A stretch of DNA of 64,000 bases from assembly GCA_963777955.1 (NCBI GenBank), contig CAVZSQ010000003.1:184753-248752 (forward strand). Reading direction: 5' to 3'. Source of the DNA: Calditrichia bacterium (lineage in GTDB: Bacteria > Calditrichota > Calditrichia > JAJRVZ01). Made by a program: the position numbers and the translations under genes. Below the pieces are notes generated by a model. That model was not told the origin of the DNA. It worked only from the letters and a program-made list of their open reading frames with translations, and ran no database searches. Each line of letters starts with the position of its first letter. Positions within the stretch are counted from its first letter, which is position 1. Positions 1 to 64,000 of this stretch are shown here, one piece after another.

Positions 1-1545
1 CGTTCAATGAGTCCCCTGATTTCGATAAACATTTCCAGAAATTTGTCGAACTCCGCTTTCAGGGTATGCATCAATCCCGGATCCGCTTGCTGTTGAGTTC
101 GTAAGCTGGCTAATAATTCTTCCAGGGCATGTGCCTGCCTGGCGATGAAATCCAGTTCCAGCATGCCGGCATTCCCTTTGACGCAGTGCACGGAGCGATA
201 GATCTCGTCAATGGCGCCCGGGAGGAAGTCAGACACCAGCAGTTCCTGCACATGTGATAATTCTTCGTTGGAACTGCGCATAAATTCGTCCAGCATCTGG
301 CCGTCCACGTTGAGTATGGCAAAAAGCCATTCCATCTGCCGTTTGCTCTGCTCTTTTGACTTTTCAAGATTTCTGGCCAGCTCGACCTGTTGGGTTATAT
401 CGTTGGCCGAAACGATGATTTCATTGATAATTTTATCTGTCTCGATGCGACGAAAATTAAAGGTGAGGTATTTGGTTTGAACCTGGTCGTGATCAGTCCG
501 TATCCGCAACTTTATTTCATTGAGCGGATTTAGATTTTCCATTGTGGTTTCATCGACCCCGGGATCGAAAAGCAGTTTCAGATAATCACCGCAGGTTAGA
601 AAGATTTTTTCTTCGATTTTATCCCGCAGGTAGTCAATTATATTTATTCCGGCCAGGGATTTACGAGCGAAGATCTCTTCCAGGGCGGACGAATACTGGG
701 AAGCGATCGCATAGTTCCGGTCAAGTAAAAACAATCCGTCCTTGACATTGTTCAAAATATTATCGGTATCTTTCTTTGCCGTAATCAGGTCCAAATTGCG
801 TTGCTGCAGCCGCTCTTCAATTTTTTTTCTTTCTTTTAATTCATCCTGCAGGTGCTGGAACAAGCGGGCATTCTCGATGGCGATTGCCGCCTGATTGGCG
901 ATAGTGGTAAGTAAATTGATATGTTCTTCCTGGTAGACATGATCGTAATTGTAACTTTGGACCACCAGAGCGCCAAGCGCTTTGCCGGCATAGATCAGCG
1001 GAACGCCGGCGCAGGCTTTGGCTTTTTTGTCTCCGGACACAATTCCCAGGGTCCGGTAGGTTTTCTGCGGATCGCTCTTAATCAGGAGGGGTTTTTGAGT
1101 GCGGATTATATATTCCGTACGGCCATTAGCAAATTTTCTGGTGATTTCCTCTTCGCGCTGCCGGCGGCCGTTCAGAACGTCAAAAATAACCTCTAATTCA
1201 TTGCGGGTAGAATCGTACAGGGCTATATAGAAGGCGGATACTTCCATGATGCGGACGGTCTGGTTGTAAATCAGTTCGATGAGTTCATTGATATCGATCG
1301 CCGAACTCAGAGCCCGCCCGATTTCATTTAAGGTGGCCAGGTCCTGTATGCGCTGGTGGAGGGTTTCTGCTGTTTCTTTTTCCTTTTCGATTTCCAGCAG
1401 TAAGGATTTGGTTTTCTGATTTACTTCTTTGGCAAATTTCTGGCGTTGATCTTTAAGTATCCTGATCCGGGATCGTAAAAGTATCCAGACCACCGGAATG
1501 GCGATGAACAGCAGGGCGACAAGAATCCAACCATGAATTGTCATA
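1..1545 (-). CDS. Signal-transduction protein with N-terminal TM helix, GAF-like domain, coiled coil and HPt (histidine phosphotransfer) domain; the C-terminus runs off the window start. It is not in the ORF track because no stop falls inside the window.
   Basis: Manual reverse-complement translation from the ATG at 1543-1545 gives MTIHGWILVALLFIAIPVVW (TM) ... GAF-like stretch (ALGALVVQSYNY..LLTTIANQAAIAIENARL) ... SVHCVKGNAGMLEL (HPt HxxKG motif, CheA-P1/ArcB-like). The frame stays open to position 1. Confidence 0.6.
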
Positions 1546-1730
1546 CAAGTCTGCTCTTTATAATGATTATGAACTTAATTCAAAAACTACATCTGGTATC
1601 TATATTCGTATAAAGATACAAATATTTTAATAAATATTGAAAATAATTCTAACTGCGCCCGGGGGTTGATGATTAATTCTATGATCGGGAGTATATTTCG
1701 CGGTGGGGAAGAATGAATCGGCAGATGTGA

Positions 1731-2273
1731 TCAATCGTGTTCGAAGATATAGCCGAGCCGGTGATTAAGCGGGTTATCCGGTTCACAGTCATCCCAACGA
1801 TCGCCGATGAGACCTCCGGCCTTGAAGAAGCGAAGGCGATTCTGATCGATATTACCAAGATCGCCGGGCTGACCGGTCTCCCAGTTGGTGTAAACAAAGG
1901 GTTCGTCAGTGACCCACCGCCAACCCTCGTCCGGTCCCTGGGCACCGTCTGGCTGATATCCTCCCAGCCATGGACCCAGCCCGTTATCAAAGGCGTCGAG
2001 GAACCAAAAAGCGCTATCGTCTTTAACCAGGCTGAAAACAAAGGCATTCTCTGGCGCAGAGGTGATTGTCACCAGATGACCGCCGCGGGCAAGGCAACTG
2101 TCTTGGGCCTGATCCCATGACAAGCCTGGTGCCAGCACTGCTTCATAGCAATGGCCGTTACCCCACTGCACCGTTCCAGCCGGACAGTCTGTATCAGCAG
2201 GGTTAGTGGAGTCTTCAGCGCAGCTGACCAGCATGAACAGGAACAGTCCCGGAATGCAGATAGTTTTCCACAT
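1731..2273 (-). CDS. Lipoprotein with a C-type lectin-like domain
   Basis: ORF-track entry 1731..2372; the likely start is the internal MWKTICIPGLFLFMLVSC (signal peptide plus lipobox LVSC). CTLD-like motifs WTDEPFVYTNW, WDDCEPD, LGYIFE. Confidence 0.55.
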   Translation of the reverse strand: MWKTICIPGLFLFMLVSCAEDSTNPADTDCPAGTVQWGNGHCYEAVLAPGLSWDQAQDSCLARGGHLVTITSAPENAFVFSLVKDDSAFWFLDAFDNGLGPWLGGYQPDGAQGPDEGWRWVTDEPFVYTNWETGQPGDLGNIDQNRLRFFKAGGLIGDRWDDCEPDNPLNHRLGYIFEHD

Positions 2274-2677
2274 CTTATCATCCTTTCTTCGATTTGATTC
2301 AATTATTATGTGGATCAGTAACCTGAGTTTAAAATTCTTTGAGTCGCCAAATATATTATTAAGCAGAATCACTCTACTTAAAAAATAGAATTTTATTAAA
2401 AATTACCTATTCATCTATCTCAGATCTTATTGATTTGACTATTTCTGCACCTATCCACAAGAAAAACCATCATCTGGAAGGCATCGTGATCTAAATGTGT
2501 TCTGATTTTACATATACAATATAAAAAATATAAATGAGGTGTAAAATAAAAAATATGCACTTATGATAAATCCCAATCACCAAATCCCAAATTCCAATGA
2601 TCAAGTAGCAATTTGACAATTGCTGTTTGATTATTGTGATTTGATTTTTGGAATTTGAAAATTACCTGAAGGGTTAG

Positions 2678-2752
2678 TGGGCGGGACAGGGATCGAACCT
2701 GTGACCTCCTGCTTGTAAGGCAGGCGCTCTAAACCAGCTGAGCTACTCGCCC
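2678..2752 (-). tRNA. tRNA-Val (anticodon TAC)
   Basis: The reverse complement GGGCGAGTAGCTCAGCTGGTTTAGAGCGCCTGCCTTACAAGCAGGAGGTCACAGGTTCGATCCCTGTCCCGCCCA folds as a cloverleaf. The anticodon loop CUUACAA gives UAC, the T-loop is GGTTCGATCC, and the acceptor stem has one A.C mismatch. No CCA is encoded. Confidence 0.85.
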
Positions 2753-2758
2753 AATCAA

Positions 2759-3010
2759 TTACGAAAGGGGATTTTCGTCCTTTTTTTCTTTTTTGCGGCC
2801 GTACAAGATCGCATACGGTATTATGATCACATAGGCCAGCACCACCACGATCGGCGCCAGGGTCTTGGACATGAACCCATTCACCGGCGGTTGGGCCATC
2901 AGAATATATCCGATCACCAGAACCGCTAATCCAATCCCTAATATATATAAATTCTTTTTACCGAAAGGTAATCCCTGTGCTGCTGCCGGACGTTTTACTA
3001 ACTTCGCCAT
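2759..3010 (-). CDS. Small two-TM membrane protein (DUF3098-like)
   Basis: ORF 2759..3064; the plausible start is MAKLVKRPAAAQGLPFGKKN at 3010, followed by two hydrophobic helices and a KKEKK tail. Confidence 0.45.
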   Translation of the reverse strand: MAKLVKRPAAAQGLPFGKKNLYILGIGLAVLVIGYILMAQPPVNGFMSKTLAPIVVVLAYVIIIPYAILYGRKKEKKDENPLS

Positions 3011-3073
3011 TTGACCTCGCTGAATTTGAAAAAGAAATATAGTTTTATTACGACTGGAATTCAAGTTATTTTT

Positions 3074-3251
3074 AAAGCAAAGGCACTATAGGCACTAAGG
3101 CACTAAGGCACTAAGGCACTAGAAAGATAAACTTAATTGACTAAAAGTAAATTTAATTGAAATTGATTGCCACAAGGGATGCATCAGATACATTAACCAT
3201 CCACGCTTACTCAGTGCCTAAGTGCCATAGTGCCTCAGTGCCTCTTGCTTT
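3074..3251. repeat. Long imperfect inverted repeat built from tandem GGCACTA(A/T) octamers (4-5 copies per arm) around a ~90 bp AT-rich spacer
   Basis: The left arm aaagcaaaggcactataggcactaaggcactaaggcactaaggcact (3074-3120) is the reverse complement of the right arm agtgcctaagtgccatagtgcctcagtgcctcttgcttt (3213-3251). Confidence 0.8.
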
Positions 3252-3263
3252 AGTATTTTTCCC

Positions 3264-3316
3264 TTGACATATTTCAATAATAGTAGTAAAGTTAGTAACT
3301 ATAAATAGAGTTACTA
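3264..3316 (+). promoter_or_regulatory. Sigma70-type promoter (TTGACA-17-TAAAGT) for the GH13 gene, with a perfect 8-8-8 palindrome TAGTAACT-ataaatag-AGTTACTA over the predicted transcription start and RBS region
   Basis: Read directly: -35 TTGACA at 3264-3269, -10 TAAAGT at 3287-3292, palindrome at 3293-3316, ATG at 3319. Confidence 0.5.
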
Positions 3317-3318
3317 CC

Positions 3319-5175
3319 ATGATGCTAAAGTATAATCCTCTATTTCAAGCATTTATATATTTATTAACCGTAAGCCTGAATTCAGCACTACCGGCACAAG
3401 CAGCAGTTGATTCCACTTACCCGCAGTGGGTCCGGGATGCGGTATTCTACCAGATTTTTCCGGAACGATTCCGCAACGGCGATCCTGACAACGATCCCAC
3501 TGTTGCCGATCTCAAAGGGGCCTGGCCGCGGGATCCGATTACCGAATGGTCGGTCAGCCCCTGGACCTCCGACTGGTATAAACTGCAACCGTGGGAAGAA
3601 AAAAACGGCCGGGGATTTTACTACAATGCCCAGCTGCGCCGCTATGGCGGAGATCTGCAGGGGATTATCGATAAACTAGATTACCTGGCCGAGCTGGGCA
3701 TTACGGCCATCTACCTGAATCCTGTCTTTGAATCCCCTTCCCTGCATAAATACGATGCGGCCAGTTACCACCATATTGACGATAACTTTGGTCCCGATCC
3801 GCAGGGGGATAAACAGTTGATCAGTACCGAGAATCCTGCCGATCCAACCACCTGGCTGTGGAGCAGCGCCGATAAACTGTTTCTGGAATTCCTGAAACAG
3901 GCTCATCAACGTAATATTAAAGTGATCATCGATGGGGTCTTCAATCATGTGGGTACCATTTTCTGGGCTTTCAGGGATGTGCACAAGAACGGCCAATTGT
4001 CCCCGTACAAAGACTGGTTTATCGTCAAATCCTGGGATGATCCGGCCACGCCGCAGGATGAATTCGATTATGCCGGCTGGATGGGGGTCAAAGACCTGCC
4101 CGAATTCCGCGAAGATGAAAACGGTATCGTGCCAGGACCACGGCAACACATCTTCACCGTTATCAAACGCTGGATGGATCCCGACGGCGATGGCAATCCG
4201 GCCGATGGTATCGATGGCTGGCGCCTGGACGTGGCCGAACAGGTGAGCCATAATTTCTGGAAAGAATTCCGCACAGTGGTCAAAAAAATTAATCCACAGG
4301 CCTATATCACCGCCGAATTGTTCTGGGATGACTGGAAAAATAATAAATTGATGGATCCCACCCCCTGGCTGCAGGGGGATCAGTATGACGGGGTGATGAA
4401 TTACCGCTGGGCCGCGGCCTGTTCAGAATACTTTATCAATAAGCAGAAAAAAATTTCCGCAACTCAATTTATCGACAAATTGAAATTTCTGGAATCCACG
4501 ATCCCTGTAGCAACCAATTATGTACTTTTAAATTTGCTGGATTCCCACGATACCGACCGCCTGAGTTCCCATATCCTCAATCCGGACCTGATCTATGATA
4601 AAATGATTTCGGTCAACGATAACCGGGCTTACGATGTGCGCAAACCCAATGAACAGGAACTGCAGATTCAGAAATTAATGGCGCTGTTCCAATTGACCTT
4701 TTCCGGTTCACCGATGATCTATTACGGCACGGAAGCCTGCATGTGGGGCGCCGATGATCCCGATGAACGCAAGCCGATGGTCTGGCCGGATTTAAACTAT
4801 GAAACTGAAACCACTCACCCTTTTGGACGCAGTCGTCCTGCTGATCCGGTATCATTTGACCAGAATTTATTCGACTATTACAAACAGCTCACGACTATAC
4901 GCAAGCAGCATGAAGTGCTGCGGCGCGGGAACTGGAACCTGCGGCTGGCCGATGATTCGCGCGATATCCTGATACTGGAAAGAAATTATCAAAGCCAGAC
5001 TTATCTGGTGGTTATTAACAATGCAGATCATGCTCAGCAGATCAATATCGAACTTACCGGTAATTTGAAATCCCAAAATTATTGTGAATTAATCAGTAAC
5101 AGTACAATAAAGTGCAAAAAAGGCAGATTATCCCTTTCCCTGAATAAAAAAAGCGGAATGATATTGCAGCCATAA
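3319..5175 (+). CDS. Secreted GH13 alpha-amylase-family glycoside hydrolase (neopullulanase/cyclomaltodextrinase-like)
   Basis: Signal peptide MMLKYNPLFQAFIYLLTVSLNSALPAQA. GH13 hallmarks DAVFYQIFPERFRNGDPDND, VIIDGVFNHVG, GWRLDVAEQV, FSGSPMIYYGTE. Confidence 0.8.
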   Translation: MMLKYNPLFQAFIYLLTVSLNSALPAQAAVDSTYPQWVRDAVFYQIFPERFRNGDPDNDPTVADLKGAWPRDPITEWSVSPWTSDWYKLQPWEEKNGRGFYYNAQLRRYGGDLQGIIDKLDYLAELGITAIYLNPVFESPSLHKYDAASYHHIDDNFGPDPQGDKQLISTENPADPTTWLWSSADKLFLEFLKQAHQRNIKVIIDGVFNHVGTIFWAFRDVHKNGQLSPYKDWFIVKSWDDPATPQDEFDYAGWMGVKDLPEFREDENGIVPGPRQHIFTVIKRWMDPDGDGNPADGIDGWRLDVAEQVSHNFWKEFRTVVKKINPQAYITAELFWDDWKNNKLMDPTPWLQGDQYDGVMNYRWAAACSEYFINKQKKISATQFIDKLKFLESTIPVATNYVLLNLLDSHDTDRLSSHILNPDLIYDKMISVNDNRAYDVRKPNEQELQIQKLMALFQLTFSGSPMIYYGTEACMWGADDPDERKPMVWPDLNYETETTHPFGRSRPADPVSFDQNLFDYYKQLTTIRKQHEVLRRGNWNLRLADDSRDILILERNYQSQTYLVVINNADHAQQINIELTGNLKSQNYCELISNSTIKCKKGRLSLSLNKKSGMILQP

Positions 5176-5313
5176 CTCTCCCCTATATCCCCTCCCTTAT
5201 CCCCTCGATCCTTCGACCTGGCTCAGGACAGGCTACGCTCGGGGACCGGTGAGGGGACTAAGGAGTGAGTCAGGAGTGAGTTAAGGCCGGATTAATAGCA
5301 GAAGGAGACTACT

Positions 5314-7125
5314 ATGACAACTCTGGATTATGCAATCGTCGTGGTTTACTTAGTCGGCATGGTTTTTATCGGATTCTATCATCAGCGCAAGGCTTCCAAA
5401 GGTATCGATTCTTATTTTCTGGCCGACCGCGGTTTACCCTGGTGGGCGCTGGGTGCTTCCGGTATGGCTGCTAACCTGGACGTCAGCGGCACCATGATCA
5501 ATACTGCCTTCATCTTTGCCCTGGGCGCCAGCGGATTTTTTATCGAGATCCGGGGCGGAGTTACCCTGATCCTGGCCTTCCTGATGATCTTCCAGGGAAA
5601 ATGGAACCGGCGCGCCCTGGTCATGACCCTGGCCGAGTGGATGCATTTCCGCTTTGGCAAGGAAAGACAGGGGGATGTGGCCCGGCTGATCGCGGCGATT
5701 TCCATCATCATAGTCACTATCGCGATGATTACCTATTTTGCCATCGGCTCGGGTAAATTTATCGGTGAATTTCTGGGCATCCCTGCTTTCTGGGGACTGT
5801 CTTCCGAATTCTGGGCAGCCATGCTGATGATCGTATTATCCATGATCTACACGGTGGCCAGCGGTCTGTATGGTGTGGTCTGGACCGATGTGGCCCAGGG
5901 GGTACTGATTTTTGCCATGATTTTTGTAGTCTGCTTTCTGGCTTTTGTCAATTTCAATCTTCCCGATACTTTTCAGGTTTCGGTACCACTGCGTGATGGC
6001 GGATTCATGGCTTTAAATACGACTAAAGAAGCCTGGACCAGTGTAATTCCATCCTGGACCCTGGATATGCCGGAACAGTCCATGTACTCGATTTATAATT
6101 TATTCGGTATAGCCATTTTATTCTATTTATTGAAAGTCACCATTGAAGGCAGCGGCGGAACGAGTCAATATATGGTTCAGCGTTTCTTCGCCTCGCGCAG
6201 CGACCGTGAATCAGGTCTGCTCACTTTATTCTGGACTTTTTTATTGTCATTCCGCTGGCCGTTTATCGCTTCAATCGCCGTGATGGGTGTGGCCTGGGGA
6301 GTAACCCAGGGGGTAATCGCCGATCCGGAAACAGTGCTGCCATCGGTGGTCAATCGCATGGTGCCGCTTGGTTTGAAAGGATTACTGGTGGCCGGACTGA
6401 TGGCGGCGGCAATGTCGACATTCTCGCCGACAGTCAATGCCGGTGCCGCCTACTGGGTCAAAGATATTTATCAAACTTACCTCAATCCAAAAGCTACCGA
6501 AAAGCAATTATTACTCCACAGCCGCTGGTCCTCCATCATAATTGTAGCCTGTGGATTATTCTTTATGCTGGCGATAAGAAATATAAATGAAATCTGGGGC
6601 TGGATCACCTCCAGCCTGGGGGCGGGGATGCTGATCCCGACTCTGGCCCGCTGGTACTGGTGGCGGATGAATGGTTATGGATTCGCCGCCGGAACGGTTG
6701 CGGGCATGGGGGTGGCAGTAATCCAGAAAATATTCCTGCCGGATATACCCGAATATTTTTCCTTTATCATAGCCACGGTCTCTTCATTGCTGGGTATGAT
6801 TATCGGAACCTATGCGGCCAAACCGACCGATGAGCAAGTTCTGCTGGAGTTTTATAAACGCACCCGTCCATTTGGATTCTGGGGTCCTGTCCGCCGAAGG
6901 ATTCCCCAGGAAACTATGGCCAAGATAAACAAAGAAAATCATAGAGATATTCTTTCCACTTTCTTTGCCGTACCCTGGCAAATCGTGCTGTTTTTAACCG
7001 GCATGACTTTTATTATGAAGCGCTGGGATCAGTTTGTGTGGATCCTGGGGGCGCTGATAATTCTTTCGGTAGCCCTTTATTTCAACTGGTTCCGCCACCT
7101 GTCCAAGGAGGTTAAAGTAGACTGA
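5314..7125 (+). CDS. Sodium:solute symporter family (SSF) transporter, probable sugar uptake
   Basis: 603 aa with about 13 predicted TM helices. The N-terminus MTTLDYAIVVVYLVGMVFIGFY...KGIDSYFLADRGLPWWALGAS is typical of SSF/SGLT transporters. The TGA stop overlaps the next ATG (ctgATG). Confidence 0.75.
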   Translation: MTTLDYAIVVVYLVGMVFIGFYHQRKASKGIDSYFLADRGLPWWALGASGMAANLDVSGTMINTAFIFALGASGFFIEIRGGVTLILAFLMIFQGKWNRRALVMTLAEWMHFRFGKERQGDVARLIAAISIIIVTIAMITYFAIGSGKFIGEFLGIPAFWGLSSEFWAAMLMIVLSMIYTVASGLYGVVWTDVAQGVLIFAMIFVVCFLAFVNFNLPDTFQVSVPLRDGGFMALNTTKEAWTSVIPSWTLDMPEQSMYSIYNLFGIAILFYLLKVTIEGSGGTSQYMVQRFFASRSDRESGLLTLFWTFLLSFRWPFIASIAVMGVAWGVTQGVIADPETVLPSVVNRMVPLGLKGLLVAGLMAAAMSTFSPTVNAGAAYWVKDIYQTYLNPKATEKQLLLHSRWSSIIIVACGLFFMLAIRNINEIWGWITSSLGAGMLIPTLARWYWWRMNGYGFAAGTVAGMGVAVIQKIFLPDIPEYFSFIIATVSSLLGMIIGTYAAKPTDEQVLLEFYKRTRPFGFWGPVRRRIPQETMAKINKENHRDILSTFFAVPWQIVLFLTGMTFIMKRWDQFVWILGALIILSVALYFNWFRHLSKEVKVD

Positions 7126-8394
7126 TGTTTCGGGGCAGGAAAGATCATACAGGATTATTCATCAGGATCGCCGGGATTTTACTAGGCTGCCTGATTTTAT
7201 CCTTATTATCCTGCCAGCACGACGCTAAAAAGAGAATGATCGTCTGGACCTCCTTCCGGCCGGTGGAAAGGGAATACCTGCAACAGGAATTGGATGAATT
7301 CGGTGCGAAATTTCCGGATTATACCTTCAGCCAATTGTTCTATGCACCGGAGGAGTTGCGTACTAACTTCAGTATAACTGCTCTGGCCGGGAAAGGACCG
7401 GCGCTGATACACTATGCCAGTGATATCATCGGTCCCTTGTCGGAGCTGCAGGTCATACGGCCTCTGGAAGATATTTTTGATGCTCAGTTTTTGTCTGAGT
7501 TCATCCAACAACCTATTGTCGCCAATACGATTTTTCAGGGACATCTGTACCAAATTGCCGACCGGGTCGGAAACCATCTCTGCCTGGTTTACAACAAGAC
7601 GATGATCAATCCGCCGCCAAAGAGCATGCGCGAATTAATCAGCCGCGGCAAGGATCTGGTCAAAGACGTAAATAGTGATGGCCGCATTGATTATTATGCC
7701 CTGGCCTGGAATTATACCGAACCGGCTTTTGCTGTTCCGTTTATCGGCGGCTATGGCGGTTGGATCATTGATCAGAATAACCGGCCGACGCTGAATACTC
7801 CGGCAGTACGGCAGGCAGCGCAGTTAATCTATGACCTGGCCAATAAATACAAGATCATCCCGGCCGAGTGCGACTATGAAACAGCTGAATGCGCTTTTTA
7901 TGGACGGGCGGGTGGCCATGATCATAAACGGTCCCTGGTCCTGGGGAACCTATCTGAAAAGCGGTATCGATATTGGACTGGCCCGCATACCTAAAATCGA
8001 TCAAACCGGTCTATGGCCTTCACCCATGGTTTTTCCGATGGGTTATTGTGTAAACATCAATTTGAAAGGCCGGGACCTGGAAGTTGCCAGAGAACTGGTA
8101 ATACATTTGACCTCGGCACGGGTACAAATGAAATTAGCCCGGGAATTCAGGATCATTCCTTCGCGCACGGTGGAAATGAACAGCGCTGAACTGCGCCGGG
8201 ATGAATTGTTCGTGAATAATGTTGACCAGATGATGGTCGGCAAGCCAATGCCGGTGATAACCGAGATGCGCTGGATCTGGGATGCCATGCGTCCGGCCTA
8301 CCAGGGTATTTTCACCAACCAGATTTCACCGCAACAGGCGGCTGCGGAGATGCAGCGCCTGGCTGAAAAATTAATTGCTGAAAACCGGGAATAA
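7125..8394 (+). pseudogene. malE: MalE-like ABC maltose/maltodextrin-binding lipoprotein, split by a +1 frameshift in a T5 run (7895-7899). It is either a pseudogene or a sequence error.
   Basis: ORF 7125..7994 (lipobox LLSC ... DYETAECAF) and ORF 7831..8394 (MDGRVAMIINGPWSWGTY...) together match the MalE pattern [24 protein letters not shown]. Deleting one T of ttttt restores ...ECAFMDGRVAMIINGPWSW... Confidence 0.75.
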
Positions 8395-8424
8395 AAAATT
8401 TAATTACACGGAAATCTGCGACAG

Positions 8425-9321
8425 ATGAATTCGTCCGATTCTGCCTTTAATAACAGAAAACTGATTCTGCTATATACCGCACCGGCGATTATTGTAATGG
8501 CCGTAGTGGTGGTTTATCCATTTCTGTATAATATTGTTCTATCATTTTCCAATATGAATCTGACCCATTTCCGCGACTGGTCTTTGAAGGGATTTGGAAA
8601 TTACGGGAGTGTGCTGGCAGACCGTTCTTTCTGGTATTTTTTTGGTAAGACCTGTTTGTGGACGGTATTGAATCTGATTTTTCATGTCGGCATCGGAGTA
8701 TCGCTGGCCCTGATCCTGAATAAGGATATCAAGGGAAAATCCATTTACCGGACACTATTGATTCTGCCCTGGGCCGTGCCGCAGTATATTACTGCTCTGA
8801 CCTGGCGCGGTATGTTCAATTCCGAGTACGGAGCAATTAATATATTGATAGAAAAAGTTTCTGGGCTGCATATTTCCTGGTTGTCGACAGAATGGGGTGC
8901 ATTCACCGCCTGTTTGATCACCAATATCTGGCTGGGCTTCCCGTTCATGATGATCGTGGCACTGGGCGGATTGCAGAGCATTTCCGATTCGTATTACGAA
9001 GCAGCGGAGTCAGAAGGGGCTAGTGCCTGGCAGAAGTTCTGGAATATTACCGTGCCGCTGCTGAAACCGGTCATGGTTCCGGCTATCATTCTCGGAGTGA
9101 TCTGGACCTTTAATAATTTCAACGTAGTCTGGCTGGTCAGTAACGGCGGGGAGCCCTCCGATACGACCCATATTCTGGTCAGCTGGGTCTACAAAGCAGC
9201 CTTTACCTATTTCCGGCTCGGCTACGCGGCAGCCTTTTCAATGATCATTTTTGCCATACTGTTTATTTTCAGCTGGCGTTTTATCAAAATCAGCCGCGCA
9301 GCTGAAAGTATTTATGGCTGA
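8425..9321 (+). CDS. ABC sugar transporter permease (MalF/UgpA-like)
   Basis: Six TM helices and an EAA-like loop (SDSYYEAAESEGASAWQKFWNITVPLLKP). Confidence 0.8.
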   Translation: MNSSDSAFNNRKLILLYTAPAIIVMAVVVVYPFLYNIVLSFSNMNLTHFRDWSLKGFGNYGSVLADRSFWYFFGKTCLWTVLNLIFHVGIGVSLALILNKDIKGKSIYRTLLILPWAVPQYITALTWRGMFNSEYGAINILIEKVSGLHISWLSTEWGAFTACLITNIWLGFPFMMIVALGGLQSISDSYYEAAESEGASAWQKFWNITVPLLKPVMVPAIILGVIWTFNNFNVVWLVSNGGEPSDTTHILVSWVYKAAFTYFRLGYAAAFSMIIFAILFIFSWRFIKISRAAESIYG

Positions 9322-9340
9322 GTATTCAGATTAGAGCGAA

Positions 9341-10189
9341 ATGAAGAGAAAGAATCCAAGAGATTTATCATTTACGGGCAGAATCGGAGCCTATCTGACA
9401 CTGACCCTGTTCAGTTTATTCGCGATTTATCCGATACTGTGCGTCTTTTCAATTTCCTTGAGACCGGGGGATAAATTACTCAGCCGCTCCCTGGCCATCA
9501 TACCGGACCAGGCTACCTTTGTTTCGTACGTGCGCTTATTTACCGAGCAGCCGTTTTTACGCTGGATGATGAACAGTCTGATCATTTCCGGGGTGGTTAC
9601 GCTGGTGGGAGTCGGGTTAGCTGCCACGGCCGGCTATTCATTTTCACGTTATAAATTCAGGGGACGGCAGGCTTCATTGCTGGGCATCATTACCACGCAG
9701 ATGTTTCCGGTGACTATGTTGCTGCTGCCCATGTTCATCATGCTGATCAAACTGGGGTTGTACGATTCGTACCTGGGTTTGATTATCGCCTATTCGGCCA
9801 CGGCTTTACCCTTTACCATCTGGCAAATGAAAGGGTATTACGACACGATTCCTTACAGCCTGGAAGAGGCCGCCATGATCGATGGAGCAGGGCCCATCTA
9901 TTCTTTCTGGCGGATTATTTTGCCGCTGGCTTTGCCGGCCCTGGCGATCACCGCCCTGTTCTCTTTTATGTCGGCCTGGTCGGAGTACCTGGTGGCAGCC
10001 GTATTGCTGCAGGACCAGAGTTTGTATACCCTGCCAATCGGATTGAAGCAGTTCACTTCCAACATGGAAGTAGCCTGGGGCTTGTACTCGGCGGCGGCGC
10101 TGCTGGTATCGGTTCCCGTGGTGGTGCTGTTTTTATTTCTCAGCCGCTGGCTGATATCCGGATTGACACTGGGGAGTGTGAAAGGATGA
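9341..10189 (+). CDS. ABC sugar transporter permease (MalG/UgpE-like)
   Basis: EAA motif LEEAAMIDGAGPIYSFWRIILPLALPAL, six TM helices. The stop overlaps the next gene's start (ATGA). Confidence 0.8.
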   Translation: MKRKNPRDLSFTGRIGAYLTLTLFSLFAIYPILCVFSISLRPGDKLLSRSLAIIPDQATFVSYVRLFTEQPFLRWMMNSLIISGVVTLVGVGLAATAGYSFSRYKFRGRQASLLGIITTQMFPVTMLLLPMFIMLIKLGLYDSYLGLIIAYSATALPFTIWQMKGYYDTIPYSLEEAAMIDGAGPIYSFWRIILPLALPALAITALFSFMSAWSEYLVAAVLLQDQSLYTLPIGLKQFTSNMEVAWGLYSAAALLVSVPVVVLFLFLSRWLISGLTLGSVKG

Positions 10190-11028
10190 AAGGTGACGAT
10201 GTGACTCAGTTAGGAACCATAGCCAGAAGGTTGCAAGGTCTGGGCTTTACCCTGTACGAAGCGAGGGCTTATGTTTCATTATTGGAACATAATCCGGTGA
10301 CCCGTTATGAGTTGAGTAAAAATTCAGGCGTACCCCGTTCGGCTATATATAATGTGATCCTGGAATTGGAAGAAATGGGCGTAGTCAGCCTGCAAACCTC
10401 GGATCCGGAAACATATGTACCTTTGCCTGTTGACCGGCTGTTTGATTTGTTAGACCGTCAGTTCAAGGATAAGATCGAAGAAGCGCAGAAGAGTTTAAAA
10501 CATATTGAGAATAAACCGGCTCTGGACCAGTTCTGGAACATAGTAGGGTACGACAATATGATTATGAAAGCAGAGGAACTTATTCAGAAGGCCGAGAAAA
10601 ACATCTTCATGTCAATCTGGAAACGGGAATTTGCCCTGCTGGAAAATGACCTGCAGGATGCTATAAAGCGTAAAGTCCAGGTAATTATCTTTTCTTTTAC
10701 CGATGTGCAATTGCTAAAGTCCACTATGTTTTGTTATGGTCTGGAAGAGCGTGAATTGGAAAGGATCTGGCCGCACCGTATTATTTTAATCAGTGATAAA
10801 AAAGAGATACTGATGGGTGATGCCGATAAAATACAGAAGAAGAAAACAGTCTGGACCAGCAACCGGGCGCTGCTCGAAATAGCGATGAATCATATTATTA
10901 TGGATATTACCCTGTACGGTAACCGTTTAAATCAAAGTGTGGATGATACTATTATTAAAATGCAGAATGGTGAAACAGATTACCTGGGCAAACTGCTCAA
11001 GAATAGATATCCGGATATAAAATTTTAA
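10186..11028 (+). CDS. trmB: TrmB-family sugar-responsive transcriptional regulator
   Basis: N-terminal wHTH LGFTLYEARAYVSLLEHNPVTRYELSKNSGVPRSAIYNVILELEEMGVV matches the TrmB signature (..YEA.VY..LL). The 280 aa length leaves room for a C-terminal sugar-binding domain. Confidence 0.7.
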   Translation: MKGDDVTQLGTIARRLQGLGFTLYEARAYVSLLEHNPVTRYELSKNSGVPRSAIYNVILELEEMGVVSLQTSDPETYVPLPVDRLFDLLDRQFKDKIEEAQKSLKHIENKPALDQFWNIVGYDNMIMKAEELIQKAEKNIFMSIWKREFALLENDLQDAIKRKVQVIIFSFTDVQLLKSTMFCYGLEERELERIWPHRIILISDKKEILMGDADKIQKKKTVWTSNRALLEIAMNHIIMDITLYGNRLNQSVDDTIIKMQNGETDYLGKLLKNRYPDIKF

Positions 11029-11076
11029 CAATTTATTGTCTGGTCATCGTAATTAATTTAACCAGACCGGTGGATT

Positions 11077-12412
11077 ATGGGTGCTGCAGGGATTCAGAAC
11101 GAAATAATCAGGAAAAAATATTTTCTGGGTATTGAATCCGATCAGAAACAGTACGGAACATTACCCGGCCGCAGGCCTCCGGCCTGGGTGAATGAAGGTC
11201 CGCTTTATGAAGTGTTTGTCAGGAATTTCAGCAAAACCGGGGATCTGAACGGGCTCACAGAAAAGATTTCCTACCTGAAAGAACTGGGCATCAAAACTAT
11301 CTGGTTGATGCCGCTGCAGCCCATCGGCCGGACCGGGCGGAAGGGTAAATTGGGTTGCCCGTATGCTATCCGCGATCATCTGGCGATCAATCCACACTAT
11401 GGTTCGGATAAGGATCTGCGCAAACTGGTTTCTGTATTACATGCGGCTGATATGCGCTTGATTATTGATCTGGTCATCAACCATGGCGCGCTGGATCATG
11501 TTCGTGCAAGGACCCATCCGGCCATGTTCAGGCATGACCGGCAGGGACGTTTTACCAGGAAAATTGCCGACTGGTCGGATGTGATCGATTTTGATTACAG
11601 CAGTACGGATACCCGTAAGTACATGCTGGAGGTGATGTCGTACTGGATCAGGGAATTTGATATCGACGGGTACCGCTGTGATGTGGCCGGTATGGTACCG
11701 CTGGATTTCTGGGAAACGGCGCTGGAAAAAATGTTAAAAATAAAATCAGATATTTTTATGCTGGCCGAATGGCAGCGGCCCAGACTGCACCTGCAGGCTT
11801 TTCAGGCTAGCCTATGACTGGGTCACCTATCTGGTGCTGAAAGATATTTATCAGGGTAAACGACCGGCAGCGGACATTTTACGATGGCTGAACGAGAGGC
11901 AAAAACTTTATCCGCAAAATGCCCTGCCATTATTATTTACTGAAAATCATGATTTTCCCCGGACCCCTGCGGTATTTGGCCGCCGGAGTTTTTATCCTTT
12001 TGCGGCTTTGCTATTTGCCATAGCCGGTATACCGCTGTTATATAACGGACAGGAATCCGGCCTGAAGAAAGGAATTTCATTATTTGACCACGATCCAATC
12101 CTGTGGGAAAACCAGAATCAGACTATCTATGATTTTTATAAAAATTTGATCCGTTTGCGCCGTGATAATGCAGCCCTGGCTTCGCAGAATATTAAAGTGT
12201 TAAAAAATGATAAGACCGGGAGTGTGGTTACATTTTTAAAATCAGCAGGTAACGATGAAGTGCTGGTAATACTGAATTTCAGTTCGCAGCGGACAAAAAT
12301 AAAAATATCGCTTCCTGCGCAATATCACATCCGGGAATGGCGGAATTTATTAAATACCAGAATTGTTAAAAAAGGACAGGAATCTGGCCGGCATGGAGTT
12401 AAAACCGTATGA
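11077..12412 (+). pseudogene. Cytoplasmic GH13 alpha-amylase, split by a frameshift at a T4 run (~11799-11802)
   Basis: ORF 11077..11817 carries region I DLVINHGA, region II GYRCDVAGMVP and region III MLAEWQ. ORF 11834..12412 carries region IV FTENHD. Frame 2 reads ..RLAYDWVTYLVLKDIYQG through the junction, which is amylase-like. Confidence 0.75.
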
Positions 12413-12500
12413 GGTGTCGATGTGGAAGCGGTTCCCCTCGACTCCGCTCGGGGAACGGAACGCCGGTCATCGAGCGAAGTCGAGATGACTAATAATCCAC

Positions 12501-12545
12501 CCCTGTTTCCCCTCCCTTTTGGCACTTCTTCGTGCCAAAAGGGAG
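12501..12545. terminator. GC-rich hairpin cccctcccttttggcac-ttcttc-gtgccaaaagggagggg, a member of the CCCCTCCCTT/AAGGGAGGGG palindrome family
   Basis: A perfect 17-bp inverted repeat read directly. It lies between the cytoplasmic amylase and the T9SS amylase genes. Confidence 0.5.
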
Positions 12546-12579
12546 GGGATCAAGGGGAGGGTCAAAAAAAGGATAAAAT

Positions 12580-15571
12580 ATGATTCATACAAAGATTATA
12601 ATAGCAACTATATTTTTTATTACCGGCCTATTGCAGGCCCAGGTGGTCACCTCCATTCCAACTTATGCTACTGCGCATGATTCTGTGATCATTCTTTTCA
12701 ATGCTGCCGCAGGCAATCAGGGCTTAATGGGCTACGCCGGAACGGATGTTTATGCTCATACCGGAGTGATTACCGACCAGAGTACCTCGCCGGGCGACTG
12801 GAAATATGTTGTTGCCGGCTGGAGTGAAAATTTAGCCAAAGCGAAGTTGACCGAAATTGCTACCGATCTCTGGCAACTGACCATCGGTGATATATACGCT
12901 TATTATGGAGTTCCTGAGAATGAAAAAATATTACAGTTGGCTTTTGTTTTCAGAAATTCCGGAGGCACTTTGACCGGCCGTGACGTGGGCGGAGCAGACA
13001 TCTTTCTGGATTTATATGAACCTGGCATAACTGTAGTAATTATAAATCCCGCTATTAATTTGCAATATACCGATCCGCTCCGCACTCCGGCATTTGTCGG
13101 TACAGGAGCGACCCTGTCCATCCGGATAACCAGCGCCCAGATCGGCACACTGCTTGATTCCTTATTTCTTTTTAAAGCGGATACTTTATTGACCGCTGCC
13201 GCCGGGGATACTTTAAACTATGATTTTATTGCTGATGATTTTTCCAGCGGCCCGAATCTGTTATCGGCAGTAGCCCGCGATACCAGCGGCCTGGCCGATA
13301 CCACAGAATTTTATGTAGTGGTCAATCCTGTACCGGAAAATATCTCGCGACCAGCCGGGATCCGCGATGGAATTAACTATATTGATTACAATACAGTTAC
13401 TTTATCGCTTTTTGCTCCCTACAAAAGTTATGTATATGTATTGGGTGACTTTAATGACTGGAAAGTCGATGCTGATTATTATATGAAGCGGGACGAAGTC
13501 GACAGCGATAGCATACATTGGTGGATCACTATAGACGGATTAGTACCAGGAAATGAATATGCCTTTCAATACCTGGTCGACGGTGAACTCAGAATTGCCG
13601 ATCCTTATACGGAAAAGGTTCTGGACCCCTGGAATGATTCTTATATCTCTCCGGTCACCTATCCCTTTCTTAAATCTTATCCGGCCGGCAAGACCGGTGA
13701 GATTGTTTCGGTATTGGAAACCGGGCAGTCGTCATTTGACTGGATTTATACTCCTGCATATCAGCGTCCGCCACAGCAGGAAATGGTCATCTATGAGTTA
13801 CTGCTGCGTGACTTTTTATATGCTCATGATTTTACCACCTTGCAGGATACACTGGATTACCTGGACAGCCTGGGGATCAACGCCATCGAACTGATGCCGG
13901 TCAATGAATTTGAAGGTAACAGCAGTTGGGGGTACAATACTTCTTTCTATTTTGCAGTCGACAAGTATTACGGTCCGGCCAATGATTTGAAACAGTTTAT
14001 CGATGAATGCCACCGCCGCGGGATCGCAGTTATTTTAGATATGGTATTGAACCATTCCTTTGGCCAATCACCGTTAGTCAGATTATATACGGATGATCAT
14101 GGATATCCATCTAATCAAAATCCGTGGTATTATCCTGATTATAATCCAAATTTTGAAGGCTATCAGTCCCGTCATCCGTATAATGTAGGATATGATTTTA
14201 ACCATAATTCGATAGCCACTCAAAATTTAGTTGATAGAGTAAATTCTTTTTGGCTTCAAGAATATAAAATAGATGGATTCAGGTTTGATCTGACCAAGGG
14301 ATTTACGGGTAAATCAACTTATCTATACAGTAAATATGAAAATGATCGTATAGTAGATGTATATAATGAAAGTGAAGCCAGTAATTATGATGTCAATAGA
14401 GTAACTTTACTAAAACGTATGGCCGATATGATTTGGGCTGCGGATTCATCAGCTTATGTTATCCTGGAACATTTTGCGGCTAACAGCGAGGAGACCGAAT
14501 TATCCAGCTACGGAATGATGCTGTGGGGCAATCTGAATTATAACTATAATGAAGCGACCATGGGGTATCATAAAGATGGTTCCACTTACGGCAAATCTGA
14601 TTTTTCCTGGGGATTTTATAAAACACGGGGATGGTCCGAAGCGGGCGTAGTTACCTATATGGAAAGCCATGACGAAGAAAGACTGATGTACAAAAATCTT
14701 ACTTACGGGAACTCATCGGGGAATTATAATATAAAAAGTCTGGAAACAGCATTGAACCGGATGAAGCTGGCCTCGGCATTTTTTCTTACTTTGCCCGGTC
14801 CCAAAATGCTGTGGAAACACAGCGAACTGGGTTATGATTATTCCATCGAGTATAACGGCCGGCTGGCCGAAAAACCGATTCGCTGGAATTATTTTCAGGA
14901 TCCGCTGCGGAAAAAGTTATACAAAACCATCCAGGCCCTGTTAAAGTTAAGAAATGAGAATGAAGTTTTTCGCAGTACGGAGACGATTGTCGATCAACAG
15001 GTTGTTTATGAAACCAAAAAAATACGCTTTGCCCATCCCACGATGAATGTGGTGATCATCGGTAATTTTGATGTAGACTACTTTATCTATAGATCCAAAT
15101 TTTTATCACAGCGGGTACTGGTACGATTTCTTCAGCGGTGACAGTATGCTGATCAGTGATAACAATGCCCTGATTGAACTGTTGCCGGGCGAGTTTCATA
15201 TCTACAGCGATAAAAAATTACCCACCCCTGAAGAGGATATCCTTAATAGTATTGAAGCACCGCTGGTAAAAAATATTTCCGACTTTACTTTATGGCAAAA
15301 TTACCCGAATCCCTTCAATCCCGTAACAACCATTTCTTTTCAAATTCCGGGTCTAGCTGATGTGACACTGAAAATATTTGATCTGTTAGGACGGGAAGTA
15401 ACAACTCTGATCGATAACAGGAAGATAACCGGTTCTTTCACTGTGCAATGGGATGGACGTGACAACGGCGGGCAGCTGTTAAGCAGTGGAATTTATATTT
15501 ATAAAATCGAGGCCAGGACAAGGGGTAAATTACTTTTTGAACAAAGTCGCAAGATGATTTTATTGAAGTAA
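12580..15571 (+). pseudogene. Large secreted GH13 enzyme (N-terminal domains plus CBM48-like, GH13 catalytic and T9SS C-terminal sorting domain), split by a 1-nt indel near 15076
   Basis: Signal peptide. CBM48-like GDFNDWKVDADYYMKRDE..WWITIDGLVPGNEYAFQYLVDG. GH13 regions VILDMVLNHSF, GFRFDLTKGF, YMESHDEE. ORF 15146..15571 holds the T9SS domain LWQNYPNPFNPVTTISFQIP...IYIYKIEA. Removing g15076 gives GNFDVTTLSIDPNFYHSGYWYDFFSGDSM, which reads continuously. Confidence 0.75.
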
Positions 15572-15576
15572 ATGTA

Positions 15577-15725
15577 AAAGATTTCTCGCTTCGTTCGAAA
15601 TGACAATTCGTGCTGGTCTTCAGGGCGAAAGTTATAGACTGTCATTCCGACCGCAGGGAGGAATCAGATTTCTCCCCCGCCTTCGTCGGGGATTCGAAAT
15701 GACATTTCGACCTGCCCTTTCATAA
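15577..15725. repeat. Cluster of TGTCATTYCGAS...GAGRAATC short palindromic repeat units (three copies in mixed orientation) plus a hairpin terminator, between convergent genes
   Basis: tcgaaatgacaattcg, ctgtcattccgaccgcagggaggaatcagatttctccc and gggattcgaaatgacatttcgacc. The same family recurs at 48581-48665. Confidence 0.6.
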
Positions 15726-15789
15726 TAAAAAAACCGACGTCCGCAATTAGCGGCCATCGGTTTTTCTTTACTCTATGGTTTATGATCCT

Positions 15790-17211
15790 TTACTTAATCC
15801 GGTAAAATTCAATCCGCCGGTTTCTGGCTCTGCCTTCTTTGGTCGCATTAGTGTCAATCGGATTCTCAGGACCATAACCTTTGCTTAAGATCCGGTATGC
15901 AGCAATACCTTTGTTGACCAGGTACATCCTGACTGATTCAGCCCTGTTCTGGGATAGTTTGACATTGCTGGCATATTTTCCGGTATTATCGGTAAAGCCG
16001 CGGATCTCTACTTCAATTTCTGTATTTTCCTGCAGTGTACGGTAAACTTTGTCCAGTATGATCATGGAGTTCGGTTCAAGGCGGGCACTGCCGGTGGCAA
16101 AATAGACCCCTTCCAGAATAATTGCTTCCCCTTTTTTAACATCGATTTCGGGTTTCTTATCCGGGCAGCCATCCTCATCCTGATATTGATTAACCGTTTC
16201 CGCCTCGTTGGGACATTTATCACTGGCATCAAGAATACCGTCGCCGTCGTTATCCGCATCGGGACAACCATCTTCATCCTGAAAACTATCCGGATCTTCC
16301 CTGGTGTTCACAGAATCGGCCACGGTTTTATCCGTACCGGGACATTTATCATTCAGGTCTTTGACATTATCTCCGTCATTATCCGGATCAGGAGCACCAT
16401 CATCATCCTGGAACCCGTCCTGGTCTTCCGGATCGTTGGGCGCTTTATCACGGCTATCCGGTACACCATCATTATCGTTGTCGTAATCAGGTGCTCCATC
16501 GGTATCTTCGAAATTATCGAAATCTTCCGGCCGGTAGGGATCCTTGTCCACTTTATCGATAATACCGTCGCCGTCGGCATCAGGCGGACCGCTCAGGTAT
16601 ATTGACAATCCCAGCGCAGCCGAGATAAAACTGTCGCCCCACTTTCCTTCTTTTATATCATCGATATAATCTGTTCCGGCCTGGTGATAGAGACCTTCCA
16701 GATCAAGACTGACGTTTTCACCCAGGAATACGGAAAAACCCAGCCCCACCGGTACGGCCCATTGCAGGTGATTGTATTTACCATTCTGATTATTCGGCAG
16801 TTTCAGATCGTGGTCAGTGGTATACCTGGGGTCGATCTGCATCATTTCAAAACCGGCGGTCAGGTAAAGATTCAGCGGATTTCTGAAAAAGGGTTTGTAC
16901 ATCAGCATGGGACCAAAAGTGTAGGTATAGGTATGAAAGTTCTGGTCTTCGATGCTGGCTTGCAGAATTCCGACTCCGCCCCTTAATTTCAGACCCAGGT
17001 AATCATTAACCCAGCCAAAAACAGAAATATCTCCATAAAATTTGTATTGTTGCTCTTTAATCTCGCCCTGGTACATGTTCAGTCCGCCCTTGAGACTAAG
17101 GGCCGAGCGTCCGGCAGTTTCTACCGCCAGGATACTGCTGCTGCCTAATACCAGGATAACCATTGCAATAACCAAGAGTTTCATCAATCCTCCTTTAGTC
17201 GATTGCTTCAT
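15790..17211 (-). CDS. OmpA-family outer-membrane protein with thrombospondin type-3 (Asp-rich calcium-binding) repeats
   Basis: Signal peptide, N-terminal beta-barrel, repeated DxDxDGxxDxxD units (DADGDGIIDKVDKD, DTDGAPDYDNDNDGVPDSRD ...), and a C-terminal OmpA domain (FATGSARLEP...NRRIEF). Confidence 0.8.
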   Translation of the reverse strand: MKQSTKGGLMKLLVIAMVILVLGSSSILAVETAGRSALSLKGGLNMYQGEIKEQQYKFYGDISVFGWVNDYLGLKLRGGVGILQASIEDQNFHTYTYTFGPMLMYKPFFRNPLNLYLTAGFEMMQIDPRYTTDHDLKLPNNQNGKYNHLQWAVPVGLGFSVFLGENVSLDLEGLYHQAGTDYIDDIKEGKWGDSFISAALGLSIYLSGPPDADGDGIIDKVDKDPYRPEDFDNFEDTDGAPDYDNDNDGVPDSRDKAPNDPEDQDGFQDDDGAPDPDNDGDNVKDLNDKCPGTDKTVADSVNTREDPDSFQDEDGCPDADNDGDGILDASDKCPNEAETVNQYQDEDGCPDKKPEIDVKKGEAIILEGVYFATGSARLEPNSMIILDKVYRTLQENTEIEVEIRGFTDNTGKYASNVKLSQNRAESVRMYLVNKGIAAYRILSKGYGPENPIDTNATKEGRARNRRIEFYRIK

Positions 17212-17383
17212 ATTTATTAGCTAACTTAATAACAGACTCAAATTATTCAAGTAGTACAACAGTCTGGATGCTCTGATTTTTGTTTAATTTATAAATTAAT
17301 TATATATATGGAATAAAATAATTTATAAATTATTTATCAGTAGTAACTGTAACATTATAATTATCGGGTGCCAAACGGCTGAA

Positions 17384-18604
17384 ATGAAGGAAAAATATTT
17401 TCGCAAAGGATTCGGATTAAAATCCGAGGTCAGCGGATCAATCGAAAAAGAATATAATAGTCTGCTGATCGATTATATCAAAGCGGCTGCAGGTGTAATC
17501 AGTTCCGGTGATACCACGGTCAAACTGGCCAAGGAATTCGGATTCTGTTACGGAGTGGACCGTTCGGTGGAATATGCCTATCAGACCGTGAAACATTTTC
17601 CCGATAAAAATATTTATTTAACCGGTGAGATCATTCATAATCCTTTTGTCAATAAACGACTGGTGGAAATGGGGGTTCACTTCCTGAGCGGTTCCAATAA
17701 CCGCGGTGAGAAATTGTCGGATATTAGTCCGCAGGATGTTGTTATCCTGCCCGCTTTTGGCGTAGCGGTGAACTTGCTGGAGGAACTCAGGCAAAAGGAT
17801 TGTATTTTAGTCGATACCACCTGCGGATCGGTATTGATCGTCTGGAAGCATGTGGAAAAGTTTTCCCGGGAGGGCTTCACGGCCATAGTTCACGGCAAGT
17901 ATTATCATGAGGAAACAGTGGCCACGGTTTCCAGAACCACGCTGGGGGGTATCGGTAAATATATTATAGTTAAAGATATTCCGGAAACCCAGCAAGTATG
18001 TGCTTTTATCAAACAACAAATATCCGGCGAGGAGTTACTGCGATATTTTAGCAAGGCCGTGTCCCCTGGTTTCGATCCTGAGCGGGATCTGGTTAAAATT
18101 GGCGTGGCCAATCAAACTACCATGATGGCCAGTGAATCGCGCCAGGTGGGCGAGCTGGTCAGAGCTGCGTTAATGCAGCGCTATGGTCCCGATAATATCG
18201 ACCAGCATTTCCGGGCCTTTGATACTATTTGCAGTGCAACTCAGGAACGCCAGGATGCGATCCGGGAGTTGCTGCAAAGTAAACCGGATCTGACCGTGGT
18301 CATCGGCGGTTTTAACAGCAGCAATACCCGCAGTCTATGCAGCCTGGCTGCGCAGTATGGCCCGGCATTCCATATAGAAGAAGAAACGGATATGCTTAGT
18401 CCGGAACAGATCAGGCATCAGTCTGCCGGTTCCACGGAAAGCATGATCAGCACAGGCTGGCTGCCGGCAGGTAAAATTACAATTGCGGTCACGGCCGGAG
18501 CCTCGACCCCGAATGCCAAAATCGGAGCGGTCATCTCCAGGATCTTTACGCTGCGCAATCAGCCACTGCCGTTGCAACCGGAAGAACTGATCGCCCCGAA
18601 GTAA
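17384..18604 (+). CDS. ispH: 4-hydroxy-3-methylbut-2-enyl diphosphate reductase (IspH/LytB) with N- and C-terminal extensions
   Basis: GFCYGVDRSV, DTTCGSV, ANQTTMM, FDTICSATQERQ and GGFNSSNTRSL align with E. coli IspH motifs, including the three Fe-S Cys. Confidence 0.8.
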   Translation: MKEKYFRKGFGLKSEVSGSIEKEYNSLLIDYIKAAAGVISSGDTTVKLAKEFGFCYGVDRSVEYAYQTVKHFPDKNIYLTGEIIHNPFVNKRLVEMGVHFLSGSNNRGEKLSDISPQDVVILPAFGVAVNLLEELRQKDCILVDTTCGSVLIVWKHVEKFSREGFTAIVHGKYYHEETVATVSRTTLGGIGKYIIVKDIPETQQVCAFIKQQISGEELLRYFSKAVSPGFDPERDLVKIGVANQTTMMASESRQVGELVRAALMQRYGPDNIDQHFRAFDTICSATQERQDAIRELLQSKPDLTVVIGGFNSSNTRSLCSLAAQYGPAFHIEEETDMLSPEQIRHQSAGSTESMISTGWLPAGKITIAVTAGASTPNAKIGAVISRIFTLRNQPLPLQPEELIAPK

Positions 18605-18726
18605 CAGAATCAGATTGTTGCCGGTACCTGTCGATAAATACTTGAATTTATGGTTTAGTCTTCATACTTTTTTATGGAAAATCAGTTTTAGCCAGGATAA
18701 TCTGAGAACGTAACCGGGAGGATAAA

Positions 18727-19110
18727 ATGGATACGTTTGAAAAAGAAGTGGTCAATATCGAAAAGTCGATAGTTAAATACTTCAACCAAAAAGATATTAA
18801 CGGAATCTTAAAATTTTTTGTTAAGGGGTTCACAGGATTTTCATCCACCCGGCATGAGCGTCTCACCGGTGTGGGACAATTAAAGCAGACCTTCCTTTAT
18901 TATCTGAAAGAAGGGGACAAGGTAACCTATTCGATCAACGGGCTGAAGGTGCATATTTATGGCGAGTTCGCCCTGGCTACTTTTTACTGGAAAGTCAATA
19001 TCAGGAAAAGAAGAAAAGTCAGAAACGTTAATGGCCGCGGCAGCCATATCTTCCTGATGCAGGAAGATACCTGGAAGATCGTTCACGAACATTATTCAAA
19101 AGCGCACTGA
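18727..19110 (+). CDS. SnoaL-like/NTF2-fold small protein
   Basis: 127 aa. The pattern (VKYFNQKDINGILKFF...FYWKVN...WKIVHEHYS) is typical of DUF4440/SnoaL-like proteins. The RBS ggagga sits upstream. Confidence 0.4.
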   Translation: MDTFEKEVVNIEKSIVKYFNQKDINGILKFFVKGFTGFSSTRHERLTGVGQLKQTFLYYLKEGDKVTYSINGLKVHIYGEFALATFYWKVNIRKRRKVRNVNGRGSHIFLMQEDTWKIVHEHYSKAH

Positions 19111-19119
19111 TCCCTGCCT

Positions 19120-19905
19120 TTAATAAACCAGCCAGGCATCGGGATAACCTGATTTGCGGACCGCTTCCAGAGTCTGGCGTGCTTCTGTTTCAATTGAAAA
19201 AGGGCCGATAAATACTTTGTACATGGTGCCGGCTTTTTCAAAGAAAACCGGATACTGATACTTGCTGCCCAGATCATTTACCAGCGATTGCGCCCGCTCG
19301 ATTGTTGCCGTGGCCACTACCTGAATTTTATATTTACCCGTTGTAATCTGCGGCAGGGTACTGTCAGGTTGACTGGCCGGAATTACAGGAGCGGCTGGGA
19401 TCACTTCTTCCGGACTGACCGGAATTTGTACCATTCTTTTAACCACCCAGGCACCGGAAAAACCATTTTTACGTAAACTCAGATTGGCGGAATCGGCCTG
19501 GTAGCGGTATTGATAATCCCCCAGCTGGATTTTATATAACCCTTTTTCCCTGAATAAATAAACAGAATCAATTGTGACATTACGACTCTGTGAGGCGGTC
19601 GAAACGGCATTAAGGGAATCCAGGCCGGCGAATATCTGTACCCTGAATCCTTCGACCTCCTTAAACTTTGGCGGCTCAGGTTCAGGTACGGGCGGCGGAA
19701 TAATTTTCTTGCTGAGAGTAGCCGCCTGTCCGGCCGGACTTACCAGCGTATCCATAAAAGTATCCTTCACTTCCACCTGTTGAAAATAAAGCGAACTATC
19801 AATCTGTCCCTGTCCGCTTTTTTTAGTGATTACTCCAGGCTGGCAGGCGTTAAAAAGCAGGATGAATAAACCGGTAAAAATCAAAAATGAAATAAATAGA
19901 CGCAT
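19120..19905 (-). CDS. SPOR-domain (peptidoglycan-binding) protein with two SPOR repeats
   Basis: Signal/TM N-terminus, then two ~75 aa units of the form FRVQIFAGLD...GLYKIQLGDY and YKIQVVATAT...TMYKVFIGPF. Confidence 0.55.
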   Translation of the reverse strand: MRLFISFLIFTGLFILLFNACQPGVITKKSGQGQIDSSLYFQQVEVKDTFMDTLVSPAGQAATLSKKIIPPPVPEPEPPKFKEVEGFRVQIFAGLDSLNAVSTASQSRNVTIDSVYLFREKGLYKIQLGDYQYRYQADSANLSLRKNGFSGAWVVKRMVQIPVSPEEVIPAAPVIPASQPDSTLPQITTGKYKIQVVATATIERAQSLVNDLGSKYQYPVFFEKAGTMYKVFIGPFSIETEARQTLEAVRKSGYPDAWLVY

Positions 19906-19909
19906 AGGT

Positions 19910-21161
19910 TTAATATTTCTTTATTAAAGTTGTTCCGGGAAAATATTTACTGATAATATGATAGTAGCGAAAAGACCTGGCGGCCGACATATTCATGGCG
20001 CCGTACTGGCACATACCCGCACCGTGTCCGTATCCGGCACCGTGGATTCCCAGGGTGGTATCGTCCGGTTGGGAGAAAAAGAACAGGGTACTGCGCAGAT
20101 AAGGTTCACGGTCGGTCGCGAAAAACCGGCGGATCTCATAACTGCTCAATTCGACGGTTGTATCGCCGTAAGTGATTTCCAGTCTGTTCGATACGGCCGC
20201 TGCCGGAGCGTTGTTTCACCCGCAGGTCGAATTGTAAGTACATGGTGTCGGCAGTTGGTCCCATTTGCCCCGCCTGTAAAAGACTTCGTCCATAATTGCT
20301 GTAAAAACTGCTGTCTAATTGTGCCAGGGTGCGGGTTTCCCGCCAGCGGAAAAAGGGAGAAGAACTGCAGGAAAATGTATCGCTGATGGCATCGATTCCC
20401 CCGCTGAGATAGGGGGCATTTATTGAAGGCCAGATCCGGTTGGCCGGTTCCAGGCGGCCCCCGCAGGTCGAGTGATAGAATATATCAGCCAGTTCCCCCT
20501 GATAGGTAATACAGATACCCCGGGTTTCGGCAATGGCCCGGTCAGCCAACTCGGTATGCCGGTCAAAGCCTGCATATACCTGATCGACGATGGTGTTTTC
20601 CAGATTATAAGGACGATTTTGATTCTCGCCGGCCTGGATACGTTTTAAAGCGTATGTTCGCGAACAAACGGCCTGGGCTTTCATGGCCTCAAAATACTGA
20701 GTGCGGATTGTATTGATCTCTGCGGGAAGCACCCCTTTCAGATATTCCTCCAGAGGCAGTTCGTTGATCAGATATAAAACAGCGTCTGCGGCGGGAGCAA
20801 ACAGGATTGTGCCGCTGTATTCCTGGCCTCTGAAAACAAAGCGCCCTGTAGCGGTTGCCGGTTCCAGACGGATCGGGAAGTAATTCCGGTACAGCAGATT
20901 GCGGTTCTGATTGTACAACTGTATGCCGGACTTCAGCGGTACAATGTTTAACTGTTGATTACGTTCGCCGAATTCATAATGTGCTTCTTCGGATTGTAAA
21001 ACGTAGAGACTGCGGAAGTACAGGCTGTCATTTTCCGCTAAAGTAGCCAGTAAAACACGAATCAGCGGATCCGCTTGCGGAATATTTTTTTTAGTTTGTG
21101 GAAAACAACCGGCCGCGCTAATCACCAGTACGAGTAAAAAAACCCTCAACTTCTTTAACAT
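19910..21161 (-). pseudogene. SpoIID/LytB-family amidase-enhancer homologue, split by a 1-nt indel near 20180-20190
   Basis: ORF 20136..21161 (..YHSTCGGRLEPANRIW..) plus ORF 19910..20149 (..GIHGAGYGHGAGMCQYGA..). The second frame stays open upstream (..SNRLEITYGDTTVELSSYEIRRFF) and overlaps the first. Confidence 0.7.
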
Positions 21162-21221
21162 GAAGAATTCAGTCCTCTCCGTATTTAATCCGGGTTAAAG
21201 CCGCTGCCATTAAAGTCCCGG

Positions 21222-21857
21222 TTAAAAGAATCCAAAGGTATATAATTTCAGGCCGGCCCGGATCATCAAACCGGACATATCTACTTCGGTACGCACCGGC
21301 AGGCCCAGTTTGTTTTCGCTTTCGGCACGGGAAGGACTGCCGGAATGGTAACTCAACTCAAGGAACAGGTCCGAAGCGCGGGACATCGCGAAAGCGACAC
21401 CTCCGCCTACCTGCCAGGTGAAACCTGAATAAAAACGTGATTCCTCCTTTTTCAGGCGGTAATTTGCTTCACTGTTCCACATAAACTCATAACCGACTCC
21501 GCCGCTGACACGCAAATCCATTTTAGGGGCGATCTGGGTTTGCAGGATGAGTTTGAAATATACCGGCAGCATAGTAGTGGCATTCTCAATTTCGGTTTGA
21601 ATTACAGATTCCTCAACCTGGGCCTGGGTATTTGTATCCACTTTTGTTTCTTTGGTGTAAGTTTTCCGATAATAATCGATTTCGAGACCCCAACCGATGC
21701 TTTCATCAACCATGCGACCGATGGTTATTCCGCCGATAAAGCCGGTTTTGGCATCGGCCGGCATCAAAACCCCGGCCTGAAATTCCGTGAATTTGTCCTG
21801 TGCAGTCAGTGAAATTACGGCAGTCAAAACGACGATAATAGTCAATATTTTTTTCAT
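21222..21857 (-). CDS. Small outer-membrane beta-barrel protein
   Basis: Signal peptide MKKILTIIVVLTAVISLTAQ, alternating amphipathic strands, and a C-terminal aromatic residue (..YTFGFF). Confidence 0.45.
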   Translation of the reverse strand: MKKILTIIVVLTAVISLTAQDKFTEFQAGVLMPADAKTGFIGGITIGRMVDESIGWGLEIDYYRKTYTKETKVDTNTQAQVEESVIQTEIENATTMLPVYFKLILQTQIAPKMDLRVSGGVGYEFMWNSEANYRLKKEESRFYSGFTWQVGGGVAFAMSRASDLFLELSYHSGSPSRAESENKLGLPVRTEVDMSGLMIRAGLKLYTFGFF

Positions 21858-22089
21858 CGCAGGCTCCTTAAACTTAAAAATGGTACTTAATTATTATTTT
21901 TGAAATTTAAAAGTCGTATTAACCAAAGTCAATGTAATCTTAGCGGCTTTATACCTCCTTTATTAATTCCCGAATATATTTTACAAAGATATTGCTTATA
22001 GAATTATAACATGTATATTTTTAGGTGGTTCCATCCCGAAAATTTGAGGATTATTTTTCTTTTATTTGCGTTTAATACCTGAGGCTTTA

Positions 22090-23367
22090 ATGAGCAATTT
22101 AACTGCACTTATTTTAGGCGGCGGGCGGGGAACCCGCCTGGAGCCATTGACCAGAATCCGGGCAAAACCTGCTGTCCCGATTGCCGGAAAATTCCGCCTG
22201 ATTGATATACCGATCAGTAATTGTCTCCATGCCGGTATAAAACATATCTTCATCCTGACCCAGTTCAATACCGAATCTTTGCACCGGCACATAAATTTGA
22301 CTTACCGTTTCGATAACTTCTCTAATGGTTATACCCGGATTTTAGCTGCCCAGCAGACTTCCGAAAACCAGGACTGGTATCAGGGTACGGCTGATTCGGT
22401 GCGAAAAAACCTGCAATTTTTCGAAAAAGCCGATGATCATATTATTATCCTTTCCGGCGATCATCTCTACCGTATGGATTATCTCAAATTTTTCAATTAC
22501 CATCTCGATTCGAATGCTGACATTTCCATTGCGGTCAAACCGATCTATGAGCACGAAGCCAGGGAATTCGGAATAGTGAAAGCCAATTCCGATAGCCAGA
22601 TTATCGATTTCTATGAAAAACCGGATAAACCAGAAATCCTGAATGAATTCCGGGTCGACCCGAAACTATTCAATACTTTCGATATTATACCCAACAACCG
22701 CACCCATATCGCTTCCATGGGTATTTATATTTTTAACCGGCAGTCACTAATCGATGTCCTTAGCGATAACAGCATGGAGGATTTCGGCCGGGAGATAATT
22801 CCCAAGAGTATTAAAGAATTAAAAGTGAATGCATATTTCTTCGACGGATACTGGCAGGACATCGGGAATATCCGGTCTTTTTTTGAGGCGCATATGGAAT
22901 TAACCAAAGCCCTGCCGCGCTTTAACTTTTATGATGAGATCTATCCGTTTTATACGCGTCCGCGCTATCTGCCTGCTTCCAAGATCAACCGTTGCCAGAT
23001 AAATCACTCCGTTGTGGCGGAAGGTTCCATCCTGTTAGGCTCGATCATCGAGCATTCCACCATCGGCATACGCTCCTATATCGATGAGGGTACCCTGGTC
23101 CAGCGCTCGATTATCATGGGAAACGCCCGCTATGAAACGATCGAAGATCGCCAGCTCAATAAGCAAAAAGGCCATCCTAATCTGGGGATTGGAGCCAATT
23201 GTGTAATCAAGAACAGTATCGTCGATATGGATGTGGCCATTGGCGATAATGTACAATTGATCAATAAAGAACTGGTGACGGAGACATTTAAAGAAAATTA
23301 TGCTATCCGGGACGGGATTATCATTATTCCCAAAGGAAGTTGTATTCCGAGTAATACGGTAATCTAA
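22090..23367 (+). CDS. glgC: Glucose-1-phosphate adenylyltransferase
   Basis: MSNLTALILGGGRGTRLEPLTRIRAKPAVPIAGKFRLIDIPISNC is the canonical GlgC N-terminus, and a left-handed beta-helix C-terminus follows. The start is moved to the internal ATG at 22090. Confidence 0.85.
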   Translation: MSNLTALILGGGRGTRLEPLTRIRAKPAVPIAGKFRLIDIPISNCLHAGIKHIFILTQFNTESLHRHINLTYRFDNFSNGYTRILAAQQTSENQDWYQGTADSVRKNLQFFEKADDHIIILSGDHLYRMDYLKFFNYHLDSNADISIAVKPIYEHEAREFGIVKANSDSQIIDFYEKPDKPEILNEFRVDPKLFNTFDIIPNNRTHIASMGIYIFNRQSLIDVLSDNSMEDFGREIIPKSIKELKVNAYFFDGYWQDIGNIRSFFEAHMELTKALPRFNFYDEIYPFYTRPRYLPASKINRCQINHSVVAEGSILLGSIIEHSTIGIRSYIDEGTLVQRSIIMGNARYETIEDRQLNKQKGHPNLGIGANCVIKNSIVDMDVAIGDNVQLINKELVTETFKENYAIRDGIIIIPKGSCIPSNTVI

Positions 23368-23379
23368 CCGGGTACGAAT

Positions 23380-24600
23380 TTAGATAAAAGATTTCATCGT
23401 TTTTTCTATTCTTTCCAGAGCCCAGAATAATTCTTTTTCGGTCAGCACCAGCGGCGGTGCGAAGCGAATTTTATCTCCATGGGTCGGTTTGGCCAGCACG
23501 CCGTTGGCTTTAAGTTCCAGGCAAAAATCCCAGGCTGTTTTATTAGTGGCGGTTGGTTTGATCACCATGGCGTTGAGTAATCCCTTGCCGCGAACGGTGG
23601 TGATGAAATCATAGCGGGTCATTAATTTCTGAATCTCGCGGCGAAAAATTTCACCCAGTTTGAAAGCATTGTCCGCTAATTTTTCCTTAATAATCACCTG
23701 CAAAGAGGTGATGGCCACAGCGCAGGCCAGGGGATTGCCGCCGAAGGTGGAACCGTGCTCTCCCGGTTTAAGGGTCAGCATTATTTCATCGGAGGCCAGC
23801 ACGGCAGAGATAGGTAAAACTCCGCCGGATAAGGCCTTACCCAAAATCAGTATATCCCCTTTTACCTGTTCATAGTCGGCAGCGAGCATTTTACCGGTCC
23901 GGGCCAGACCGGTTTGTACTTCGTCACAGATCAGCAGCACATTGCCGGATTTACACAGGGCGGCGGCTTTACGCAGATACCCCTCATCCGGGACCACCAC
24001 GCCGGCTTCGCCCTGGATCGGTTCCACGATAAAACCGGCAGTCCGGGGATCCCGCAACGCTTTCTCCAGAGCGGGCAGATCATTATAAGGAATCGTTTCG
24101 AATCCGGGTAAAAAAGGTCCGAAATCATTGCGGCATTCGGGGTCCGTTGAAGCAGATACTGCCGCCATGGTCCGGCCATGAAAATTTCCTTCGGCCACAA
24201 TTATTTTTGCCTGATCAGCAGGGATGCCCTTAACTTTATAGGCCCATTTTCGGGTTAATTTAAGCGCGGTTTCGAACCCCTCAGCCCCGGTGTTCATCGG
24301 TAATACTTTATCATAACCCAATAATTCACAGATAAATTTTTCGTACTCGCCCAGGACATTGTTATAAAAAGCACGGGAAGTCAGAGTCAATAACTTGGCC
24401 TGCTGTTGCAGCGTTTTAACAATTTCAGGATGACAATGCCCCTGATTCACTGCTGAATACGCGGATAAAAAATCCATATATTTTTTATCATCTACGTCCC
24501 AGACCCATACCCCTTTACCACGCGCCAGTACTACATCCAGTGGATGATAATTATGAGCTCCGTGTTTGTCTTCCAGTTCCATGTAGTGGGAAGATTTCAT
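23380..24600 (-). CDS. rocD: Ornithine aminotransferase (class III PLP aminotransferase)
   Basis: [43 protein letters not shown] and [12 protein letters not shown] are OAT signatures. Confidence 0.8.
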
Positions 24601-24736
24601 TAAAATAGACCTCCATCTTTATCCGCAATTCGGCTGCCAGGTGTAATCATCGCACCCGGTATAATTTTGTTTTAGTTGTCTAATTTAATCAGAATGATGC
24701 TTAATTCCAAAAGCAAGGGGCACTGCCAATGACCCA

Positions 24737-24778
24737 CCCCAAACCCCTCCCTTTCAGCCTCTTGGCTGAAAGGGAGGG
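24737..24778. terminator. Perfect GC-rich hairpin cccctccctttcagcc-tctt-ggctgaaagggagggg, downstream of the minus-strand gene 24809..25720
   Basis: A 16-bp perfect inverted repeat read directly. Confidence 0.55.
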
Positions 24779-24808
24779 GCAAGGGGAGGGTTATTTATTC
24801 TAATTACC

Positions 24809-25720
24809 CTATTTCCTTTTGCCCTGCACCTCAGCTGAATATGCATCAACAGCCTGACGAATGGCACGGATATGGTCGGGAGTAGTCCCGCAGCAGCCGC
24901 CGATTACATTAACCTTCAATTCCAGTAATTTTGCAGTAGCCTGACCTCGCTGTGCCGGAGTTTCGCTGTATACATTTTTCTGCCCGTCCCACTTAGGTAA
25001 ACCTGCGTTAGCCTGGGCAATCAATGCTGCTGACGAATGGCTTCGGATCTCGGTCATCAGGTCGATCATCTCTTCCATACCCAGACCGCAATTTGCACCG
25101 ATAAGATCCGCCCCTGCTTCTGCCAGCGCAGAAATCATAGCAGGCGGGGAAGTTCCCATCATCGTTTTAAAACCGGTTGCACTCCTGTCGAAGGTCATGG
25201 TCACTGCGACCGGCAGAACCGGAGTTAAATTTTTGGCAGCCTGCAAAGCAGCCCGGGCTTCCTGCAGATCAGCCAGCGTTTCGATAATGATCAGGTCCAC
25301 CCCGCCGGCCTGCAAAGCAGCCATTTGTTCGTAAAAGACATCAACCAGTTGAGTAAAGGTCAGCATACCCAGCGGTTCCAGCAATTCACCGGTCGGTCCG
25401 ACAGAACCGGCTACGAATTTTCCGGCCGGCCGAACAGCACAGGCCAGTTCTGCCGCCCGTCGATTCAATTCTTTTACCTGATCACCGTAACCATGAAAAC
25501 TCAGGCGAAAGCGGTTGGCCCCGAAGGTATTAGTTTCCACCAGATCTGCTCCCGCGGCAAAATACTGCTGATGGATGCTCTGGACAATATCGGGGTGCCG
25601 CAGATTATATTCCTCCGGGCAACTGCCGGCCAGTAATCCGTATTTTTGCAACATGGTACCCATAGCACCGTCAGCGACCAGAGTCGAACTTTTAAGCTGT
25701 TCAATAAATTTCCCGGACAT
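24809..25720 (-). CDS. Homocysteine S-methyltransferase (MetH N-terminal Hcy-binding domain / MmuM-like)
   Basis: LVADGAMGTML, LVETNTFGANR and a C-terminal GGCCGTTPDHI (zinc-binding Cys cluster). Confidence 0.7.
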   Translation of the reverse strand: MSGKFIEQLKSSTLVADGAMGTMLQKYGLLAGSCPEEYNLRHPDIVQSIHQQYFAAGADLVETNTFGANRFRLSFHGYGDQVKELNRRAAELACAVRPAGKFVAGSVGPTGELLEPLGMLTFTQLVDVFYEQMAALQAGGVDLIIIETLADLQEARAALQAAKNLTPVLPVAVTMTFDRSATGFKTMMGTSPPAMISALAEAGADLIGANCGLGMEEMIDLMTEIRSHSSAALIAQANAGLPKWDGQKNVYSETPAQRGQATAKLLELKVNVIGGCCGTTPDHIRAIRQAVDAYSAEVQGKRK

Positions 25721-25732
25721 GACCTTCCTTTC

Positions 25733-26443
25733 TCAGATAACAGAATTATGTTTGGGAAAATCCAGATGTACCGAGCAGGTGACGCTGGTACAGGTATAAC
25801 ACGGAATTTTCTCGGTGTGTTTAACATCCCGGCGCAGACCATAGACCCCGGTTAAACTATGGGGCGGATCGAGCATCTGAGCGGTTGTCAGGTGGACTCC
25901 CATGGCAGCAGGATCAAGCAAGGACAGGATTTTTTGTTGTTCCTGAATCGCCCATCCGCAATAACCCGGAGCGAATCGCCTGGTCAGACTTGGTTCGCTG
26001 AGGGCTAGTATCTGAGTAATTTCTTTTTTGAATAGATCGAGCGCCGTCTGCAGGATGCTGTTAAAGGATGAGTAAGATAAAAAAGCCTGCAACGGATCGT
26101 CTTCTATTGTGCCGGTAAGATTTAACAGAAAAACCAGGCAATGACTGCAGTCTTTCAACAACTGATAAATAACCGGTCCCTGAAAAACAAATTTACCCGG
26201 TCCGGCGGATAATTCGATCGTATGATTTCTTTCCAGGTGTTTTTTAACCGGGAGCAGACGGTATTGATAGCGAACCGGGGTTACGGCCAGGCGGGGCAGA
26301 ACAGCAGTGCTCAGAAATGATTGAACATAATCGGGCAATGCCCGCTCTGCAGGATAACACAGAAAACTTTTCAGATAAGTAAGGTTAAGTTGTGCCGGAT
26401 CCAGAAGTAACTGACCCTGCTGGAAATTGCGATCGATCTGCAT
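25733..26443 (-). CDS. Methionine-synthase activation-domain-like protein (MetH C-terminal AdoMet-binding domain homologue)
   Basis: RFAPGYCGW resembles the RxSPGYGDW motif of the MetH activation domain. Its position next to the Hcy-methyltransferase gene fits a split MetH. Confidence 0.45.
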   Translation of the reverse strand: MQIDRNFQQGQLLLDPAQLNLTYLKSFLCYPAERALPDYVQSFLSTAVLPRLAVTPVRYQYRLLPVKKHLERNHTIELSAGPGKFVFQGPVIYQLLKDCSHCLVFLLNLTGTIEDDPLQAFLSYSSFNSILQTALDLFKKEITQILALSEPSLTRRFAPGYCGWAIQEQQKILSLLDPAAMGVHLTTAQMLDPPHSLTGVYGLRRDVKHTEKIPCYTCTSVTCSVHLDFPKHNSVI

Positions 26444-26682
26444 GATCTTGACTGTTTTTAAATATTAAATAAATTAATAAAAATTTATTTAAAACCCAAT
26501 ACTTCCCAGGTAATACCTGCAGGATTTGTTTTTATTCAATAATACAATTAATTTAAAAATAAACCGGGGTCTCTGAAATTTCAATATCTAGTAACACGTT
26601 TGAATCAATAATGTTCCAGCGCTGTGGTTGCTTTTGAAGGGAACACCTTATAATTTAAGGAATAAAACAAGTCAAGCAGTTC

Positions 26683-28456
26683 ATGACGCACTGAAGGGAG
26701 TCGCTCATTTTTCGTACGTTTGCTTATCTTAAGCCATATCTGTTGCGTTATAAGTATAAGTTGCTGTCCGGCATTCTTTTTACCGTCATCAGCAATGCCG
26801 TAAGCATTCTATACCCCAAGGTCGTTCAAAAGTCTATTGATTATCTCGCTCACGAAATAGAAGTCAGACAATTGTTGTTGTACAGCGGATTGATTGTACT
26901 GATTGCAGCGGTGCAGGGATTTTTTCGCTTTTTGATGCGGCAAACCATTATTGTCGGTTCGCGCTTGATCGAGAATGATTTTCGCAATGATCTGTTCGGG
27001 CACCTGCAGAAAATGTCGGCCACTTTTTTCCAGAGCATGCCCACCGGCGATGTCATGTCGCGAATGACCAATGATCTTAGTGCGGTACGCAGTGTTTTGG
27101 GGCCGGGGATTATGTATTCGGCCAATACGATCTTCACCCTGGTTTTTGTAGTGGCGATGATGCTTACGATCAATCCGCTGCTGACCCTGATCGGATTTTT
27201 ACCCATCCCTTTGATCGCTTACTCCGTCTATCGTTTTGGTATGCAAATTCATAAAAGATATAAAGAGATCCAGGCACAATATTCCAGGATCAGCACCAAG
27301 GCCCAGGAAAACCTTTCCGGAATCCGGGTGATTAAATCCTATGTGCAGGAAGCGCATGAAATTATCGAGTTCAACAAATTGAACAAGGAATATGTCGATA
27401 AGAATATGGCCTTTGTGCGGGTCTATGCCGCCTTCCACCCGATGTTGATGTTTATTATCAGCCTGGGCATCATCCTGGTGCTGCTGGTAGGGGGAATTCA
27501 GATTGTAGACTGAGACAATTTCATTGGGAGAATTCGTAGCCTTCACCCTGTATCTGGCCATGCTGGTCTGGCCGGCGATTGCCCTGGGCTGGGTGGTCGG
27601 CATCTTTCAACAGGGGGCTGCGTCCATGGAACGGATCAATGTTATTCTGGACACCCAGCCTGAGATCCATGATGATCCACAGGCCGTGCCGCTAACAACT
27701 GTTCAGGGCGATATTCAGATAAAAAATCTTACCTTCGGCTATAATGGCGGCAGCAGGCCGGTTTTAAAGAATATTAATATTGATCTGCCCGCCGGGAGTA
27801 TCCTGGCCATAGTGGGCCGGACCGGCAGCGGGAAAACGACGATCATGAATTTGCTGACCCGCACCTATGATCCGCCGGAAGGAACAGTATTCATTGACGG
27901 CCTGGACATCAAGAAGATTCCTTTGCACATATTGCGTCTGCATACCGGATACATTCCGCAGGAAACTTTTCTGTTCTCGGATACCATTAAAGCAAATATT
28001 ACTTTTGGCCTGCCTGCCGGCAGTGATGAAAAAGTTATGGCCGCGGCCCAGGCGGCCCAGATCCACGATACAATCATGGAATTCGCTGATAAATATGAGA
28101 CCCTGCTGGGCGAGCGGGGTATTAATTTATCCGGCGGACAAAAACAGCGGGTCTGTATCGCCCGGGCCATCATTAAGGAACCGAAAATCCTGCTGCTGGA
28201 CGATGCGCTGTCAGCGGTCGATACTATAACCGAGGAAAAAATCCTGGAAGGTTTGCGTACGGTAATGCAGAACAGGACCTGTATCTGGATTTCGCATCGG
28301 ATCTCCGCTATTCAGAATGTCGACCAGATCATCGTACTGGATGAAGGGGGGATTGCCGAGCAGGGGACGCACCAGGAACTGCTGGCCCTGGAAGGGCTTT
28401 ATGCCGACCTTTATGAAAAACAAAAACTGGAAGAAGCACTGGATCAGGTTGAATAA
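26683..28456 (+). pseudogene. MsbA-like ABC exporter (TMD-NBD fusion) with an in-frame TGA near the N-terminus (26692) and a 1-nt indel near 27511 separating the TMD from TM6/NBD
   Basis: Frame 1: ATG(26683) ACG CAC TGA then RESLIFRTFAYLKPYLL.., an MsbA-like N-terminus. ORF 26743..27513 is the TMD; ORF 27524..28456 has GEFVAFTLYLAML (TM6), Walker A GRTGSGKTT, signature LSGGQKQRV and Walker B LLLDDALSAVD. Confidence 0.7.
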
Positions 28457-28472
28457 TGGGAATAAAATTCCA

Positions 28473-29667
28473 ATGAATAAAAAACAAATATTTTGGTTCG
28501 CCTGGATAGTCCTTTCCTGCTGGTGGATAAATCCCGTCAATGGTCAAATGGATTATCGCACTGTGCACAAAGAAGCCCTGGTCGTAGATTGTCACAGTGA
28601 TGTTATTTTGCAGATCCTGCGCGGGCAGAATTTTCTCAGACGATCCGACTGGGGGCATATTGACCTGGTGCGGTTGCAGGAGGGTCAGGTCGATGTTCAG
28701 TTTTTTGCGGCCTGGCCTAATCCGGATTTGTATAAACCGGATAAGATGTATGAACAGACATTGAATTTAATTGCGCTCTTCACCAGAACCATGAGCCGCG
28801 GCCATGGTCAGATTGAATTGGCCCGTTCACCGCAGGAGATTGAACAACTGGTCAAACAGGGTAAAATAGCCGCCTGTTTGTGTGTGGAAGGGGGCAGCGC
28901 CATTGAAAATGATCTGCAAAAATTGGAAAACCTGTACAATCTGGGTGCCCGCTATATGACTTTAACCTGGATCGACAGTCCCGACTGGGCCAGTTCGGCA
29001 CAGGATGAGGTTTCTGCTGCTTACCAGGGAGTACGTGGCCTTTCCGATTTCGGCAAACAGGTGGTGCTGACCATGAACAGACTGGGGATGATGATCGATC
29101 TTTCGCACAGCGGCGAAAAAACGTTCTGGGATGTACTGCAAACTACGACCAAACCGGTGATTGCTTCGCATTCCTGTGTCTATGCACTGGCTGCGCATGT
29201 ACGCAATCTGAAAGATGACCAGATCATCGCGATCAGTAAAAACGGCGGATATATCGGTATTAATTTTTATCCCGGTTACCTGGATGTGGAATTCGAGAAA
29301 AAATACAGCCGGTTACGCAAGTCGGCGGCAGCCCACCTGGATTCGCTGAAAACAGAATTTGGCCAGAATTATACCGGGTACCGTAAATATCAGGAAAAAT
29401 ATTATCAGGAGTCTGTGCAAAGATATTCGTCCCGATCTCGCTTTGATTATCGATCATATCGAGTATGTTGTAAACCTGGTCGGGGATGATTATGTGGGAC
29501 TCGGTTCGGATTTTGATGGAATTACGATCAGTCCCCGCGGCCTGGAAGATGTCAGTAAAATGCCGGAACTCACCCGGATCATGCTGGAACGCGGTTTCAG
29601 CCGGGAGCGTATTGACAAGATTCTGGGGGGAAATTTTATGAGAGTTTTCAAGGCGGTACAGCAGTAA
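28473..29667 (+). pseudogene. Membrane dipeptidase, peptidase family M19, split by a frameshift in an A5 run (29397-29401)
   Basis: Signal peptide MNKKQIFWFAWIVLSCWW. DCHSDV, IDLSHSGE and NFYPGYL in ORF 28317..29489; VGLGSDFDGI in ORF 29359..29667. Removing one A gives ..YQENIIRSLCKDIRPDLALIIDHIEYVV.. Confidence 0.7.
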
Positions 29668-29686
29668 TTCAGTCCTATATATACCC

Positions 29687-30292
29687 TTACAGGGTGTCTG
29701 CAGCAATGGTCTGTAAGACCGTCTCCTCCGGCCAGAGAATATCAAAAATACGGTTCAGTTTCTTTTCGTGCTCCAGCAGGAGATTATAATTGACCGGCTT
29801 TAGTTCGACGGAATCGGCAAACATTTGCATGCCCCAGCCGAATTCGCGCAGTTTAGTCAGAGAACTTTCCTTCCAGCGGTAAATCCAGAAGTGCACAATC
29901 TCTTTTTCAATCCATTCGTATTCCCGCGGAGAAAGAGGGCTCTTTTTTAAAGACACATATTTATAGGCAATCCATTCCGGTTGCATTTTTATAATATCGA
30001 TAGCAATGCGCCATCTATTTTCTTCCGTTTGGCGATGCAATTTTTTTAACAGTATCGCCAGCTCTTCATTTACCTTCAGGAAAGCGTTTAACTGTTCAAC
30101 GGTTATGGCTTTATCAGCAGGAGGTCTATAGGTGTCCTGATCATACCATTCCGAAAACAAGCGGGCCTGTTCATTGGTATTAATCTGTTCCGGCAGATAG
30201 ATGCTGAACAGCCAGTAGAAACTGGAAATGAACGCAGCGGTGACGAGTAAGCCGAGCAACAGAATAATAAATATATTTTGTTTTTTGGTCAT
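29687..30292 (-). CDS. Hypothetical membrane-anchored protein
   Basis: N-terminal TM helix (IFIILLLGLLVTAAFISSFYWLF); no recognisable domain. Confidence 0.35.
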   Translation of the reverse strand: MTKKQNIFIILLLGLLVTAAFISSFYWLFSIYLPEQINTNEQARLFSEWYDQDTYRPPADKAITVEQLNAFLKVNEELAILLKKLHRQTEENRWRIAIDIIKMQPEWIAYKYVSLKKSPLSPREYEWIEKEIVHFWIYRWKESSLTKLREFGWGMQMFADSVELKPVNYNLLLEHEKKLNRIFDILWPEETVLQTIAADTL

Positions 30293-30344
30293 TTTAAAAA
30301 AACGCTAATGACGCTTTGGCGTTTAGAAATATACAGATGTGCCG

Positions 30345-30400
30345 GGGGAGACGGAATTTTCCGCAACCGGAATTTTCCGCAACCGGAAAATTCCATCCCC
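30345..30400. promoter_or_regulatory. Tandem CGGAATTTTCCGCAAC direct repeats ending in a GGAAAATTCC palindrome, between icd and the downstream gene
   Basis: gggggagacggaattttccgcaaccggaattttccgcaaccggaaaattccatcccc, read directly. Confidence 0.4.
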
Positions 30401-30413
30401 TTCCAGCGGATTC

Positions 30414-31655
30414 TTATTTCATATTTTCGATAATGGCATTACCGAATTCACTGGTTTTCAGCAGAGTGGCGCCTTTCATTTGCCGTTCCAGATCATAGGT
30501 AACGCGTTTTTGCTTGATGGTTTTGGAAATTCCTTTCTGGATCAGTTTGCTGACTTTGTTCCAGCGTATATATTCAAACATCAGGGCGCCGGATAGAATT
30601 ACCGACGAAGGATTGATCACATCCTTGCCGGCATATTTCGGAGCGGTGCCGTGGGTGGCTTCGAACACGCCGATAACGTCGCCGATATTGGCCCCCGGGG
30701 CCATACCCAGACCACCGACCTGGGCGGCACAGGCATCGGAAAGGTAATCGCCGTTCAGATTCGGCGTGGCCAGCACATCATATTCCCCGGTGCGGGTCAG
30801 GATCTGCTGAAACATACTGTCGGCGATACGGTCTTTAATAATGATTTTATGATCCGGCTTTTTGCCGTCATATTTGGCAAATAGTTCTTCTTCCGTAATG
30901 GTCTCTTCGGCAAATTCTTCACGGGCCAGTTCATAACCCCATTCCTTGAAAGATCCCTCGGTATACTTCATGATATTGCCCTTATGGACCAGGGTGACGC
31001 TATCGCGTTTCTGGGTAATGGCAAACTGAATGGCTTTACGGACCAGTTGTTTACTGCCGGTAGGACTGATCGGTTTAATGCCGATACCCGAATCAGGGCG
31101 GATATTTTTACCCAGCGATTTTACCAGTTCAATTATTTTATTTGCTTCGGCTGAGCCGCTGGGCCATTCAATGCCGGCATAAACGTCTTCGGTGTTTTCC
31201 CTGAAGATAACCACATCCATATTCTGGGGTTGTTTGACCGGTGAAGGTACGCCCTTGAAATATTTAACCGGGCGCACACAGGCGTACAAATTCAGGTCCT
31301 GCCGGATGCTGACGTTCAGACTGCGAAAGCCTCCGCCCACCGGAGTGGTCAGGGGACCTTTAATAGCAACGGTGAAATAAGAGATGGCATCCAGCGTCTC
31401 CTGGGGCAGCCATTCATTATAAATATGGTAAGCTTTTTCACCGGCAAAAATCTCCACCCATAAAATTTTACGCTGGCCGTTGAAGGCGATGTTGACCGCG
31501 GCATCGAAGACCTTGCGGGCGGCCCGCCAGATATCGGGACCTGTACCGTCCCCTTCAATGAAAGGTATATACGGATTTCCGGGGACGATCAGTTTGCCTC
31601 TTTTGGTCTGGATGACCTGTCCGCCGGATGGTATTTGAATTTTCTTGAACTCCAA
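30414..31655 (-). CDS. icd: NADP-dependent isocitrate dehydrogenase
   Basis: [31 protein letters not shown] is the canonical IDH N-terminus; the 413 aa length fits. Confidence 0.85.
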
Positions 31656-31763
31656 AATGACCTCCTTGATCTAAGTAATAAAGTAAGAATTTATAAAAAT
31701 CTTTTCTGTTTTCGCAATTGTTGAAGGGATAAAGATCGGAGGTCATAATGACCGTAGACCTGC

Positions 31764-32587
31764 CGCCAGGCAGGGACAGAGAGACAAAGAAAGACACAAA
31801 GGCACAAAGGATGGGGGAATGAGATCTATGGGTGCAAAGAACGGTCTGGTAGCCGCATCCTTCAGGATGCGTTTGATAATACAAGGTATTATTGGTAGCC
31901 GCAACTCTTGAGTTGCGGTTTGATGCCGGAGGTATCAACTGTTTGTAGAACACGATGTGCTGAATAACCTACCCCTTTCATCCCCTCCCTGGTCCCCGAG
32001 CAAAGTCGAGGGGATAAGGGAGGGGAAAGAGGGGGGGGTTAGGGAGGGAAAAAGGGTGAAGGAAAAAGGCACAGATGCCTAAGTTTGTTATCCATGGTTT
32101 TAAAAGCCGCTGGATTCAAAATCCAGTGAGCGTGATCCGGCAGCTGCCGGAAGGGTTCAAGTCCCACCTTCGGCACAGTAGGGGCGCATTGCGATGCGCT
32201 CTTGTGTACCTGAGCCCCTGAGTACCCGAGTTCATTAAAATTCGCTTGGGGAACGCTGTACCGGTCGTCGAGCGAAGTCGAAACGTTCCCCTCTCGAGAG
32301 GGATGCCCCGACAAAGTCGGGGCGGGGTGTGTGGTGAAAAGGCGCAAAAGTAGGGGCAAGTCGCGACTTGCCCCTTCTTTTCGCCTGCCTGGCGGCAGAC
32401 AGGTTTTAACCTTTATCCTTCTTTTCAAGATTCCCGCCTGTACGATCATCAGGCAAGGCCTGCGCTGAGCGGGAATGACTCCCGAAGCCTTTGCATGCTC
32501 AGGAACTCAGGACTCAGGTATTTTTCTTCATAGGCTATCAGGTTTTTTGTACCTTTGTACCTCTGTCCCTTTGTCTCTTTGTCCCTG
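31764..32587. repeat. ~0.8 kb non-coding element bounded by a ~36-bp imperfect inverted repeat ((G/A)ACAAAG-type). It contains GC-rich palindromes and a tRNA-Leu(CAA)-like 3' fragment (32110-32176).
   Basis: The left arm gggacagagagacaaagaaagacacaaaggcacaaagg pairs with the right arm cctttgtacctctgtccctttgtctctttgtccctg. Inside lie ctgga-ttcaaaa-tccag (anticodon arm, CAA), tccggcagctgccgga (variable arm) and gggttcaagtccc (T-arm). No acceptor/D arm is present, and only junk ORFs. Confidence 0.5.
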
Positions 32588-32601
32588 TATGTAATAATCA
32601 C

Positions 32602-32631
32602 TTGACAGAGGCATCAGCTGAATAGTATATT
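32602..32631 (+). promoter_or_regulatory. Sigma70-type promoter TTGACA-18-TATATT upstream of the gene at 32658
   Basis: Read directly at 32602-32607 and 32626-32631. Confidence 0.45.
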
Positions 32632-32657
32632 TTTTAAATTTAACAAACGAGATAGAA

Positions 32658-33986
32658 TTGTCAGCTAAATCTGAAAAAACATACATATCTGTACAGGAAT
32701 TCGTTTCTTCCTGGGAAAAAGAAATATACGAGTTGAATAACCTCGATTATTTTATTTTCCTGCTGATCAATCATGTCGGTTATCAGATCGAACATAACCA
32801 TTTCAATACCTTGAAACCGTCTGATCATCTGCGGGTCGATCCGGAGGAAATCGGTACAATCGCTTTTAACCTGGGCGACAGCCTGGAGTCATTCCTGGAG
32901 AATAATTGTTTTGGCGATTGCACCCTGGGCTGTCCCACTCATCTGAACGATCCGGTGGACCAGGAGGAGATCAAGGCCAGGAACGATCAACTGCAACTGA
33001 TCCAGCTGGTTAGTGGTTCGGAATTCAATAAACGCAACTTTTTCATCAACGATATTCTGAATTATGTGGTCATCGATACTTTGTTCGATTTTTATCAGTA
33101 CGAAATGGGGCTCAACCTGGATGATACGGATATCAGTTTAATCCAGTTTGCCGATTTTATCACCTCGATCCTGGAGAAATTTATTGAGAACCAGGGCCAG
33201 AACCTGCTGAGTAATCCCAAAGAATCATCGGCGGAACTTTTTAATAAATTGATGTTTGAAGCGAATTCAGGCTGGACTGAAGAATTACCTGCGGCCATGG
33301 ATGAGGAAGTTGATGAATCCGAAACGTGGAAATTCGGCAACCTGTATATCCAGGAAGTGATCGACGATTATCTCCATGAAGTGGCAGATACCGAAAAAGA
33401 GTTGGCCGTCAGCAGGCAACTCTTAGCCTATTTTAAGGAGTATACGGATACATATGCGGATCTGAAACGTATCGACGAAATCGAGGTTGAGGACCAGGAG
33501 GAATTCTTCCTGTTCTGGCTGATCCGCGAAATAACATTTGATGCGGAACTGACCCCCGAAATCATCAGACAGGTTTTCCGGAATTTCTTTAACTGGCTGG
33601 AAATTTCGCGGGAAGTCAATCTCAAAGATCCGTTTGAACGTTTAATGACCAGCTATTTTGAAAGTATTCAGAATGTCTTACTCTGCTCCCGTTCCTATTT
33701 TAATAAGAATTCACTGGTTGACGGAATCATCCAGTCAAACGCCTGCGGCGACCAGATTGTCAGCGGCATGTTCGAGATCGAAAAGATTTCCAAAACCGGC
33801 CTGATCCAGATCAAGGATGTTCATTTCAATAAAAAATATCTCAATGTGCAGATCAACGTGGGTGATCCGGTAAAATTGATCACCAGCACCATTCTTTCCG
33901 CCACAATAAAGCCCACAGCCTATGGCTGGCGCTTTGTCACTATCGATTACATCTTTCCCCAGGCAGCAAAACCATATATCCGCTAG
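32658..33986 (+). CDS. Hypothetical acidic cytoplasmic protein (442 aa)
   Basis: Long ORF with a TTG start and no recognisable motif; Glu/Asp-rich. Confidence 0.4.
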   Translation: MSAKSEKTYISVQEFVSSWEKEIYELNNLDYFIFLLINHVGYQIEHNHFNTLKPSDHLRVDPEEIGTIAFNLGDSLESFLENNCFGDCTLGCPTHLNDPVDQEEIKARNDQLQLIQLVSGSEFNKRNFFINDILNYVVIDTLFDFYQYEMGLNLDDTDISLIQFADFITSILEKFIENQGQNLLSNPKESSAELFNKLMFEANSGWTEELPAAMDEEVDESETWKFGNLYIQEVIDDYLHEVADTEKELAVSRQLLAYFKEYTDTYADLKRIDEIEVEDQEEFFLFWLIREITFDAELTPEIIRQVFRNFFNWLEISREVNLKDPFERLMTSYFESIQNVLLCSRSYFNKNSLVDGIIQSNACGDQIVSGMFEIEKISKTGLIQIKDVHFNKKYLNVQINVGDPVKLITSTILSATIKPTAYGWRFVTIDYIFPQAAKPYIR

Positions 33987-34254
33987 ATATCTCCCATATT
34001 TAATTGTTTTTAAAAAACTCTTCTGATTTTTAAGAAAAATGTCTTAAAATTAATTTTAATCGTTATTTATAACTTATTGATATTAATGGAAATGAAGGCT
34101 TTAATTGGTTTGGCATACTAATTGACGCAATTTATTACTTGTAATGTGAATTTTTTTACAAAAAATTTTAATTTTCGCCAAATTTGTCAATAATATTTAT
34201 TAAGTTATAGTACATAATCTGCAAAAAAATTATCCGATGGATAGGAGGAAATAA

Positions 34255-37200
34255 ATGAATAGACCCATGGTTTGTATTGATGGGAATGAAGCAGTTGCTC
34301 AGGTTGCTCATAAAATCAATGAAGTTATAGCGATCTATCCCATCACCCCCTCGTCTAATATGGGTGAATGGGCTGATGCCTATTCAGCCGAAGGGAAGAA
34401 AAATATCTGGGGGACCATTCCGACCGTTGCTGAACTGCAAAGCGAAGGGGGCGCCTCCGGTGCTGTACACGGTGCTTTGCAGACCGGTGCTCTGGCTACT
34501 ACATTTACGGCATCACAGGGATTATTGCTGATGATCCCCAATATGTTCAAAATTGCCGGCGAACTGACCCCGACCGTTTTTCATGTTTCAGCCCGCACAG
34601 TAGCGGCTCATGCTCTGTCGATATTCGGTGATCACGGTGACGTCATGGCCGTACGCGCAACCGGTTTTGGTCTGCTAGCCTCCAACTCGGTACAGGAAGC
34701 TATGGATTTCGCCCTGATTTCCAGTGCAGCAACTCTTAAAGCCCGGGTGCCCTTCGTACATTTCTTTGACGGATTCCGGACTTCACATGAAGTACAAAAA
34801 ATAGAACAACTGACCGAAGATGATATGCGGGCCATGATCGATGATCAACTGGTTTTCGAACACCGCCGCCGGGCCTTGTCTCCTGATTTTCCGATCATGC
34901 GCGGTACGGCCCAGAATCCGGATGTTTTCTTTCAGGGCCGTGAAACGGTTAATCCATATTACCTGGCCTGTCCGGATGAAGTTCAAAAAGTGATGGATAA
35001 GTTTGCCAAACTGGTGGGACGGCAATATTCCCTGTTCGAATACCATGGTGCCAAAGATGCCGAACGGATAATTGTCCTGATGGGTTCCGGCGCTGAAACC
35101 GTGCATGAAACGGTAGATTATCTGAATGCCAAAGGAGAAAAAGTAGGGGTGCTTAAGGTCCGTCTGTTCAGACCCTTCTCGGTGAAACATTTTATCCAGG
35201 CCCTGCCCAGGACCGTCAAATCGATTGCGGTACTGGACCGGACCAAGGAACCCGGAGCGGCCGGCGAACCCCTGTACCAGGATGTGATTACTGCTTTGGT
35301 CGAAGGTCTATCGGCAGCCAACGCCCGGTTACCCAGGGTGATTGGCGGGCGCTACGGTCTCTCATCCAAGGAATTCACTCCGCCCATGGTTAAAGCCGTT
35401 TATGATGAATTGCTTAAAGATAAACCTAAAAATCACTTTACCGTCGGTATTATCGATGATGTTACCCATAGCAGTCTGGATTATGATCCGGCTTTCAGTT
35501 CCGCAGGTAGCAAGGTTAATCAGCTCAATGTTCTATGGACTGGGTGCGGATGGTACGGTTGGAGCCAATAAAAACTCCATCAAGATCATCGGCATGGAAA
35601 CGGACAACTATGCCCAGGGTTATTTTGTGTACGATTCGAAAAAATCGGGATCGATGACCATTTCACATCTGCGCTTTGGACCGGATAAGATCCATTCCAC
35701 TTACCTGGTCAACAAAGCGAATTTTATCGGCTGCCACCAGTTTGTGTTCCTGGAAAAATATGATGTGCTCGCTTCGGCAATCGAAGGTGCCGTTTTTCTT
35801 TTAAACAGTCCTTACGCCCTGGATGAAACCTGGGAGAATATTCCCAAAAAGGTACAGCAGCAGATTATCGATAAAAAAATCAAGATGTATGTTATCGATG
35901 CATATAAAGTCGCCAATGAAACAGGAATGGGTGCCCGGGTTAATACGATTATGCAGACCTGTTTCTTTGCCATTTCCGGTGTGCTGCCGCGGGAAGAGGC
36001 CATTGCCAAAATTAAAGAATCGATTAAAAAGACCTATGGCGCCAAGGGCGACGAAATAGTTAAAAAGAATTTTGAAGCAGTAGATAAGACACTGGCCAAT
36101 TTGCATGAATTCAAAGTACCGGCCAAGGCTGACAGTAAGGTTGAAGTACCGCCGGTGGTTCCTGATGCTGCACCGGAATTTGTTAAGAACGTCACGGCTA
36201 AAATTATCGCCGGACTTGGAGATGCATTACCGGTAAGCGCCTTCCCGGTTGACGGTACCTATCCTACAGCCACCACTCAATGGGAAAAACGGAATATCTC
36301 CCTGGAAATTCCGGTCTGGGATGAAAAGATCTGTATCCAATGCAATAAATGCGCGCTGGTCTGCCCCCATGCCGTTATCCGTCCTAAAGTTTATGATAAA
36401 GGGTTGCTCAAAAACGCACCGACCACTTTTAAACAGGCTAAGGCCCGGGGTAAAGAATTTGGCGAGGATCAGGTTTATACACTGCAGGTGGCACCGGAGG
36501 ATTGTACCGGTTGCGAGCTTTGCGTGGAAGTATGTCCGGTAAAGAATAAAGAGCAGGTAAAGCTGAAAGCGATTAATATGGCGCCGCAGCCGCCGCTGCG
36601 CGAAAGCGAACGCGAAAACTGGAACTTCTTCCTGACCCTGCCCGAGTTAGACCGCCGTACCGTCCAGGTCAACACGGTCAAAGGTTCGCAGATCCTGCAG
36701 CCCCTGTTCGAATTCTCGGGTGCCTGCTCCGGTTGCGGTGAAACACCGTATGTAAAACTGGTCAGTCAATTATTCGGCGACCGCGCGGTCGTGGCCAATG
36801 CCACCGGTTGTTCTTCGATCTACGGCGGCAATCTGCCGACTACCCCCTGGGCGCAGAATGCGGCAGGACGAGGTCCGGCCTGGTCGAATTCCCTGTTTGA
36901 AGACAATGCGGAATTCGGTTTTGGTTTCCGCCTGACCCTGGATAAGCAGAATGAATTTGCCCTGGAATTATTGAAGAAACTGGGCAGCGAACTGGGAGAT
37001 AAACTGGTCACTGCTCTGGCCGCTGCTGATCAATCCAGCGAGACGGGCATAATTGAACAGCGCGAACGGGTTGAAGAATTAAAGAAAAAATTAACTAAGA
37101 TAAAAAGTGCCGAAGCCCAACAATTATTGACCCTGGCCGATAAACTGGTAAAGAAGAGTGTCTGGATCATGGGTGGAGACGGCTGGGCCTACGATATCGG

Positions 37201-37816
37201 TTATGGTGGTCTGGATCATGTGCTGGCCTCCGGCAAGAATGTCAACGTACTGGTGCTCGATACGGAAGTTTACTCCAATACCGGCGGACAGATGTCCAAG
37301 GCTACCCCCCGCGGTGCGGTAGCTAAATTTGCAGCGGGAGGTAAACCAGTCAGACGGAAAGATCTGGGTCTGCTGGCCATGACTTACGGTAGTGTCTATG
37401 TGGCCCAGGTGGCCATGGGTGCCAGCGATGTGCAAACCGTAAAATCTTTCATCGAAGCGGATGCATATAATGGACCATCCATAATCATAGCCTACAGTCA
37501 TTGTATCGCTCATGGTATAAACATGCGCCTGGGACTTGAGCAGCAGAAACTGGCGGTTGACTGCGGATACTGGCCATTATACCGCTATAATCCCGATCTG
37601 GCCAGGAAAGGCGAAAATCCGTTCAATCTTGATTCCAAGGAACCGAAAATCCCGCTGCGGGCCTATGCCTATAATGAAACCCGGTACAAAATGCTGACCA
37701 AATCGGATCCGGAGGGAGCGCAAAGATTGATCGAACTGGCGCAACTGGATGTCAATGATAAATGGAATCACTATTCGCAGCTGGCCAAAATGACTCCTCT
37801 GACCAAAGCAGAGTAA
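34255..37816 (+). pseudogene. nifJ: Pyruvate:ferredoxin (flavodoxin) oxidoreductase, single-polypeptide PFOR, split by a 1-nt insertion near 35518
   Basis: ORF 34255..35571 (..IYPITPSS.., domains I/III) and ORF 35342..37816 (..MFYGLGADGTVGANKNSIKIIG.., two 4Fe-4S CxxCxxCxxxCP motifs, TPP domain GDGWAYDIGYGGLDH). Dropping one A of gttaat joins ..SKVISSMFYGLGADG. Confidence 0.8.
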
Positions 37817-37881
37817 AACCGGCAGGAATAGTTCAGAAATTCAAGTGGTTAAACTGAATATATAATATAAAAAGAAAGGTA

Positions 37882-38877
37882 GTGACGATGGATCTATCAA
37901 CAAAGTACATGGGTTTGAAACTCAAGAATCCTATCGTACCTTCTGCCTCACCGCTGAGCCGGGACCTGGCGACGATAAAACTGATGGAAGAGGTTGGAGC
38001 GGCAGCCGTGGTGTTGGAATCACTATTTGAAGAGCAGATTATCCACGAAAAAAATGAAATGGATCATTTTCTGACCCAGGGCACGGAAAGTTTTGCCGAA
38101 GCGCTGAGTTATTTCCCGGATAAGGATGTTTATAACTTCGGTCCGGAGGAGTACCTGGAACATATCCGTAAAGTTAAAAAATCTATAAACATTCCGGTAA
38201 TTGCCAGTCTGAACGGCGTATCAACCGGAGGCTGGATCGACTACGCCCGCAAGATCCAGCAGGCCGGAGCGAATGCCCTGGAATTAAATACGTATTATCT
38301 GGCTACCGATCCCAACAAGGATGGCAAACTGATTGAGGATAATTACATTGATGTTTTAAAAGCGGTCAAAGGTGCAGTAACCATTCCGGTGGCCATGAAA
38401 CTTTCCCCTTATTTTACTTCCATGGCGGCCATGGCCAAACGTTTTGATCAGGCCGGTGCCGATGCCCTGGTACTGTTCAACCGTTTCTACCAGCCGGATA
38501 TCGATCTGGAAACTCTGAAAGTCGTACCCAATCTGGTATTGAGCACCTCTGAATCCATGCGCCTGCCGTTACGCTGGGTAGCTATTCTGCACGGCAAGGT
38601 CAAAGCAAGTATCGCCGCCACTACCGGTATACACACCGCCGATGATGTTTTAAAGATGATCATGGTCGGTGCGGATGTAACCATGGTCTGTGCCGCCCTT
38701 TTTCAGAAAGGGGTCAAGCATATTTCCAAGATTCTGGCCGATATGAAAAAATGGATGGAAGAGCATGAATATGAATCGCTCAACCAGATGAGAGGGAGTA
38801 TGAGTCATAAAGCGGTTGCCGAACCGGCTGCTTACGAACGGGCTAATTACATGAAGGTGCTGAAGAGTTATATGTAA
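37882..38877 (+). CDS. Dihydroorotate-dehydrogenase-like TIM-barrel flavoprotein (class-1 DHOD/DPD family)
   Basis: [24 protein letters not shown] and [10 protein letters not shown] give the DHOD-fold pattern. The usual catalytic Cys/Ser position reads LELNTYYLA with no Cys. Confidence 0.5.
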
Positions 38878-39117
38878 TAGCATAACCTTCTCTGAAAAAA
38901 ACTGAAATCCCAAAAGGCTGCCGGAAAAAGGCAGCCTTTTTTATTTATGGTTTGTAGTCGCGACCATGACGGTCGCGGTTACCACCAATTCCGCGCCTGA
39001 GAGAGAAAAATCATAATTTTTATTTATTACCGTTGAAAAATGCCGAATATATAATTTTAAATATATGCTTATATCCTGAATTTATACCATTTGGCAATAA
39101 AACCCTGAGGAGGTATT

Positions 39118-40659
39118 ATGATGCGGAGAATTGTTCTATTTATCTGTCTGCTGAATTTTGCAGCCATGGCCCAACTGACCGGGCCGCAATCGCCTAAAAC
39201 AACAGGTACTCAAAGCGCTGCTGCTGCTCCCGAGGAGGGCTGGAATATGGGCTTGACCATCGGTGCAGTAACGATTGACAATGTTATCTACAACCAGATC
39301 GGACTCCGTCCCGAATTTGTGATCGGTAAATTCGGAGTGGCCCTGGATCTGACCTTATATATTGATCAGGATGGCAATATCCGCAAGGATAACTGGGATT
39401 CCTTTGATGATATTATCGAAAAGATCTACTATGTCCGCTGGGGACTCAAGGGAGATCCATTCTATGCCAAGGTAGGGGCCATTGATAATTACCGCCTGGG
39501 TTATGGTCTGCTGATGAACCGCTATTACAACACCATCCAGTATCCGGCAGTTATCCGCACCGGTTTGACCCTGGGATTTCAGGGCGAAAAATTTGGCGCC
39601 GATCTGATGCTGAACGATTTTAAGGAACTGGGCCGGCCCGGTGGTTTAATAGCCGGACGGCTGTCGTATAAACTTATCGGCGAATTAACCCTGGGTGCCA
39701 ATGCGGTATACGACCGCAACCAGTATGCCGGTTTACCGGACCAGGACAAAGATAACACTCCGGATGCCCTCGATGATTTTCCCCGCAATAAAAAATATAA
39801 AGTCGATACCGATGGGGACGGGGTACCGGATCTGATCGATCCTGACCGTGACGGCGACGGTTATACCGATCATCCCCCGGTCGGTTCGGATTCATTATAT
39901 AATGACTGGGATTTTAATGCGCTGATGGATTTAAAACCGGATCCATTCGATATCAGCAAAGCACCTAACAAGGAACAGTTGGGTTTTGGAGTTGACCTGG
40001 GCCTGCCTGTATTTACGGCCGATTATTTACAATTAACTGTGTACGGACAGGCGGCAAAATTTGCTTACGGCAACGGCTGGGGCATAGGTGCACCGGGTGT
40101 ACTGGCAAAATTAGGATTTATTAATGTATTTGCGGAGTACCGCCTGCTGAATAAAAATTTCATACCTGAATATTTTAATTCTACTTATGAAATTGAGCGG
40201 GTGGCTTTTACCCAGGGCGATAGCGCCGGGAACCTGGTACCGGTCACTAAAAGACAACTACTGGATTATGTCACCGATAGAATGCAGGGGTATGTGGCCG
40301 GTGCAGATTTTTTTATCGGCAATATGATCACCTTTTCGGCTATGTACCAGAACATGAGCAGTTCATCCAATAATGACCTGAAGCTGAATACTTTTGCTGC
40401 TAATCTGGATTTGAATACCAAGATGATTCCTAAAATTCAGAGAGCGGGTGCCTATTACTATCAACAGAATGTCGACAAGTTATTCCGCAAACAGGAAGGT
40501 ACCATGCTGGGTTACCAGTTACAATATGAGATTGCCGGCGGCGCTGCACTTTTACTCGATTTTCGCACTATGTACCGCGACCTTAATGGCGATGGTAAGA
40601 TCAAAGGCAGTGACGAGACAATTAATATTACCAATATCCAGACGGTATTTACTTTCTAA
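39118..40659 (+). CDS. Outer-membrane beta-barrel protein with thrombospondin type-3 repeats (porin-like)
   Basis: Signal peptide. DQDKDNTPDALDDFP, DTDGDGVPDLIDPDRDGDGYTDH. The C-terminal aromatic residue (..VFTF) fits an OMP. Confidence 0.6.
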   Translation: MMRRIVLFICLLNFAAMAQLTGPQSPKTTGTQSAAAAPEEGWNMGLTIGAVTIDNVIYNQIGLRPEFVIGKFGVALDLTLYIDQDGNIRKDNWDSFDDIIEKIYYVRWGLKGDPFYAKVGAIDNYRLGYGLLMNRYYNTIQYPAVIRTGLTLGFQGEKFGADLMLNDFKELGRPGGLIAGRLSYKLIGELTLGANAVYDRNQYAGLPDQDKDNTPDALDDFPRNKKYKVDTDGDGVPDLIDPDRDGDGYTDHPPVGSDSLYNDWDFNALMDLKPDPFDISKAPNKEQLGFGVDLGLPVFTADYLQLTVYGQAAKFAYGNGWGIGAPGVLAKLGFINVFAEYRLLNKNFIPEYFNSTYEIERVAFTQGDSAGNLVPVTKRQLLDYVTDRMQGYVAGADFFIGNMITFSAMYQNMSSSSNNDLKLNTFAANLDLNTKMIPKIQRAGAYYYQQNVDKLFRKQEGTMLGYQLQYEIAGGAALLLDFRTMYRDLNGDGKIKGSDETINITNIQTVFTF

Positions 40660-40682
40660 ACGCAGTTAAGTAATAATTTTAT

Positions 40683-43145
40683 TTAACAAAAATGACGGCC
40701 TGTAAACTGGCCGTCATTTTTTTTGCCGACATTATTTTTGTCGGCATTTTCCCAGAATTCCCTGATGACCGGTTCAAAATCATCGGTCAAAACTACATCG
40801 CCGGGCTGGCGGAACCAATAATCCGGCAGCAGCATGCCTGTCTTTTCCTCAGAAAAACGCTCGTCCACCAGTACGATGATCCCTTTATCCTGCTGAGAGC
40901 GGATCAGACGCCCCACGGCCTGGATCACTTTGTTGATGCCGGGGTACAGATAGGCATAATCAAAACCGTCGCCCAGTTTTTGATCGTAATATCCCCGGAT
41001 CAGTTCACGCTCATAGTTTACCCGCGGCAAACCCGGACCAAAAACGATCACCCCGATACACATGTCCCCGCTGAAATCAACCCCCTCCGAAAAAATACCC
41101 CCCATAACCGCCAGCAGCAACTTTGCCGTAGAAGTATCCCGGAGTTGCCGCAGAAATTCGTCGCGTTCGACCAGGTTCATGGTACCCGACTGGATCAGTT
41201 TTTCTGATTTTACTTTGCCCAGAAAAACATTGACGTTGTGCATGAACTCGTAACTGGGCATGAAAGCGATATAATTGCCTTTCCTGATCCCGATAACTTT
41301 TTCGATAATTTCAGCATAGTAAGGATAGGACTGATAACGTTTTTTAAAACGGGTGGATACACCGGGGATGATAATAATCTTCCTGTTCTCCGCCGGGAAA
41401 GGGGAATCCAGGGAAAGTTGAGTAGTACGTTCGGCGGCAAAGCCAAGCACCTCGCGGTAATACGAGAGGGGATCGAGGGTGGCCGACATGGCAATAACGG
41501 TATGGAAACCGTTGATACGTCCGGATAATGGTTCAGCCGGATCACAGCACTGAATTTTCAGAGCACCGCTATCCCCGGCGTCATAAAAAGCAAGCAGAGC
41601 CGGGCTTTCAAGTTTTAAGACCTGGATAAAACGCCGGAATTTGTAATAGAATTGTTCCAAAGGATCTGTACTTAAAACGATTTTTTTGCGCACTTTGTAG
41701 ATCAGATATTTAATAAAATCGGCTTCATATTGGTCATAGAGCCGCTGCCACTGTTTGCGGTCAGGTGTCAATTCAAAATACTGCCTGGCCCCGTGCTCGG
41801 TTTCGCCCTCCTGCTGCAGCCTGTCCAGTAAGACTGCCGTCTCCTTTACAGTGCGCAGTAAAGCGGTATAAACTTTTGTTTTTTTATCTTTCAACAGTTG
41901 CTGCATTATCGTTAAATCCGACCTTTTGAGTTGCGGTGAATAGTAATCCATACCCCGCTGGTACAGATTGTGCGCTTCATCCAGGATCAAAATCCAATGC
42001 GAATAATCCCGGTGCTGAAAAATCCGCCGCAGCAGGGCAGCCGGGTCAAATACATAATTATAATCACCGCTGATGATATCACAGTGAGTGGTCAGATCCA
42101 TCATGACTTCAGCCGGACAGAGCATTTGTTTTTTGGCCTCGTTAAAAATATCATCCGGCCGGATCAGTTTTAATGCCAGTAAAGATCCGATAATCCCTGA
42201 TTCCAGCAGACGGTCCTGATATTGTTTAATCCAGGGACAGAAATCTTCATGACAGAAATAGATCTGGTTGGCGCACATTTTTTCGGTATTGCGTAAAAAA
42301 AGTACCTTTAAATCCAGGGAGCTGCTGCAAACCGGAGCCAGAGTTTCCTGTACCATCTGCTGCTGCGTGGATTTGGCTGTAGCAAAGAATATTCTTTTAT
42401 TTTGCTGAATAGCGAATTGCAGCGCCGGATAAAGAGCAGCAGCGGTTTTACCCGTCCCGGTAGGCGCCGAAACCAGTAAATGATATTTTTGCCGTAAACA
42501 GCCGGCAACAGTTTCCATCATTTGCTGCTGCTGGGGACGGATTTCGGGCAGAGAGAAATCGACGGCGGCTAACTGCCTGATTCTTTTTGCCGTAAACTGG
42601 TCTTCGGCCTGGATTTCATCGATAATTGACTGCAGGCGCCGGAACAGTAAATTTTCGACTGCCAGCGGTGCATAATTGATCCTGATGTGGCGAACTTTGT
42701 TATCGACCAGGTTGATAATGGTCAAATATGGAACAATCTCCCGTCCGGCCTGTTCTTTTTGTAATAAATAACAATAAAACAGCAACTGTTCTGAAAATTC
42801 CGGGAATAGATCGATATTAAATTTTTTAAAGTCAGCGGAAGTGAGGATTACGCTTTTTATCTCTTCAATCTCCAGGCGGGTATCAATTAAAAAGAGGCTG
42901 TCGATTTTACCCGAAATATTGCAACAGTATTCATTATACTCAAAGTTGCCTTTAACCGGGTATTCCTGGTGAAAAAAACCGAATGATTTTTGCTGCTGTT
43001 GCTGTAATTTTATCTGAGCCTGCTTGCCCAGAAGACCCCGCTGCGGCAGGGGAAATGATGACAGCATCGACCTTGATTTTTTGTTCAACTGGACCAGATC
43101 GCGGACAGTCAGCGAGATCGTTTTAGCTTCTATTTTAATGGCCAT
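40683..43145 (-). CDS. DinG/XPD-family (Rad3-like) Fe-S helicase with a ~230 aa N-terminal extension carrying a PD-(D/E)xK-like motif
   Basis: Walker A VSAPTGTGKTAA, DEAH box ILDEAHNL, Cys cluster (MCANQIYFCHEDFCPW...HCDII) and motif VI VIQAVGRLIRS. N-terminal GKIDSLFLIDTRLEIEEIKS resembles the RecB/Cas4 nuclease motifs II-III. The start is placed at the internal MAIKIEAK (43145) because 43146-43262 is AT-rich and promoter-like. Confidence 0.65.
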   Translation of the reverse strand: MAIKIEAKTISLTVRDLVQLNKKSRSMLSSFPLPQRGLLGKQAQIKLQQQQQKSFGFFHQEYPVKGNFEYNEYCCNISGKIDSLFLIDTRLEIEEIKSVILTSADFKKFNIDLFPEFSEQLLFYCYLLQKEQAGREIVPYLTIINLVDNKVRHIRINYAPLAVENLLFRRLQSIIDEIQAEDQFTAKRIRQLAAVDFSLPEIRPQQQQMMETVAGCLRQKYHLLVSAPTGTGKTAAALYPALQFAIQQNKRIFFATAKSTQQQMVQETLAPVCSSSLDLKVLFLRNTEKMCANQIYFCHEDFCPWIKQYQDRLLESGIIGSLLALKLIRPDDIFNEAKKQMLCPAEVMMDLTTHCDIISGDYNYVFDPAALLRRIFQHRDYSHWILILDEAHNLYQRGMDYYSPQLKRSDLTIMQQLLKDKKTKVYTALLRTVKETAVLLDRLQQEGETEHGARQYFELTPDRKQWQRLYDQYEADFIKYLIYKVRKKIVLSTDPLEQFYYKFRRFIQVLKLESPALLAFYDAGDSGALKIQCCDPAEPLSGRINGFHTVIAMSATLDPLSYYREVLGFAAERTTQLSLDSPFPAENRKIIIIPGVSTRFKKRYQSYPYYAEIIEKVIGIRKGNYIAFMPSYEFMHNVNVFLGKVKSEKLIQSGTMNLVERDEFLRQLRDTSTAKLLLAVMGGIFSEGVDFSGDMCIGVIVFGPGLPRVNYERELIRGYYDQKLGDGFDYAYLYPGINKVIQAVGRLIRSQQDKGIIVLVDERFSEEKTGMLLPDYWFRQPGDVVLTDDFEPVIREFWENADKNNVGKKNDGQFTGRHFC
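40690..40747. terminator. Two consecutive hairpins with T-runs (aatgacggcc-tgtaaact-ggccgtcatttttttt; gccgaca-ttattttt-gtcggc) between convergent genes
   Basis: Read directly. The hairpins overlap the last codons of the minus-strand helicase gene. Confidence 0.6.
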
Positions 43146-43336
43146 CAGCAGTCTATTTCTATTATAATCTTGATTTATTAAATTTAAAAAATTCGCTTCA
43201 AAACAAACTGGTATATACGGTTTTTTCATAACGAAAATAGTGGAAAATATGGCTGAATTCAATTTAAAAGCGGTTGAATCTTAGCAGACGGATGACTAAT
43301 TTTATAAGATATTTAAATTTTTAAGGAGCGAATCGT

Positions 43337-44551
43337 ATGAAACATGAGATACTAAGCGAGTTGATTAATAATAATCAATCAAAAATCATTTATATAATTA
43401 TGGATGGCCTGGGTGGTCTGCCCAAACAAAAAGGGGGTAAAACCGAATTAGAAACTGCCAAAACACCGAATCTCGATCACCTGGCCAAAGAAGGATGTAC
43501 TGGTTTACTGGATCCCATCGGTCAGGGTATGACCCCGGGTTCGGGTCCGGCCCATCTGGCCCTGTTTGGTTATGATCCCATTGCCGATAATGTCGGCCGG
43601 GGTATCCTGTCTGCCCTGGGAGTGGATTTCCCGGTTACCGGGCGGGATGTCTGTGCCCGGTTGAATTTTTGTACCATCGATGACAAGGGAAACGTCACCG
43701 ATCGCCGGGCCGGCCGCATCGCCACCGATGTCAACGAAAAATTGTGTAAAAAATTACAGGATTCGATCAAACTATCGGATGGCATCGAATTTTTCCTGCG
43801 CTCTGAAGCGGAACACCGGGCCCTGCTGGTAATCCGCGGCGATGATCTGGGCGGAAAAATAAACGATACCGATACCCAGAAGACCGGTGTACCGTCGCTG
43901 CCGGCCCAGGGCGAAGATCCCGCTTCGCAGAAAACAGCACGGTATGTAAATGAATTTCTGACCAAGGCTAAAGATGTACTGAAAAAAGATAAACCAGCCA
44001 ATTTCCTGCTGGCCCGCGGCTTTGCCAAACATGAGCCATTGCTGACTATGACCGAAAAATACGGTATCCGCTGCGCGGCCATTGCCCAGTATCCCATGTA
44101 CCGCGGCCTGGCCCGTCTGGTGGGTATGGATGTGCTGCCGAAACCGGAATCATATCCGGCCATGTATGAACAACTGAAAGAAAATTATAATAAATATGAT
44201 TTCTTTTTTATTCATTTTAAAAAAACCGACAGTTATGGTGAAGACGGTAACTTTGATGCCAAGGTTCACGTAATCGAAGAAGTCGATGCCTGGATCAAGG
44301 GATTAGATGCTTTAAAACCTGAGGTGGTACTGGTAACCGGTGATCATTCAACACCTGCAGTATTAAAAGCCCACAGCTGGCATCCCGTACCGGCGCTGTT
44401 GCATTGTGGCAATGGTCTGGGACGGCTGGATAACACGCATAAATTTGGCGAAACCGAATGCTCCCGTGGTGCCCTGGGCAGGATGCCCATGCGCAATATT
44501 ATTCTGGAAGCATTAGCTTCGGCCGGACGTATATTAAAATTCGGAGCATAG
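43337..44551 (+). CDS. apgM: Cofactor-independent phosphoglycerate mutase, archaeal type (ApgM)
   Basis: IIYIIMDGLGGLP...TPNLDHLAKEGCTGLLDP...GSGPAHLALFGYDP matches the ApgM/alkaline-phosphatase superfamily. Confidence 0.75.
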   Translation: MKHEILSELINNNQSKIIYIIMDGLGGLPKQKGGKTELETAKTPNLDHLAKEGCTGLLDPIGQGMTPGSGPAHLALFGYDPIADNVGRGILSALGVDFPVTGRDVCARLNFCTIDDKGNVTDRRAGRIATDVNEKLCKKLQDSIKLSDGIEFFLRSEAEHRALLVIRGDDLGGKINDTDTQKTGVPSLPAQGEDPASQKTARYVNEFLTKAKDVLKKDKPANFLLARGFAKHEPLLTMTEKYGIRCAAIAQYPMYRGLARLVGMDVLPKPESYPAMYEQLKENYNKYDFFFIHFKKTDSYGEDGNFDAKVHVIEEVDAWIKGLDALKPEVVLVTGDHSTPAVLKAHSWHPVPALLHCGNGLGRLDNTHKFGETECSRGALGRMPMRNIILEALASAGRILKFGA

Positions 44552-44627
44552 TTTAACCGGAAATAACGACACCAGCTCATCATCATAATAAATCGCTGGT
44601 ACGATTTTTTAGATAAGGAAAAAGAGG

Positions 44628-46901
44628 ATGGCAATGAAAAAGATTATTATGGATTATGACCGCCGGCAAAGTAAAAGGAATGAAACTTTACTGGCTAGCG
44701 CAAGATATCTGGGAACAAAAATTGAATCACAGGTACTCCCATTCCAGATTGACCTTGAGAATACACAGTCCCTTTCCGACCAGCAGGTGACAGGTTTACA
44801 AGCCCTGGAAATTTCTGCCGCCCGTACGGCTATCGAAACACTGGCCTCTCTGGCTGAAATAAATGAACTGGATCATCTGGGCGGCGGACTGGATCTGATT
44901 CCGGCCCTGACCATGACCATGGCCCTGGCAAATTTCAAGGAGGTCGAATACACTATAGAAAATGCCCACAGCAGTGTCGGTCATTATTCTGTCCTGGCTG
45001 CTTATGGTTATCTGGACAAAAAGCGGGTGATCACAAAATTCCGCCGCAGTCTCGATATCGCCGGTCATGTGGCCTGGCTGCCCGGTGGAACACAGGCCAA
45101 TGGCGGACGGTTGGGAATTATGGTTCCGGTGGCGGTCGGACAGGTATTGGGAAAAAAGGCAGTTTATGGATCAAAGTCCTGGATGCTGGTACACTGCGGT
45201 GATGCCGGCTGGATTTCCGGACAGGCTTTAAATGGCTTTAATGCTGCCGATCTGCACAAAGCGCCGATTACCTTTATCATGCACCGCAACGGGGTGCAAC
45301 TCTCCGGTTCCTGCAAGCAGATCATGGCCAAAGATCCCAGGCCGGTAATTTCCTCGCTGGGTATTCAAATCCTGGAGATACCCACCTTGCTTGATGCTGC
45401 CGGGCTTTATCAGGCTTACCGGGAAGCGTATCAATTAAACCGGCAGGGCAAGGCTGTAATGATTTTCCCGACCGGATTTTATTCAAGCGGAAATCAGAAA
45501 ATCGATCTGCAGCAGTTCGGCGAGAGATATGGTGTTTTAAAAGAAACGGAAGGGTTTGCCCGGAAGCAAGGGGTCATGATGTCGACTCCCATCTGGATTC
45601 CCGGTTCACTGATGAGTTACCGGGATGTGGATCCGATGCTGGAGTGCCTGTTCCTGGTCAACGATCTGCCGGGCGGTAAGGGGCACCATGACGGGCATAT
45701 GAAGGGACGTAAACTCGACGAAGTGCTGGCCAATCCGATGCTGCAGTATAGCGCGGATCAGCGGAATTTTCTGGATACTATAGCCAAACTACCTAAGAGA
45801 AAAGTTACAACCGAAGCCCGGCCCAGACCTGGCTCAGCGAACCTGGTTTTAGCCGATGATATTCTGGCAAAAATTAAATTAGCCGGTGCCGGTGAAAAAG
45901 TGAGTCCGCGGGTCGGCGCCGAAAGCGCTTACGTCGCGGTTGCCCAGTCTTACCCGGATAATTTTTTTGTAGTGGGCTGTGATCTGGATACTTCGACCCG
46001 GCTGGAAAAAGCCCGCAAGCTTTTAAAAGCTGATCATCAGTTTGAGATGAGTATTGAGGAGCAGGCTTCGGCTTTGATGGCCAACGGTCTGGCTATCAGC
46101 ACCCGCCAGAAGCAGTTGAATGTCTTTTCAACATTTGCAGCCTTTTTTGAAGGAATCGCCCGGGAAGGTTTTGAATTGTGGCGGTACCAGCGCAACCTGA
46201 ACGGTATCAATGAGGGGCTTAATGTAACCATGCATCTTTCGCATGTGGGGGCCTGTACCGGCCGGGATCATTTTTCCGGGTGGAGTCTGGATTGGATCAA
46301 TCTGGCTATCGGTTATCTGCCATATCTGCACCGCTTTTATGCACCTGCTGATGCCCGTTCGGCTTTTATAGCGGTCAAAGATCTGGCGGCGCATTACGGC
46401 GGGCATATTATCGGTATTCCCCGGGATAATCTGCCGGTACTGGCCAGGCAGGATGGCCGGGGGGCGTTGTGGGAAGCATCATCACCCTGGGAACCGGTCA
46501 CGCAGTACCGCAAATATCCCCAGGCCCGGCGGGCTATTCTGGTGATGGGTGCCCCGGCATTTCTGGCCGGACAGGCTGCGGACGAATTGTCGCAACGAAA
46601 GATTTATGCTGATGTGTATGTGGTCAATGGCTTGCCTGTCCCTGAGACGGTTCTGAATAAGATCTTTAAAAATCATCCCAGGGGACTGGTGACAGTTGAG
46701 GACGGAATTATCGGTAACCCGCAGACCGGCCGGCGCGGCTTTGCCGGGTATCTCAGTGCTGCGGCGTATGCTACCCGCATACCACTAAAACATATCGGTA
46801 TCACCGATCCGCGTATTGCACCATCCGATGGTCTGGACGAAGTGTGGGAGCATTTTGGAATAACGGCCAAAGCGATTGGTCAGGCGGTGAAGGATCTTTA
46901 A
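44628..46901 (+). CDS. Transketolase-family thiamine-diphosphate enzyme (757 aa, ~110 aa N-terminal extension)
   Basis: TPP motif GDAGWISGQALNGFNAA...MHRNG (GDG-x26-N type). The transketolase-like N-domain VGHYSVLAAYGYL resembles GHAAPALYAVLAEKGY. Confidence 0.5.
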   Translation: MAMKKIIMDYDRRQSKRNETLLASARYLGTKIESQVLPFQIDLENTQSLSDQQVTGLQALEISAARTAIETLASLAEINELDHLGGGLDLIPALTMTMALANFKEVEYTIENAHSSVGHYSVLAAYGYLDKKRVITKFRRSLDIAGHVAWLPGGTQANGGRLGIMVPVAVGQVLGKKAVYGSKSWMLVHCGDAGWISGQALNGFNAADLHKAPITFIMHRNGVQLSGSCKQIMAKDPRPVISSLGIQILEIPTLLDAAGLYQAYREAYQLNRQGKAVMIFPTGFYSSGNQKIDLQQFGERYGVLKETEGFARKQGVMMSTPIWIPGSLMSYRDVDPMLECLFLVNDLPGGKGHHDGHMKGRKLDEVLANPMLQYSADQRNFLDTIAKLPKRKVTTEARPRPGSANLVLADDILAKIKLAGAGEKVSPRVGAESAYVAVAQSYPDNFFVVGCDLDTSTRLEKARKLLKADHQFEMSIEEQASALMANGLAISTRQKQLNVFSTFAAFFEGIAREGFELWRYQRNLNGINEGLNVTMHLSHVGACTGRDHFSGWSLDWINLAIGYLPYLHRFYAPADARSAFIAVKDLAAHYGGHIIGIPRDNLPVLARQDGRGALWEASSPWEPVTQYRKYPQARRAILVMGAPAFLAGQAADELSQRKIYADVYVVNGLPVPETVLNKIFKNHPRGLVTVEDGIIGNPQTGRRGFAGYLSAAAYATRIPLKHIGITDPRIAPSDGLDEVWEHFGITAKAIGQAVKDL

Positions 46902-47205
46902 AAATTATTGACCGCAGACGTTCCGCGCAGATTAAGGATATTCTTAAATTAATTTTTGCGCACTTTGCGCATCCCTTTGCGCTCTCTGCGGTTAAAAAAG
47001 CAAACCGCAAAGGACGCCAGGGTAAACGCAAAGGTCGCCAAGAAAAATCAAAAAAATAATATCTGCATCTTTCAGCGCCGAAGGTCTGCGGTCAACTCGA
47101 TTAATTCTTATTTCTCAAAAATATTTCACAAAATAATTAACTCCTGCCTTTTTTCTGTCGATTACGAATAATATAAAGCTTCGGGGATGCACCAAAAGAC
47201 GTATT

Positions 47206-48543
47206 ATGATCACTAAAGTTGGTTTGGCAGTTAAAAGTATTAATGTTTTCCAGCAATTATCGCAGGAAGAGACCCTGCAGATGCAGATCCTTACCCATGA
47301 GGATATGGGTCAGCTGGGTTCCGGTGATGTTGCGTTGGATATTATCGTCTGGCAACCGGAATTTTCACGCGGTGAATTCCCGGTCGGCATGCAAAATTAT
47401 TTGCACAAAAACCAGGATACCGTTCTGATTGTTTACAATACCGACAAGATTAAATACCAGTTGCCCAAGTTTCTACAAAACGGAATGGTCACCGTGGTTA
47501 ATTCGGTGCTGACCAAATATGCCCTGAAGCAGTTGCTGAACAAGGCCGTGGAAACCCGGCATACGCGTTTGATCAATGAAGTCGATAAACCTGCTGTTAA
47601 TCCCGATGACGATCTGCGCGTGTTCGGCACCAGCAGCGACGTCAAGCAAATCAATGAATTCATCAATCTGATCGCCAAATCGGCCAATACTCATTGCCTG
47701 ATCCAGGGAGAAACCGGAACCGAGAAGACAGAAGTGGCCCGCCTGATCCATAAAAAAAGTACCAATGCCGGATTCCCCATTCAGGTTATCAACTGTGCCA
47801 ATGGCACCGGTGAAGAGATGCTGGTGAAATTATTCGGGATGGAGCGTGATGTACGGGATGGCAACCGGACCCACCCGGGTATTCTGGAAGTTTTCGACGA
47901 GGGAACCGTTGTCCTGGAAAATATTGAATTAATTGACAGTGAAGTACAAAGCAGGCTGGAAACATACATTGAAACACACTCCTTCCGGCGGGTCGGTTCA
48001 GAACAGGATATGACGACCAGAACCCGGATTATCGCCACCACGGCTTTTGACCTGGAACGGTTCGTTACGGATGAAAAATTTTCCAAGGATCTTTATTTCC
48101 GCTTCAAAGCTTTTGAACTGACCATTCCCGCGTTACGTAAAAGAAAAAACGATATTATCCCGCTGGCCAAAAGTTTTATCGCCTATTTTAATGATAAATT
48201 CGGTCATCATGTAAAGGGTATTAATCCCGAGATAGAACAAAAATTGCAGAATTATGACTGGCCGGGGAATTATTATGAATTACGGTTATTGATCGAGCAT
48301 GCAGTTCTGTTGACCCGGAAGGGTGAAATCACTTTTGCCGCGTTTCCCGATGAATCAACGTTTAAAAAGGAAACGATCAATGAGGTCAATATCCTGGGGA
48401 ATTGTTCTTTGCGGGAAATGGAACGTTTGCACATCTCCAAGGTACTGTTGCGCACCAAGGGCAATAAATCGAAAGCCGCAGAAATGCTGGAGATCTCCCG
48501 AACCACCCTGCGCGAAAAAATGCGCTCGTACGATCTGCAGTAA
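47206..48543 (+). CDS. Sigma54-activator-like (bEBP) transcriptional regulator with degenerate Walker A/B, no GAFTGA motif, and a C-terminal Fis-type HTH
   Basis: QGETGTEKTEVARLIH versus canonical GESGTGKE; EGTVVLENIELID versus GGTLFLDEIGEL; the region after KLFGMERDVRDGNRTHPG lacks GAFTGA; the HTH is KSKAAEMLEISRTTLREKM. Confidence 0.6.
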   Translation: MITKVGLAVKSINVFQQLSQEETLQMQILTHEDMGQLGSGDVALDIIVWQPEFSRGEFPVGMQNYLHKNQDTVLIVYNTDKIKYQLPKFLQNGMVTVVNSVLTKYALKQLLNKAVETRHTRLINEVDKPAVNPDDDLRVFGTSSDVKQINEFINLIAKSANTHCLIQGETGTEKTEVARLIHKKSTNAGFPIQVINCANGTGEEMLVKLFGMERDVRDGNRTHPGILEVFDEGTVVLENIELIDSEVQSRLETYIETHSFRRVGSEQDMTTRTRIIATTAFDLERFVTDEKFSKDLYFRFKAFELTIPALRKRKNDIIPLAKSFIAYFNDKFGHHVKGINPEIEQKLQNYDWPGNYYELRLLIEHAVLLTRKGEITFAAFPDESTFKKETINEVNILGNCSLREMERLHISKVLLRTKGNKSKAAEMLEISRTTLREKMRSYDLQ

Positions 48544-48580
48544 TTGTAATCCAGCCTATTATAATATATTTCCCTGTTGA

Positions 48581-48665
48581 TCAGAATTGTCATTTCGAGA
48601 CCGCTTTTGCGGGCGAGAAATCTAAGATTCCTCGCCTCGACCGATCGGGACTCGGAATGACAGAT
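48581..48665. repeat. Palindromic TGTCATTTCGAG...CTCGGAATGACA MITE/REP-like element, same family as 15577-15725, between convergent genes
   Basis: attgtcatttcgagaccgcttttgcgggcgagaaatctaagattcctcgcctcgaccgatcgggactcggaatgacagatt; the termini are 13-bp inverted repeats. Confidence 0.6.
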
Positions 48666-48668
48666 TCA

Positions 48669-50762
48669 TTATCCATTCTCACCACATGAACGCGCCATCT
48701 GCAGTAAATAGAAACGCAATTGATTCTGTTGCTTCTCCGATAAAATATGTTCCTCGATACGCGCAATCCTTTCCACATCCTGCAGGGCGCGAATGATATC
48801 CAGCGGCAACTCGGTCATGGCTGTGGGCATCTGGGTTACATACTGTACTACGGAAATCAGGAACTGGCGCAAGCCATCATCCTTAACTCCGCGCAAAGAC
48901 TGTGACACCTGCGAACTCAAGCGCATGATTTTACCCGGTTCCACCGACAACGATGATTTATTCCAGCCCTGACCGGTTATTAAAGAATGAACAGCCAGCG
49001 CCAGTTGCACAAAACTCTCCACCTGCTGCTGGATCGGATCGGTCAGCAGCGTCCAGATATGCGTGCGCAGTTGTTTGACCTTCTCGGGTAAAATTAAAAC
49101 AGGTTCGATATTATCAGACCACGAAGCATCAATCCGGCCATGAATGTTTTGCAGCAGTTGATCCAGGCGGGTGTTAAAAATATCAGCCTGCAGCAGTACC
49201 GCGTACTGCGGATGAATGGCCGGCAGCAGATCAGGTTTGAACTGGTCATTTTCAAAGAAATCAGAGATATCGAGTCCCTGCCGTTTCAGCAATTCTTTCT
49301 GGAAGAAGGGGATGAACCGGTCCATGGCATCCAGGTCTTCGCGCATGGCCAGGAAGGAAGAATTGCCCGGCGGAAAACATTTTTCAATCCGCTTGGCATA
49401 GATCATCTCCCGATCCTGGTACATCCGCATGGTTTGCAGAATTTCATATACCGGTAACCGGGGTAAAATGCGATCGCTGATCAGGGTAATGGCTTCGCTG
49501 TAACTGGTCTGGGTGTTCAGAAATTCAGTCAGCGCCCGGAAAATACCGGTGGTAAGTTGATTCAGACCCAGTATCATGGTCTGGGCTTTGTAATGCCCGA
49601 TGGCCCTTAATAAACTGCCGTGCCTGGATAGCGGTAAGATCTGGGCAAAGCGGTCGATAAGTTTTTCGCTGCGCGTCCCCCCTTTAGCCGGATCGGGCCG
49701 GACGGTCGGGCGGTCGCGCAGCGGCGGAATGGCCCGCGATACGAAATAGGAGATGACATGAATTCCCACCACATCCTCATCGCGTCCGTAAATGATTTGC
49801 CGGAAATTCTGGGTCAGCAATTTCAGAAAATCGGTATAGATATTATCGACAGGTCCGCAGGTGATTCTTTCCAGTTCCTGTAAACCACGGGAGCGGAATT
49901 GCAAACGGGTAGCCTGTAAAGGTTCGCTGATTTGCTGCAACTGCCGCCGGTGGAAAGTCTGGGCCTGTTGCAGGTGATATAGAATCTGGGCCAGTTCGGC
50001 AGCCGGTATGAATTTCAATTGCTCAGCCAGGTTGCTCTGCACGGTCAGCAGATCCCGGTGCGCCATGATCCCGGTTAAAGGACTGCGGGCATACTGGGTA
50101 CTGTGCCGGGTGGAGGATTGTAGATTTTCCAGTAATCTTTTTTTGGCATATTTTTCCATCAGGAAAGTCGAATCCTGCTGCAAGGCGGAATAATACCCTC
50201 CCTGCCGCTGCATCGGTTCCCCGCACCCCAGTTTGATCCGGATAGAATCCACCAGACCATGCTCGGCACACCAACGGACCGCCTGATGTTTGGCCCGGCG
50301 GTAAGCATCAGCTCCGGCCGGTTGACTGATTTGCTGGCTAAGATCCGAACCGGCAATAAACAATTCACAGATCATCTCGGAAAAACGATCAGCCACCTGT
50401 TGATCCAGCCGGCGGCTTTTAATGGAATAATCCCATAATTTATCGAGATAGTTATCCAGGTGATTGACCGTATCCAGTTCTTCAAACAAGGGGATCAACC
50501 AGAGTGACGGAGTGTCCAGATCCGGATTGTTGCGCAGGGAATATTCACGTTTGGCCCGCATCTTGCGGTCCAGGGCAATCAGGGCATCCGGATCACTGGA
50601 CATACTGACCTGCATGGCCAGGACCAGAGCCGGATTACCGTATTTACCCGAAATTTCATTTATTTCAATCATATTGTGAACGGTGGTATCGATGGCGAAT
50701 TGATCACTGGAGGTGATCATATTCTGATGAATACGCGGAGTGAGTACAAATCGTCGCAGCAA
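48669..50762 (-). CDS. Large hypothetical protein (697 aa); last gene of the flotillin-led operon
   Basis: Long ORF with no recognisable catalytic motif. It follows the 814-aa gene with a ~30-nt gap. Confidence 0.5.
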   Translation of the reverse strand: MLRRFVLTPRIHQNMITSSDQFAIDTTVHNMIEINEISGKYGNPALVLAMQVSMSSDPDALIALDRKMRAKREYSLRNNPDLDTPSLWLIPLFEELDTVNHLDNYLDKLWDYSIKSRRLDQQVADRFSEMICELFIAGSDLSQQISQPAGADAYRRAKHQAVRWCAEHGLVDSIRIKLGCGEPMQRQGGYYSALQQDSTFLMEKYAKKRLLENLQSSTRHSTQYARSPLTGIMAHRDLLTVQSNLAEQLKFIPAAELAQILYHLQQAQTFHRRQLQQISEPLQATRLQFRSRGLQELERITCGPVDNIYTDFLKLLTQNFRQIIYGRDEDVVGIHVISYFVSRAIPPLRDRPTVRPDPAKGGTRSEKLIDRFAQILPLSRHGSLLRAIGHYKAQTMILGLNQLTTGIFRALTEFLNTQTSYSEAITLISDRILPRLPVYEILQTMRMYQDREMIYAKRIEKCFPPGNSSFLAMREDLDAMDRFIPFFQKELLKRQGLDISDFFENDQFKPDLLPAIHPQYAVLLQADIFNTRLDQLLQNIHGRIDASWSDNIEPVLILPEKVKQLRTHIWTLLTDPIQQQVESFVQLALAVHSLITGQGWNKSSLSVEPGKIMRLSSQVSQSLRGVKDDGLRQFLISVVQYVTQMPTAMTELPLDIIRALQDVERIARIEEHILSEKQQNQLRFYLLQMARSCGENG

Positions 50763-50793
50763 ACTGCGAAAAGAACCGGCCGCTACAGCCAGT

Positions 50794-53238
50794 TTAGGGA
50801 TGGTTTAAATTTTTCTGGATGAGCGGCAGTGATTCATATAAAGTCTTGCGCAGTTGCTTATTCAGGGCGAAATAGTATTCCAGTAATTCACGGCGCTGCT
50901 GACGTAACTGGACCATTCTTCGTTCCAGGCGATCATTATGCAACCAGAGTGATTTTACCGGATCGCGCGCCAGATGCAAAGCCATCGCCGTCCGGCGCAG
51001 GCGGCCGGTCTGCAGATTAAAAGGCAGGAAACTGCGAAAGCGTTGTTCCAATTGGTTGGTTAACAGAGTGATCTTATCCAGTAAATCGCGGAGTTTGCGG
51101 TTGCTGGCCGGTAATTGCTGTATCCTGGAATGCAGATCATCGGGAATATGCAAGGTCCGCTCGATAGTTGCCAGGATATTCAGAATGTGGGCCTGCTGAT
51201 TGACATTTTCCACCACCACGCCTGCCACCAGCCGGTGCCCCTGGCCCGAAGGCCGGGTACTGCCGTCCCAGTCACCCCAGAAGGAGAGCAGTAATTGTGT
51301 TGAGGAAGTACTGTTCCAGCGGGTATATTCCTCGGCCATAAGGTAGGTTTTGATATCGGCCACCAGTTCATCGGCTTCCTGCGAAGAACTGATAGCTACA
51401 CTCTGGCCCAGATATTCCTGTAGCAAATTAGTACCGAGGTTCTGTATAACCTCGCCGGCAAAATTCTTGGTTTGCAGAAATCCTTCGATCAACTGGTTGG
51501 CCGTCAGGTCCACCGGCAGACCGAACATCTGGGTGGGGTGTACGGTACGGTCGAACAGACGTTGCCGGAAATTCAGAGATCGCTGTCGCAGGTCTTCTTT
51601 GTAAAATTCTTTTTCCAGGATATCGATAATCTGTTTCCGGCGGTCGCTGTTTATAAGGGCTAACAGATCGGCAGTTGACTCCAGCCTGTCGGTAAAACGC
51701 TGCTGTAATTGAGCCAGCCGTTCAGGCAGATATTGTTCCAGGAATAGTTTACGGATGGACTGACCATCGATGCCTGTGGCACCTTTTTCAGTCTGCTTAC
51801 CGATCAAAAACCGGCCACGCTGGATTACTTGTTTGCCGGCTTTTTGCCATTTCTCCAGGGCATCGGGAAAGAACTGATTATAGTTATGTTTTTTAGATAT
51901 AACCCGGATTTTGCTACGGTTGTAGGCAGAGGTTTCTTCGGCAATCATACCGTTAAGATCGATCAGCATACGCCGCATCTTGTGCAATAAAATATCGGCA
52001 TTATCCCGGCCGCCCAGGGTCAGGCGGAAAGTTTTGCGGGCAACTTCATAGCCGCTGGCCGTGCGGGCGAACGTGGTCAGCGGAATCAGGCCGATACCGC
52101 GGGTGGCTAAACCGGAAGCCAGCCAGGAAAGGGAAAGACCGGATGGCAGGTGATTTATGACCAGATGCGGATACATACTACCCTGCGGGCGTTTGACTGA
52201 AATAGAAAAAGAATTTCTTTCCGCGGGGAAATCGGCAACCGCCCGTTCTAACGCAGCCATCCTTTCGGCAAAGATCTGGTTGCGCAACAGCCAGAATGAG
52301 CGGACTTTTTCCGGAGAATTGCGATAAAACAGATAGGCTAACAAAACGGCCATGATATTCGGTTTAAACAGGGACATATAGGATGTAAACCGGGCCAGCA
52401 ATTGCGGGTGCAGAATTTCCACCACCGCCAGGCGTGCCCCGGCAAAACAGTCGGTTTTGGATAACGAATGGACGGTGACCAGATATTGCAGATGATCGGA
52501 ACGGATCCGGCCTTGCTGCACCATGGCAGTGGCCAGTTGACGCAAGGTTTTAGGACCGGTCAATTCATTTGCCGGGGCAACCAGTTGATAGGAGAGATCA
52601 TCGATGACATGAATTTTTCTGGGCAGCAGAAACTGCAGCAAGGCTGTTACTTTATTTTCCGCGAAAATTTTTCCGGTGGCGTTATGCGGATTATTCAAAA
52701 TAAAAGCAGCCGATTCAGACCAGTGCGGATCGGCAGCGGACTTCCGTTCTACGGTATTAATAATGGCTGGAACATCCAGTTCAAATTCCGCCGTCAATGG
52801 TACAACTTCGACCCGGGGAAAACAATGTTCATAAGTCCAACTCAGATCTGTGGAAATAACCTCGGCCAGGCCGCAGTGGAAACCCAGGACGCTCAGCGCA
52901 GTGCGTGCCGAACCGGGTATTACCCTGCAGTTCTCAGTGGCATAATAAGGATGATGACTGGAAAATGCGCCCAGGAAACTGGCGATTAAATTCTGCTGGA
53001 AGTCGGGATTAATTCCCTGTTCGGAAAATAACAGGACAACTTCTTCATTTGACAGGCTGGAAAAATAATCTACTGCTGATCCACTTTGCGGCAGGTGGGG
53101 TATAAATCTTGAATTCCACTCTTTGCTGATCCGGTAACTGCGCGTTAATTTTTGAGACCAGGTTGTATTTTTAGTCTCAAGCCGCTCATGTACTCTCTTT
53201 ACGGCAAGATTAAAATGATCCAGCACCAGGCCGGGCAT
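50794..53238 (-). CDS. Fusion protein: class-I/II PLP-aminotransferase-fold domain (about 1-400) plus a ~430 aa C-terminal domain of unknown function
   Basis: NNPHNATGKIF (NPxNPTG-type), VHSLSKTDCFAGARLAVV (S-x-SK..G.R PLP-lysine motif). The C-terminal half has no match I can recognise. Confidence 0.55.
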   Translation of the reverse strand: MPGLVLDHFNLAVKRVHERLETKNTTWSQKLTRSYRISKEWNSRFIPHLPQSGSAVDYFSSLSNEEVVLLFSEQGINPDFQQNLIASFLGAFSSHHPYYATENCRVIPGSARTALSVLGFHCGLAEVISTDLSWTYEHCFPRVEVVPLTAEFELDVPAIINTVERKSAADPHWSESAAFILNNPHNATGKIFAENKVTALLQFLLPRKIHVIDDLSYQLVAPANELTGPKTLRQLATAMVQQGRIRSDHLQYLVTVHSLSKTDCFAGARLAVVEILHPQLLARFTSYMSLFKPNIMAVLLAYLFYRNSPEKVRSFWLLRNQIFAERMAALERAVADFPAERNSFSISVKRPQGSMYPHLVINHLPSGLSLSWLASGLATRGIGLIPLTTFARTASGYEVARKTFRLTLGGRDNADILLHKMRRMLIDLNGMIAEETSAYNRSKIRVISKKHNYNQFFPDALEKWQKAGKQVIQRGRFLIGKQTEKGATGIDGQSIRKLFLEQYLPERLAQLQQRFTDRLESTADLLALINSDRRKQIIDILEKEFYKEDLRQRSLNFRQRLFDRTVHPTQMFGLPVDLTANQLIEGFLQTKNFAGEVIQNLGTNLLQEYLGQSVAISSSQEADELVADIKTYLMAEEYTRWNSTSSTQLLLSFWGDWDGSTRPSGQGHRLVAGVVVENVNQQAHILNILATIERTLHIPDDLHSRIQQLPASNRKLRDLLDKITLLTNQLEQRFRSFLPFNLQTGRLRRTAMALHLARDPVKSLWLHNDRLERRMVQLRQQRRELLEYYFALNKQLRKTLYESLPLIQKNLNHP

Positions 53239-54227
53239 TGGCAGAGGGGTAGCGGAGTAACTTGCGGTCTGACTGTTTCTGTCCCTGCAGGTTTAACCGC
53301 AATTAATTTTGGCTCGCCGGTCAATATAAAATTCAGGTGATCCATCTCAGCAGCAGCCGGGGTACCCTTTAATTCGAACTGAACAGTTTCAATAATCCGC
53401 AGATATGCGGCATTACCGAGAAGAAAACCTGTAGTAAGCGAATCAAGTTGTTCGGCGAAAACGGCCGGAAAAATAATCCGGATCACCCGGTTGAGCATTT
53501 GAACTTCGCGGGCCAGGGAGAGATGGTTGGGCGCATTGTTCCCTTCGATGAAGAACAGGGGATGGGTTAAACCCAACTGACGCAATTGCCGGCGGGTAGT
53601 CTCGGAAAAAACAGATCCTATGACAAAAAATACCGGACATTCGGGATTTTCGGTCAGATAGTTTTTGCTCTGTTGTATGATGGCCTGCTCGGTGCCGTTT
53701 AACTGCCGGATGGTTAAACCGGGAAAATTTGCTAAATGCTGCGGCAAAGATATTCCCTGAATCAGGATATGAGCCGGTTTGGTCATGAGGTAACGCGATA
53801 AGGAATGGAAAATTATACGCAGAGTTTCATGAATACCGCCGTTGACAATAATGCATTCGCGTTGTCCGGATTCCTCGCCAAAATCATAACTTAGCGGTTC
53901 ATCCTGACCGGATAATAACCACTGCTTCACATAATTGATCAGGGGGATCGGGCGCTGGCGGGAAAAACCTCCCCGTGGCGAGTAGTTGATACTGTTATTG
54001 ATAGCCTGGTAAACTAATTGCCGGCAGGTGCCGGGTTGACCGGCATCTTCAGGGTTGTCTTCCGGTAAGACCAGCTGGCTGTATAATGCTATTAGGCGAT
54101 CATCCTGAACCGGATTACCGATATGAAAATTAACCCGTTCCTGTTCCGGGACAGTTGAAGCTGCGGTCGCTTCGCTGATTTCCGAAATAGTAGCGGCCTG
54201 CAAGGGCCGTAACTGAAAATACTTCAT
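53199..54227 (-). CDS. Degenerate aminotransferase-like protein (N-terminal AT-fold features, no PLP-lysine motif)
   Basis: FHIGNP...INYSPRGG resembles the AT N-terminal G.P / Y.P..G motifs. No S-x-SK motif is present. It overlaps the 814-aa gene by 40 nt. The start is chosen at MKYFQL (54227) just downstream of the flotillin stop. Confidence 0.4.
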   Translation of the reverse strand: MKYFQLRPLQAATISEISEATAASTVPEQERVNFHIGNPVQDDRLIALYSQLVLPEDNPEDAGQPGTCRQLVYQAINNSINYSPRGGFSRQRPIPLINYVKQWLLSGQDEPLSYDFGEESGQRECIIVNGGIHETLRIIFHSLSRYLMTKPAHILIQGISLPQHLANFPGLTIRQLNGTEQAIIQQSKNYLTENPECPVFFVIGSVFSETTRRQLRQLGLTHPLFFIEGNNAPNHLSLAREVQMLNRVIRIIFPAVFAEQLDSLTTGFLLGNAAYLRIIETVQFELKGTPAAAEMDHLNFILTGEPKLIAVKPAGTETVRPQVTPLPLCQCPAWCWIILILP

Positions 54228-54249
54228 GGACTCGCTGCCGGCAGCAGAA

Positions 54250-55239
54250 CTATTTTCCACCAGTCGATTTTTTCTCCCCTGATTTAGCGACTCCCGGAAC
54301 AAGATTCTGCAGGAAAGACTGCAGCAGTCCCAGGATGTGCGATCCCTGATTTGCTTCCTGCGGGGACAGGGAAATGACCGTACGGGCGTTGCGCAGGGTT
54401 TGACTTGCTTCAGCAAGTCGGGTGAATTGTGGATTCAGCAGCAGTAACTCCGGATTCTGCTTGAATAATTCGAGTTCCTTTTTATCGGCGGCAAGTTGCA
54501 GTTCGCGTCGCTTCAATTCCTCTTGTACCCGCAGAGTGGCGATGGCCGCTTCTTTTTCTTCGGTTACTTTTTTCAGTTCATATCTTTTGAGTTCCAGGTT
54601 ATGTTCGGCCAGGGCAATTTTTTCATCGGCATCGATGCGCACGCGGGTTGCGGCAATACGGGCTTTTTGTTTTTCGCTTTCGGTTTGTTCCAGGATGCGG
54701 CTGGATTCCTGCTGATGCATGGCCTCGGCAATTTCCTCGTCCAGCGGATCGATAGATTGAATGCTCAGCGCAACCAGGTCCAGCCCGAGGTCATGGCTGG
54801 TTTTACTCAATTGTTCCTGTAAATGGCTGGCTAATTTTGCCGAGGACAATTCTTCCAGGGCATATAGTTCCGTATAGCCTTTGACTGCGGAATAGACCAC
54901 CACCTGCAGTTCTTTGGCGGCCTTGGCTACGGCATCTTCATTCCAGCCGCCTGCCCGGATTAACTGGGACAGGTGACCATCAGCCGGAGCCACGCTCAAA
55001 ATGACCACTACCTGCAGGCCGAGTTTTCCTTTGGCTTCAGCTTCCACTTTTACCGAAAGGGAATGCGTTGTACCCAGCAATGGCAGACTGAAATGGCGGG
55101 GGTATAAACGTCTGCGCCGCTGTTTGACATCTCCGGCTTTTTCATATAATATAATATGATCCGGTTTGCGCAGCCGGTATTCATAAAACAGGTAAGCGAT
55201 GATGACGATCAGTGCCGCGACAAGAGCATAAACCCACAT
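54250..55239 (-). CDS. Flotillin-like SPFH/band-7 protein with a coiled-coil tail
   Basis: N-terminal TM MWVYALVAALIVIIAYLF, an SPFH core, and a long EA/KE-rich coiled coil (..KKVTEEKEAAIATLRVQEELKRRELQLAADKKELE..). Confidence 0.65.
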   Translation of the reverse strand: MWVYALVAALIVIIAYLFYEYRLRKPDHIILYEKAGDVKQRRRRLYPRHFSLPLLGTTHSLSVKVEAEAKGKLGLQVVVILSVAPADGHLSQLIRAGGWNEDAVAKAAKELQVVVYSAVKGYTELYALEELSSAKLASHLQEQLSKTSHDLGLDLVALSIQSIDPLDEEIAEAMHQQESSRILEQTESEKQKARIAATRVRIDADEKIALAEHNLELKRYELKKVTEEKEAAIATLRVQEELKRRELQLAADKKELELFKQNPELLLLNPQFTRLAEASQTLRNARTVISLSPQEANQGSHILGLLQSFLQNLVPGVAKSGEKKSTGGK

Positions 55240-55478
55240 ATTTACTTCCCTCCTGAAAATGGGGTATTTTAATTTCTTCTGTTGTATTATCCCCGCCGGT
55301 CAGCAGATACTAACTGTCTTTAAGTACTGGTAGTTAGAGCAATATGCATCAATCAGGGGATCGGAAACACATTGTCGTGAAAATTAGTTACTGAAGGTAT
55401 AGAAATCAAGATGAGAATTATATATGGTTTTACTTGACTGCTTAGCCGGGTGTAAGTAAATTTCTACACTTTTTAAAC

Positions 55479-55596
55479 GGTCCGGTAGTTTCTCGACTAT
55501 TGTCGGGAGTTAGAGCACCTGTACGTCTACCTGGCGTTAGACAAACCGTCACGCAGGAAGTTGTCCGGCAGCTGCCGGAAGTCTCGCCCGTCCCGA
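55479..55596 (+). ncRNA. tRNA-Asp-derived RNA gene copy A, with its own TTGACT-17-TAAATT promoter, three hairpin insertions (D-loop, anticodon region, T-arm), and a 3' strand that cannot pair into an acceptor stem
   Basis: GGTCCGGTAGTT[tctcgactattgtcgggag]TTAGAGCACCTG[tacgtctacctggcgttagacaaacc]GTCACGCAGGAAGTTG[tccggcagctgccgga]AGTCTCGCCCGTCCCG aligned to the intact tRNA-Asp at 55885. Confidence 0.5.
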
Positions 55597-55700
55597 TGAG
55601 TGAACATTATGAACGAATCGGGATCCGTTCATCCCCCATTGTACTTTTGTTTTACTTGACTGAAAGATTTGGGCTGTTAATCTTACAACACTTTAAATAA

Positions 55701-55815
55701 GGACCGGTAGTTTCCCGACTGAGGTCGGGAGTTAGAGCACCTGTACGTCTACCTGGCGTTAGACAGGCCGTCACGCAGGAAGTTGTCCGGCAGTGCCGGA
55801 AGTATCGTCCGTAGC
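55701..55815 (+). ncRNA. tRNA-Asp-derived RNA gene copy B (paralogue of A), promoter TTGACT-16-TAATCT, same three insertions, with a compensatory change in the D-loop hairpin
   Basis: A has CUCGAC/GUCGGG (one U.G pair); B has CCCGAC/GUCGGG (all Watson-Crick). The anticodon-region hairpin GUCUA-CCUGGCGU-UAGAC is identical in both. Confidence 0.5.
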
Positions 55816-55884
55816 CCCCCTTTTGTCCTGTTGTTTTACTTGACTGAAAGATTTGACCTGCTTATATTTCATCACTTAAAAATT

Positions 55885-55959
55885 GGTCCGGTAGTTCAAT
55901 TTGGTTAGAGCACCTGCCTGTCACGCAGGAAGTTGCGAGTTCGAGTCTCGTCCGGACCG
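55885..55959 (+). tRNA. tRNA-Asp (anticodon GTC), with upstream promoter TTGACT-17-TATATT (55839-55867) and downstream terminator gccccccttgtgggggcttttt
   Basis: GGTCCGGTAGTTCAATTTGGTTAGAGCACCTGCCTGTCACGCAGGAAGTTGCGAGTTCGAGTCTCGTCCGGACCG forms a canonical cloverleaf with anticodon loop CUGUCAC. No CCA is encoded. Confidence 0.85.
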
Positions 55960-56002
55960 CTGGTAGCAGCCCCCCTTGTGGGGGCTTTTTAATTTAATAC
56001 AG

Positions 56003-56083
56003 CCACGCAGGAAGTTGTCCGGCAGACTCCGCCGGAAGTCTCGTCCGGACCGCGGGTAGAAGCCCCCCTTGTGGGGGCTTTTT
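56003..56083 (+). repeat. Partial tRNA-Asp copy (anticodon loop to 3' end, T-arm carrying a hairpin insertion) plus a copy of the tRNA terminator; att-site-like
   Basis: CACGCAGGAAGTTGtccggcagactccgccggaAGTCTCGTCCGGACCGcgggtagaagccccccttgtgggggcttttt. A further remnant gaagtcttgtccggaccacg lies at 56127-56146, followed by the hairpin ccattgttgttatataacaatgg. Confidence 0.6.
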
Positions 56084-56525
56084 AATTTCATGAATTCATA
56101 TAGACAGTAGGCCCCGATATATCGGCGAAGTCTTGTCCGGACCACGATGTACCATTGTTGTTATATAACAATGGGTTTATTATTTCATGCCAACTTTACA
56201 ATACCAAGGTAATGCTACCTCTATCATTATCAATGGTAAAATCAACTATGAACAGCATTCTTTTTACAGATTAATTTAGTAGATTGCTATTTGCATTTTA
56301 ATATTTATATTGAATAACAAGTATCAATAGTTATACAAATTGAGTCCCTTTTCGGTTTATTAATTTTCTTACAGATAGTAGAAGAAACAATTTAATTTAA
56401 CCAACGTTTAAAAAATTGTATTGATTTATTATGTTTATTGCGATTCAATAAAAGGCATGATTCTATTTGATATACGTTAAATCGCCACAAAGATGCTGTG
56501 GTTTACGAGGTAAAATGGAGGGATT

Positions 56526-58860
56526 ATGGGTGACTGCATGCAAAATATTACCAAAGAAATCTTTAAGAATTCATGCCTATTATTTCTTGCTATTGTATTC
56601 TTCCCTGAATTACTTTTCTGTCAAACAGAACGAGTTGATATTTCAATTTGGCAAGAAGAGAGTGGTAGCAAACAGCTTCTTCAAAAAGGTGTACCAGTTA
56701 TATTTCCATCACAGACTTTTCATTACAATCGCAACGAGAGAGAACAATATTTATGGACGAACTCTTCGCTTGATATACAATATCAAACCATGATATCAGA
56801 TACAGGGTCTTTTCAACCTGTTTCTGGTCCTTATGGTGGAACCGTCCGGAGTATCGCTCTCGATTCTGACGGTTGGCTTTTTATTGCCACAGATGGTGAG
56901 GTCTATAGATCGAAAGATAATGGATTACACTGGGATATGAATCTTTTCCCCTCACAGATACATAACTTTGTTGAACCTGTAACCATCCTTGGTCCAAATG
57001 TGGTGGTCGCTGAAACAGATTTCGGTAACTTCATCTCAAGGGACAGGGGTGAATCCTGGAATTATTTGCTCGATGATGTACAAGGGTTTGCAGTTGATAC
57101 AACTGGGGTGATATATGCAGGGTCAAATTATGATGGAATTATGAAATCAACTGACGCAGCAAAGTCCTGGACACAATATGCATTGGCGGGAAGAAAGATC
57201 TTCAAAGTGGTCCTGTGTGGCGAAGGAAAATTCGCTTGCTATTCCGATTCGGGTATTTTCGTATCTTCTGATAATGGAATAACATGGATACTCAGACCTA
57301 AGGAGACCGGAGACACTCGGTACTTGGTGAGTGATAAACGAGGAAACCTATTTATCCTGAAATTCTTGAATGAACGCTTACAACTTTATCGTAGCAGTGA
57401 TTTTGGAGAAATATGGCAGCACATAGTTTTGCCAACATCGGGGCATGCATATCGAGTTTACGTAGAAAACGATGGGAGTCTAATTGTACCTACTACTAGT
57501 ACCCGAAAATCGTAAAGACAAAATTCTAATGTCCACTGATGCTGGAGAAACATGGAGGGAGTTGCCATTTCCTGTTGGTGCGCCTCTAACCGTAGGCAGA
57601 GATGCTACGGGGAAATTACTGGCAGGATGTTTCAATGGCATTTACAAGTATAATGATACTGATAGTGATTGGAGCGAACTTAACAATGGTATTCATGCCC
57701 GGAGGATTGACGAGATTGAGTCTACCTCTACAGGATCAATTCTTGTACTTAGCTTGGGTACATGTTTCCGAAGCACAGATTATGGAAATTGTTGGACAAG
57801 TGTGTATATTGGTGGTCCGGCCGGTGGTACATATCCACACACTCCAATTCTTTGTACATCAGGTGGAAATATTTTTATTGCAGCCGTTTTTTATGACAAT
57901 TCTGAATGCGGTCTTTTCCGCTCTACAGACGATGGTTTATCCTGGGATCGGATTTCAGTCCCCTCAAATTACTATCAAATTTCTGGAATCACCGAAGGCC
58001 CTTCAGGAGACATTTTAATATCTACTTATTTCGGCGACATCTACCGTTCCACTGATAAAGGAGATTCATGGATCAGGGTTGTTTCGAGTGCAAGCCAATC
58101 AGAAATTACATGTATCGCTTCGGATAAAATAGGGAATTACTATGCGGCAAAGGATACGTCTATACTCTTCTCTCCTGATGGAATTGTTTGGGAAGTGTTT
58201 TCTATGAAACGTAACTATTACCCTCATGAATCAATGTGTATTGATACCCGTGGAGAGATTTTCCTTGGTTCGTTGTTCGATGGAGTTTATCATTCCTCTG
58301 ATCAAGCTAGAACCTGGAACCTGATGAATGACGGCCTCATTGATAAATATGTAATAAGCACAACGGCAGACGATAGTGGGAACGTTGTCCTGGGAACATC
58401 ATCTGGGATTTTCCGTCTTGCTGATTCCATTGAAAGTTGGTCGAGTTTTAGTAATGGTTTCCCGAATACTTTCACAAAAGCACTCTCCATTTCTCCACAG
58501 GGTTATTTGTATGCGGGGACTCAAAGCTTCGGAATATATAGGAGTGTTCGTCCAATTGGAAAACGTATTCAAAAGGTCAATCCTCCTCCTATACTGGATA
58601 TTACTGAATTCAGTCTTTACCAGAATTACCCTAATCCTTTCAATGATCAAACTGTTATCCGTTATGAGGTGCCTTCTAATGCAAGGGTTGAGATCAGGAT
58701 ATACAATATTCTGGGACAGGTGGTAACTACACTCATCTCGGACGATTTGCCTGAGGGCAGTTACGATATGGGATGGACTCCAAAACAACTTTCCAGTGGG
58801 CTTGTACTTCTGCGAGATGAAAGCTTCCTCAGGTTCAAGAACATATACGAAAGTAATTAA
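56526..58860 (+). pseudogene. BNR/Ycf48-like beta-propeller surface protein with a T9SS C-terminal sorting domain, split by a frameshift in an A4 run (~57507-57510)
   Basis: Recurrent S-x-D-x-G-x-T/S-W units (SKDNGLHW, SRDRGESW, STDAAKSW, SSDNGITW, STDAGETW, STDYGNCW, STDDGLSW, STDKGDSW). C-terminal FSLYQNYPNPFNDQTVIRYEVP. Removing one A gives ..PTTSTRNRKDKILMSTDAGETW. Confidence 0.7.
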
Positions 58861-58911
58861 ACTCATGTATCTACGATGAGATGGTAGGTCGCGGAAACGT
58901 AACGGTCTATC

Positions 58912-58975
58912 TATTTCCAGGTAAAAATGACCATCATCAGGGTTCTCTGAGACCCCCATCCGCCCCGCTGGTAGA
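58912..58975 (+). repeat. ~55-nt repeat R (tttccaggtaaaaatgaccatcatcagggttctctgagacccccatccgccccg) directly after the T9SS gene. A second copy sits after the beta-helix T9SS gene at 63945-64000.
   Basis: About 90% identical to 63945-64000: tttccaggcaaatgtaacgatcatcagggttctctgtgacccccatccgccccg. Confidence 0.75.
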
Positions 58976-59010
58976 AGCCTCCCTTGTGGAGGTTTTTTAA
59001 TTTAATAAGG

Positions 59011-59093
59011 TCACGCAGGAAGTTGTCCGGGCTCCGGAAGTCTCGTCCGGACCGCTGGATAGGGTTCGTGAAGAATTATTCACGACCTTTTTT
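59011..59093 (+). repeat. Partial tRNA-Asp copy (anticodon loop to 3' end, variant T-arm insert) plus hairpin terminator; att-site-like
   Basis: tCACGCAGGAAGTTGtccgggctccggaAGTCTCGTCCGGACCGctgg, preceded by gaagcctcccttgtggaggtttttt and followed by cgtgaagaattattcacg + tttttt. Confidence 0.6.
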
Positions 59094-59106
59094 GTTGTAG
59101 GATTTT

Positions 59107-59349
59107 ATGTGGCATGTATATATAATTTGCTCTAAAAAGATTGATCATTACTATATCGGAGTCACTGACAATCTCACCTGGCGTCTGGAGAGACATAACC
59201 AAGGCTGGGGCCGATACACGAAACGAGGTATTCCATGGAAAATTGTTTATACTGAATCATTCGCAAACAAGACTGATGCATTAAGTCGAGAAAGAGAACT
59301 CAAAAAACTCAAAAGTAGAAAACATATCGAGCAATTAATTAATAAATAG
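59107..59349 (+). CDS. Small GIY-YIG nuclease-family protein (UPF0213/YhbQ-like, 80 aa)
   Basis: MWHVYIICSKKIDHYYIGVTDNLTWRLERHNQG...RERELKKLKSRK carries the GIY-YIG core (YIGVT..L..RL..H) and a catalytic Glu-like position. Confidence 0.65.
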   Translation: MWHVYIICSKKIDHYYIGVTDNLTWRLERHNQGWGRYTKRGIPWKIVYTESFANKTDALSRERELKKLKSRKHIEQLINK

Positions 59350-59479
59350 TGTCTCGCAGGAAGTTGTCCCGATCGCAGGTCAGCCCCCTTTTTAGGGAGG
59401 CTTTTATTTTTATAAAGTTATGCCGGAAGTCTCGTCCGGACCGCATTAACCCATTGTTATAAATTACAGTGGGTTTTTT
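59350..59479 (+). repeat. Partial tRNA-Asp copy with a larger T-arm insert, plus hairpin terminator
   Basis: tCtCGCAGGAAGTTGtcccgatcgcaggtcagccccctttttagggaggcttttatttttataaagttatgccggaAGTCTCGTCCGGACCGcattaacccattgttataaattacagtgggtttttt. Confidence 0.55.
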
Positions 59480-59911
59480 ATTTTAGGGTAATGCTATAGT
59501 TAATCTTACCAACTCACTTATAAAATTGCATCACACATCAATGTGAATAAAAAGTTCAAGTGCTCCCAAGAGGACGTCGTCAGATCTATCATTGTAAATG
59601 GTAATATCACCACCCAAGAGCACTAATTCTTTGAAGGATATATTTTTATTTCAAATCCAAAAATATTTATTATATTATACCGTTAGAAACAATTACTACT
59701 CCAGATAGACCTGCTTCCGGACTATAGATTCTCTCAGAGATAGCAGAAAAAATAGGTAAATAATAAATATAGGAATGCATAATTCATTTATGAATTTATT
59801 TTTACTTTTATATATATCGGTTTTGCTCACTAATATCAAATAAATTAACCGGACCCCGAGTACTCGGGGCTGGTTGTCTCAACCGTTATGTAATATATTT
59901 AGGAGTAAAAA

Positions 59912-62900
59912 ATGAAGGTCTTTCGAGTAATATCTATAATTATTCTCTTTACGATTTTTTATAAAACGTCTGATGCAACTATAAATATATCAGGTCAAGT
60001 TTCAGGTAAATGGACAAAATCAGAATCCCCCTATTATATCGATGACGATATTACAATTGATTCAGGGGATACCCTGATTATCGAACCGGGAGTGATTATT
60101 AAATTTTCACCGGGTAAGAGTTTGTTTGTAAATGGCACGTTAAAGGCCATCGGCCTGTCTGAGGATCGTATTACTTTTTCATCAACTCAAGCGGATCAAT
60201 ATTGGGGGATAATTCTTTTTCTGAACATGGATGCAAGTTTGAGTGAATTGGATTATTGCCTCATTGAAAAGGCATCGCATATCCGGGACTTCTGGGAATG
60301 GGGTGCAGTCTCAATTTCTGGCCTGAGAATACATATATCCAATTGTATAATTCAGAACAATCAGAATGATGGTATCTGGTGTGATTATCAGGGTTCGCAA
60401 CCGAGTGGTGTACAAATCAGAATTATGAATAATATCATTATGGAGAATGGAGAAGATGGTATTTTTACTGTCACTGAGGGAGACAGTGTTTTCCAGTGTC
60501 AATATAATCAGATATTACGAAATGGTCGTCATGGAGTTCAATTCTGGGTTGCGAACGGAATTTTTACGAACAATGTTGTTGCTGAAAACTCAGGACATGG
60601 TATATTTTTCACAAATTCAACTGCACGATTGAATTTAAATACGATTGCCAATAACTCGTCTATGGGTATCTATTGTGACTGGAATTCTCATCCAATAATA
60701 ACGAATAGCATTATTTATGGTAACCAGCAAGGGTCAATTGAATTAAAACAGTCTGAAATCGAAGTGACCTATACCGACATACAGGATTATTGGGACGGAA
60801 TTGGAAATATTACTTTCCCGCCTCAATTTGTTGATCCGGATGCGGATGATTATCATCTTTCACCTACTTCACCTTGTATTGACGGGGGTGATCCTGCCGC
60901 TGATTTTTCAAATGAACCAGAACCGAATGGTAGTGTTTTAAATATGGGGGCGTATGGCAATACTCCGGAAGCGTCACAGTCCACAACAAATGCACCGGAG
61001 ATTTTAGTTAAAACTCCAAGGCTCTTTTTTGGTAAATCAGCCAATGATGATTCGGTTAATCGGGAACTTGTTGTTAAGAATTTAGGTGATTTTATGCTAA
61101 CAATAGATAAAATTGAATTTGCGACAGAAAATTTTAGTGCAGATTATTCCACTATTAATATTCCCCCGCTTGATTCAGCCACCTTGTCTATATCTTTTAA
61201 TCCAAAAGGACAAAATGAAATTTATTCAGATACCTTGAGAATATATTCGAATGATATCAATGAAAACCCAACGTTGGTGCCACTGGAAGGACGTACTGGA
61301 ACTTACGTTTCTGGAGAAGTATCGGGTACATGGACGGTTGAACATAGCCCTTATTTCATTCAAACAAATGTGGTTGTGCCTGCTGGAGTCAGTTTAACAA
61401 TTGAACCAGGGGTTGAAGTGAAATTAAAACCATACCCTGAATGGCAAAATGGCGCTCTGTTCAAAGTTTATGGCACCTTGATTGCTGTCGGATCGCCAGA
61501 GGACAGTATTTATTTTACCAGAATGGAGGATAACGGCTGGTGGGGTGCCATCCTTTTTCAGGATGCGAGTAATGATTGCAGAATGGAATACTGTTCGGTT
61601 TCCTATGGTTCAGGGACCCAAGTTGGATCATATTCAGATTATGCTGCTGTATTCTGTTACAATTCCGCCCCGGCAATTAAAAATTCCTTATTTATTTATA
61701 ATATTTATGGTATTTCAATTCGGGAGTATTACGGTGGTAATAAAGCTGTTATCATGAATAATCTATTTGTGTACAATATGGAATCTGGAGTCAATAACGA
61801 AGTTCTGAATACTGTAATAAAAAACAATATCATGCATCATAATGGCACTGGAATTTCCTGTATGGAAAGAGCAGTCATTGCAAACAACACTATTGTTAAT
61901 AATACAACCGGAATATGGTTAAGTGGTTATTCCAAATCGTTGGTGAAAAACTGTATTATCTGGAATAATTCGACTAATATTGAAGATCTGAATATTGATT
62001 GGGCGGGTGCGGTTGAAGTAAAATTTTGTGACGTACAAGGAGGTTGGTCCGGTTATGGTAATCTTGATATGAATCCTCTTTTTGTCAACGCTGATTTAAA
62101 TGACTATCATTTGCTTCCTTTATCGCCCTGCATAGATGGTGGTGATCCAATAGATGATTGTACCCTGGAACCTGTACCCAATGGCGGGATTGTGAATATG
62201 GGTGCTTTCGGGAATACGTTGGAAGCTGCTCCGTCACCGGATAACGCACCTGAAATACTCATCACCCAACCGATGATTGATTTTGGTTTGCTAGCCACAA
62301 ATCAGCAAGACTCTTCCCTTGTGACCATAAGAAATATTGGAACAAGTCCCTTGAATATCATGAATATAGTATTAGATAATTCTTCGTTTAGTTGCGTATG
62401 GGAACAGACAGAAATAGCGCCGGATGACAGCATTAATATTTGGATATACTTTCAAAGTCCTACTGAGGGGACTTTTTTAGACACACTGTGGTTATACAAT
62501 AATGACCTCTCAGAGGGAATAAGCTTTGTCCTCCTCCAAGCTAAAACGACATCTGCTCTGTTCGGTGAAATCTCAGGATCATTCACCAAGGAGCATGGCC
62601 CGTATATTATCGGCTCGGATGTCACTGTTCCTGCAGCAGCAACACTTACTTTGGAACCAGGCGTACGTCTTGAATTTATGGCTAAGGCATCACTTTTTGT
62701 TTATGGTACGTTGAATTGTGTTGGTACTGAAGAAGATAGTATTATTTTTACGACTCATACTGACCAACAATATTGGGGTAGTATTTATTTCGGGCTGGAG
62801 AGTGATGATAGCAAAATGCAGTATACCGTTGTCGAGTATGGTAAAGGATACGGTAAATATATCGGTTCCTTTTTCGGTGCAGCGGTTTCTCTGATCGCCT

Positions 62901-63847
62901 GTGAGGGTTCCGGACCCCTGTTTTCACATAATATGCTTCGTCCGATCGGTATAGGGGGCATTTACGTTATGAGTGCCGTTACTGAGATAACGGATAATAA
63001 AGTATTGGGAGGTGCCTATGCGGGAATCCGGAGTTGTAACAGCACGACATCCATCATTAGAAACTTTGTCCAGGGAAATAGCGATCATGGTATCGATGTC
63101 GACGGTGGCGGTAGTTCTGTGCTGACCAATAATATTCTGGTTGGTAACGGTAATGGTGTGTACAATGCGGATACTGATATTCAAATTATCAACAATACGA
63201 TAACGGATAACTCGAATTCGGGAATCATGTGTTGGGGTTCTATTACGTCACGAAAAATTAAAAACAATATTATCTGGGGTAATTATCAACCATTTTATCT
63301 TTATGGTGGCGCTGAATGGGCAAAAATCGATGCTACCTATAATGATATTGAGGGAGGTTGGGAAGGCGAAGGAAATATTGATCTGAATCCTGAATTTGTG
63401 AATGCTGAGGACGATAATTATCGTTTAGGTGAAAACTCAGCATGTATCAATGCCGGTGATCCGAATCATAAGTATAATGATAAAGATGGTTCGCGAAATG
63501 ACATGGGCGCTACAGGTGGATTGAATGGATACTATTTGATTACATCGGTTCATGATACTGCTAATATTGAGAATGCAATTCCAAAATTCTTTTCTTTATC
63601 CCAGAATTATCCCAATCCCTTCAATCCCAGCACGACTATCAGTTATAATCTCCCGGTGCGCAGTCATGTACTGCTTCGAGTGTATGATCTGCTCGGTCGG
63701 GTAGTGGCGACAATGGTGAATGAGAATCTGAATGCCGGCTCACACGCAGCATTCTGGAACGCAGCGGGCTTTGCCAGTGGAGTGTATCTGTATCGACTGC
63801 AGGCTGGGAAATACACTGAAACGAAGAAACTTGTTTTGCTGAGATAA
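59912..63847 (+). CDS. 1311-aa right-handed parallel beta-helix (PbH1-repeat) cell-surface protein with threefold internal modular duplication and a T9SS C-terminal sorting domain
   Basis: Signal peptide. Three module starts: ISGQVSGKWTKSESPYYIDDDITI..EPGVIIKF, VSGEVSGTWTVEHSPYFIQTNVVV..EPGVEVKL and FGEISGSFTKEHGPYIIGSDVTV..EPGVRLEF. Three ..NGS/GxVNMGAxGNTxEAxxSxxNAPEIL junctions. C-terminal FSLSQNYPNPFNPSTTISYNLP. Confidence 0.8.
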   Translation: MKVFRVISIIILFTIFYKTSDATINISGQVSGKWTKSESPYYIDDDITIDSGDTLIIEPGVIIKFSPGKSLFVNGTLKAIGLSEDRITFSSTQADQYWGIILFLNMDASLSELDYCLIEKASHIRDFWEWGAVSISGLRIHISNCIIQNNQNDGIWCDYQGSQPSGVQIRIMNNIIMENGEDGIFTVTEGDSVFQCQYNQILRNGRHGVQFWVANGIFTNNVVAENSGHGIFFTNSTARLNLNTIANNSSMGIYCDWNSHPIITNSIIYGNQQGSIELKQSEIEVTYTDIQDYWDGIGNITFPPQFVDPDADDYHLSPTSPCIDGGDPAADFSNEPEPNGSVLNMGAYGNTPEASQSTTNAPEILVKTPRLFFGKSANDDSVNRELVVKNLGDFMLTIDKIEFATENFSADYSTINIPPLDSATLSISFNPKGQNEIYSDTLRIYSNDINENPTLVPLEGRTGTYVSGEVSGTWTVEHSPYFIQTNVVVPAGVSLTIEPGVEVKLKPYPEWQNGALFKVYGTLIAVGSPEDSIYFTRMEDNGWWGAILFQDASNDCRMEYCSVSYGSGTQVGSYSDYAAVFCYNSAPAIKNSLFIYNIYGISIREYYGGNKAVIMNNLFVYNMESGVNNEVLNTVIKNNIMHHNGTGISCMERAVIANNTIVNNTTGIWLSGYSKSLVKNCIIWNNSTNIEDLNIDWAGAVEVKFCDVQGGWSGYGNLDMNPLFVNADLNDYHLLPLSPCIDGGDPIDDCTLEPVPNGGIVNMGAFGNTLEAAPSPDNAPEILITQPMIDFGLLATNQQDSSLVTIRNIGTSPLNIMNIVLDNSSFSCVWEQTEIAPDDSINIWIYFQSPTEGTFLDTLWLYNNDLSEGISFVLLQAKTTSALFGEISGSFTKEHGPYIIGSDVTVPAAATLTLEPGVRLEFMAKASLFVYGTLNCVGTEEDSIIFTTHTDQQYWGSIYFGLESDDSKMQYTVVEYGKGYGKYIGSFFGAAVSLIACEGSGPLFSHNMLRPIGIGGIYVMSAVTEITDNKVLGGAYAGIRSCNSTTSIIRNFVQGNSDHGIDVDGGGSSVLTNNILVGNGNGVYNADTDIQIINNTITDNSNSGIMCWGSITSRKIKNNIIWGNYQPFYLYGGAEWAKIDATYNDIEGGWEGEGNIDLNPEFVNAEDDNYRLGENSACINAGDPNHKYNDKDGSRNDMGATGGLNGYYLITSVHDTANIENAIPKFFSLSQNYPNPFNPSTTISYNLPVRSHVLLRVYDLLGRVVATMVNENLNAGSHAAFWNAAGFASGVYLYRLQAGKYTETKKLVLLR

Positions 63848-64000
63848 GGAGATAGTAATTACCAAAAAGCTTTCCTCATACAAAAACCTTTCTTCTACTG
63901 ATTACCCCCTTCGGAGTAGAGATACCTTGGAGGGGGTATTTTACTGTTTCCAGGCAAATGTAACGATCATCAGGGTTCTCTGTGACCCCCATCCGCCCCG

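Follow-up and report, generated by a model that had tools for sequence, protein, structure and literature searches.

Single-base insertions, mostly at AGCT, split eight conserved genes in a Calditrichia contig and are most likely assembly errors

The window, i.e. the whole stretch of 64,000 nt analysed here, contains eight conserved genes whose reading frames are broken by single surplus bases. Since each break amounts to one spurious base, mostly located at the palindrome AGCT, assembly errors are most likely and the apparent gene loss is not real; we are confident, though not certain, that the frame-breaking indels are artefacts and that the real genes of the organism are unbroken. This conclusion is based on a contig of 99.9% identity that lacks the insertion in the M19 dipeptidase gene, on unbroken relatives, on downstream fragments that are not relaxed, and on a lesion spectrum of +1 insertions alone, which is not a natural one.

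Frame-breaking insertions in eight genes

The eight split genes of the original prediction are genuine features of the deposited sequence, in which the members of each ORF pair carry complementary Pfam halves and together yield one architecture per gene. It had also been proposed that adding or removing 1 nt restores each gene; indeed, removing one base merges each pair into an uninterrupted ORF, but adding a base is never the repair, and the downstream frame corresponds to the upstream frame +1 in all eight genes. We found ten frame-breaking indels in coding sequences, compared to eight flagged before, with a second one in the cytoplasmic GH13 gene and in the BNR gene. Each of the ten is a +1 insertion, deletions being absent (two-sided binomial 0.002); neither nonsense codons nor IS elements are among the lesions of the split genes, and no internal stops are left in the repaired ORFs. 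Together with one intergenic site, at least 11 extra single bases are present in the comparable sequence, which amounts to about 38 kb. Several of the breaks have short homopolymer runs nearby, within 10-25 nt.

The gene for a MalE-like sugar-binding protein (7125..8394, + strand; SBP_bac_1/8 Pfam halves, 422 aa repaired) contains an extra base at 7886/7887 (ACAGCT[G]AATG). Six JGI contigs read ACAGCC-AATG at this site with an unchanged T5 run, and the orthologues P0179/P0180 comprise 422 aa with 91-96% identity; the T5 run at 7895-7899, which had been named before, is thus the wrong site. The gene for a cytoplasmic GH13 enzyme of the alpha-amylase family (11077..12488, + strand, 469 aa once repaired) carries two extra bases, the first in the centre of AG^CT at 11811/11812 (CTAG[C]CTATG) and not in the T4 run near 11800, the second in the gene tail at 12383 (GGAA[T]CTGG). 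At these positions the contig L170 (94% nucleotide identity) reads CTAG-CTATG and GGAA-CTGG, and L082 agrees at 12383. Repair at 12383 results in ELAGMELKPYEV, with the counterpart ELANIELKPYEV in P0002, an uninterrupted orthologue of 460 aa. In the sister species, the cytoplasmic GH13 has mostly been lost for real, and a remnant of 142 aa is present.

The secreted GH13 protein, which harbors a CBM48 and a T9SS C-terminal domain (12580..15571, + strand; Pfam halves, 996 aa repaired), has an unbroken orthologue of 969 aa in the sister species. Its extra base lies somewhere in 15075-15086, the simplest placement being an A at 15077 (GTAG[A]CTAC). This junction was placed with a chimeric junction query, for which the protein matches did not exceed 73% identity though relatives of 90-96% exist. 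The homologues P0063/64/68/69 show GNFDV..(S/K)IDPNF at the junction; therefore, the frame switch precedes IDPNF and the T5 run at 15100-15104 is ruled out. The SpoIID/LytB-like gene (19910..21161, - strand, 416 aa repaired) contains an extra base at 20183, which reads CCAG[T]CTG on the + strand and CAG[A]CTG on the coding strand. Here L169 (93%), L082, L085 and L175 all read CCAG-CTG, and the orthologues P0006-P0009 are unbroken (404-432 aa).

The most direct comparison was possible for the M19 membrane dipeptidase (28473..29667, + strand, 397 aa repaired), which carries an extra T at 29412 (CAGGAG[T]CTGTGC). The Logan contig L172 from run ERR12040022 is 99.906% identical to the window over 2,124 bp, and the single gap is this extra T. 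The A5 run at 29397-29401, the wrong site, is the same in L172 and the window. Another Logan contig of the same run, L001, shows 99.87% identity to the window. At the M19 site, L089 reads ...QEKYYLNLCRNIRPD, and homologues follow the upstream frame across A5. L172 could in principle originate from a co-occurring strain with an unbroken M19 gene. This is the one site of ten that was checkable at near-identity, the other nine being compared with relatives at 75-96% identity.

In the gene for pyruvate:ferredoxin oxidoreductase (PFOR; 34267..37816, + strand, 1182 aa repaired), the extra base is located at 35521, TTAAT[C]AGCTCAATG, which corresponds to AGCT[G]ATT on the opposite strand. The L175 sequence is AAT-AGTTCGATG (N S S M) here, with an unbroken PFOR of 1181 aa, and the PFOR protein P0040 (1186 aa) shows ...GVNRSMFYGLGADG at the junction. 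Another protein, P0037 (762 aa, start MFYG), at first seemed to show the PFOR break independently but was rejected, as it merely reflects a contig edge. An intergenic extra G at 32620 (32620..32620; CAGCT[G]AATAG) shares its 9-mer context with the malE site, and L175 reads CAACC-AATAG there. Exact-protein look-ups for the 32620 site and for the 27509 site of the ABC exporter gave no match.

The gene for a BNR/Sortilin-repeat protein with a T9SS C-terminal domain (56526..58879, + strand, 783 aa repaired) contains an extra C in the CCC run 57502-57504, the A4 run being the wrong site, and a second extra base, a T at 58802/58803 (GGGC[T]TGTAC), in the C-terminal sorting domain. In the unrepaired ORF the Por_Secre_tail Pfam match is truncated, and repair brings back the canonical tail ...SSGLYFCEMKASSGSRTYTKVIKLMYLR. 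L171 (93%) reads TA-ACGAAAAT and GGGC-TGTAC at the two sites; since this contig is itself error-prone, with frameshifts of its own at 57198, 58391 and 58730, it supports the BNR sites only in part.

The original prediction attributed the breaks to homopolymer-biased errors of a long-read consensus, with miscounted runs of T5, T4, A5 and A4. The runs next to several breaks would fit this explanation, and the extension of a 1-2 nt run is conceivable for no more than three insertions (11811, C to CC; 57504, CC to CCC; 58802, T to TT), but the other seven of the ten are not run extensions. The four runs named in malE (T5), the cytoplasmic GH13 gene (T4), M19 (A5) and the BNR gene (A4) have equal lengths in relatives, so that the homopolymer explanation fails, and run lengths are likewise the same in the 99.9% Logan contig. 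Moreover, the M19 homologues stay in the upstream frame through A5, and IDPNF of the secreted GH13, which lies 5' of T5, is already in the downstream frame. The usual homopolymer error is a deletion, and the window shows zero deletions among its indels. From this we consider miscounted runs a very unlikely cause.

The exporter and the flagged TGA codon

The MsbA-like ABC exporter (ABC_membrane + ABC_tran; 26701..28456, + strand, 584 aa repaired) contains an extra base at 27509/27510 (GTAG[A]CTGAG), where the two open frames overlap by 2 nt only. Its orthologue in L089 is a stop-to-stop frame of 594 codons with 82% amino acid identity, and the orthologue in L175 comprises 584 aa (94%). An in-frame TGA at 26692-26694 had additionally been interpreted as a lesion affecting a ninth gene. 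However, this codon lies outside the CDS, in the 5' leader of the exporter (leader/start region 26692..26703, + strand), as an upstream in-frame stop three codons 5' of the codon aligned with the TTG start of the unbroken 584-aa orthologue. In L175 itself, an in-frame TGA precedes the TTG start by four codons. Because the TGA is situated in the leader and is also present in the unbroken L175 orthologue, it is not a lesion. The window codon 26701-26703 is TCG where the sister species (L175) has the TTG start; counted from this TCG, the repaired ORF has 584 aa, which is the length of P0186, and the N-terminus of P0186/P0188 is LLIFRTF.

A restoration of the proteins in vivo, by programmed +1 ribosomal frameshifting, transcriptional slippage or recoding of TGA, would be in line with the +1 shift needed at every break. 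Nevertheless, the sites lack a common slippery or stop-codon motif, TGA is the terminator of 5 of 30 long ORFs and the flagged TGA is in the leader, and the orthologues are encoded in a single frame, which means that the shift is not conserved; we regard the probability of such recoding as negligible.

Two further candidates were rejected. The SPFH pair 54250-55239 / 53199-54416, with AGACT in its overlap, was considered as a ninth split gene, but repairing it yields no homologous junction, and a separate start (MKYFQL...) is present in the downstream ORF. The ORF-poor region 1-1700, considered as a shattered gene, harbors one unbroken sensor gene on the minus strand that runs off the window edge.

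Intact orthologues and the AGCT signature

The original prediction had suggested a comparison with orthologues from sister genomes, and in these the eight genes are indeed unbroken: each is a single ORF, in full synteny, in relatives at 75-96% identity (L082-L088, L089, L169, L170, L175, P0002, P0006-9, P0040, P0179-83 and P0186). A scan of genome contigs with IspH yielded relatives at only about 60% identity, and a metagenome scan with IDH led to the contig L089. In six genes the identity of the downstream fragment is equal to or higher than that of the upstream fragment, e.g. 95.0% compared to 93.8% for PFOR, relative to the L175 protein, and 94.0% compared to 90.4% for M19.

These observations bear on the possibility of a real and recent pseudogenisation in a decaying genome, or of frameshift alleles at the strain level. 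The deposited contig and the proteins called from it both contain the indels, and in the sister species most of the cytoplasmic GH13 gene is genuinely gone, as its 142-aa remnant documents. However, an unbroken M19 allele exists in a sequence of 99.9% identity, conservation is not relaxed 3' of the breaks, and all lesions are +1, with deletions, nonsense codons and IS elements absent. In addition, the lesions are motif-specific and their signature appears again in nanopore MAGs of other species, the central-metabolism gene PFOR is hit, and about one lesion per 3.5 kb would knock out a large share of the genes, which leaves genuine gene decay highly improbable. With regard to the cause, the view that consensus error is favoured over pseudogenisation is therefore supported, but the proposed homopolymer bias is not, as the dominant context is the palindrome AGCT.

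Five of the insertions are centred in AG^CT (11811, 15077, 20183, 27509 and 29412), with a joint chance of about 4e-10. For three of these sites the DNA alignment provides proof, with AGCT in the relatives where the window has AGCCT (11811), AGTCT (20183) and AGTCT (29412); AGACT is also located within the switch windows of the exporter (2 nt) and the secreted GH13 (12 nt). A second class, AGCT[G]AWT, comprises two CDS insertions (malE and PFOR) and the intergenic one at 32620, and the window contains five AGCTGAWT sites, of which three carry the extra base. Three insertions are located away from AGCT (12383, 57504 and 58802). Between 39 and 57 kb, 18 AGCT sites are found without a frame break.

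AGCT itself is depleted in the window, with 70 observed vs 163 +/- 12 expected sites. The ratio of observed to expected sites is 0.45 in the window and 0.41-0.62 in Illumina-derived relatives as well as L002/L003, compared with 0.88-1.04 in unrelated loci. This depletion across the lineage suggests that AGCT is the target of a restriction-modification system and is itself modified. An AGCT methyltransferase was not found within the window. Two other Calditrichia MAGs, L002 (MFD03804) and L003 (MFD09779), carry frameshifts at AGCT sites of different genes, namely ATGAG[T]CTAC and CCAG[C]CTGAA, which are consistent with the AGCT signature of the window. The genomes closest to the source contig are nanopore-only MFD MAGs, and MAGs of this project were built exclusively from nanopore reads, with Flye as the assembler and a single Medaka 1.8.0 round (PMC12313526). 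The source MAG is most likely a long-read, nanopore-only assembly as well.

Under the consensus-error reading, the extra base would be placed either in the centre of AGCT (AG[N]CT) or as a G following AGCT before A(A/T)T. If AGCT is the restriction-modification target of the lineage, the bases would be modified on both strands, and the basecaller or polisher could misread the altered pore signal as an additional base at roughly 10% of the sites, a call that modest coverage would favour. We lean slightly towards such a DNA modification of AGCT as the cause. The nanopore errors that have been linked to methylation in publications are mostly substitutions, and on R10.4.1 no type of read error is rarer than insertions (bioRxiv 10.64898/2026.01.14.699587). 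Errors at AGCT that consist of insertions only thus do not belong to the documented error modes, and no report of AGCT-specific insertion errors was found in the literature searched.

The AG[N]CT insertions could also represent true in vivo scars, in which an AluI-type enzyme makes a blunt cut at AG^CT and end-joining by Ku/LigD adds one nucleotide. Bacterial NHEJ adds single nucleotides to blunt ends, the extra base is found exactly at the AluI-type cleavage position at five window sites and probably at two more in L002/L003, and AGCT is avoided lineage-wide. The scar is absent from the Logan contig, though, the scenario accounts neither for the AGCT[G]AWT class nor for the three insertions outside AGCT, fixation in essential genes would be lethal, and neither a Ku/LigD gene nor an AGCT endonuclease was seen in the window, so that we give this scenario even less credit than gene decay. 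In a milder version, an undescribed bulky modification of AGCT may lead to the extra base via the nanopore signal.

Consequences and comparison with known systems

If the breaks are consensus errors, PFOR, maltodextrin uptake and degradation, SpoIID, the exporter and the dipeptidase should be treated as intact in metabolic reconstructions, with nothing lost. Nanopore-only MAGs of this lineage would then contain about one false frameshift per 3-4 kb, and such frameshifts split genes, inflate pseudogene counts and fragment protein catalogues. Gene halves have already been deposited as separate proteins, some of them as cluster representatives. Since the error is not of the homopolymer type, it will be missed by homopolymer-aware filters; its motif-specific signature makes a rule-based correction possible. 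Indirectly, the signature also hints at a modification system of Calditrichia that targets AGCT; if the scar reading were true, it would be the mutational footprint that a restriction-modification system has left across the genome in this group.

The many frameshifted conserved genes resemble the situation in decaying genomes. Such genomes, for instance those of obligate symbionts or pathogens, are characterized by mixed lesions, deletion bias, relaxed constraint and IS expansion, whereas none of these marks is found in the window. A likeness also exists to the indel errors of unpolished or lightly polished nanopore metagenome assemblies, in which dense single-base indels split conserved genes and are absent from short-read-derived sequence of the same organism or its sisters; these errors occur in Flye + Medaka MAGs (PMC12313526; see also PMC9262707 and proovframe). 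However, the classical nanopore error is a homopolymer deletion, while the window contains insertions only, with correct homopolymers and mostly at one 4-nt palindrome. Nanopore errors at methylation motifs are similarly tied to a motif, with one short palindrome being hit repeatedly in different genes and genomes, but they are documented mainly as an A/G substitution bias, in contrast to the extra base in AG^CT, for which the underlying modification would be a putative one.

Frame breaks in eight genes of the window

The window has a GC content of about 46% and is gene-dense and Calditrichia-like; among species-representative genomes it comes closest to two Calditrichia MAGs from the Microflora Danica (MFD) project, with about 60% amino-acid identity. 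It encodes a cluster for maltodextrin uptake and degradation (GH13, SSF symporter, MalE/F/G, TrmB, a second GH13 and a secreted GH13 with a T9SS domain) as well as IspH, SpoIID, GlgC, an ABC exporter, an M19 dipeptidase, isocitrate dehydrogenase, PFOR and others. The ORF listing misses a long ORF of sensor type (1-1600, minus strand), which has an HPt-like motif at its C-terminus and leaves the window at the left edge, so that this region falsely seems ORF-poor. Independent DNA for comparison, collected by exact look-ups and from cluster listings, comprised JGI contigs of a sister species (L082-L088, about 87% nucleotide identity, 5.3-20.2 kb; L175, 87-90%, 18.2-38.9 kb in full synteny), two further JGI contigs (L170, 94%, 8.6-12.6 kb; L089, 75%, 25.4-31.7 kb), two ENA contigs (L169, MEGAHIT-style name, 93%, 19.8-22.0 kb; L171, 93%, 55.4-59.4 kb) and two Logan contigs from run ERR12040022 (L001, 99.87%, 9126-10694; L172, 99.906%, 28857-30980).

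The gene splits do exist in the deposited sequence, and in all eight genes the ORF pairs named in the original prediction are complementary pieces of a single domain architecture. According to that prediction, adding or removing one nucleotide would reconstitute each gene. Full ORFs were indeed regained, but adding bases was never needed: in 8/8 cases the frame changes by +1 from the upstream to the downstream ORF, from which we conclude that the window holds one base too many per break. Deleting one base per site yielded uninterrupted ORFs with lengths equal to those of the orthologues. Two further frame-breaking insertions, at 12383 and 58802, were found by comparison with relatives, which brings the coding-sequence indels to ten in eight genes, all of them +1 insertions (binomial 0.002). 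Programmed frameshifting has next to no probability as an explanation, since the orthologues lie in a single frame.

The in-frame TGA at 26692, previously flagged as a lesion of the ABC exporter gene, does not interrupt it. The orthologues P0186 and P0188 (584 aa, 94% identity) start with LLIFRTF, and the gene as called in L175, from the sister species, begins at a TTG aligned to window codon 26701-26703, with an in-frame TGA four codons upstream; the TGA is therefore merely the 5'-bounding stop of the ORF. TGA is an ordinary stop here, terminating 5 of 30 long ORFs. The window reads TCG instead of TTG at 26701-26703, so that the deposited gene call begins 14 codons later, at 26743, while the repaired ORF from this codon has exactly 584 aa. 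The TCG may be due to a substitution error or may be genuine.

Positions of the extra bases

Alignment with relatives placed the extra base (in square brackets; a dash marks the gap in the relative) in malE at ACAGCT[G]AATG versus ACAGCC-AATG, in the cytoplasmic GH13 at CTAG[C]CTATG versus CTAG-CTATG and, near the gene end (12383), at GGAA[T]CTGG versus GGAA-CTGG in L170 and L082, in spoIID at CCAG[T]CTG versus CCAG-CTG (in four relatives), in the M19 gene at GGAG[T]CTGTG versus GGAG-CTGTG, in PFOR at AAT[C]AGCTCAATG versus AAT-AGTTCGATG, and in the BNR/T9SS gene at TACC[C]GAAAAT versus TA-ACGAAAAT. The second BNR site (58802, GGGC[T]TGTAC) lies in the T9SS sorting domain, and removing its extra base brings back the canonical ...SSGLYFCEMKASSGSRTYTKVIKLMYLR tail of the protein. 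In the ABC exporter, the open frames share only 2 nt, which lie inside GTAG[A]CTGAG, and for the secreted GH13, comparison with homologues narrows the switch to 15075-15086, a stretch that holds GTAG[A]CTAC. The homopolymers to which the indels had been attributed (T5, T4, A5, A4) are equally long in the relatives, so this attribution was wrong; contradicted at each site, homopolymer error is very unlikely. The original observation is largely right, although its positions and the TGA need correction.

The ENA contig L171, which bears a Flye-style name (contig_103617), has frameshifts of its own elsewhere in the same BNR gene (window 57198, 58391 and 58730: one A too many, a G run longer by one base and a 4-nt gap), which indicates that public collections also hold error-prone relatives. 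Two tRNA-Asp-like elements of about 110 nt each (55480-55590 and 55702-55810, plus strand) precede the real tRNA-Asp (55885-55960) and occur in L171 as well. They retain the 5' end of the acceptor, TTAGAGCACCTG and the anticodon stem with GTC, while hairpin insertions replace the D-loop and T-arm and a further segment of about 26 nt is added; neither ARAGORN nor Rfam called them. Incomplete copies of the 3' half, accompanied by a terminator hairpin (55993-56080 and 58959-59055, plus strand), are located on either side of the BNR/T9SS gene.

Consensus errors or gene loss

The strongest evidence for an artefact is L172, which differs from the window over 2,124 bp by one substitution and one gap, the gap being the extra T of the M19 gene; the M19 gene is thus intact in an organism that is all but identical to the source. 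Furthermore, every Illumina-style relative carries the eight genes unbroken, and conservation towards the sister species is as high after each break as before it (upstream and downstream identity: PFOR 93.8% and 95.0%, ABC exporter 94.8% and 94.6%, M19 90.4% and 94.0%, malE 85.4% and 89.9%, SpoIID 89.3% and 91.1%). The lesions are all +1 insertions, and the absence of deletions, nonsense codons and mobile elements among them is unlike natural decay, and their density of about one per 3.5 kb would disable a large share of all genes, PFOR included. Real pseudogenes or strain alleles are therefore very improbable. Frameshifts consistent with the same signature are found in the MFD MAGs, the window's nearest relatives in the genome collections, which are nanopore-only assemblies made with Flye and a single Medaka 1.8.0 round (PMC12313526). 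Taken together, these sequence comparisons indicate that the indels are very probably consensus errors, as originally proposed, albeit by another mechanism; biologically, the split genes are not a real feature.

A genuine deletion of about 930 bp has reduced the cytoplasmic GH13 of the 87% sister species to a 142-aa C-terminal remnant (L082 8025-8699, same region in L083-L087); the full gene is kept in the window (11077-12488) and in L170. Artefactual gene halves from the window's contig are stored as separate proteins (clusters of P0001, P0004, P0044, P0045 and P0175), several as representatives of 90% clusters, and P0001 stands over the full-length member P0002.

AGCT sites as a putative source of the insertions

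Five of the ten coding-sequence insertions place the extra base at the centre of AG^CT (class I), and at three of these five the relatives read AGCT at the exact spot. AGNCT centres make up 0.24% of window positions, and the joint chance of five such sites is about 4e-10, allowing for the sites' uncertainty windows. Class II, AGCT[G]A(A/T)T on one strand, covers malE, PFOR and an intergenic insertion (32620); an extra base falls at 3/5 occurrences of this 8-mer within the window, a count of less weight because the motif was derived after the sites were seen. The insertions at 12383, 57504 and 58802 lie outside AGCT. Frameshifts consistent with the same type occur at other AGCT sites of this gene cluster in the two MFD MAGs, which represent other species (one each: MFD03804, ATGAG[T]CTACTGG in the cytoplasmic GH13; MFD09779, CCAG[C]CTGAAAT in SpoIID), as inferred from protein alignment to within 2-4 nt.

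AluI-type enzymes leave blunt ends at AG^CT, and one nucleotide can be added in bacterial end-joining, so that class I insertions, which sit where such a cut falls, could be repair scars. L172 speaks against this, as do the insertions of class II and those outside AGCT, and the fact that essential genes are hit; this origin is even less probable than gene decay.

AGCT occurs 70 times in the window, compared to 163 +/- 12 expected from dinucleotide-preserving shuffles, and reaches 0.41-0.62 of the Markov expectation in Illumina-derived relatives (L175, L082, L084 and L089 included) and both MFD MAGs; unrelated loci in the same scan lack depletion (0.88-1.04). Such depletion typically marks the target of a restriction-modification system. 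An AGCT-specific system of this kind is therefore suggested for this Calditrichia lineage, and its host would modify AGCT on both strands. The modified palindrome may disturb the pore signal and be rendered as an extra base, which would explain the insertion position, its recurrence across species and its absence from short-read-derived sequence. We slightly favour this modification as the cause. Caution is due because the published nanopore errors that are linked to DNA modification consist mainly of substitutions, with insertions being the rarest read error on R10.4.1 (bioRxiv 10.64898/2026.01.14.699587), and no report of an AGCT insertion error mode was found in the literature searched. The value of the split genes lies in a quality warning and in an indirect hint that AGCT is modified in Calditrichia.

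Follow-up and report, generated by a model that had tools for sequence, protein, structure and literature searches.

Phosphoenolpyruvate (PEP) carboxylases (PEPCs) are recognized in four types, bacterial, BTPC, PTPC and atPEPC, none with an aminotransferase fusion, and the atPEPC type is a stand-alone protein of 55 to 60 kDa (PMC8100219). A survey of prokaryotic SPFH operons, which covers 12 subfamilies, names neither an aminotransferase nor a carboxylase as a partner (PMC2636767). Our literature searches found nothing relevant on an aminotransferase-PEPC fusion, on an SPFH partner of the aminotransferase-PEPC kind, or on PEPC in Melioribacter, Ignavibacterium or Caldithrix. Within the window, the whole 64-kb stretch of DNA that was analyzed, lies a locus that brings these elements together. 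It consists of an SPFH gene and a giant gene directly behind it, a pair that is conserved in more than 300 bacterial species and was previously undescribed. The giant gene would encode one polypeptide of ~1,870 residues, in which a degenerate aminotransferase is followed by a complete PLP aminotransferase and a diverged PEPC domain.

All genes of the locus are on the minus strand, with the positions and spacing first described for them. The SPFH/Band-7 gene (54250..55239, 329 aa) has a Shine-Dalgarno-like AGGAGGG (55248..55254), read from the sequence, 8 nt upstream of its ATG at 55239. ORF2 (53199..54227) begins with an ATG 22 nt past the SPFH stop, ORF3 (50794-53238, 814 codons) overlaps ORF2 by 40 nt, and ORF4 (48669..50762) starts 31 nt beyond the ORF3 stop. 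The sequence-only reading had counted a four-gene operon here, but ORF2, ORF3 and ORF4 are pieces of one gene (48669..54227, ~1,850 codons after correction of two single-base indels), which makes the module an operon of two genes, the SPFH gene and the giant gene. Among the 70 loci that are not cut by a contig end, 65 have a single ORF spanning the equivalents of all three (1,829 to 1,961 codons, median 1,874).

The two indels are apparent from comparison with intact relatives. Between the window and L083, a metagenome contig of 90% nucleotide identity with an intact 1871-codon gene, the frame is broken in just two places, both of them single-base homopolymer changes, and alignment to L002 (83% nucleotide identity), which encodes an intact 1874-aa protein (P0190), shows the same two-indel result. 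P0190 shares a 90% cluster with the ORF4 fragment, and in L083-L085 the giant gene is called as one 1871-aa gene. By the DNA alignments to L083 and L002, site 1 (53255..53259, minus strand) has one A fewer than the intact relatives (TTAAC to TTAC near 53257) and lies within the variable linker joining domains 1 and 2. Site 2 (50796..50800, minus strand) has an extra C (CATCCTAAA to CATCCCTAAA near 50798, CC to CCC), which makes the TAA that terminates ORF3. ORF2 and ORF4 share one frame (54227-50762 = 3465 = 3x1155) with ORF3 frame-shifted between them, and the last ~19 codons of ORF2 are out-of-frame read-through. Deletion of one C at site 2 gives a translation that runs colinear with the homologues, N H P K L A V A A G S F R S L L R R F V L T P R I H Q.

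The split is most likely a sequencing or assembly error, since the gene is intact in every close relative, the indels are confined to homopolymers, and at least four further genes in the window look frameshift-split, at roughly one break per 10 kb. We consider it improbable that both frameshifts are real and reflect either fission into three reassembling polypeptides (the pseudo-aminotransferase, the aminotransferase with the N-terminal part of the PEPC, and the C-terminal part of the PEPC) or a decaying pseudogene. Both indels are present in the deposited assembly, where the depositors' gene calls are likewise split (P0121, 353 aa; P0001, 683 aa), site 1, in the linker, is followed directly by an ATG (53238), and the ORF3 frame is open for all its 814 codons between the sites, all of which would suit a genuine split. 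Site 2, however, falls in a conserved stretch, where a break would remove ~11 residues ahead of the invariant ORF4 motif TPRIHQ (50724-50741), and the only restart there is a TTG without a visible ribosome-binding site. Read-through would need a -1 plus a +1 programmed shift, neither of them conserved elsewhere; a programmed frameshift at CCC-UAA was rejected on the grounds that relatives have no shift there and that a second one of opposite sign would also be required. Homologue lengths of 560 to 1,165 aa might suggest a variable gene architecture, but they are explained by short-contig fragments and by long-read assemblies that are prone to error; several frameshifts are present in L001, and homologue clusters are represented by fragments. 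If the split is indeed an error, the practical lesson is that homopolymer errors in an assembly produced an apparent "four-gene operon."

Relatives of the giant gene are found in at least 334 GTDB species, with carriers in Calditrichota, Ignavibacteria/Melioribacteraceae, KSB1, Bryobacterales/Solibacteraceae and some Chloroflexota; cultured carriers include Melioribacter sp. OK-6-Me, Rosettibacter primus and Stygiobacter electus. The SPFH gene is immediately upstream in 64 of the 64 loci with upstream DNA, and in L083-85 its stop overlaps the giant-gene start by 11 nt. These two are the only genes conserved across loci, the other neighbors being variable housekeeping or catabolic genes. This neighborhood comparison, proposed in the sequence-only reading, shows that the neighbors occur together, and that reading holds to the extent that the module is real, conserved and undescribed. 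The downstream sigma54-type regulator is degenerate, as had been noted, but it does not belong to the module; like a transketolase-like gene and apgM, it was rejected as a member because it is adjacent only in Calditrichota. The same reading held that the operon would be coincidental if the large proteins turned out to belong to ordinary metabolic families. A PEPC family was found, yet the linkage is conserved and the ORFs are in fact fused, so assignment to a metabolic family does not mean coincidence.

The first protein is of the SPFH type, in line with its initial description. It matches Pfam Band_7 (PF01145; E=2.8e-5, 24.7 bits against a cut-off of 23.6), as do 17 of 23 orthologues (best E=1e-11), and it combines this above-threshold match with the membrane anchor expected of the SPFH/Band 7 family. 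The anchor is an N-terminal hydrophobic stretch (residues 2-19, MWVYALVAALIVIIAYLFY), after which come RLRKPD, the SPFH domain and a C-terminal half rich in Glu and Lys, with a sequence resembling a coiled coil. Comparison of the protein and its family profile with PDB sequences gave no match. Gene 1 probably encodes a divergent SPFH protein with one N-terminal transmembrane helix and, because of the positive-inside rule, with its bulk in the cytoplasm. The arrangement resembles the known prokaryotic SPFH operons (stomatin/NfeD, HflK/C-FtsH, flotillin/YqiK) in that two closely packed genes encode a membrane-anchored SPFH protein, its C-terminal half rich in Glu and Lys, and the presumed client. 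Unlike in those operons, the partner is a putative cytoplasmic metabolic enzyme of ~210 kDa rather than an NfeD protein or a protease; the giant enzyme gene is the sole conserved neighbor, in the place of the NfeD-type or protease partner of SPFH1, 2 and 5 and HflK/C. The SPFH oligomer may tether or enclose the large enzyme complex at the inner membrane face.

Domain 1 of the giant protein, corresponding to ORF2 (53199..54227, minus strand), is a pseudo-aminotransferase by its AF2 model and Foldseek fold match. The model (pLDDT 83, pTM 0.80) gave 680 matches in the PDB, the top ones all class-I aminotransferases (6f5v with E=8e-12 and probability 1.0, Thermus AspAT, YbdL and KATs), and the alignments to prephenate AT, AspAT and others extend over ~290 columns, as expected for the aminotransferase fold. 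The domain consists of the class-I N-terminal segment and large domain, without the small domain and without the PLP lysine: the SxSK position holds no invariant Lys, no conserved Lys was found after the strand at 248-252, and K287 is the only invariant Lys. ORF2 has no sequence match in Pfam, in NCBIfam or, by sequence profile, in the PDB, which leaves domain 1 outside PF00155 by both PLP lysine and sequence match, and hhalign gave no significant match between domains 1 and 2. The domain keeps the invariant Tyr of PYxPRGG, presumably the position at which class-I enzymes have a Tyr reaching into the active site of the partner subunit (Tyr70 of AspAT).

Domain 2 (52009..53010, minus strand; ORF3 residues ~77-410) is a complete class-I/II PLP aminotransferase. 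Residues 77-408 match Pfam Aminotran_1_2 (PF00155; E=2e-12, 47.3 bits against a cut-off of 19.7), and the motifs NPHNATG (52672-52692), DDLSYQ (52585-52602), SLSK with the PLP lysine (52456-52467), GARL (52429-52440) and FRLTLGG (52009-52029) are all present. Invariant residues include N136/N140, D167/D168, Y171, S212/S214/K215 and R223, so that the model match is joined by the Asn, the Asp/Tyr, the PLP Lys of SxSK and the phosphate Arg of class I/II enzymes. The two claims made for this pair from the letters alone, a degenerate aminotransferase lacking the PLP lysine in ORF2 and an intact PLP site (NPHNATG and SLSK) in ORF3, both hold. The domain 2 family profile matches BNA3/KAT (3b46, E=4e-10), AspB, AroAT and PatB in the PDB. 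Comparison with NCBIfam gave no substrate class: domain 2 lies equally far from many families of aminotransferases, lyases and decarboxylases, and it is, like domain 1, far below every family cut-off, so its sequence lends no support to aspartate specificity.

Like class-I (subgroup I-gamma-like) aminotransferases (Thermus/Pyrococcus AspAT, prephenate AT, KAT/BNA3 and YbdL), domain 2 has all PLP-binding motifs, and domain 1 has the same fold. Unlike them, the protein carries two copies in tandem in one chain, with domain 2 missing the conserved N-terminal segment and domain 1 missing the PLP Lys, Asn and Arg as well as the small domain. The aminotransferase dimer is obligate, and domain 1 may stand in for its second subunit, completing a single active site in domain 2. 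If so, the tandem of a dead and a live aminotransferase would clearly illustrate how a homodimeric enzyme can become a pseudo-heterodimer within a single chain.

The remainder of the protein had been read as two separate unknowns, a 430-aa extension and a 697-aa hypothetical protein, which instead form the N-terminal part (50794..51950, minus strand; ORF3 residues ~430-814) and the C-terminal part (ORF4) of one PEPC-like domain. This domain has ~1,080 aa (~120 kDa) and is always C-terminal, in proteins of 1,690 to 1,947 aa. Structure prediction and fold search of the large proteins, which the sequence-only reading had recommended, gave an AF2 model with pLDDT 80 and pTM 0.81, for which PEPCs make up all of the best 46 Foldseek matches in the PDB (E 5e-13 to 1e-7), with noise below them, placing the domain in the three-dimensional fold of PEPC.

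The active-site motifs follow the same order as in PEPC: TVHPTQ (51529-51546; compare TAHPTE with His138), FWGDWDGSTRPSGQGH (51235-51282; compare SWMGGDRDGNP), QLRQQRR (50890-50910; compare DIRQES with Arg396), PLFEE (50478-50492; compare PLFE with Glu506), AGSDLSQQ (50331-50354; compare GYSDSAKD with Asp543), GEPMQRQGG (50196-50222; compare GRGGSIGRGG with Arg587), LRDRPTVRP (49695-49721; compare Arg699), LLRAIGH (49593-49613; compare Arg713) and a C-terminal GENG (48672-48683; compare NTG), all on the minus strand. In a colinear sequence alignment with E. coli numbering, as distinct from a structural superposition, the counterparts of H138, W248, R396, L504, E506, D543, R587, R699 and R713 are invariant in 65 of 65 intact family members from 65 species, as is that of the C-terminal N-G. 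The catalytic His, both metal ligands, the hydrophobic pocket and four of five key arginines are thereby kept. Essentially all members share the replacements K546 to Q, H579 to M/L and R581 to S/C in the SDSxK and FHGRGG motifs, and the glycine-rich loop is altered (GSGEPMQRQGG instead of GRGGSIGRGG).

Direct sequence comparison is largely silent about this domain. The PEPcase models (PF00311 and PF14010) match neither ORF3 and ORF4 nor the intact relatives P0198, P0227 and P0228; ORF4 has nothing in Pfam; and searches with ORF3 and ORF4 against PDB, Pfam, NCBIfam and PADLOC return the aminotransferase domain only. A phmmer search of the PEPC-like sequence against the PDB gave no match, and hhalign aligned the family profile colinearly with E. 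coli Ppc, though without significance (probability 0.8%). The ORF4 family profile finds only 3odm in the PDB (E=0.4). The PEPC-like family profile also finds P0341, a stand-alone relative of 1,038 aa (E=2.6e-24), which passes Pfam PEPcase_2 (PF14010; 32.8 bits against a cut-off of 25) and has no phmmer match in the PDB. From the model and these profile matches, we infer that the C-terminal ~1,080 residues are a highly diverged, previously unrecognized PEPC-like domain whose nearest relative is the archaeal type. Unlike archaeal-type PEPC (PepcA, PF14010, structure 3odm), a stand-alone subunit of ~55-60 kDa, the domain here, with ~120 kDa and no direct Pfam match, follows two aminotransferase-fold domains in a fusion whose gene always comes after an SPFH gene. 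Bacterial/plant-type PEPC (PF00311; E. coli Ppc 1jqn; maize, Flaveria, Arabidopsis) differs in having no significant sequence match to it, in the three residues replaced at Lys546, His579 and Arg581, and in domain context.

These parts suggest a membrane-tethered fused enzyme, a reading in which we place middling confidence. The PEPC-like domain would convert PEP and bicarbonate to oxaloacetate, and the attached aminotransferase, completed by its pseudo-aminotransferase partner, would turn this labile 2-oxo acid directly into aspartate, with glutamate or another amino acid as donor, while the SPFH protein would serve as the tether. Oxaloacetate is the only organic product of PEPC and a classical aminotransferase substrate, which we count in favor of such a carboxylase-transaminase pathway. 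Counting against the reading are the family-wide replacement of three PEPC residues with the altered glycine-rich loop, the lack of a direct PEPcase match, and the non-significant hhalign results for E. coli Ppc and for the two aminotransferase domains.

It is possible, with appreciably less confidence, that the folds are right and the C-terminal domain is something other than a PEPC. It might catalyze some other reaction that depends on PEP or an oxo acid, acting for instance like a mutase or lyase on a phospho-enol substrate to yield a 2-oxo acid that is then aminated, or be a regulatory or structural pseudo-enzyme, and the aminotransferase might have another substrate, for instance an aromatic, sulfur-containing or phosphorylated amino acid. 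Against these readings, the residues specific to PEPC chemistry are kept (the TAHPTE His, the Trp/Leu/hydrophobic pocket, the metal ligands, Arg587 and the C-terminal N-G), their invariance across phyla speaks against a pseudo-enzyme, Foldseek gives significant matches to PEPCs alone, and the bridging relative P0341 is encoded among housekeeping genes, like an ordinary PEPC. A module for stress, defense or membrane quality control, with the SPFH protein as effector and the giant protein as sensor or toxin, seems to us very remote. The distribution over unrelated phyla suggests horizontal transfer, and SPFH proteins have frequent links to membrane stress, both of which could be counted toward such a role. 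Against it, PADLOC gave no match for any of the four ORFs, the proteins lack domains of nuclease, protease, NTPase or toxin type, the variable flanking genes are of housekeeping or catabolic kinds, and all three domains of the giant protein have the folds of metabolic enzymes together with conserved motifs of the active site.

Extending the preferred reading of a fused carboxylase-transaminase, the giant protein could represent a fifth class of PEPC, hard-wired to its own aminotransferase and making aspartate from PEP and CO2 without releasing oxaloacetate, with a dedicated SPFH cage arranging it at the membrane. We offer this only tentatively. If true, it would be the first SPFH scaffold with a central-carbon enzyme as client and a natural PEPC-AspAT channeling machine. 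The fusion would then be a natural answer to the instability of oxaloacetate and a template for engineered PEPC-AspAT channeling, and the invariable SPFH partner would provide a tractable system for the role of bacterial SPFH scaffolds toward a defined soluble client. In current annotation, all parts of the module bar one aminotransferase domain are labeled "hypothetical." If the proposed chemistry holds, several lineages would make aspartate from PEP by a fused carboxylase-transaminase that is invisible to that annotation, and metabolic reconstructions of abundant sediment and soil bacteria would be missing an anaplerotic or CO2-fixing step.

The four minus-strand open reading frames (ORFs) at 48669-55239 lie and are spaced as a sequence-only reading had described them. 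The SPFH gene (54250-55239; Pfam Band_7) is followed by ORF2 (53199-54227; nothing in Pfam), whose ATG lies 22 nt past the SPFH stop. ORF3 (50794-53238; Pfam Aminotran_1_2, residues 77-408) overlaps ORF2 by 40 nt, and ORF4 (48669-50762; nothing in Pfam) starts 31 nt past the ORF3 stop. NCBIfam and PADLOC searches of the four ORFs gave no information beyond Pfam. The earlier count of four genes was wrong, as ORF2, ORF3, and ORF4 are one frame in relatives, leaving SPFH and a single giant gene. Among the GTDB species representatives scanned, 334 species carry relatives, and the scan yielded 80 loci, in which tblastn with the window proteins places ORF2, ORF3, and ORF4 consecutively and in the same frame. 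Of the 70 loci that no contig end interrupts, 65 show a single ORF of >1,800 codons (median, 1,874) in a stop-to-stop frame walk. ORF4 homologues are often 1,000 to 1,165 aa long, with their first 450 residues 48% identical to the C-terminal 450 residues of ORF3.

The closest relatives carry the gene whole. A Calditrichota metagenome-assembled genome (L002; 83% nucleotide identity) has an open frame of 1,897 codons, and its 1,874-aa protein shares one 90% cluster with the ORF4 fragment. Three JGI contigs (L083-85), whose SPFH protein falls in the 90%-identity cluster of the window SPFH, each have a giant gene call of 1,871 aa. Window ORF2 and ORF4 lie in one frame, from which the intervening ORF3 is shifted. 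Alignment to L083 (90% DNA identity) shows only two frame-breaking differences, each a single-base homopolymer change, TTAAC to TTAC near 53257 and CATCCTAAA to CATCCCTAAA near 50798, and comparison with L002 gives the same sites. By Pfam, these 64 kb hold at least four more genes broken into an N-terminal and a C-terminal part whose frames adjoin and overlap: a solute-binding protein and an alpha-amylase (each in two halves), an amylase/CBM48 protein parted from Por_Secre_tail, its type-IX secretion tail, and a propeller of the BNR/Sortilin type broken before its secretion tail. The plus-strand regions with split genes are 7116-8394, 11062-12412, 12577-15571, and 56514-58860, and the assembly seems to hold about one indel per 10 kb. 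A true fission or a pseudogene could also account for the split, but with intact closest relatives, homopolymer-only breaks, and the further split genes, we consider this unlikely, and error-prone assembly is the most economical reading of the sequences. In a 1.88-Mb long-read contig (L001, 6759-13489), several frameshifts disrupt the SPFH gene as well as the giant gene. Many odd-length database "homologues" (560 to 1,165 aa) are likewise frameshift fragments or contig-end cuts, and a fragment sometimes serves as the representative of a protein cluster in this family.

Clustering all ORFs of 81 loci bears out the co-occurrence on which the operon reading turned. The giant gene is present in 81 of 81 loci and the SPFH gene in all 64 with upstream DNA; these are the only two families common to the loci, and the module is thus SPFH plus the giant gene, which overlap by 11 nt in L083-85. 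The next-largest family (18 loci) comprises sigma54-activator paralogues. These lie next to the giant gene, and convergent with it, only in Calditrichota, where transketolase-like and apgM genes accompany them. Carriers in the GTDB scan include Calditrichota, the lineage in which its nearest relatives place the window itself, Ignavibacteria/Melioribacteraceae (with the cultured Melioribacter, Rosettibacter, and Stygiobacter), KSB1, and Bryobacterales/Solibacteraceae, to which Anaerolineales are added from the source names of homologues. Searched exhaustively with an HMM, 1.84 billion representative proteins gave only 249 matches, about 35 of them full length (1,690 to 1,947 aa) and all with a single architecture.

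In the window, the sigma54-activator-like regulator (47206-48543, plus strand; Pfam Sigma54_activat, E=3e-33) is degenerate, as had been noted. Its Walker A (GETGTEKT) and Walker B (VLENIE) are both degenerate and it lacks the GAFTGA loop; it is therefore probably not a working sigma54 activator. Beyond it (43337-46901, plus strand) lies apgM, a genuine cofactor-independent phosphoglycerate mutase that scores 553 bits in NCBIfam NF003160 (cut-off, 468), followed by a 757-aa transketolase-like protein weakly matching transketolase models. This pair accompanies the regulator in Calditrichota loci L002, L003, L029, and L052, and a link to PEP supply is speculative. On the other side, tRNA-Asp(GTC) (55885-55959, plus strand) sits amid degenerate tRNA-Asp-like repeats (55461-56146): two copies of ~111 nt with arm insertions (55461-55571 and 55683-55793), 88% identical and 222 nt apart, and two copies of the 3' half (55944-55998 and 56037-56091), with the hairpin AGCCCCCCTTGTGGGGGCTTTTT after each. 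They may represent scars of integration or a repeat derived from the tRNA.

The SPFH protein, though divergent, scores above the Band_7 threshold; of 23 orthologues, 17 match the model. RLRKPD comes directly after the protein's single N-terminal hydrophobic helix, which predicts that the SPFH domain and C-terminal half are cytoplasmic and might contact a client there. In the ORF clustering of 81 loci, neither an NfeD nor a protease partner is conserved near the gene.

The giant protein begins with two aminotransferase folds. Domain 1 (ORF2) has no sequence match in Pfam, NCBIfam, or a PDB profile search, and its hhalign alignment to domain 2 is colinear and not significant. Its AF2 model, built from 40 homologues (pLDDT 83), matches class I aminotransferases in Foldseek with probability 1.0 over ~290 columns, led by prephenate aminotransferase 6f5v (E=8e-12) and then Thermus AspAT, YbdL, and KATs. 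The N-terminal segment and large domain are present and the small domain is absent. No conserved Lys occupies the expected SxSK position after strand 248-252, and the PLP-binding Asn and Arg are also judged missing from the sequence, which confirms the degenerate aminotransferase first proposed. An invariant PYxPRGG motif is kept; at this place class I enzymes have the Tyr (AspAT Tyr70) that reaches the partner subunit's active site. Domain 2 (ORF3 residues ~77-410) exceeds the Pfam Aminotran_1_2 threshold and keeps all PLP motifs as invariant residues, in agreement with the intact site reported earlier. Its profile matches KAT/BNA3, AspB, AroAT, and PatB-type enzymes in the PDB; every NCBIfam match is far under cut-off, with no family standing out, and the substrate cannot be read from sequence. 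By consensus and alignment offset, a variable linker replaces the conserved N-terminal segment of canonical enzymes. Domains 1 and 2 appear to complement each other and may thus form, within one chain, a pseudo-dimer that has a single active site.

The ORF3 tail and ORF4, earlier regarded as an uncharacterised domain and a protein without placeable motifs, match no Pfam or NCBIfam model, but AF2 and Foldseek make them one PEP carboxylase (PEPC)-like domain of ~1,080 residues. The model of a 1,163-aa homologue, P0022 (pLDDT 80, pTM 0.81), has 46 PDB matches at E<=1e-7, all PEPCs, including those of Arabidopsis, maize, Flaveria, E. coli (1jqn), and the archaeal type (3odm); the remainder are noise. 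The family profile also reaches P0341 (E=2.6e-24), a stand-alone 1,038-aa protein above the Pfam PEPcase_2 threshold and colinear end to end with the domain. Encoded on a Logan SRR22387790 contig (L086, 6892-10008) beside the housekeeping genes for MetRS and AdoHcy hydrolase, P0341 has roughly double the size of the archaeal-type PEPCs known so far, retains the SDSxK Lys, and appears to represent a separate, long form of PEPC that has escaped annotation.

All PEPC signature motifs have counterparts, invariant in 65 species. E. coli TAHPTE (His138) corresponds to TVHPTQ, SWMGGDRDGNP (Trp248) to FWGDWDGSxRP, DIRQES (Arg396) to LRxxR, PLFE (Leu504, Glu506) to PLFE, YSDSAK (Asp543, Lys546) to GSDLSQ, FHGRGGSIGRGG (His579, Arg581, Arg587) to KMGSGEPMQRQGG, GSRPAKRRP (Arg699) to RDRPTVRP, SLRAIPW (Arg713) to LLRAIxH, and the C-terminal NTG to ENG. 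By the roles assigned to these residues in work on the PEPCs of E. coli and maize (Kai, Matsumura and Izui 2003, as cited in PMC8100219), the family retains the catalytic His, the two metal ligands, the hydrophobic pocket, and four of the arginines; Lys546 is replaced by Gln, His579 by Met/Leu, and Arg581 by Ser/Cys.

A 2020 review (PMC8100219) recognizes four PEPC types, bacterial, plant-type, bacterial-type in plants, and archaeal-type, and describes no aminotransferase fusion. A survey of prokaryotic SPFH operons (PMC2636767), in which 12 subfamilies are listed, names neither an aminotransferase nor a carboxylase as a partner. Sources name the giant protein "hypothetical protein" or, from its one recognizable domain, "aminotransferase," and literature searches found no description of it, in agreement with the initial view of an undescribed module. 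We regard the giant protein as a cryptic member of the PEPC superfamily, whose fusion and SPFH partner are both new.

We are highly confident in the architecture as assigned. That the catalytic motifs are strictly invariant in different phyla favours an active enzyme. Given the three substitutions and the remodelling of the glycine-rich loop, the C-terminal domain may perform some other PEP-dependent chemistry. The only organic product of PEPC is oxaloacetate, a classical aminotransferase substrate, and fused enzymes usually catalyze consecutive steps; for these reasons we tentatively propose, at a little under an even chance, that PEP and HCO3- would be converted to oxaloacetate and then to aspartate within one polypeptide. 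In this scheme, domain 1 would act as the second subunit of the aminotransferase dimer, and an SPFH oligomer would keep the enzyme complex at the membrane.

Follow-up and report, generated by a model that had tools for sequence, protein, structure and literature searches.

The 64,000-nt stretch of a Calditrichia bacterium contig (CAVZSQ010000003.1) analyzed here, hereafter the window, harbors a tandem array at a tRNA-Asp gene (Table 1). Read 5' to 3', the array comprises two remodelled tRNA-Asp paralogues of about 117 nt (A and B), the intact tRNA-Asp, which is the sole tRNA called by ARAGORN in the region (55885-55960), and four partial 3' copies of the tRNA (P units), and it is flanked by an SPFH gene and promoter-like sites. 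The sequence GTTTTACTTGACTG is found 5' of A, B and the tRNA, and two of these three sites are scored by the promoter scan. GC content is about 0.5 before position 56000 and drops to 0.35-0.43 after it. A first-pass annotation had described this organization, which was recovered by ARAGORN, Rfam, sequence alignment (A3) and repeat counts; partial copies lie at 56003, 59011 and 59351, as it had proposed, and a further copy does lie at 56127, although what had been read there as a remnant is the 3' part of a full, diverged unit (56095-56145). Close relatives were retrieved via the flanking SPFH gene, and the comparative evidence (loci designated L below) spans about five related lineages.

Table 1. 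Features of the tRNA-Asp array and its protein-coding genes, in window coordinates
Feature	Coordinates	Strand	Basis
Promoter-like site TTGACT-17-TAAATT, 5' of paralogue A; first of three GTTTTACTTGACTG copies	55434..55462	+	promoter scan
Paralogue A, remodelled tRNA-Asp-like gene	55479..55595	+	alignment A3, pair counts, nhmmer families A5 and P
Promoter box copy 2, 5' of paralogue B	55649..55684	+	repeat families D14 and D6; under promoter-scan threshold
Paralogue B, orthologue of the single paralogue in L007	55701..55815	+	alignment A3, nhmmer
Promoter-like site TTGACT-17-TATATT, 5' of tRNA-Asp	55840..55868	+	top match of promoter scan (10/12)
Intact tRNA-Asp, anticodon GTC	55885..55960	+	ARAGORN; Rfam 65.6 bits
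Trailer and terminator hairpin, class T1 (CTGGTAG.AGCCCCCC..GGGGGGCTTTTT)	55961..56002	+	repeat family D1, promoter/terminator scan, nhmmer
P1, partial tRNA copy: 5' block, hairpin TCCGGC..GCCGGA, 3' block equal to tRNA 3' end	56003..56052	+	repeat counts, nhmmer
T1 terminator no. 2	56053..56094	+	repeat comparison, nhmmer
P1b, full but diverged P unit	56095..56145	+	sequence reading; repeat family D2
T2-class hairpin and diverged copy of native tRNA flank	56146..56260	+	repeat families D10, D13; nhmmer
BNR/Sortilin-type propeller gene with T9SS C-terminal domain (Por_Secre_tail), two frameshifts (~57505, ~58800)	56526..58878	+	Pfam
Repeat R copy 1, ending ..TCCGCCCCG	58902..58967	+	repeat family D11, nhmmer
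T1 terminator no. 3	58968..59010	+	repeat comparison, nhmmer
P2, hairpin TCCGG GCT CCGGA	59011..59054	+	repeat counts, nhmmer
Trailer and hairpin h (CTGGATAGGGTTCGTGAAGAATTATTCACGACCTTTTTT); hairpin ends 15 nt 5' of GIY-YIG ATG	59055..59106	+	terminator scan
GIY-YIG nuclease gene, 80 aa, catalytic domain only (UPF0213 / prokaryotic Slx1-like)	59107..59349	+	Pfam, PDB, dN/dS
P3a, truncated P unit directly 3' of GIY-YIG stop codon	59351..59378	+	repeat counts, nhmmer
T1-like terminator within composite P3	59379..59421	+	nhmmer T1h family, E 0.0045
P3b, 3' block identical to tRNA 3' end; right copy of 16-nt direct repeat	59422..59443	+	nhmmer
T2 hairpin and ~150 nt native flank	59444..59597	+	alignment A1; nhmmer E 2e-40
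Beta-helix / Ig-like repeat protein, 1311 aa, T9SS C-terminal domain (Por_Secre_tail)	59912..63847	+	Pfam
Terminator hairpin of beta-helix gene, 5' of R copy 2	63907-63938		hairpin
Repeat R copy 2, ends at the window's last base	63939..64000	+	repeat comparison, nhmmer

The repeated tRNA sequence is concentrated in the array. CACGCAGGAAGTTG is present in six copies, all within 55540-59445, against 0.36 expected (none of 100 shuffles had as many), and AGTCTCGTCCGGACC, allowing up to three mismatches, in nine copies against 0.92 expected, seven of them in the same interval and the other two being three-mismatch matches at 1923 and 23896. The partial copies are identical to the tRNA over 14 nt and over 16-17 nt, bearing out their proposed derivation from tRNA-Asp, and AGTCTCGTCCGGACCG(C) is common to P1, P2, P3b and the tRNA. 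Nhmmer resolved 59351-59443 into a composite of a truncated P unit, a terminator and a 3' block, and the terminator scan agreed with the annotation in placing a terminator-like hairpin behind every partial copy. The hairpin internal to the P units presents 13 distinct sequences among 15 units, with both stem sides varying at positions 4-8 and pairing preserved through compensatory changes; they form near-perfect palindromes around loops of 2-3 nt and are free of G.U pairs. When A, B and the P units were folded as single sequences, z-scores ranged from -0.5 to -3, uninformative for most, and no Rfam family matched A, B, P or R, either in the window or among its relatives.

Pfam upheld the gene identities assigned in the first pass, and repeat R was found, as annotated, 3' of both T9SS genes, with 88% identity between 58911-58967 and 63944-64000. 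An exact look-up of the 1311-aa and 80-aa proteins of the window returned no identical record. Intact orthologues of the BNR gene encode 770-785 aa, and its two frameshifts may be assembly errors, since conserved core genes in the window are split too; its status as a true pseudogene was therefore not upheld. The closest intact orthologue (L024, 70% identity) lacks R and P flanks, which argues against the BNR gene as a portable cassette with its own sites and indicates that cargo genes do not bring sites along. R itself is not demonstrably tRNA-derived, because 240 of 2000 shuffles equalled its alignment score against the window's own tRNA, and its candidate origin as a tRNA-Asp 3' fragment was not borne out; against an E. 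coli-type tRNA-Asp the similarity was marginal (21 of 2000 shuffles).

Paralogues A and B retain the tRNA skeleton in alignment A3, with a hairpin in the D-loop, a second, palindromic hairpin replacing the T-arm (its 5' strand and loop) and an insertion of about 24 nt 5' of the anticodon. Paired cells amount to 97% in this alignment, its covariation score was reached by none of 500 shuffles, and pairing in the D-loop hairpin is preserved via compensatory changes. Acceptor pairing is absent from both paralogues, with 3' strands CCCGTCCCG (A, where this strand is degenerate) and CCGTAGCC (B) against a 5' strand of GGTCCGG or GGACCGG; ARAGORN made no tRNA call on either, and Rfam at E ≤ 10 gave no tRNA match over 55479-55815. 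The possibility that A and B are hybrids, in which integration joined a native 5' half to the 3' half of an element, was rejected because both also carry the D-loop hairpin and the real tRNA has neither hairpin. Repeat families D3 and D6 make it clear that tandem duplication gave rise to the paralogues along with their promoter, and A and B would be transcribed tRNA-like relatives of the P units. With both tRNA-elbow loops replaced by co-varying hairpins, they are tRNA-like genes of an unusual type that is apparently being maintained.

The RNA-like traits of the paralogues bear on a reading that we regard as highly improbable, in which tRNA-like RNA is the substrate of the Slx1-like GIY-YIG protein, A, B and P work through their transcripts (as decoys, regulators or small RNAs), and the repeats in the DNA arise as a by-product. 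In A, B and the L007 paralogue, the D-loop hairpin and the anticodon stem contain U.G pairs that fit the sense strand only, and the paralogues possess promoter-like sites of their own. It is also known that tRNA-linked repeats of E. coli can function as small RNAs (PMC8144298), and that a prokaryotic Slx1-like GIY-YIG domain occurs fused to a TrmH-type tRNA methyltransferase, for which a role in RNA metabolism has been suggested (PMC1564403). The near-palindromic, G.U-free P hairpins, however, fit DNA-level symmetry better, P units lying 3' of strong terminators lack a promoter, two of the three paralogues in L023 have already lost an intact anticodon stem, and action on RNA would leave the swapped cargo unexplained.

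Comparison with L007 and L017 identified 55961-59443 as an insert between the tRNA and its native flank. In these relatives (flank protein 96% and 88% identical, respectively), a flank of about 150 nt lies directly 3' of tRNA-Asp, and the same flank is found 3' of 59443 in the window. The 3.5-kb insert is edged by a perfect 16-nt direct repeat of AGTCTCGTCCGGACCG, at 55944-55959 and 59428-59443, and leaves the tRNA intact. For integrases whose crossover falls in the anticodon loop, att identity typically has much the extent seen in the partial copies here. Along with the direct repeat, the restored tRNA and the lower GC of the inserted DNA, this favors classical serial integration at tRNA-Asp, whereby a tyrosine integrase now elsewhere or lost would have left P and R as displaced att copies and the GIY-YIG gene would be ordinary cargo; tandem islands at tRNA and tmRNA genes are, moreover, well known (PMC3146451, PMC4891358). 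Yet Pfam scans of the 39 ORFs in the window, which ends inside the array, identified no integrase or other recombinase family, in line with the first-pass annotation, and the genes called in three related arrays (L007, 21 kb; L018, 16 kb; L023, 17 kb) include no recombinase. Likewise, no recombinase lies 5' of the array, where IntI, attI and Pc are absent. Several of the presumed islands would contain nothing but a terminator (42-50 nt), R/P arrays are also present at the tRNA-less locus L018, and the remodelled T-arm of P, shared with the upstream paralogues, would inactivate a tRNA that took it in. We therefore consider classical serial integration distinctly unlikely. The accretion proposed in the first pass stands as far as insertion behind the tRNA is concerned, but no integrase was found, and the copies are not plain att scars, given their T-arm hairpin and their position right after the GIY-YIG stop codon in five of five cases.

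Nhmmer mapping over 274 kb of families P, R, T1/h, T2 and A5 yielded matches confined to such arrays, which were located in the window, L007, L017, L018, L022 and L023. When one genome per species was scanned for the exact pattern GCAGGAAGTTGTCCGG..CCGGAAGT, and JGI metagenome contigs for CCGGAAGTCTYGTCCGGACC, no further copies appeared, with chance matches inside coding sequence only, and viral contigs contained no relatives of P, R or the GIY-YIG gene. In all arrays, the units follow a common grammar: each opens with a terminator hairpin (class T1, T2 or h), may then carry cargo, and closes with a tRNA-3'-like end, X, supplied by the tRNA, P or R. The combinations of end and hairpin observed are tRNA/T1, tRNA/T2, P/T1, P/T2, P/h, R/T1, R/T2 and R/h. 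Units vary in number and content among close relatives, the comparison that the first-pass annotation had called for, and the cargo encompasses T9SS proteins, toxin-antitoxin pairs, NYN and a kinase/regulator pair. The cargo thus goes beyond the T9SS surface proteins named in the first-pass annotation. Some cargo is multi-gene or lies on the opposite strand. Homology between strains stops exactly at the X/hairpin junction, as in L022 and L007, which are near-identical across the NYN region and diverge exactly after the R end. The tRNA-Asp of L010 is a chimera with an R-type 3' end (GTCCG/CCCCG, the slash marking the junction), which introduces two mismatches in the acceptor and brings the Rfam score down to 53, as against 65.6 bits.

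The GIY-YIG protein matches PF01541 over residues 1-72 (2.5e-16), PDB 1ZG2 (BH0048) over residues 3-78 (E 2.2e-7) and 1YWL (EF2693; 1e-4). The catalytic domain fills its entire 80 aa, with no separate DNA-binding or targeting domain, and the motifs VYI, YIG/YTG, R..ERH and RE.E are retained among homologues. A dN/dS of 0.10-0.16 indicates that the gene is under purifying selection. Many of its 86 homologues are on very short contigs, as with repeated elements; the protein had no match in plasmids, NCBIfam or PADLOC, and matches to phages were weak (about 40% identity to Rhizobium phage genes). The literature searched on the UPF0213 / Slx1-like family described no function and no tie to tRNA-derived repeats.

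In all five intact copies of the GIY-YIG gene, which occupy four different contexts, one of them tRNA-less, P starts right after the stop codon. The order X, hairpin, ORF, P is found in the window, in L018, in L022 and twice in L023, and the hairpin-ORF-P order is held at 68-89% protein identity. The hairpin 5' of the ORF is terminator-like and lies 0-15 nt from the ATG, with hairpin h also preceding the gene in L018 and L022. The L018 module adjoins kdp, with no tRNA there, and in L007 the GIY-YIG copy has decayed. Among the relatives compared, no empty/filled pair was found for this module at one orthologous site. That P is bound in this way to a single, specific gene and its stop codon is a further point against serial integration.

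The same arrangement bears on whether any dedicated mobility is involved. Tandem duplication of the tRNA 3' end and terminator, reshaped by homologous recombination, deletion and replacement, might have produced the array, with the GIY-YIG gene merely resident. P1, located between two T1 terminators and sharing its last 17 nt with the tRNA 3' end, fits the definition of a tRNA-linked repeat in these respects (PMC8144298), the similarity of array units (78-100%) suffices for homologous exchange, the paralogues attest to tandem duplication with their promoter, and the native flank of about 150 nt and R could act as homology arms in cargo replacement. What renders this explanation unlikely, though not negligible, is the presence of P and R at loci without tRNA-Asp (L018), the upkeep of the hairpin-ORF-P order in four unrelated contexts despite divergence of the protein, and the precise arrest of inter-strain homology at the end-hairpin junction, the very point at which the L010 tRNA is chimeric. 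No tRNA precedes P2, P3 or the P copies in L018 and L022.

Our favored reading, held tentatively and with slightly less than even confidence, is that of an accretion array at tRNA-Asp with no visible integrase, whose repeats derive from the tRNA 3' half and trailer and in which a selfish GIY-YIG-plus-P unit is the smallest module. Both enzyme and mechanism are inferred, as follows. Recombination at the ..CCG/C junction would allow units to be gained, lost and re-paired. The hairpin, the 80-aa GIY-YIG gene and P would constitute a minimal selfish module of the homing-endonuclease kind, landing 3' of a tRNA-like end and re-forming such an end. The ORF-less hairpin-P units of about 90 nt (P1, P1b, P2, P3b) may be miniature derivatives of this module, although their similarity to ORF-deleted modules is weak, the sequence being AT-rich, and larger cargo (T9SS genes, toxin-antitoxin pairs and others) would be carried between the same ends. 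Points that weigh against this reading are the bare catalytic domain of the protein, the terminator-like hairpin so close to the ATG, the missing empty/filled pair and the BNR orthologue without R and P flanks.

The array is akin to tRNA-linked repeats and tRNA-anchored islands but differs from both. The tRNA-linked repeats of E. coli (Egan & Landy 1978; Rudd 1999) are identical over their 3' 18-19 bp to the tRNA gene upstream at its 3' end, and they are located between terminators within the tRNA operon, with transcription by read-through (PMC8144298). Both systems present short repeats 3' of a tRNA, located between terminators in one to five copies per locus, with the last 17-19 nt equal to the tRNA 3' end. 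In contrast to tRNA-linked repeats, the array copies reach back to the anticodon loop, with a variable hairpin replacing the T-arm, are also found at sites that have no tRNA, lie between protein-coding cargo genes and are linked to a GIY-YIG gene.

Accretion is likewise known for ICE and CIME elements in Streptococcus thermophilus. Tandem islands have been described at ssrA of Dehalococcoides (PMC3146451) and at the Asn tDNAs of Klebsiella (PMC4891358), and they resemble the array in their direct repeats of the 3' part of an intact RNA gene, in their strain-variable cargo and in adjoining units without their own integrase. The arrays studied here differ from such islands in that none of the four with at least 16 kb of context carries an integrase module, in that their units can be as small as about 90 nt, with a remodelled repeated site, and in that one of them has no tRNA anchor.

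The seg genes of phage T4 are free-standing GIY-YIG homing endonucleases, and SegB lies within the T4 tRNA cluster. Like such genes, the array gene is small, intergenic and multi-copy, with decayed beside intact copies and a patchy distribution among close relatives. Unlike them, it encodes a bare 80-aa catalytic domain of the UPF0213 / Slx1-like type, outside the I-TevI/Seg lineage, and homing is here a proposal. Its resemblance to stand-alone Slx1-like proteins (PDB 1ZG2, 1YWL; PMC1564403) extends over the whole 80 aa of this minimal single domain.

Integron cassette arrays, including integrase-less CALINs, likewise consist of co-oriented units, most with a single gene and each closed by a repeat that resembles a recombination site, and toxin-antitoxin pairs are frequent cargo in both. 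Unlike integrons, the array has no IntI, attI or Pc, its sites are tRNA-like ends followed by terminator hairpins, and some of its cargo is multi-gene or in opposite orientation. Judged by eye from alignment A2, R appears to be conserved and non-palindromic, rather than an imperfect palindrome with RYYYAAC and GTTRRRY cores, and no GTTRRRY is seen at the boundaries.

A stronger version, which we deem improbable, holds that a bare UPF0213 GIY-YIG nuclease and tRNA-Asp-derived P/R ends make up an undescribed integrase-free system of gene capture and mobility, in which the nuclease would cut the X/hairpin junction, P would act as landing pad and homology arm, and A and B as cofactors or immunity decoys. 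If true, this would be a nuclease-driven counterpart to integrons and would provide the first function for UPF0213, a widespread orphan protein family. Should the favored reading prove right, it would tie the orphan UPF0213 / Slx1-like family to a testable DNA or RNA target, the tRNA-Asp 3' half, and would offer a plausible origin for tRNA-linked repeats, known since 1978 and of unclear origin, as miniature derivatives of a selfish module. It would also mean that a little-studied phylum shuffles T9SS secreted proteins, toxin-antitoxin pairs and regulators at defined sites in the absence of the usual integrase.

The tRNA-Asp array described in the first-pass annotation is real and its gene descriptions agree with ours, with a pattern more regular than was noted there. 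The locus contains the sole tRNA-Asp found, two blocks of which recur. The block CACGCAGGAAGTTG, comprising the 3′ side of the anticodon loop, the anticodon stem and the variable loop, is present in 6 copies in the window against 0.36 expected, and AGTCTCGTCCGGACC, comprising the T-loop end and the 3′ strands of the T-stem and acceptor, in 9 copies (up to 3 mismatches) against 0.92 expected, 7 of which lie inside the array. Downstream of tRNA-Asp, partial copies (P units) share a layout of 5′ block, variable hairpin and 3′ block; the remnant previously placed at 56127 is present, but it is the 3′ part of a full diverged unit, P1b, and not a separate remnant. After each P unit comes a terminator-like hairpin of one of two classes, T1 (CTGGTAG.AGCC.CCC..GGG.GGCTTTTT) or T2 (CATTAA.CCA.TGTT..AACAGTGG.TTTTTTATTT), and a further repeat, R, follows each T9SS gene. 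The repeats are also present in independent assemblies. The other tRNA of the window, tRNA-Val, has no downstream partial copies or repeats.

Coordinates of the array and associated features (window positions unless a locus is named)
Feature	Position	Remarks
tRNA-Val	2677-2752 (-)
Solute-binding protein gene	7125-8394	split
Alpha-amylase gene	11077-12412	split
Broken gene	26743-28456
Hairpin-rich stretch	32240-32400	GC-rich, non-coding
Aminotransferase-like gene	48669-54416	three ORFs, one 1871-aa gene in L007
SPFH gene	54250-55239 (-)	adjoins array
Promoter-like boxes	55427, 55649, 55833	before tRNA-like genes
Paralogue A	55479-55595	~117 nt
Stretch 3′ of paralogue A	55596-55640	~40 nt
Paralogue B	55701-55815	~117 nt
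tRNA-Asp(GTC)	55885-55960	ARAGORN and Rfam
Insertion	55961-59443	~3.5 kb
P1	56003-56052
P1b	56095-56145	diverged but full unit
BNR-T9SS gene	56526-58878	broken
R, two copies	58902-58967, 63939-64000
P2	59011-59054
GIY-YIG gene	59107-59349 (+)	80 aa
P3	59351-59443	truncated unit, terminator and 3′ block
Conserved flank	59444-59597; L007 9495-9340 (-); L017 3257-3101 (-)	~150 nt
tRNA-Asp and array missing	L015 1-350; L016 1340-1530; L011 9702-10001	SPFH 73-84%
Insertion in R copy	L018 3973-4018	46 nt
Box upstream of T9SS gene	L018 4052-4100
L023 array	L023 9436-11700	2.3 kb
L023 insertion	L023 10628-10665

Upstream of the tRNA lie two remodelled paralogues, A and B, neither of which is called as a tRNA by ARAGORN or Rfam. 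Alignment with the tRNA (A3) revealed that its skeleton is retained base for base apart from three changes: a 6-bp hairpin within the D-loop, a ~24-nt insertion immediately 5′ of the anticodon, and a palindromic hairpin replacing the T-stem 5′ strand and T-loop. Pairing between the two acceptor strands is lost. The box GTTTTACTTGACTG is found upstream of A, B and tRNA-Asp; an extended promoter-like box, TTTACTTGACT, with an A/T-rich -10-like hexamer 17 nt downstream, precedes these tRNA-like genes and also lies upstream of the T9SS gene directly after an R copy in L018, a locus from a relative. The ~40 nt 3′ of paralogue A (ATGAGTGAAC..GAACGAATCGGGATCCG) are similar to a segment inserted between degenerate and intact acceptor 3′ ends in a more distant genome, L023 (TAGAGTGAGC..GCGAACGATTCGGGGTCCGGACCGC), and may, judging from this resemblance, constitute another small building block common to arrays. 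Elsewhere in the window, a stretch matching no Rfam family contains at least four strong hairpins (e.g. CCCCGACAAAGTCGGGG and GGGGCAAGTCGCGACTTGCCCC), one of them similar to the paralogues' D-loop hairpin.

The hairpin at the T-arm position takes 13 distinct sequences among 15 units, with an invariant outer TCC..GGA and inner positions varying in both stem strands (GC to CG, CG to AT); these hairpins lack G.U pairs, have loops of 2-3 nt and are near-perfect palindromes. Across the four helices drawn on A3, 97% pairing was observed with 5 pairs changed on both sides, and the covariation score, for a structure drawn from the tested sequences themselves and three independent lineages, was reached by 0 of 500 shuffles. 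This covariation is supportive rather than decisive evidence that the hairpins are maintained. The D-loop hairpin and anticodon stem contain U.G pairs that match the sense strand; this suggests RNA and bears on one rival explanation, a role at the RNA level. The P palindromes, in contrast, are better fitted by DNA-level symmetry, so that the two sets of hairpins give different indications.

The SPFH gene adjoining the array has homologues named as Ignavibacteriales or Bacteroidota, and syntenic loci were obtained from the contigs encoding its closest relatives. In L007, L008 and L009 (SPFH 96%), a single paralogue, orthologous to B, accompanies tRNA-Asp, which is directly followed by the T2 hairpin and flank; L017 (88%) presents a truncated paralogue, the tRNA and the same flank as L007, and L010 (90%) no paralogue and a tRNA whose 3′ end is unusual. 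tRNA-Asp is absent here from L015 and L016 (84% and 78%) and from L011, L012 and L014 (73%). Since both tRNA-Asp and the array are missing at this position in the SPFH relatives of 73-84% identity, the tRNA-Asp gene itself lies in the moving or replaced region. The ~150 nt after P3b in the window align with the post-tRNA flank of L007 and L017 (A1); hence the ~3.5 kb in between was inserted after the tRNA and separates it from its native flank, with the perfect repeat AGTCTCGTCCGGACCG at either end. The conserved ~150 nt follow the tRNA-Asp terminator in all three loci, with completely different genes beyond, and represent a second fixed limit to the variable region or else an unannotated element; they contain the motif TTTTAGGGTAA, also seen after other terminators in arrays.

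R and P recur 3′ of the tRNA in relatives, and an nhmmer map of 274 kb confined five repeat families to such arrays. Cargo varies among them: a BNR-T9SS gene, the GIY-YIG gene and a beta-helix-T9SS gene in the window; a sensor kinase, response regulator and beta-lactamase-T9SS, NYN and a decayed GIY-YIG gene in L007; and an OMP beta-barrel with a T9SS C-terminal domain remnant, DUF433/DUF5615 and ~350 nt of non-coding sequence in L017. L018, which lies on the contig of L007 at ~25 kb from it and has no tRNA, carries in order a chromate transporter, R, a nucleotidyltransferase pair, R, CotH-T9SS, R, GIY-YIG-P and kdp; one of its R copies is split by 46 inserted nucleotides (GTTCGACTCTCCCGCCGCAAGAAGTCGGGATCGCTCACGACAAGCT), the first of which resemble the 3′ portion of a tRNA T-arm. 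In all cases units follow the order hairpin, optional cargo, tRNA-3′-like end (tRNA, P or R), and every combination of end and hairpin types was found. L022 and L007 are near-identical across the NYN region, and all similarity between them ceases precisely where R ends (A4); the L010 tRNA carries an R-type end, GTCCG/CCCCG, causing two acceptor mismatches. These two results place the exchange point at the CCG/C junction. A rival explanation is that tRNA-linked repeats were passively duplicated and underwent homologous recombination. The serial-integration or cassette reading of the first-pass annotation is partly supported, by the strain-variable units and the insertion bounded by a perfect repeat. 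The strong form of the cassette idea is opposed by the L024 orthologue of the BNR gene, intact and 70% identical, which has neither R nor P, and by R itself, for which a tRNA derivation is not demonstrable.

No integrase or recombinase was detected by Pfam in 39 ORFs, comprising nearly all integrase-sized ORFs of the window, which stops at 64 kb inside the second R copy; only housekeeping genes were seen. Similarly, gene calls for L007 (21 kb), L018 (16 kb) and L023 (17 kb) contained no integrase. An integrase supplied in trans is a second rival explanation. Several conserved genes of the window are broken into adjacent ORFs, and the window seems rich in small indels that make apparent pseudogenes here unreliable. 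The BNR "pseudogene" may be an assembly artefact, because the window's frameshift is absent from a 95% relative (P0209), which has another of its own in a homopolymer run.

The 80-aa GIY-YIG protein consists of the GIY-YIG domain alone (Pfam, 2.5e-16) and belongs to the UPF0213 or stand-alone Slx1-like group (1ZG2 at 2e-7; PMC1564403), with no match in NCBIfam or PADLOC. The majority of its 86 homologues are 80 aa, many on very short contigs, and a dN/dS of 0.10-0.16 indicates purifying selection. In every context fetched, module order is constant (tRNA-3′-like end, hairpin, ORF, P unit), the hairpin stopping 0-15 nt upstream of the ATG and the P unit following the stop codon directly and starting at the anticodon-loop position. 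The window, L018, L022 and L023 all show this order. The last has a different neighbourhood, yet repeats the whole architecture with other hairpin sequences: three near-identical tandem paralogues, tRNA-Asp and repeated P-hairpin-GIY-YIG, with two tandem gene copies and two remnants. One of the two GIY-YIG genes likely has a frameshift at its start, and a HigB/HigA pair is also present. The ~90-nt hairpin-P units without ORF (P1, P1b, P2, P3b) may represent the module minus its gene, the similarity being AT-rich and weak.

Together, these results demonstrate that the array is tRNA-derived, modular and strain-variable, with junction-precise breakpoints and a fixed GIY-YIG-P module. Among known systems, the array most resembles the tRNA-linked repeats of E. 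coli (PMC8144298) and the tandem islands found at tRNA or tmRNA genes (PMC3146451, PMC4891358). In contrast to both, the present site is remodelled and tied to a minimal GIY-YIG gene, its paralogues have hairpins replacing both elbow loops, arrays occur that have no tRNA anchor, and no integrase was found; our literature search returned no paper that connects tRNA-Asp repeats with GIY-YIG or UPF0213 proteins. We propose that units would be exchanged at the junction between end and hairpin, with the GIY-YIG nuclease as the putative enzyme, and that the GIY-YIG-P unit may be a selfish, homing-type module, which would land after a tRNA-like end and recreate one.

Follow-up and report, generated by a model that had tools for sequence, protein, structure and literature searches.

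The question raised by this locus is what two tRNA-Asp look-alikes, here called copies A and B, are doing in tandem in front of a genuine tRNA-Asp gene. They were noticed in a window of 64,000 nucleotides, by which we mean the whole stretch of DNA that was analysed, and the initial annotation offered three possibilities for them, i.e., a new family of tRNA-derived structured sRNAs, decaying pseudo-tRNAs, or att sequences carried by an element. The gene content of the window, which includes T9SS sorting domains and a sigma-54 activator, is that of a bacterium of the FCB group, and the best named homologues of the SPFH gene that neighbours the locus are found in the Ignavibacteriales, at ~50% identity.

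Organization of the tRNA-Asp Locus

Re-reading of the sequence confirmed both look-alikes, with A beginning at 55479 and B at 55701. The tandem order is A (55479-55623), B (55701-55816) and then the genuine tRNA-Asp(GTC) at 55885-55960, which is called by ARAGORN and obtains 65.6 bits with Rfam; each of these three units stands behind a block TTTTACTTGACT that provides the -35 region (55428, 55650, and 55834). The parts of the two copies are listed below, where R1 denotes the covariance model built from A, B and their homologue in a close relative (L002).

55479..55623, + strand: copy A, pseudo-tRNA-Asp; 142.5 bits with model R1, no tRNA call
55479-55490, + strand: 5' acceptor/D-stem block of copy A
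55491-55508 (A) and 55713-55730 (B), + strand: D palindrome, read from the sequence
55509-55521, + strand: block of copy A between the D palindrome and the anticodon-side insert
55522-55547 (A) and 55744-55769 (B), + strand: anticodon-side segment, probably a remnant of the central part of a GIY-YIG ORF
55548-55593, + strand: cassette-type 3' half of copy A, with the T palindrome (55564-55579) inside
55564-55579 (A) and 55786-55800 (B), + strand: T-position palindrome, read from the sequence
55591-55623, + strand: fourth palindrome, specific to copy A and missing from B
55701..55816, + strand: copy B, pseudo-tRNA-Asp with a degenerate 3' end; 145.9 bits with model R1

As had been described, A and B both retain the tRNA-Asp blocks GG(T/A)CCGGTAGTT, GTTAGAGCACCTG and GTCACGCAGGAAGTTG, which they have in common with the genuine gene. 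The three extra segments that they share are also present, but the term insertion does not apply to them, since each one replaces tRNA residues. The D-position palindrome TC(T/C)CGAC-nnnn-GTCGGGA occupies the place of CAATTTG in the D-loop, the anticodon-side segment of 26 nt that of CCT on the 5' side of the anticodon loop, and the T-position palindrome TCCGGCAG(C)TGCCGGA that of CGAGTTCG, i.e., the 5' half of the T-arm and its loop. The composite pattern of A and B matched twice in the window and not at all in shuffled sequences, which excludes chance. It had further been stated that neither copy can form a canonical acceptor stem, and this is correct: the 3' strands are CCCGTCC in A and CCGTAGC in B, where CCGGACC is needed. 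Both copies also lack a GTTCGA-type T-loop and a normal D-loop, and as tRNAs they obtained neither an ARAGORN call nor an Rfam match at E-values up to 10.

Each copy had been credited with a promoter of its own. A consensus promoter scan bears this out for A (TTGACT-17-TAAATT), and it also called a full promoter for the genuine tRNA-Asp, but the region in front of B, with AATCTT as its -10 element, was not called. The promoter-bearing regions are as follows.

55428..55464, + strand: ancestral tRNA-Asp promoter PA, with -35 TTGACT (55434-55439) and -10 TAAATT (55457-55462); here it drives A
55650..55687, + strand: promoter-like region of B, with -35 TTGACT (55656-55661) and a weak -10 AATCTT (55679-55684)
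55834..55960, + strand: promoter P (TTGACT-17-TATATT) and functional tRNA-Asp(GTC)

A promoter of the PA type directly drives tRNA-Asp in the relatives L005 and L025, and the promoter-like region of B corresponds to a second copy of the promoter region of the genuine tRNA (direct repeat D5, 78% identity). Terminator prediction at the locus revealed no intrinsic terminator directly after A or B. Transcription of copy A from the old promoter probably persists, either by itself or as the leader of a tRNA-Asp precursor, and we do not think that A has a separate function.

The region 3' of the genuine gene is a mosaic of further tRNA-Asp pieces, foreign DNA and a small nuclease gene.

55961..56174, + strand: terminator, 3' half, second terminator, 3'-end fragment and terminator-like hairpin
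56004-56053, + strand: cassette-type tRNA-Asp 3' half, with its palindrome at 56018-36
56127-56145, + strand: short tRNA 3'-end fragment
56175..58932, unstranded: low-GC (0.39) inserted segment with two ORFs for BNR/Sortilin-type secreted proteins, missing from L002
58933..59087, + strand: degenerate tRNA 3' end (X), terminator, 3' half, and the terminator ahead of the nuclease ORF
59010-59055, + strand: cassette-type 3' half before the nuclease ORF, with palindrome TCCGGGCTCCGGA
59107..59349, + strand: GIY-YIG nuclease ORF, 80 aa, UPF0213/YhbQ type (PF01541, E 2.5e-16; PDB 1zg2, a UPF0213 protein, E 2e-7)
59353..59473, + strand: cassette-type 3' half right after the nuclease stop codon, interrupted by an insert of 53 nt (59370-59422)

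After the 3' half that starts at 59353 come the native terminator and flank of tRNA-Asp, and this flank is homologous to the sequence directly 3' of tRNA-Asp in L002. In L002, the tRNA directly precedes the terminator and flank that in the window are found from 59447 onwards, and positions 55961-59446 of the window should therefore be considered as inserted material. The GC content is 0.39 in the inserted material versus 0.49, and direct repeats of the tRNA 3' segment (55944, 56037, 59039, and 59428) bound the foreign DNA.

The Locus in Close Relatives

Syntenic loci of relatives were fetched through the neighbouring SPFH gene and ranked by the identity of the SPFH protein.

L002-L004: SPFH identity 96%, divergence at 4-fold sites 0.23; one A/B-type copy, then the tRNA
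L005: SPFH identity 90%, divergence at 4-fold sites 0.43; zero copies, the old promoter directly before an ARAGORN-called tRNA-Asp
L025: SPFH identity 89%, divergence at 4-fold sites 0.37; zero copies, the old promoter directly before the 5' end of a normal tRNA-Asp (the contig breaks off ~30 nt into this gene)
L013: SPFH identity 88%, divergence at 4-fold sites 0.42; truncated copy with the D palindrome kept and the anticodon part absent

The distribution of A/B-type copies is patchy even among these close relatives, with two copies, one, a truncated one, or none at the different loci. In the truncated copy of L013 the palindrome TCCGGC-AGAA-GCCGGA substitutes for the anticodon loop, and the tRNA starts 30 nt after this copy without a promoter of its own. 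When the window is compared with L002, the tRNA is 100% identical, the body of A/B 88-91%, the old promoter 76% and the downstream flank 70%. The old promoter has decayed in L002, where both hexamers are mutated (CTGACT and CAAATA) and the promoter scan made no call.

Two parts of these loci deserve mention in their own right. The tRNA-Asp of L005 (3545-3620, minus strand) has CCGCCCC as its 3' acceptor strand, with two mismatches to GGTCCGG; an identical ending is found in X, the degenerate 3'-end element that accompanies GIY-YIG cassettes, and this tRNA-Asp may be partly converted and impaired. The intergenic stretch between the start of the SPFH gene and the tRNA promoter (55240-55428) is 96% identical to that of L002, versus a difference of 23% at 4-fold sites, and L005, L013, and L025 retain blocks of it. 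It gave no Rfam match from 55300 onwards and may represent a conserved regulatory or leader element.

RNA Structure and Covariation

Selection on RNA structure had been proposed on the basis of one base change in the D hairpin, U.G in A and C-G in B, that was described as covariation. The change is there, but it is one-sided and compatible with pairing, and not a double compensatory change. Among the three full-length sequences that are available for comparison (A, B, and L002), the D and anticodon-side hairpins exhibit one-sided C-G/U.G changes only, and 49-50 of 500 shuffles reach the observed covariation scores, so that the signal is not significant. What was read as covariation is therefore a compatible wobble change, which does not constitute evidence of selection. 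All of the proposed hairpins can pair in A, B and the L002 homologue, and for the anticodon-side segment two alternative pairings fit about equally well. Two-sided stem changes are confined to the T palindrome, and these result from a wholesale swap to the palindrome that occurs at other loci of the L002 genome.

Folding and homology searches did not reveal an RNA family either. Single-sequence folds are not more stable than those of shuffled sequence (z -0.8 to -1.9), and model R1 retrieved no further full-length copy from 219 kb of collected sequence. Searches of genome and metagenome contig collections with patterns that allowed any D-loop and any anticodon-side insert also yielded no further copies of A or B; the last genome scan gave chance matches plus one locus, L017, that is discussed below, and the scans of viral sequences gave one match, a chance one in coding sequence. 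Rfam produced no match for A, for B, or for the region at 31.6-32.7 kb. The D palindrome has a variable loop, and its 7-bp stem is identical between hosts that are 42% diverged at 4-fold sites.

A GIY-YIG Cassette with a tRNA-Like 3' Half

The 3' part of A and B consists of GTCACGCAGGAAGTTG, a palindrome and AGTCTCG, and the same module is found directly 3' of the stop codon of the GIY-YIG ORF. In the window and at L020, L024, and L026, 0-3 nt separate this stop codon from (GT)CACGCAGGAAGTTG, after which come a palindrome and AGTCTCGTCCGG; the junction thus occurs in the window and in three other genomes, and at L020 and L024 there is no tRNA nearby. The window contains five occurrences of CACGCAGGAAGTTG and one copy with a single mismatch. 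At all sites in the collected sequences, CACGCAGGAAGTTG continues into a palindrome and then AGTCTCG in every non-genuine copy, and into CGAGTTCGAGTCTCG in the genuine tRNAs. The GTTCGA motif of the T-loop is kept only in genuine tRNAs and is absent from all of the non-genuine tRNA-Asp-like copies (15 out of 15, from six genomes); likewise, all 10 of the 3'-half repeats counted have their T-arm replaced. A pseudogenised GIY-YIG ORF in the L002 genome adjoins yet another 3' half.

The type of palindrome agrees within genomes and differs between them. TCCGGC-type palindromes occur in the window and in L013, TCCCCCGATTTATCGGGGG at three sites of the L002 genome (the pseudo-tRNA, the distal half, and the L020 cassette), and TCCCGCAA-type palindromes in L026. 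Within the window, the palindrome of copy A is the one that is also found in a tRNA-Leu-like half at 32136.

The ORF itself encodes a single catalytic domain of 80 aa in total, without a separate DNA-binding domain, and its closest relatives of solved structure are single-domain proteins of the UPF0213 type. Its homologues (n = 86) are mostly 80 aa long and mostly located on short contigs, and none was found to be plasmid-borne.

The anticodon-side segment of A and B may stem from the same source. It aligns to positions 59171-59200 of the GIY-YIG ORF, the region of the conserved TWRLERH, with p about 0.001 (as high a score was reached by 1 of 1000 shuffled queries and by none of ~1000 random targets of 243 nt), although the alignment requires three gaps and emerged from several comparisons. 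The segment can be aligned to the ORF of L024 as well (p about 0.005-0.01), and its orientation and its position just 5' of GTCACGCAGG are those of the ORF in intact cassettes. This is suggestive of an ORF relic at the anticodon side, in which case A and B would be composed of a tRNA-Asp 5' part, an ORF relic and the tRNA-like end of a cassette. For the D palindrome, comparison with the cassette revealed no significant similarity.

Three other candidate explanations for the hairpin-bearing copies were considered and rejected. A genome-wide REP-like family of TCC...GGA palindromes was ruled out because the palindromes are confined to tRNA-like contexts; a group I intron with a homing-endonuclease ORF did not fit, there being no Rfam ribozyme or intron match and ~100 nt of non-ORF sequence per unit; and archaeal-type tRNA introns were set aside by reasoning from the bacterial context (T9SS and sigma-54 genes).

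The tRNA-Leu(CAA)-like 3' half mentioned above (32106-32176) was not called by ARAGORN, and it has copy A's exact 16-nt palindrome, TCCGGCAGCTGCCGGA, between its anticodon arm and an intact T-loop. On its 5' side lie two terminator-like units of TGGTAG plus a hairpin (31845-31930), which resemble those after tRNA-Asp. The surrounding stretch (31955-32400) forms part of a 1-kb intergenic region between an isocitrate/isopropylmalate dehydrogenase gene and an ORF of unknown function; it contains repeated ccccga..aaagtcg..gggg motifs and a long G-rich hairpin (31964-32042) with weak, miRNA-like noise matches in Rfam.

The Same Association in Other Lineages

The combination of a palindrome-bearing pseudo-tRNA, a GIY-YIG gene or its relic and an intact tRNA recurs in two further lineages. 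In L026 (GCA_054008135.1, 5440-6330) two pseudo-tRNA-Asp copies, 92% identical, are arranged in tandem with a period of 102 nt. Their anticodon arm is replaced by TCCCGAC(G/A)CGTCGGGA and their T-loop is altered, so that the hairpin TCCCGAC/GTCGGGA is the same hairpin as in A and B but at the anticodon arm. These pseudo-copies are followed by an intact tRNA-Asp and then by a repeat unit of 415 nt that comprises a GIY-YIG ORF and a palindrome-bearing tRNA half; the first of the repeat units is reduced to the 3' end of the ORF.

L017, part of a Chitinophagales MAG (JBBSUB010000204.1, 4553-5246), surfaced by a chance pattern match. Here the pseudo-tRNA is a tRNA-Met, with its anticodon and T regions replaced by palindromes, among which the perfect palindrome TGCCGATAGCTATCGGCA stands in place of the 3' side of the anticodon loop. 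A GIY-YIG relic at 4664-4882 was detected with an HMM built from the 86 homologues (E 3.7e-5, the next-best match having E 1.4); Pfam gave no match for this 41-aa relic. Next comes a second version of the upstream gene start and promoter, diverged by ~20% as judged by eye, and this duplicate carries the intact tRNA-Met.

Origin of the tRNA-Asp Copies

The explanation that we favour, with moderate confidence, is that A and B are disabled copies of tRNA-Asp that were made and remodelled by a very small GIY-YIG cassette, which resides at tRNA genes and behaves as a SegB-like homing or amplifying element. The unit of this cassette comprises the 80-aa GIY-YIG ORF, its stop codon, the 3' half of tRNA-Asp from the anticodon loop onwards and a terminator, and in this 3' half a short GC-rich palindrome replaces the 5' strand of the T-stem and the T-loop. 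The 80-aa nuclease may cut tRNA genes at the T-loop motif, in the native gene at or near GTTCGAGT, upon which repair by homologous recombination would duplicate or convert neighbouring tRNA-Asp copies. Copies in which the T-loop motif has been replaced would be immune to cutting but non-functional as tRNAs, and such copies could persist and decay 5' of one intact gene. The specificity of cleavage and the immunity are inferred by analogy with SegB.

SegB, a free-standing GIY-YIG homing endonuclease of the T4/T6 tRNA cluster, is the closest known system. In phage T4 this enzyme is encoded among tRNA genes, its site is built around the T-psi-C stem-loop motif, and it homes together with the flanking tRNA region (PMC2330249). 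The SegB of T6 cuts inside tRNA genes at a T-loop-like motif and drives the recombination-dependent tandem amplification of segments with segB and tRNA (PMC13096335). Here, too, the nuclease gene adjoins tRNA genes, and exactly the motif that SegB recognises is missing from every non-genuine tRNA-Asp-like copy, including all those adjacent to the variably present cassette; the amplification of segB and tRNA segments is mirrored by tandem units of ORF and tRNA-like half and by tandem tRNA-like copies. Unlike SegB, the genes reported here are chromosomal and belong to Ignavibacteria-like and Chitinophagales bacteria rather than to a phage, and the cassette unit carries a palindrome-substituted tRNA half. 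The predicted nuclease possesses the GIY-YIG domain expected of a Seg-like enzyme (PF01541) but, at 80 aa and of the UPF0213 type, not the separate DNA-binding domain. It resembles the small GIY-YIG proteins of the UPF0213/YhbQ type (PDB 1zg2, 1ywl) over its whole 80 aa and belongs to the same size class. Genes of the YhbQ type are usually regarded as single-copy housekeeping genes of unknown role; unlike these, the gene described here is multi-copy, often located on short contigs, partly pseudogenised and tied to tRNA-like repeats.

Several observations are at odds with an origin from the cassette. The domain that Seg-type enzymes use to bind their targets is lacking from the 80-aa protein, the D palindrome has no significant similarity to the cassette, and the T-loop is intact in the tRNA-Leu-like half at 32106-32176. 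Moreover, the stem of the D palindrome has remained identical despite the divergence of 42% at 4-fold sites, which could reflect selection on the hairpin.

This last point leads to the alternative of a functional tRNA-derived RNA, in which A and B would act as a free sRNA or as a structured leader of the tRNA-Asp precursor and their hairpins would be under selection, e.g., as a decoy for a factor that binds or cuts tRNA. The intact promoter of A, a conserved ancestral tRNA promoter, would fit this, as would the D-hairpin stem, which is kept in four lineages with four different loops, and the two stem changes, which are both G.U-compatible on the sense strand. The body of A/B is 88-91% identical to that of L002 versus 77% at 4-fold sites, and pseudo-copies 5' of tRNA-Asp recur in L026. 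However, mobility of the module can explain the conservation of the stem, and gene conversion with the adjacent tRNA could keep the conserved blocks uniform. The T hairpin belongs to the cassette and was swapped as a module, one and the same hairpin is found at different tRNA positions in different lineages, and close relatives have from 0 to 2 copies, the truncated form of L013 being devoid of the anticodon part. With mutated promoter hexamers in L002, no significant covariation, ordinary folds and no Rfam match, we consider a functional RNA unlikely. Of the possibilities proposed at the outset, the pseudo-tRNAs and the element-borne, att-like sequences are in keeping with these data, e.g., with the cassette 3' end and the patchy distribution, and the sRNA family is not.

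The att sequences would take on a different meaning if A and B were classical remnants of tyrosine-integrase islands that repeatedly integrated in tRNA-Asp, with the GIY-YIG gene as mere cargo. Integrative elements leave fragments of tRNA genes as attL and attR (Islander, PMC4383910; PMC9897764). At the present locus, too, partial tRNA copies flank a compositionally different insert at a tRNA gene, and the low-GC inserted DNA lies between direct repeats of the tRNA 3' part. These repeats start in the anticodon loop, which is reportedly the classical crossover sublocation. Unlike att fragments, however, those described here are non-native, with the T-arm replaced: a displaced native fragment should keep its T-arm, and none of the 10 3'-half repeats and none of the 15 non-genuine copies does so. 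Pfam revealed no integrase or recombinase domain in the ORFs at 56-64 kb, nor was one found beside the tRNA-Leu-like half. In four genomes the module is joined to the nuclease ORF at its stop codon, and it also occurs away from tRNAs; the 5' halves with their promoters are duplicated as well, which classical integration does not bring about. It seems, therefore, still less likely than a functional RNA that integrase islands are the source.

A plain tandem duplication of promoter and tRNA-Asp, followed by neutral decay with chance hairpins, is very improbable: it would account for the tandem arrangement, the similar promoter blocks and the degenerate acceptor 3' strand and terminator, but not for the reappearance of these palindromes elsewhere, at other loci as well as in other genomes, for the perfect or near-perfect palindromes that have taken the place of three tRNA loops, or for the consistent association with the GIY-YIG gene.

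If we return to the cassette as the preferred source, a broader but tentative proposal, which we consider possible rather than probable, is that a subfamily of the UPF0213/YhbQ GIY-YIG proteins forms cassettes of ~350-420 bp that home into, or amplify at, chromosomal tRNA genes across the FCB group. Their palindrome-substituted tRNA halves would serve as cleavage-immune homology arms, which would give rise to arrays of hairpin-bearing pseudo-tRNAs. Targets observed are tRNA-Asp, tRNA-Met and possibly tRNA-Leu, and the pseudo-tRNAs might additionally act as decoys or repair templates. Should the cassette model prove correct, a subgroup of UPF0213, a widespread family of unknown function, would gain a concrete role, and the biology of SegB-type enzymes, i.e., the targeting of tRNA genes and the amplification of segments, would reach beyond phages into bacterial chromosomes. 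The model would also explain odd tRNA look-alikes that are missed or possibly mis-called by annotation tools, and it would call for caution in naming hairpin-rich tRNA derivatives new sRNAs on the basis of a single wobble change.

Other Features of the Window

Several genes of the window are split but occur as single ORFs in relatives (48669-54416, 34255-37816, and 26743-28456). A 1871-aa gene with an aminotransferase domain changes frame at about 53253 and 50797, and the PFOR and ABC transporter genes each consist of two overlapping or adjacent ORFs; these splits represent either indel sequencing errors or pseudogenes. At 12508-12549 the window also contains a perfect 18-bp inverted repeat (TCCCCTCCCTTTTGGCAC...GTGCCAAAAGGGAGGGGA) with a loop of 6 nt.
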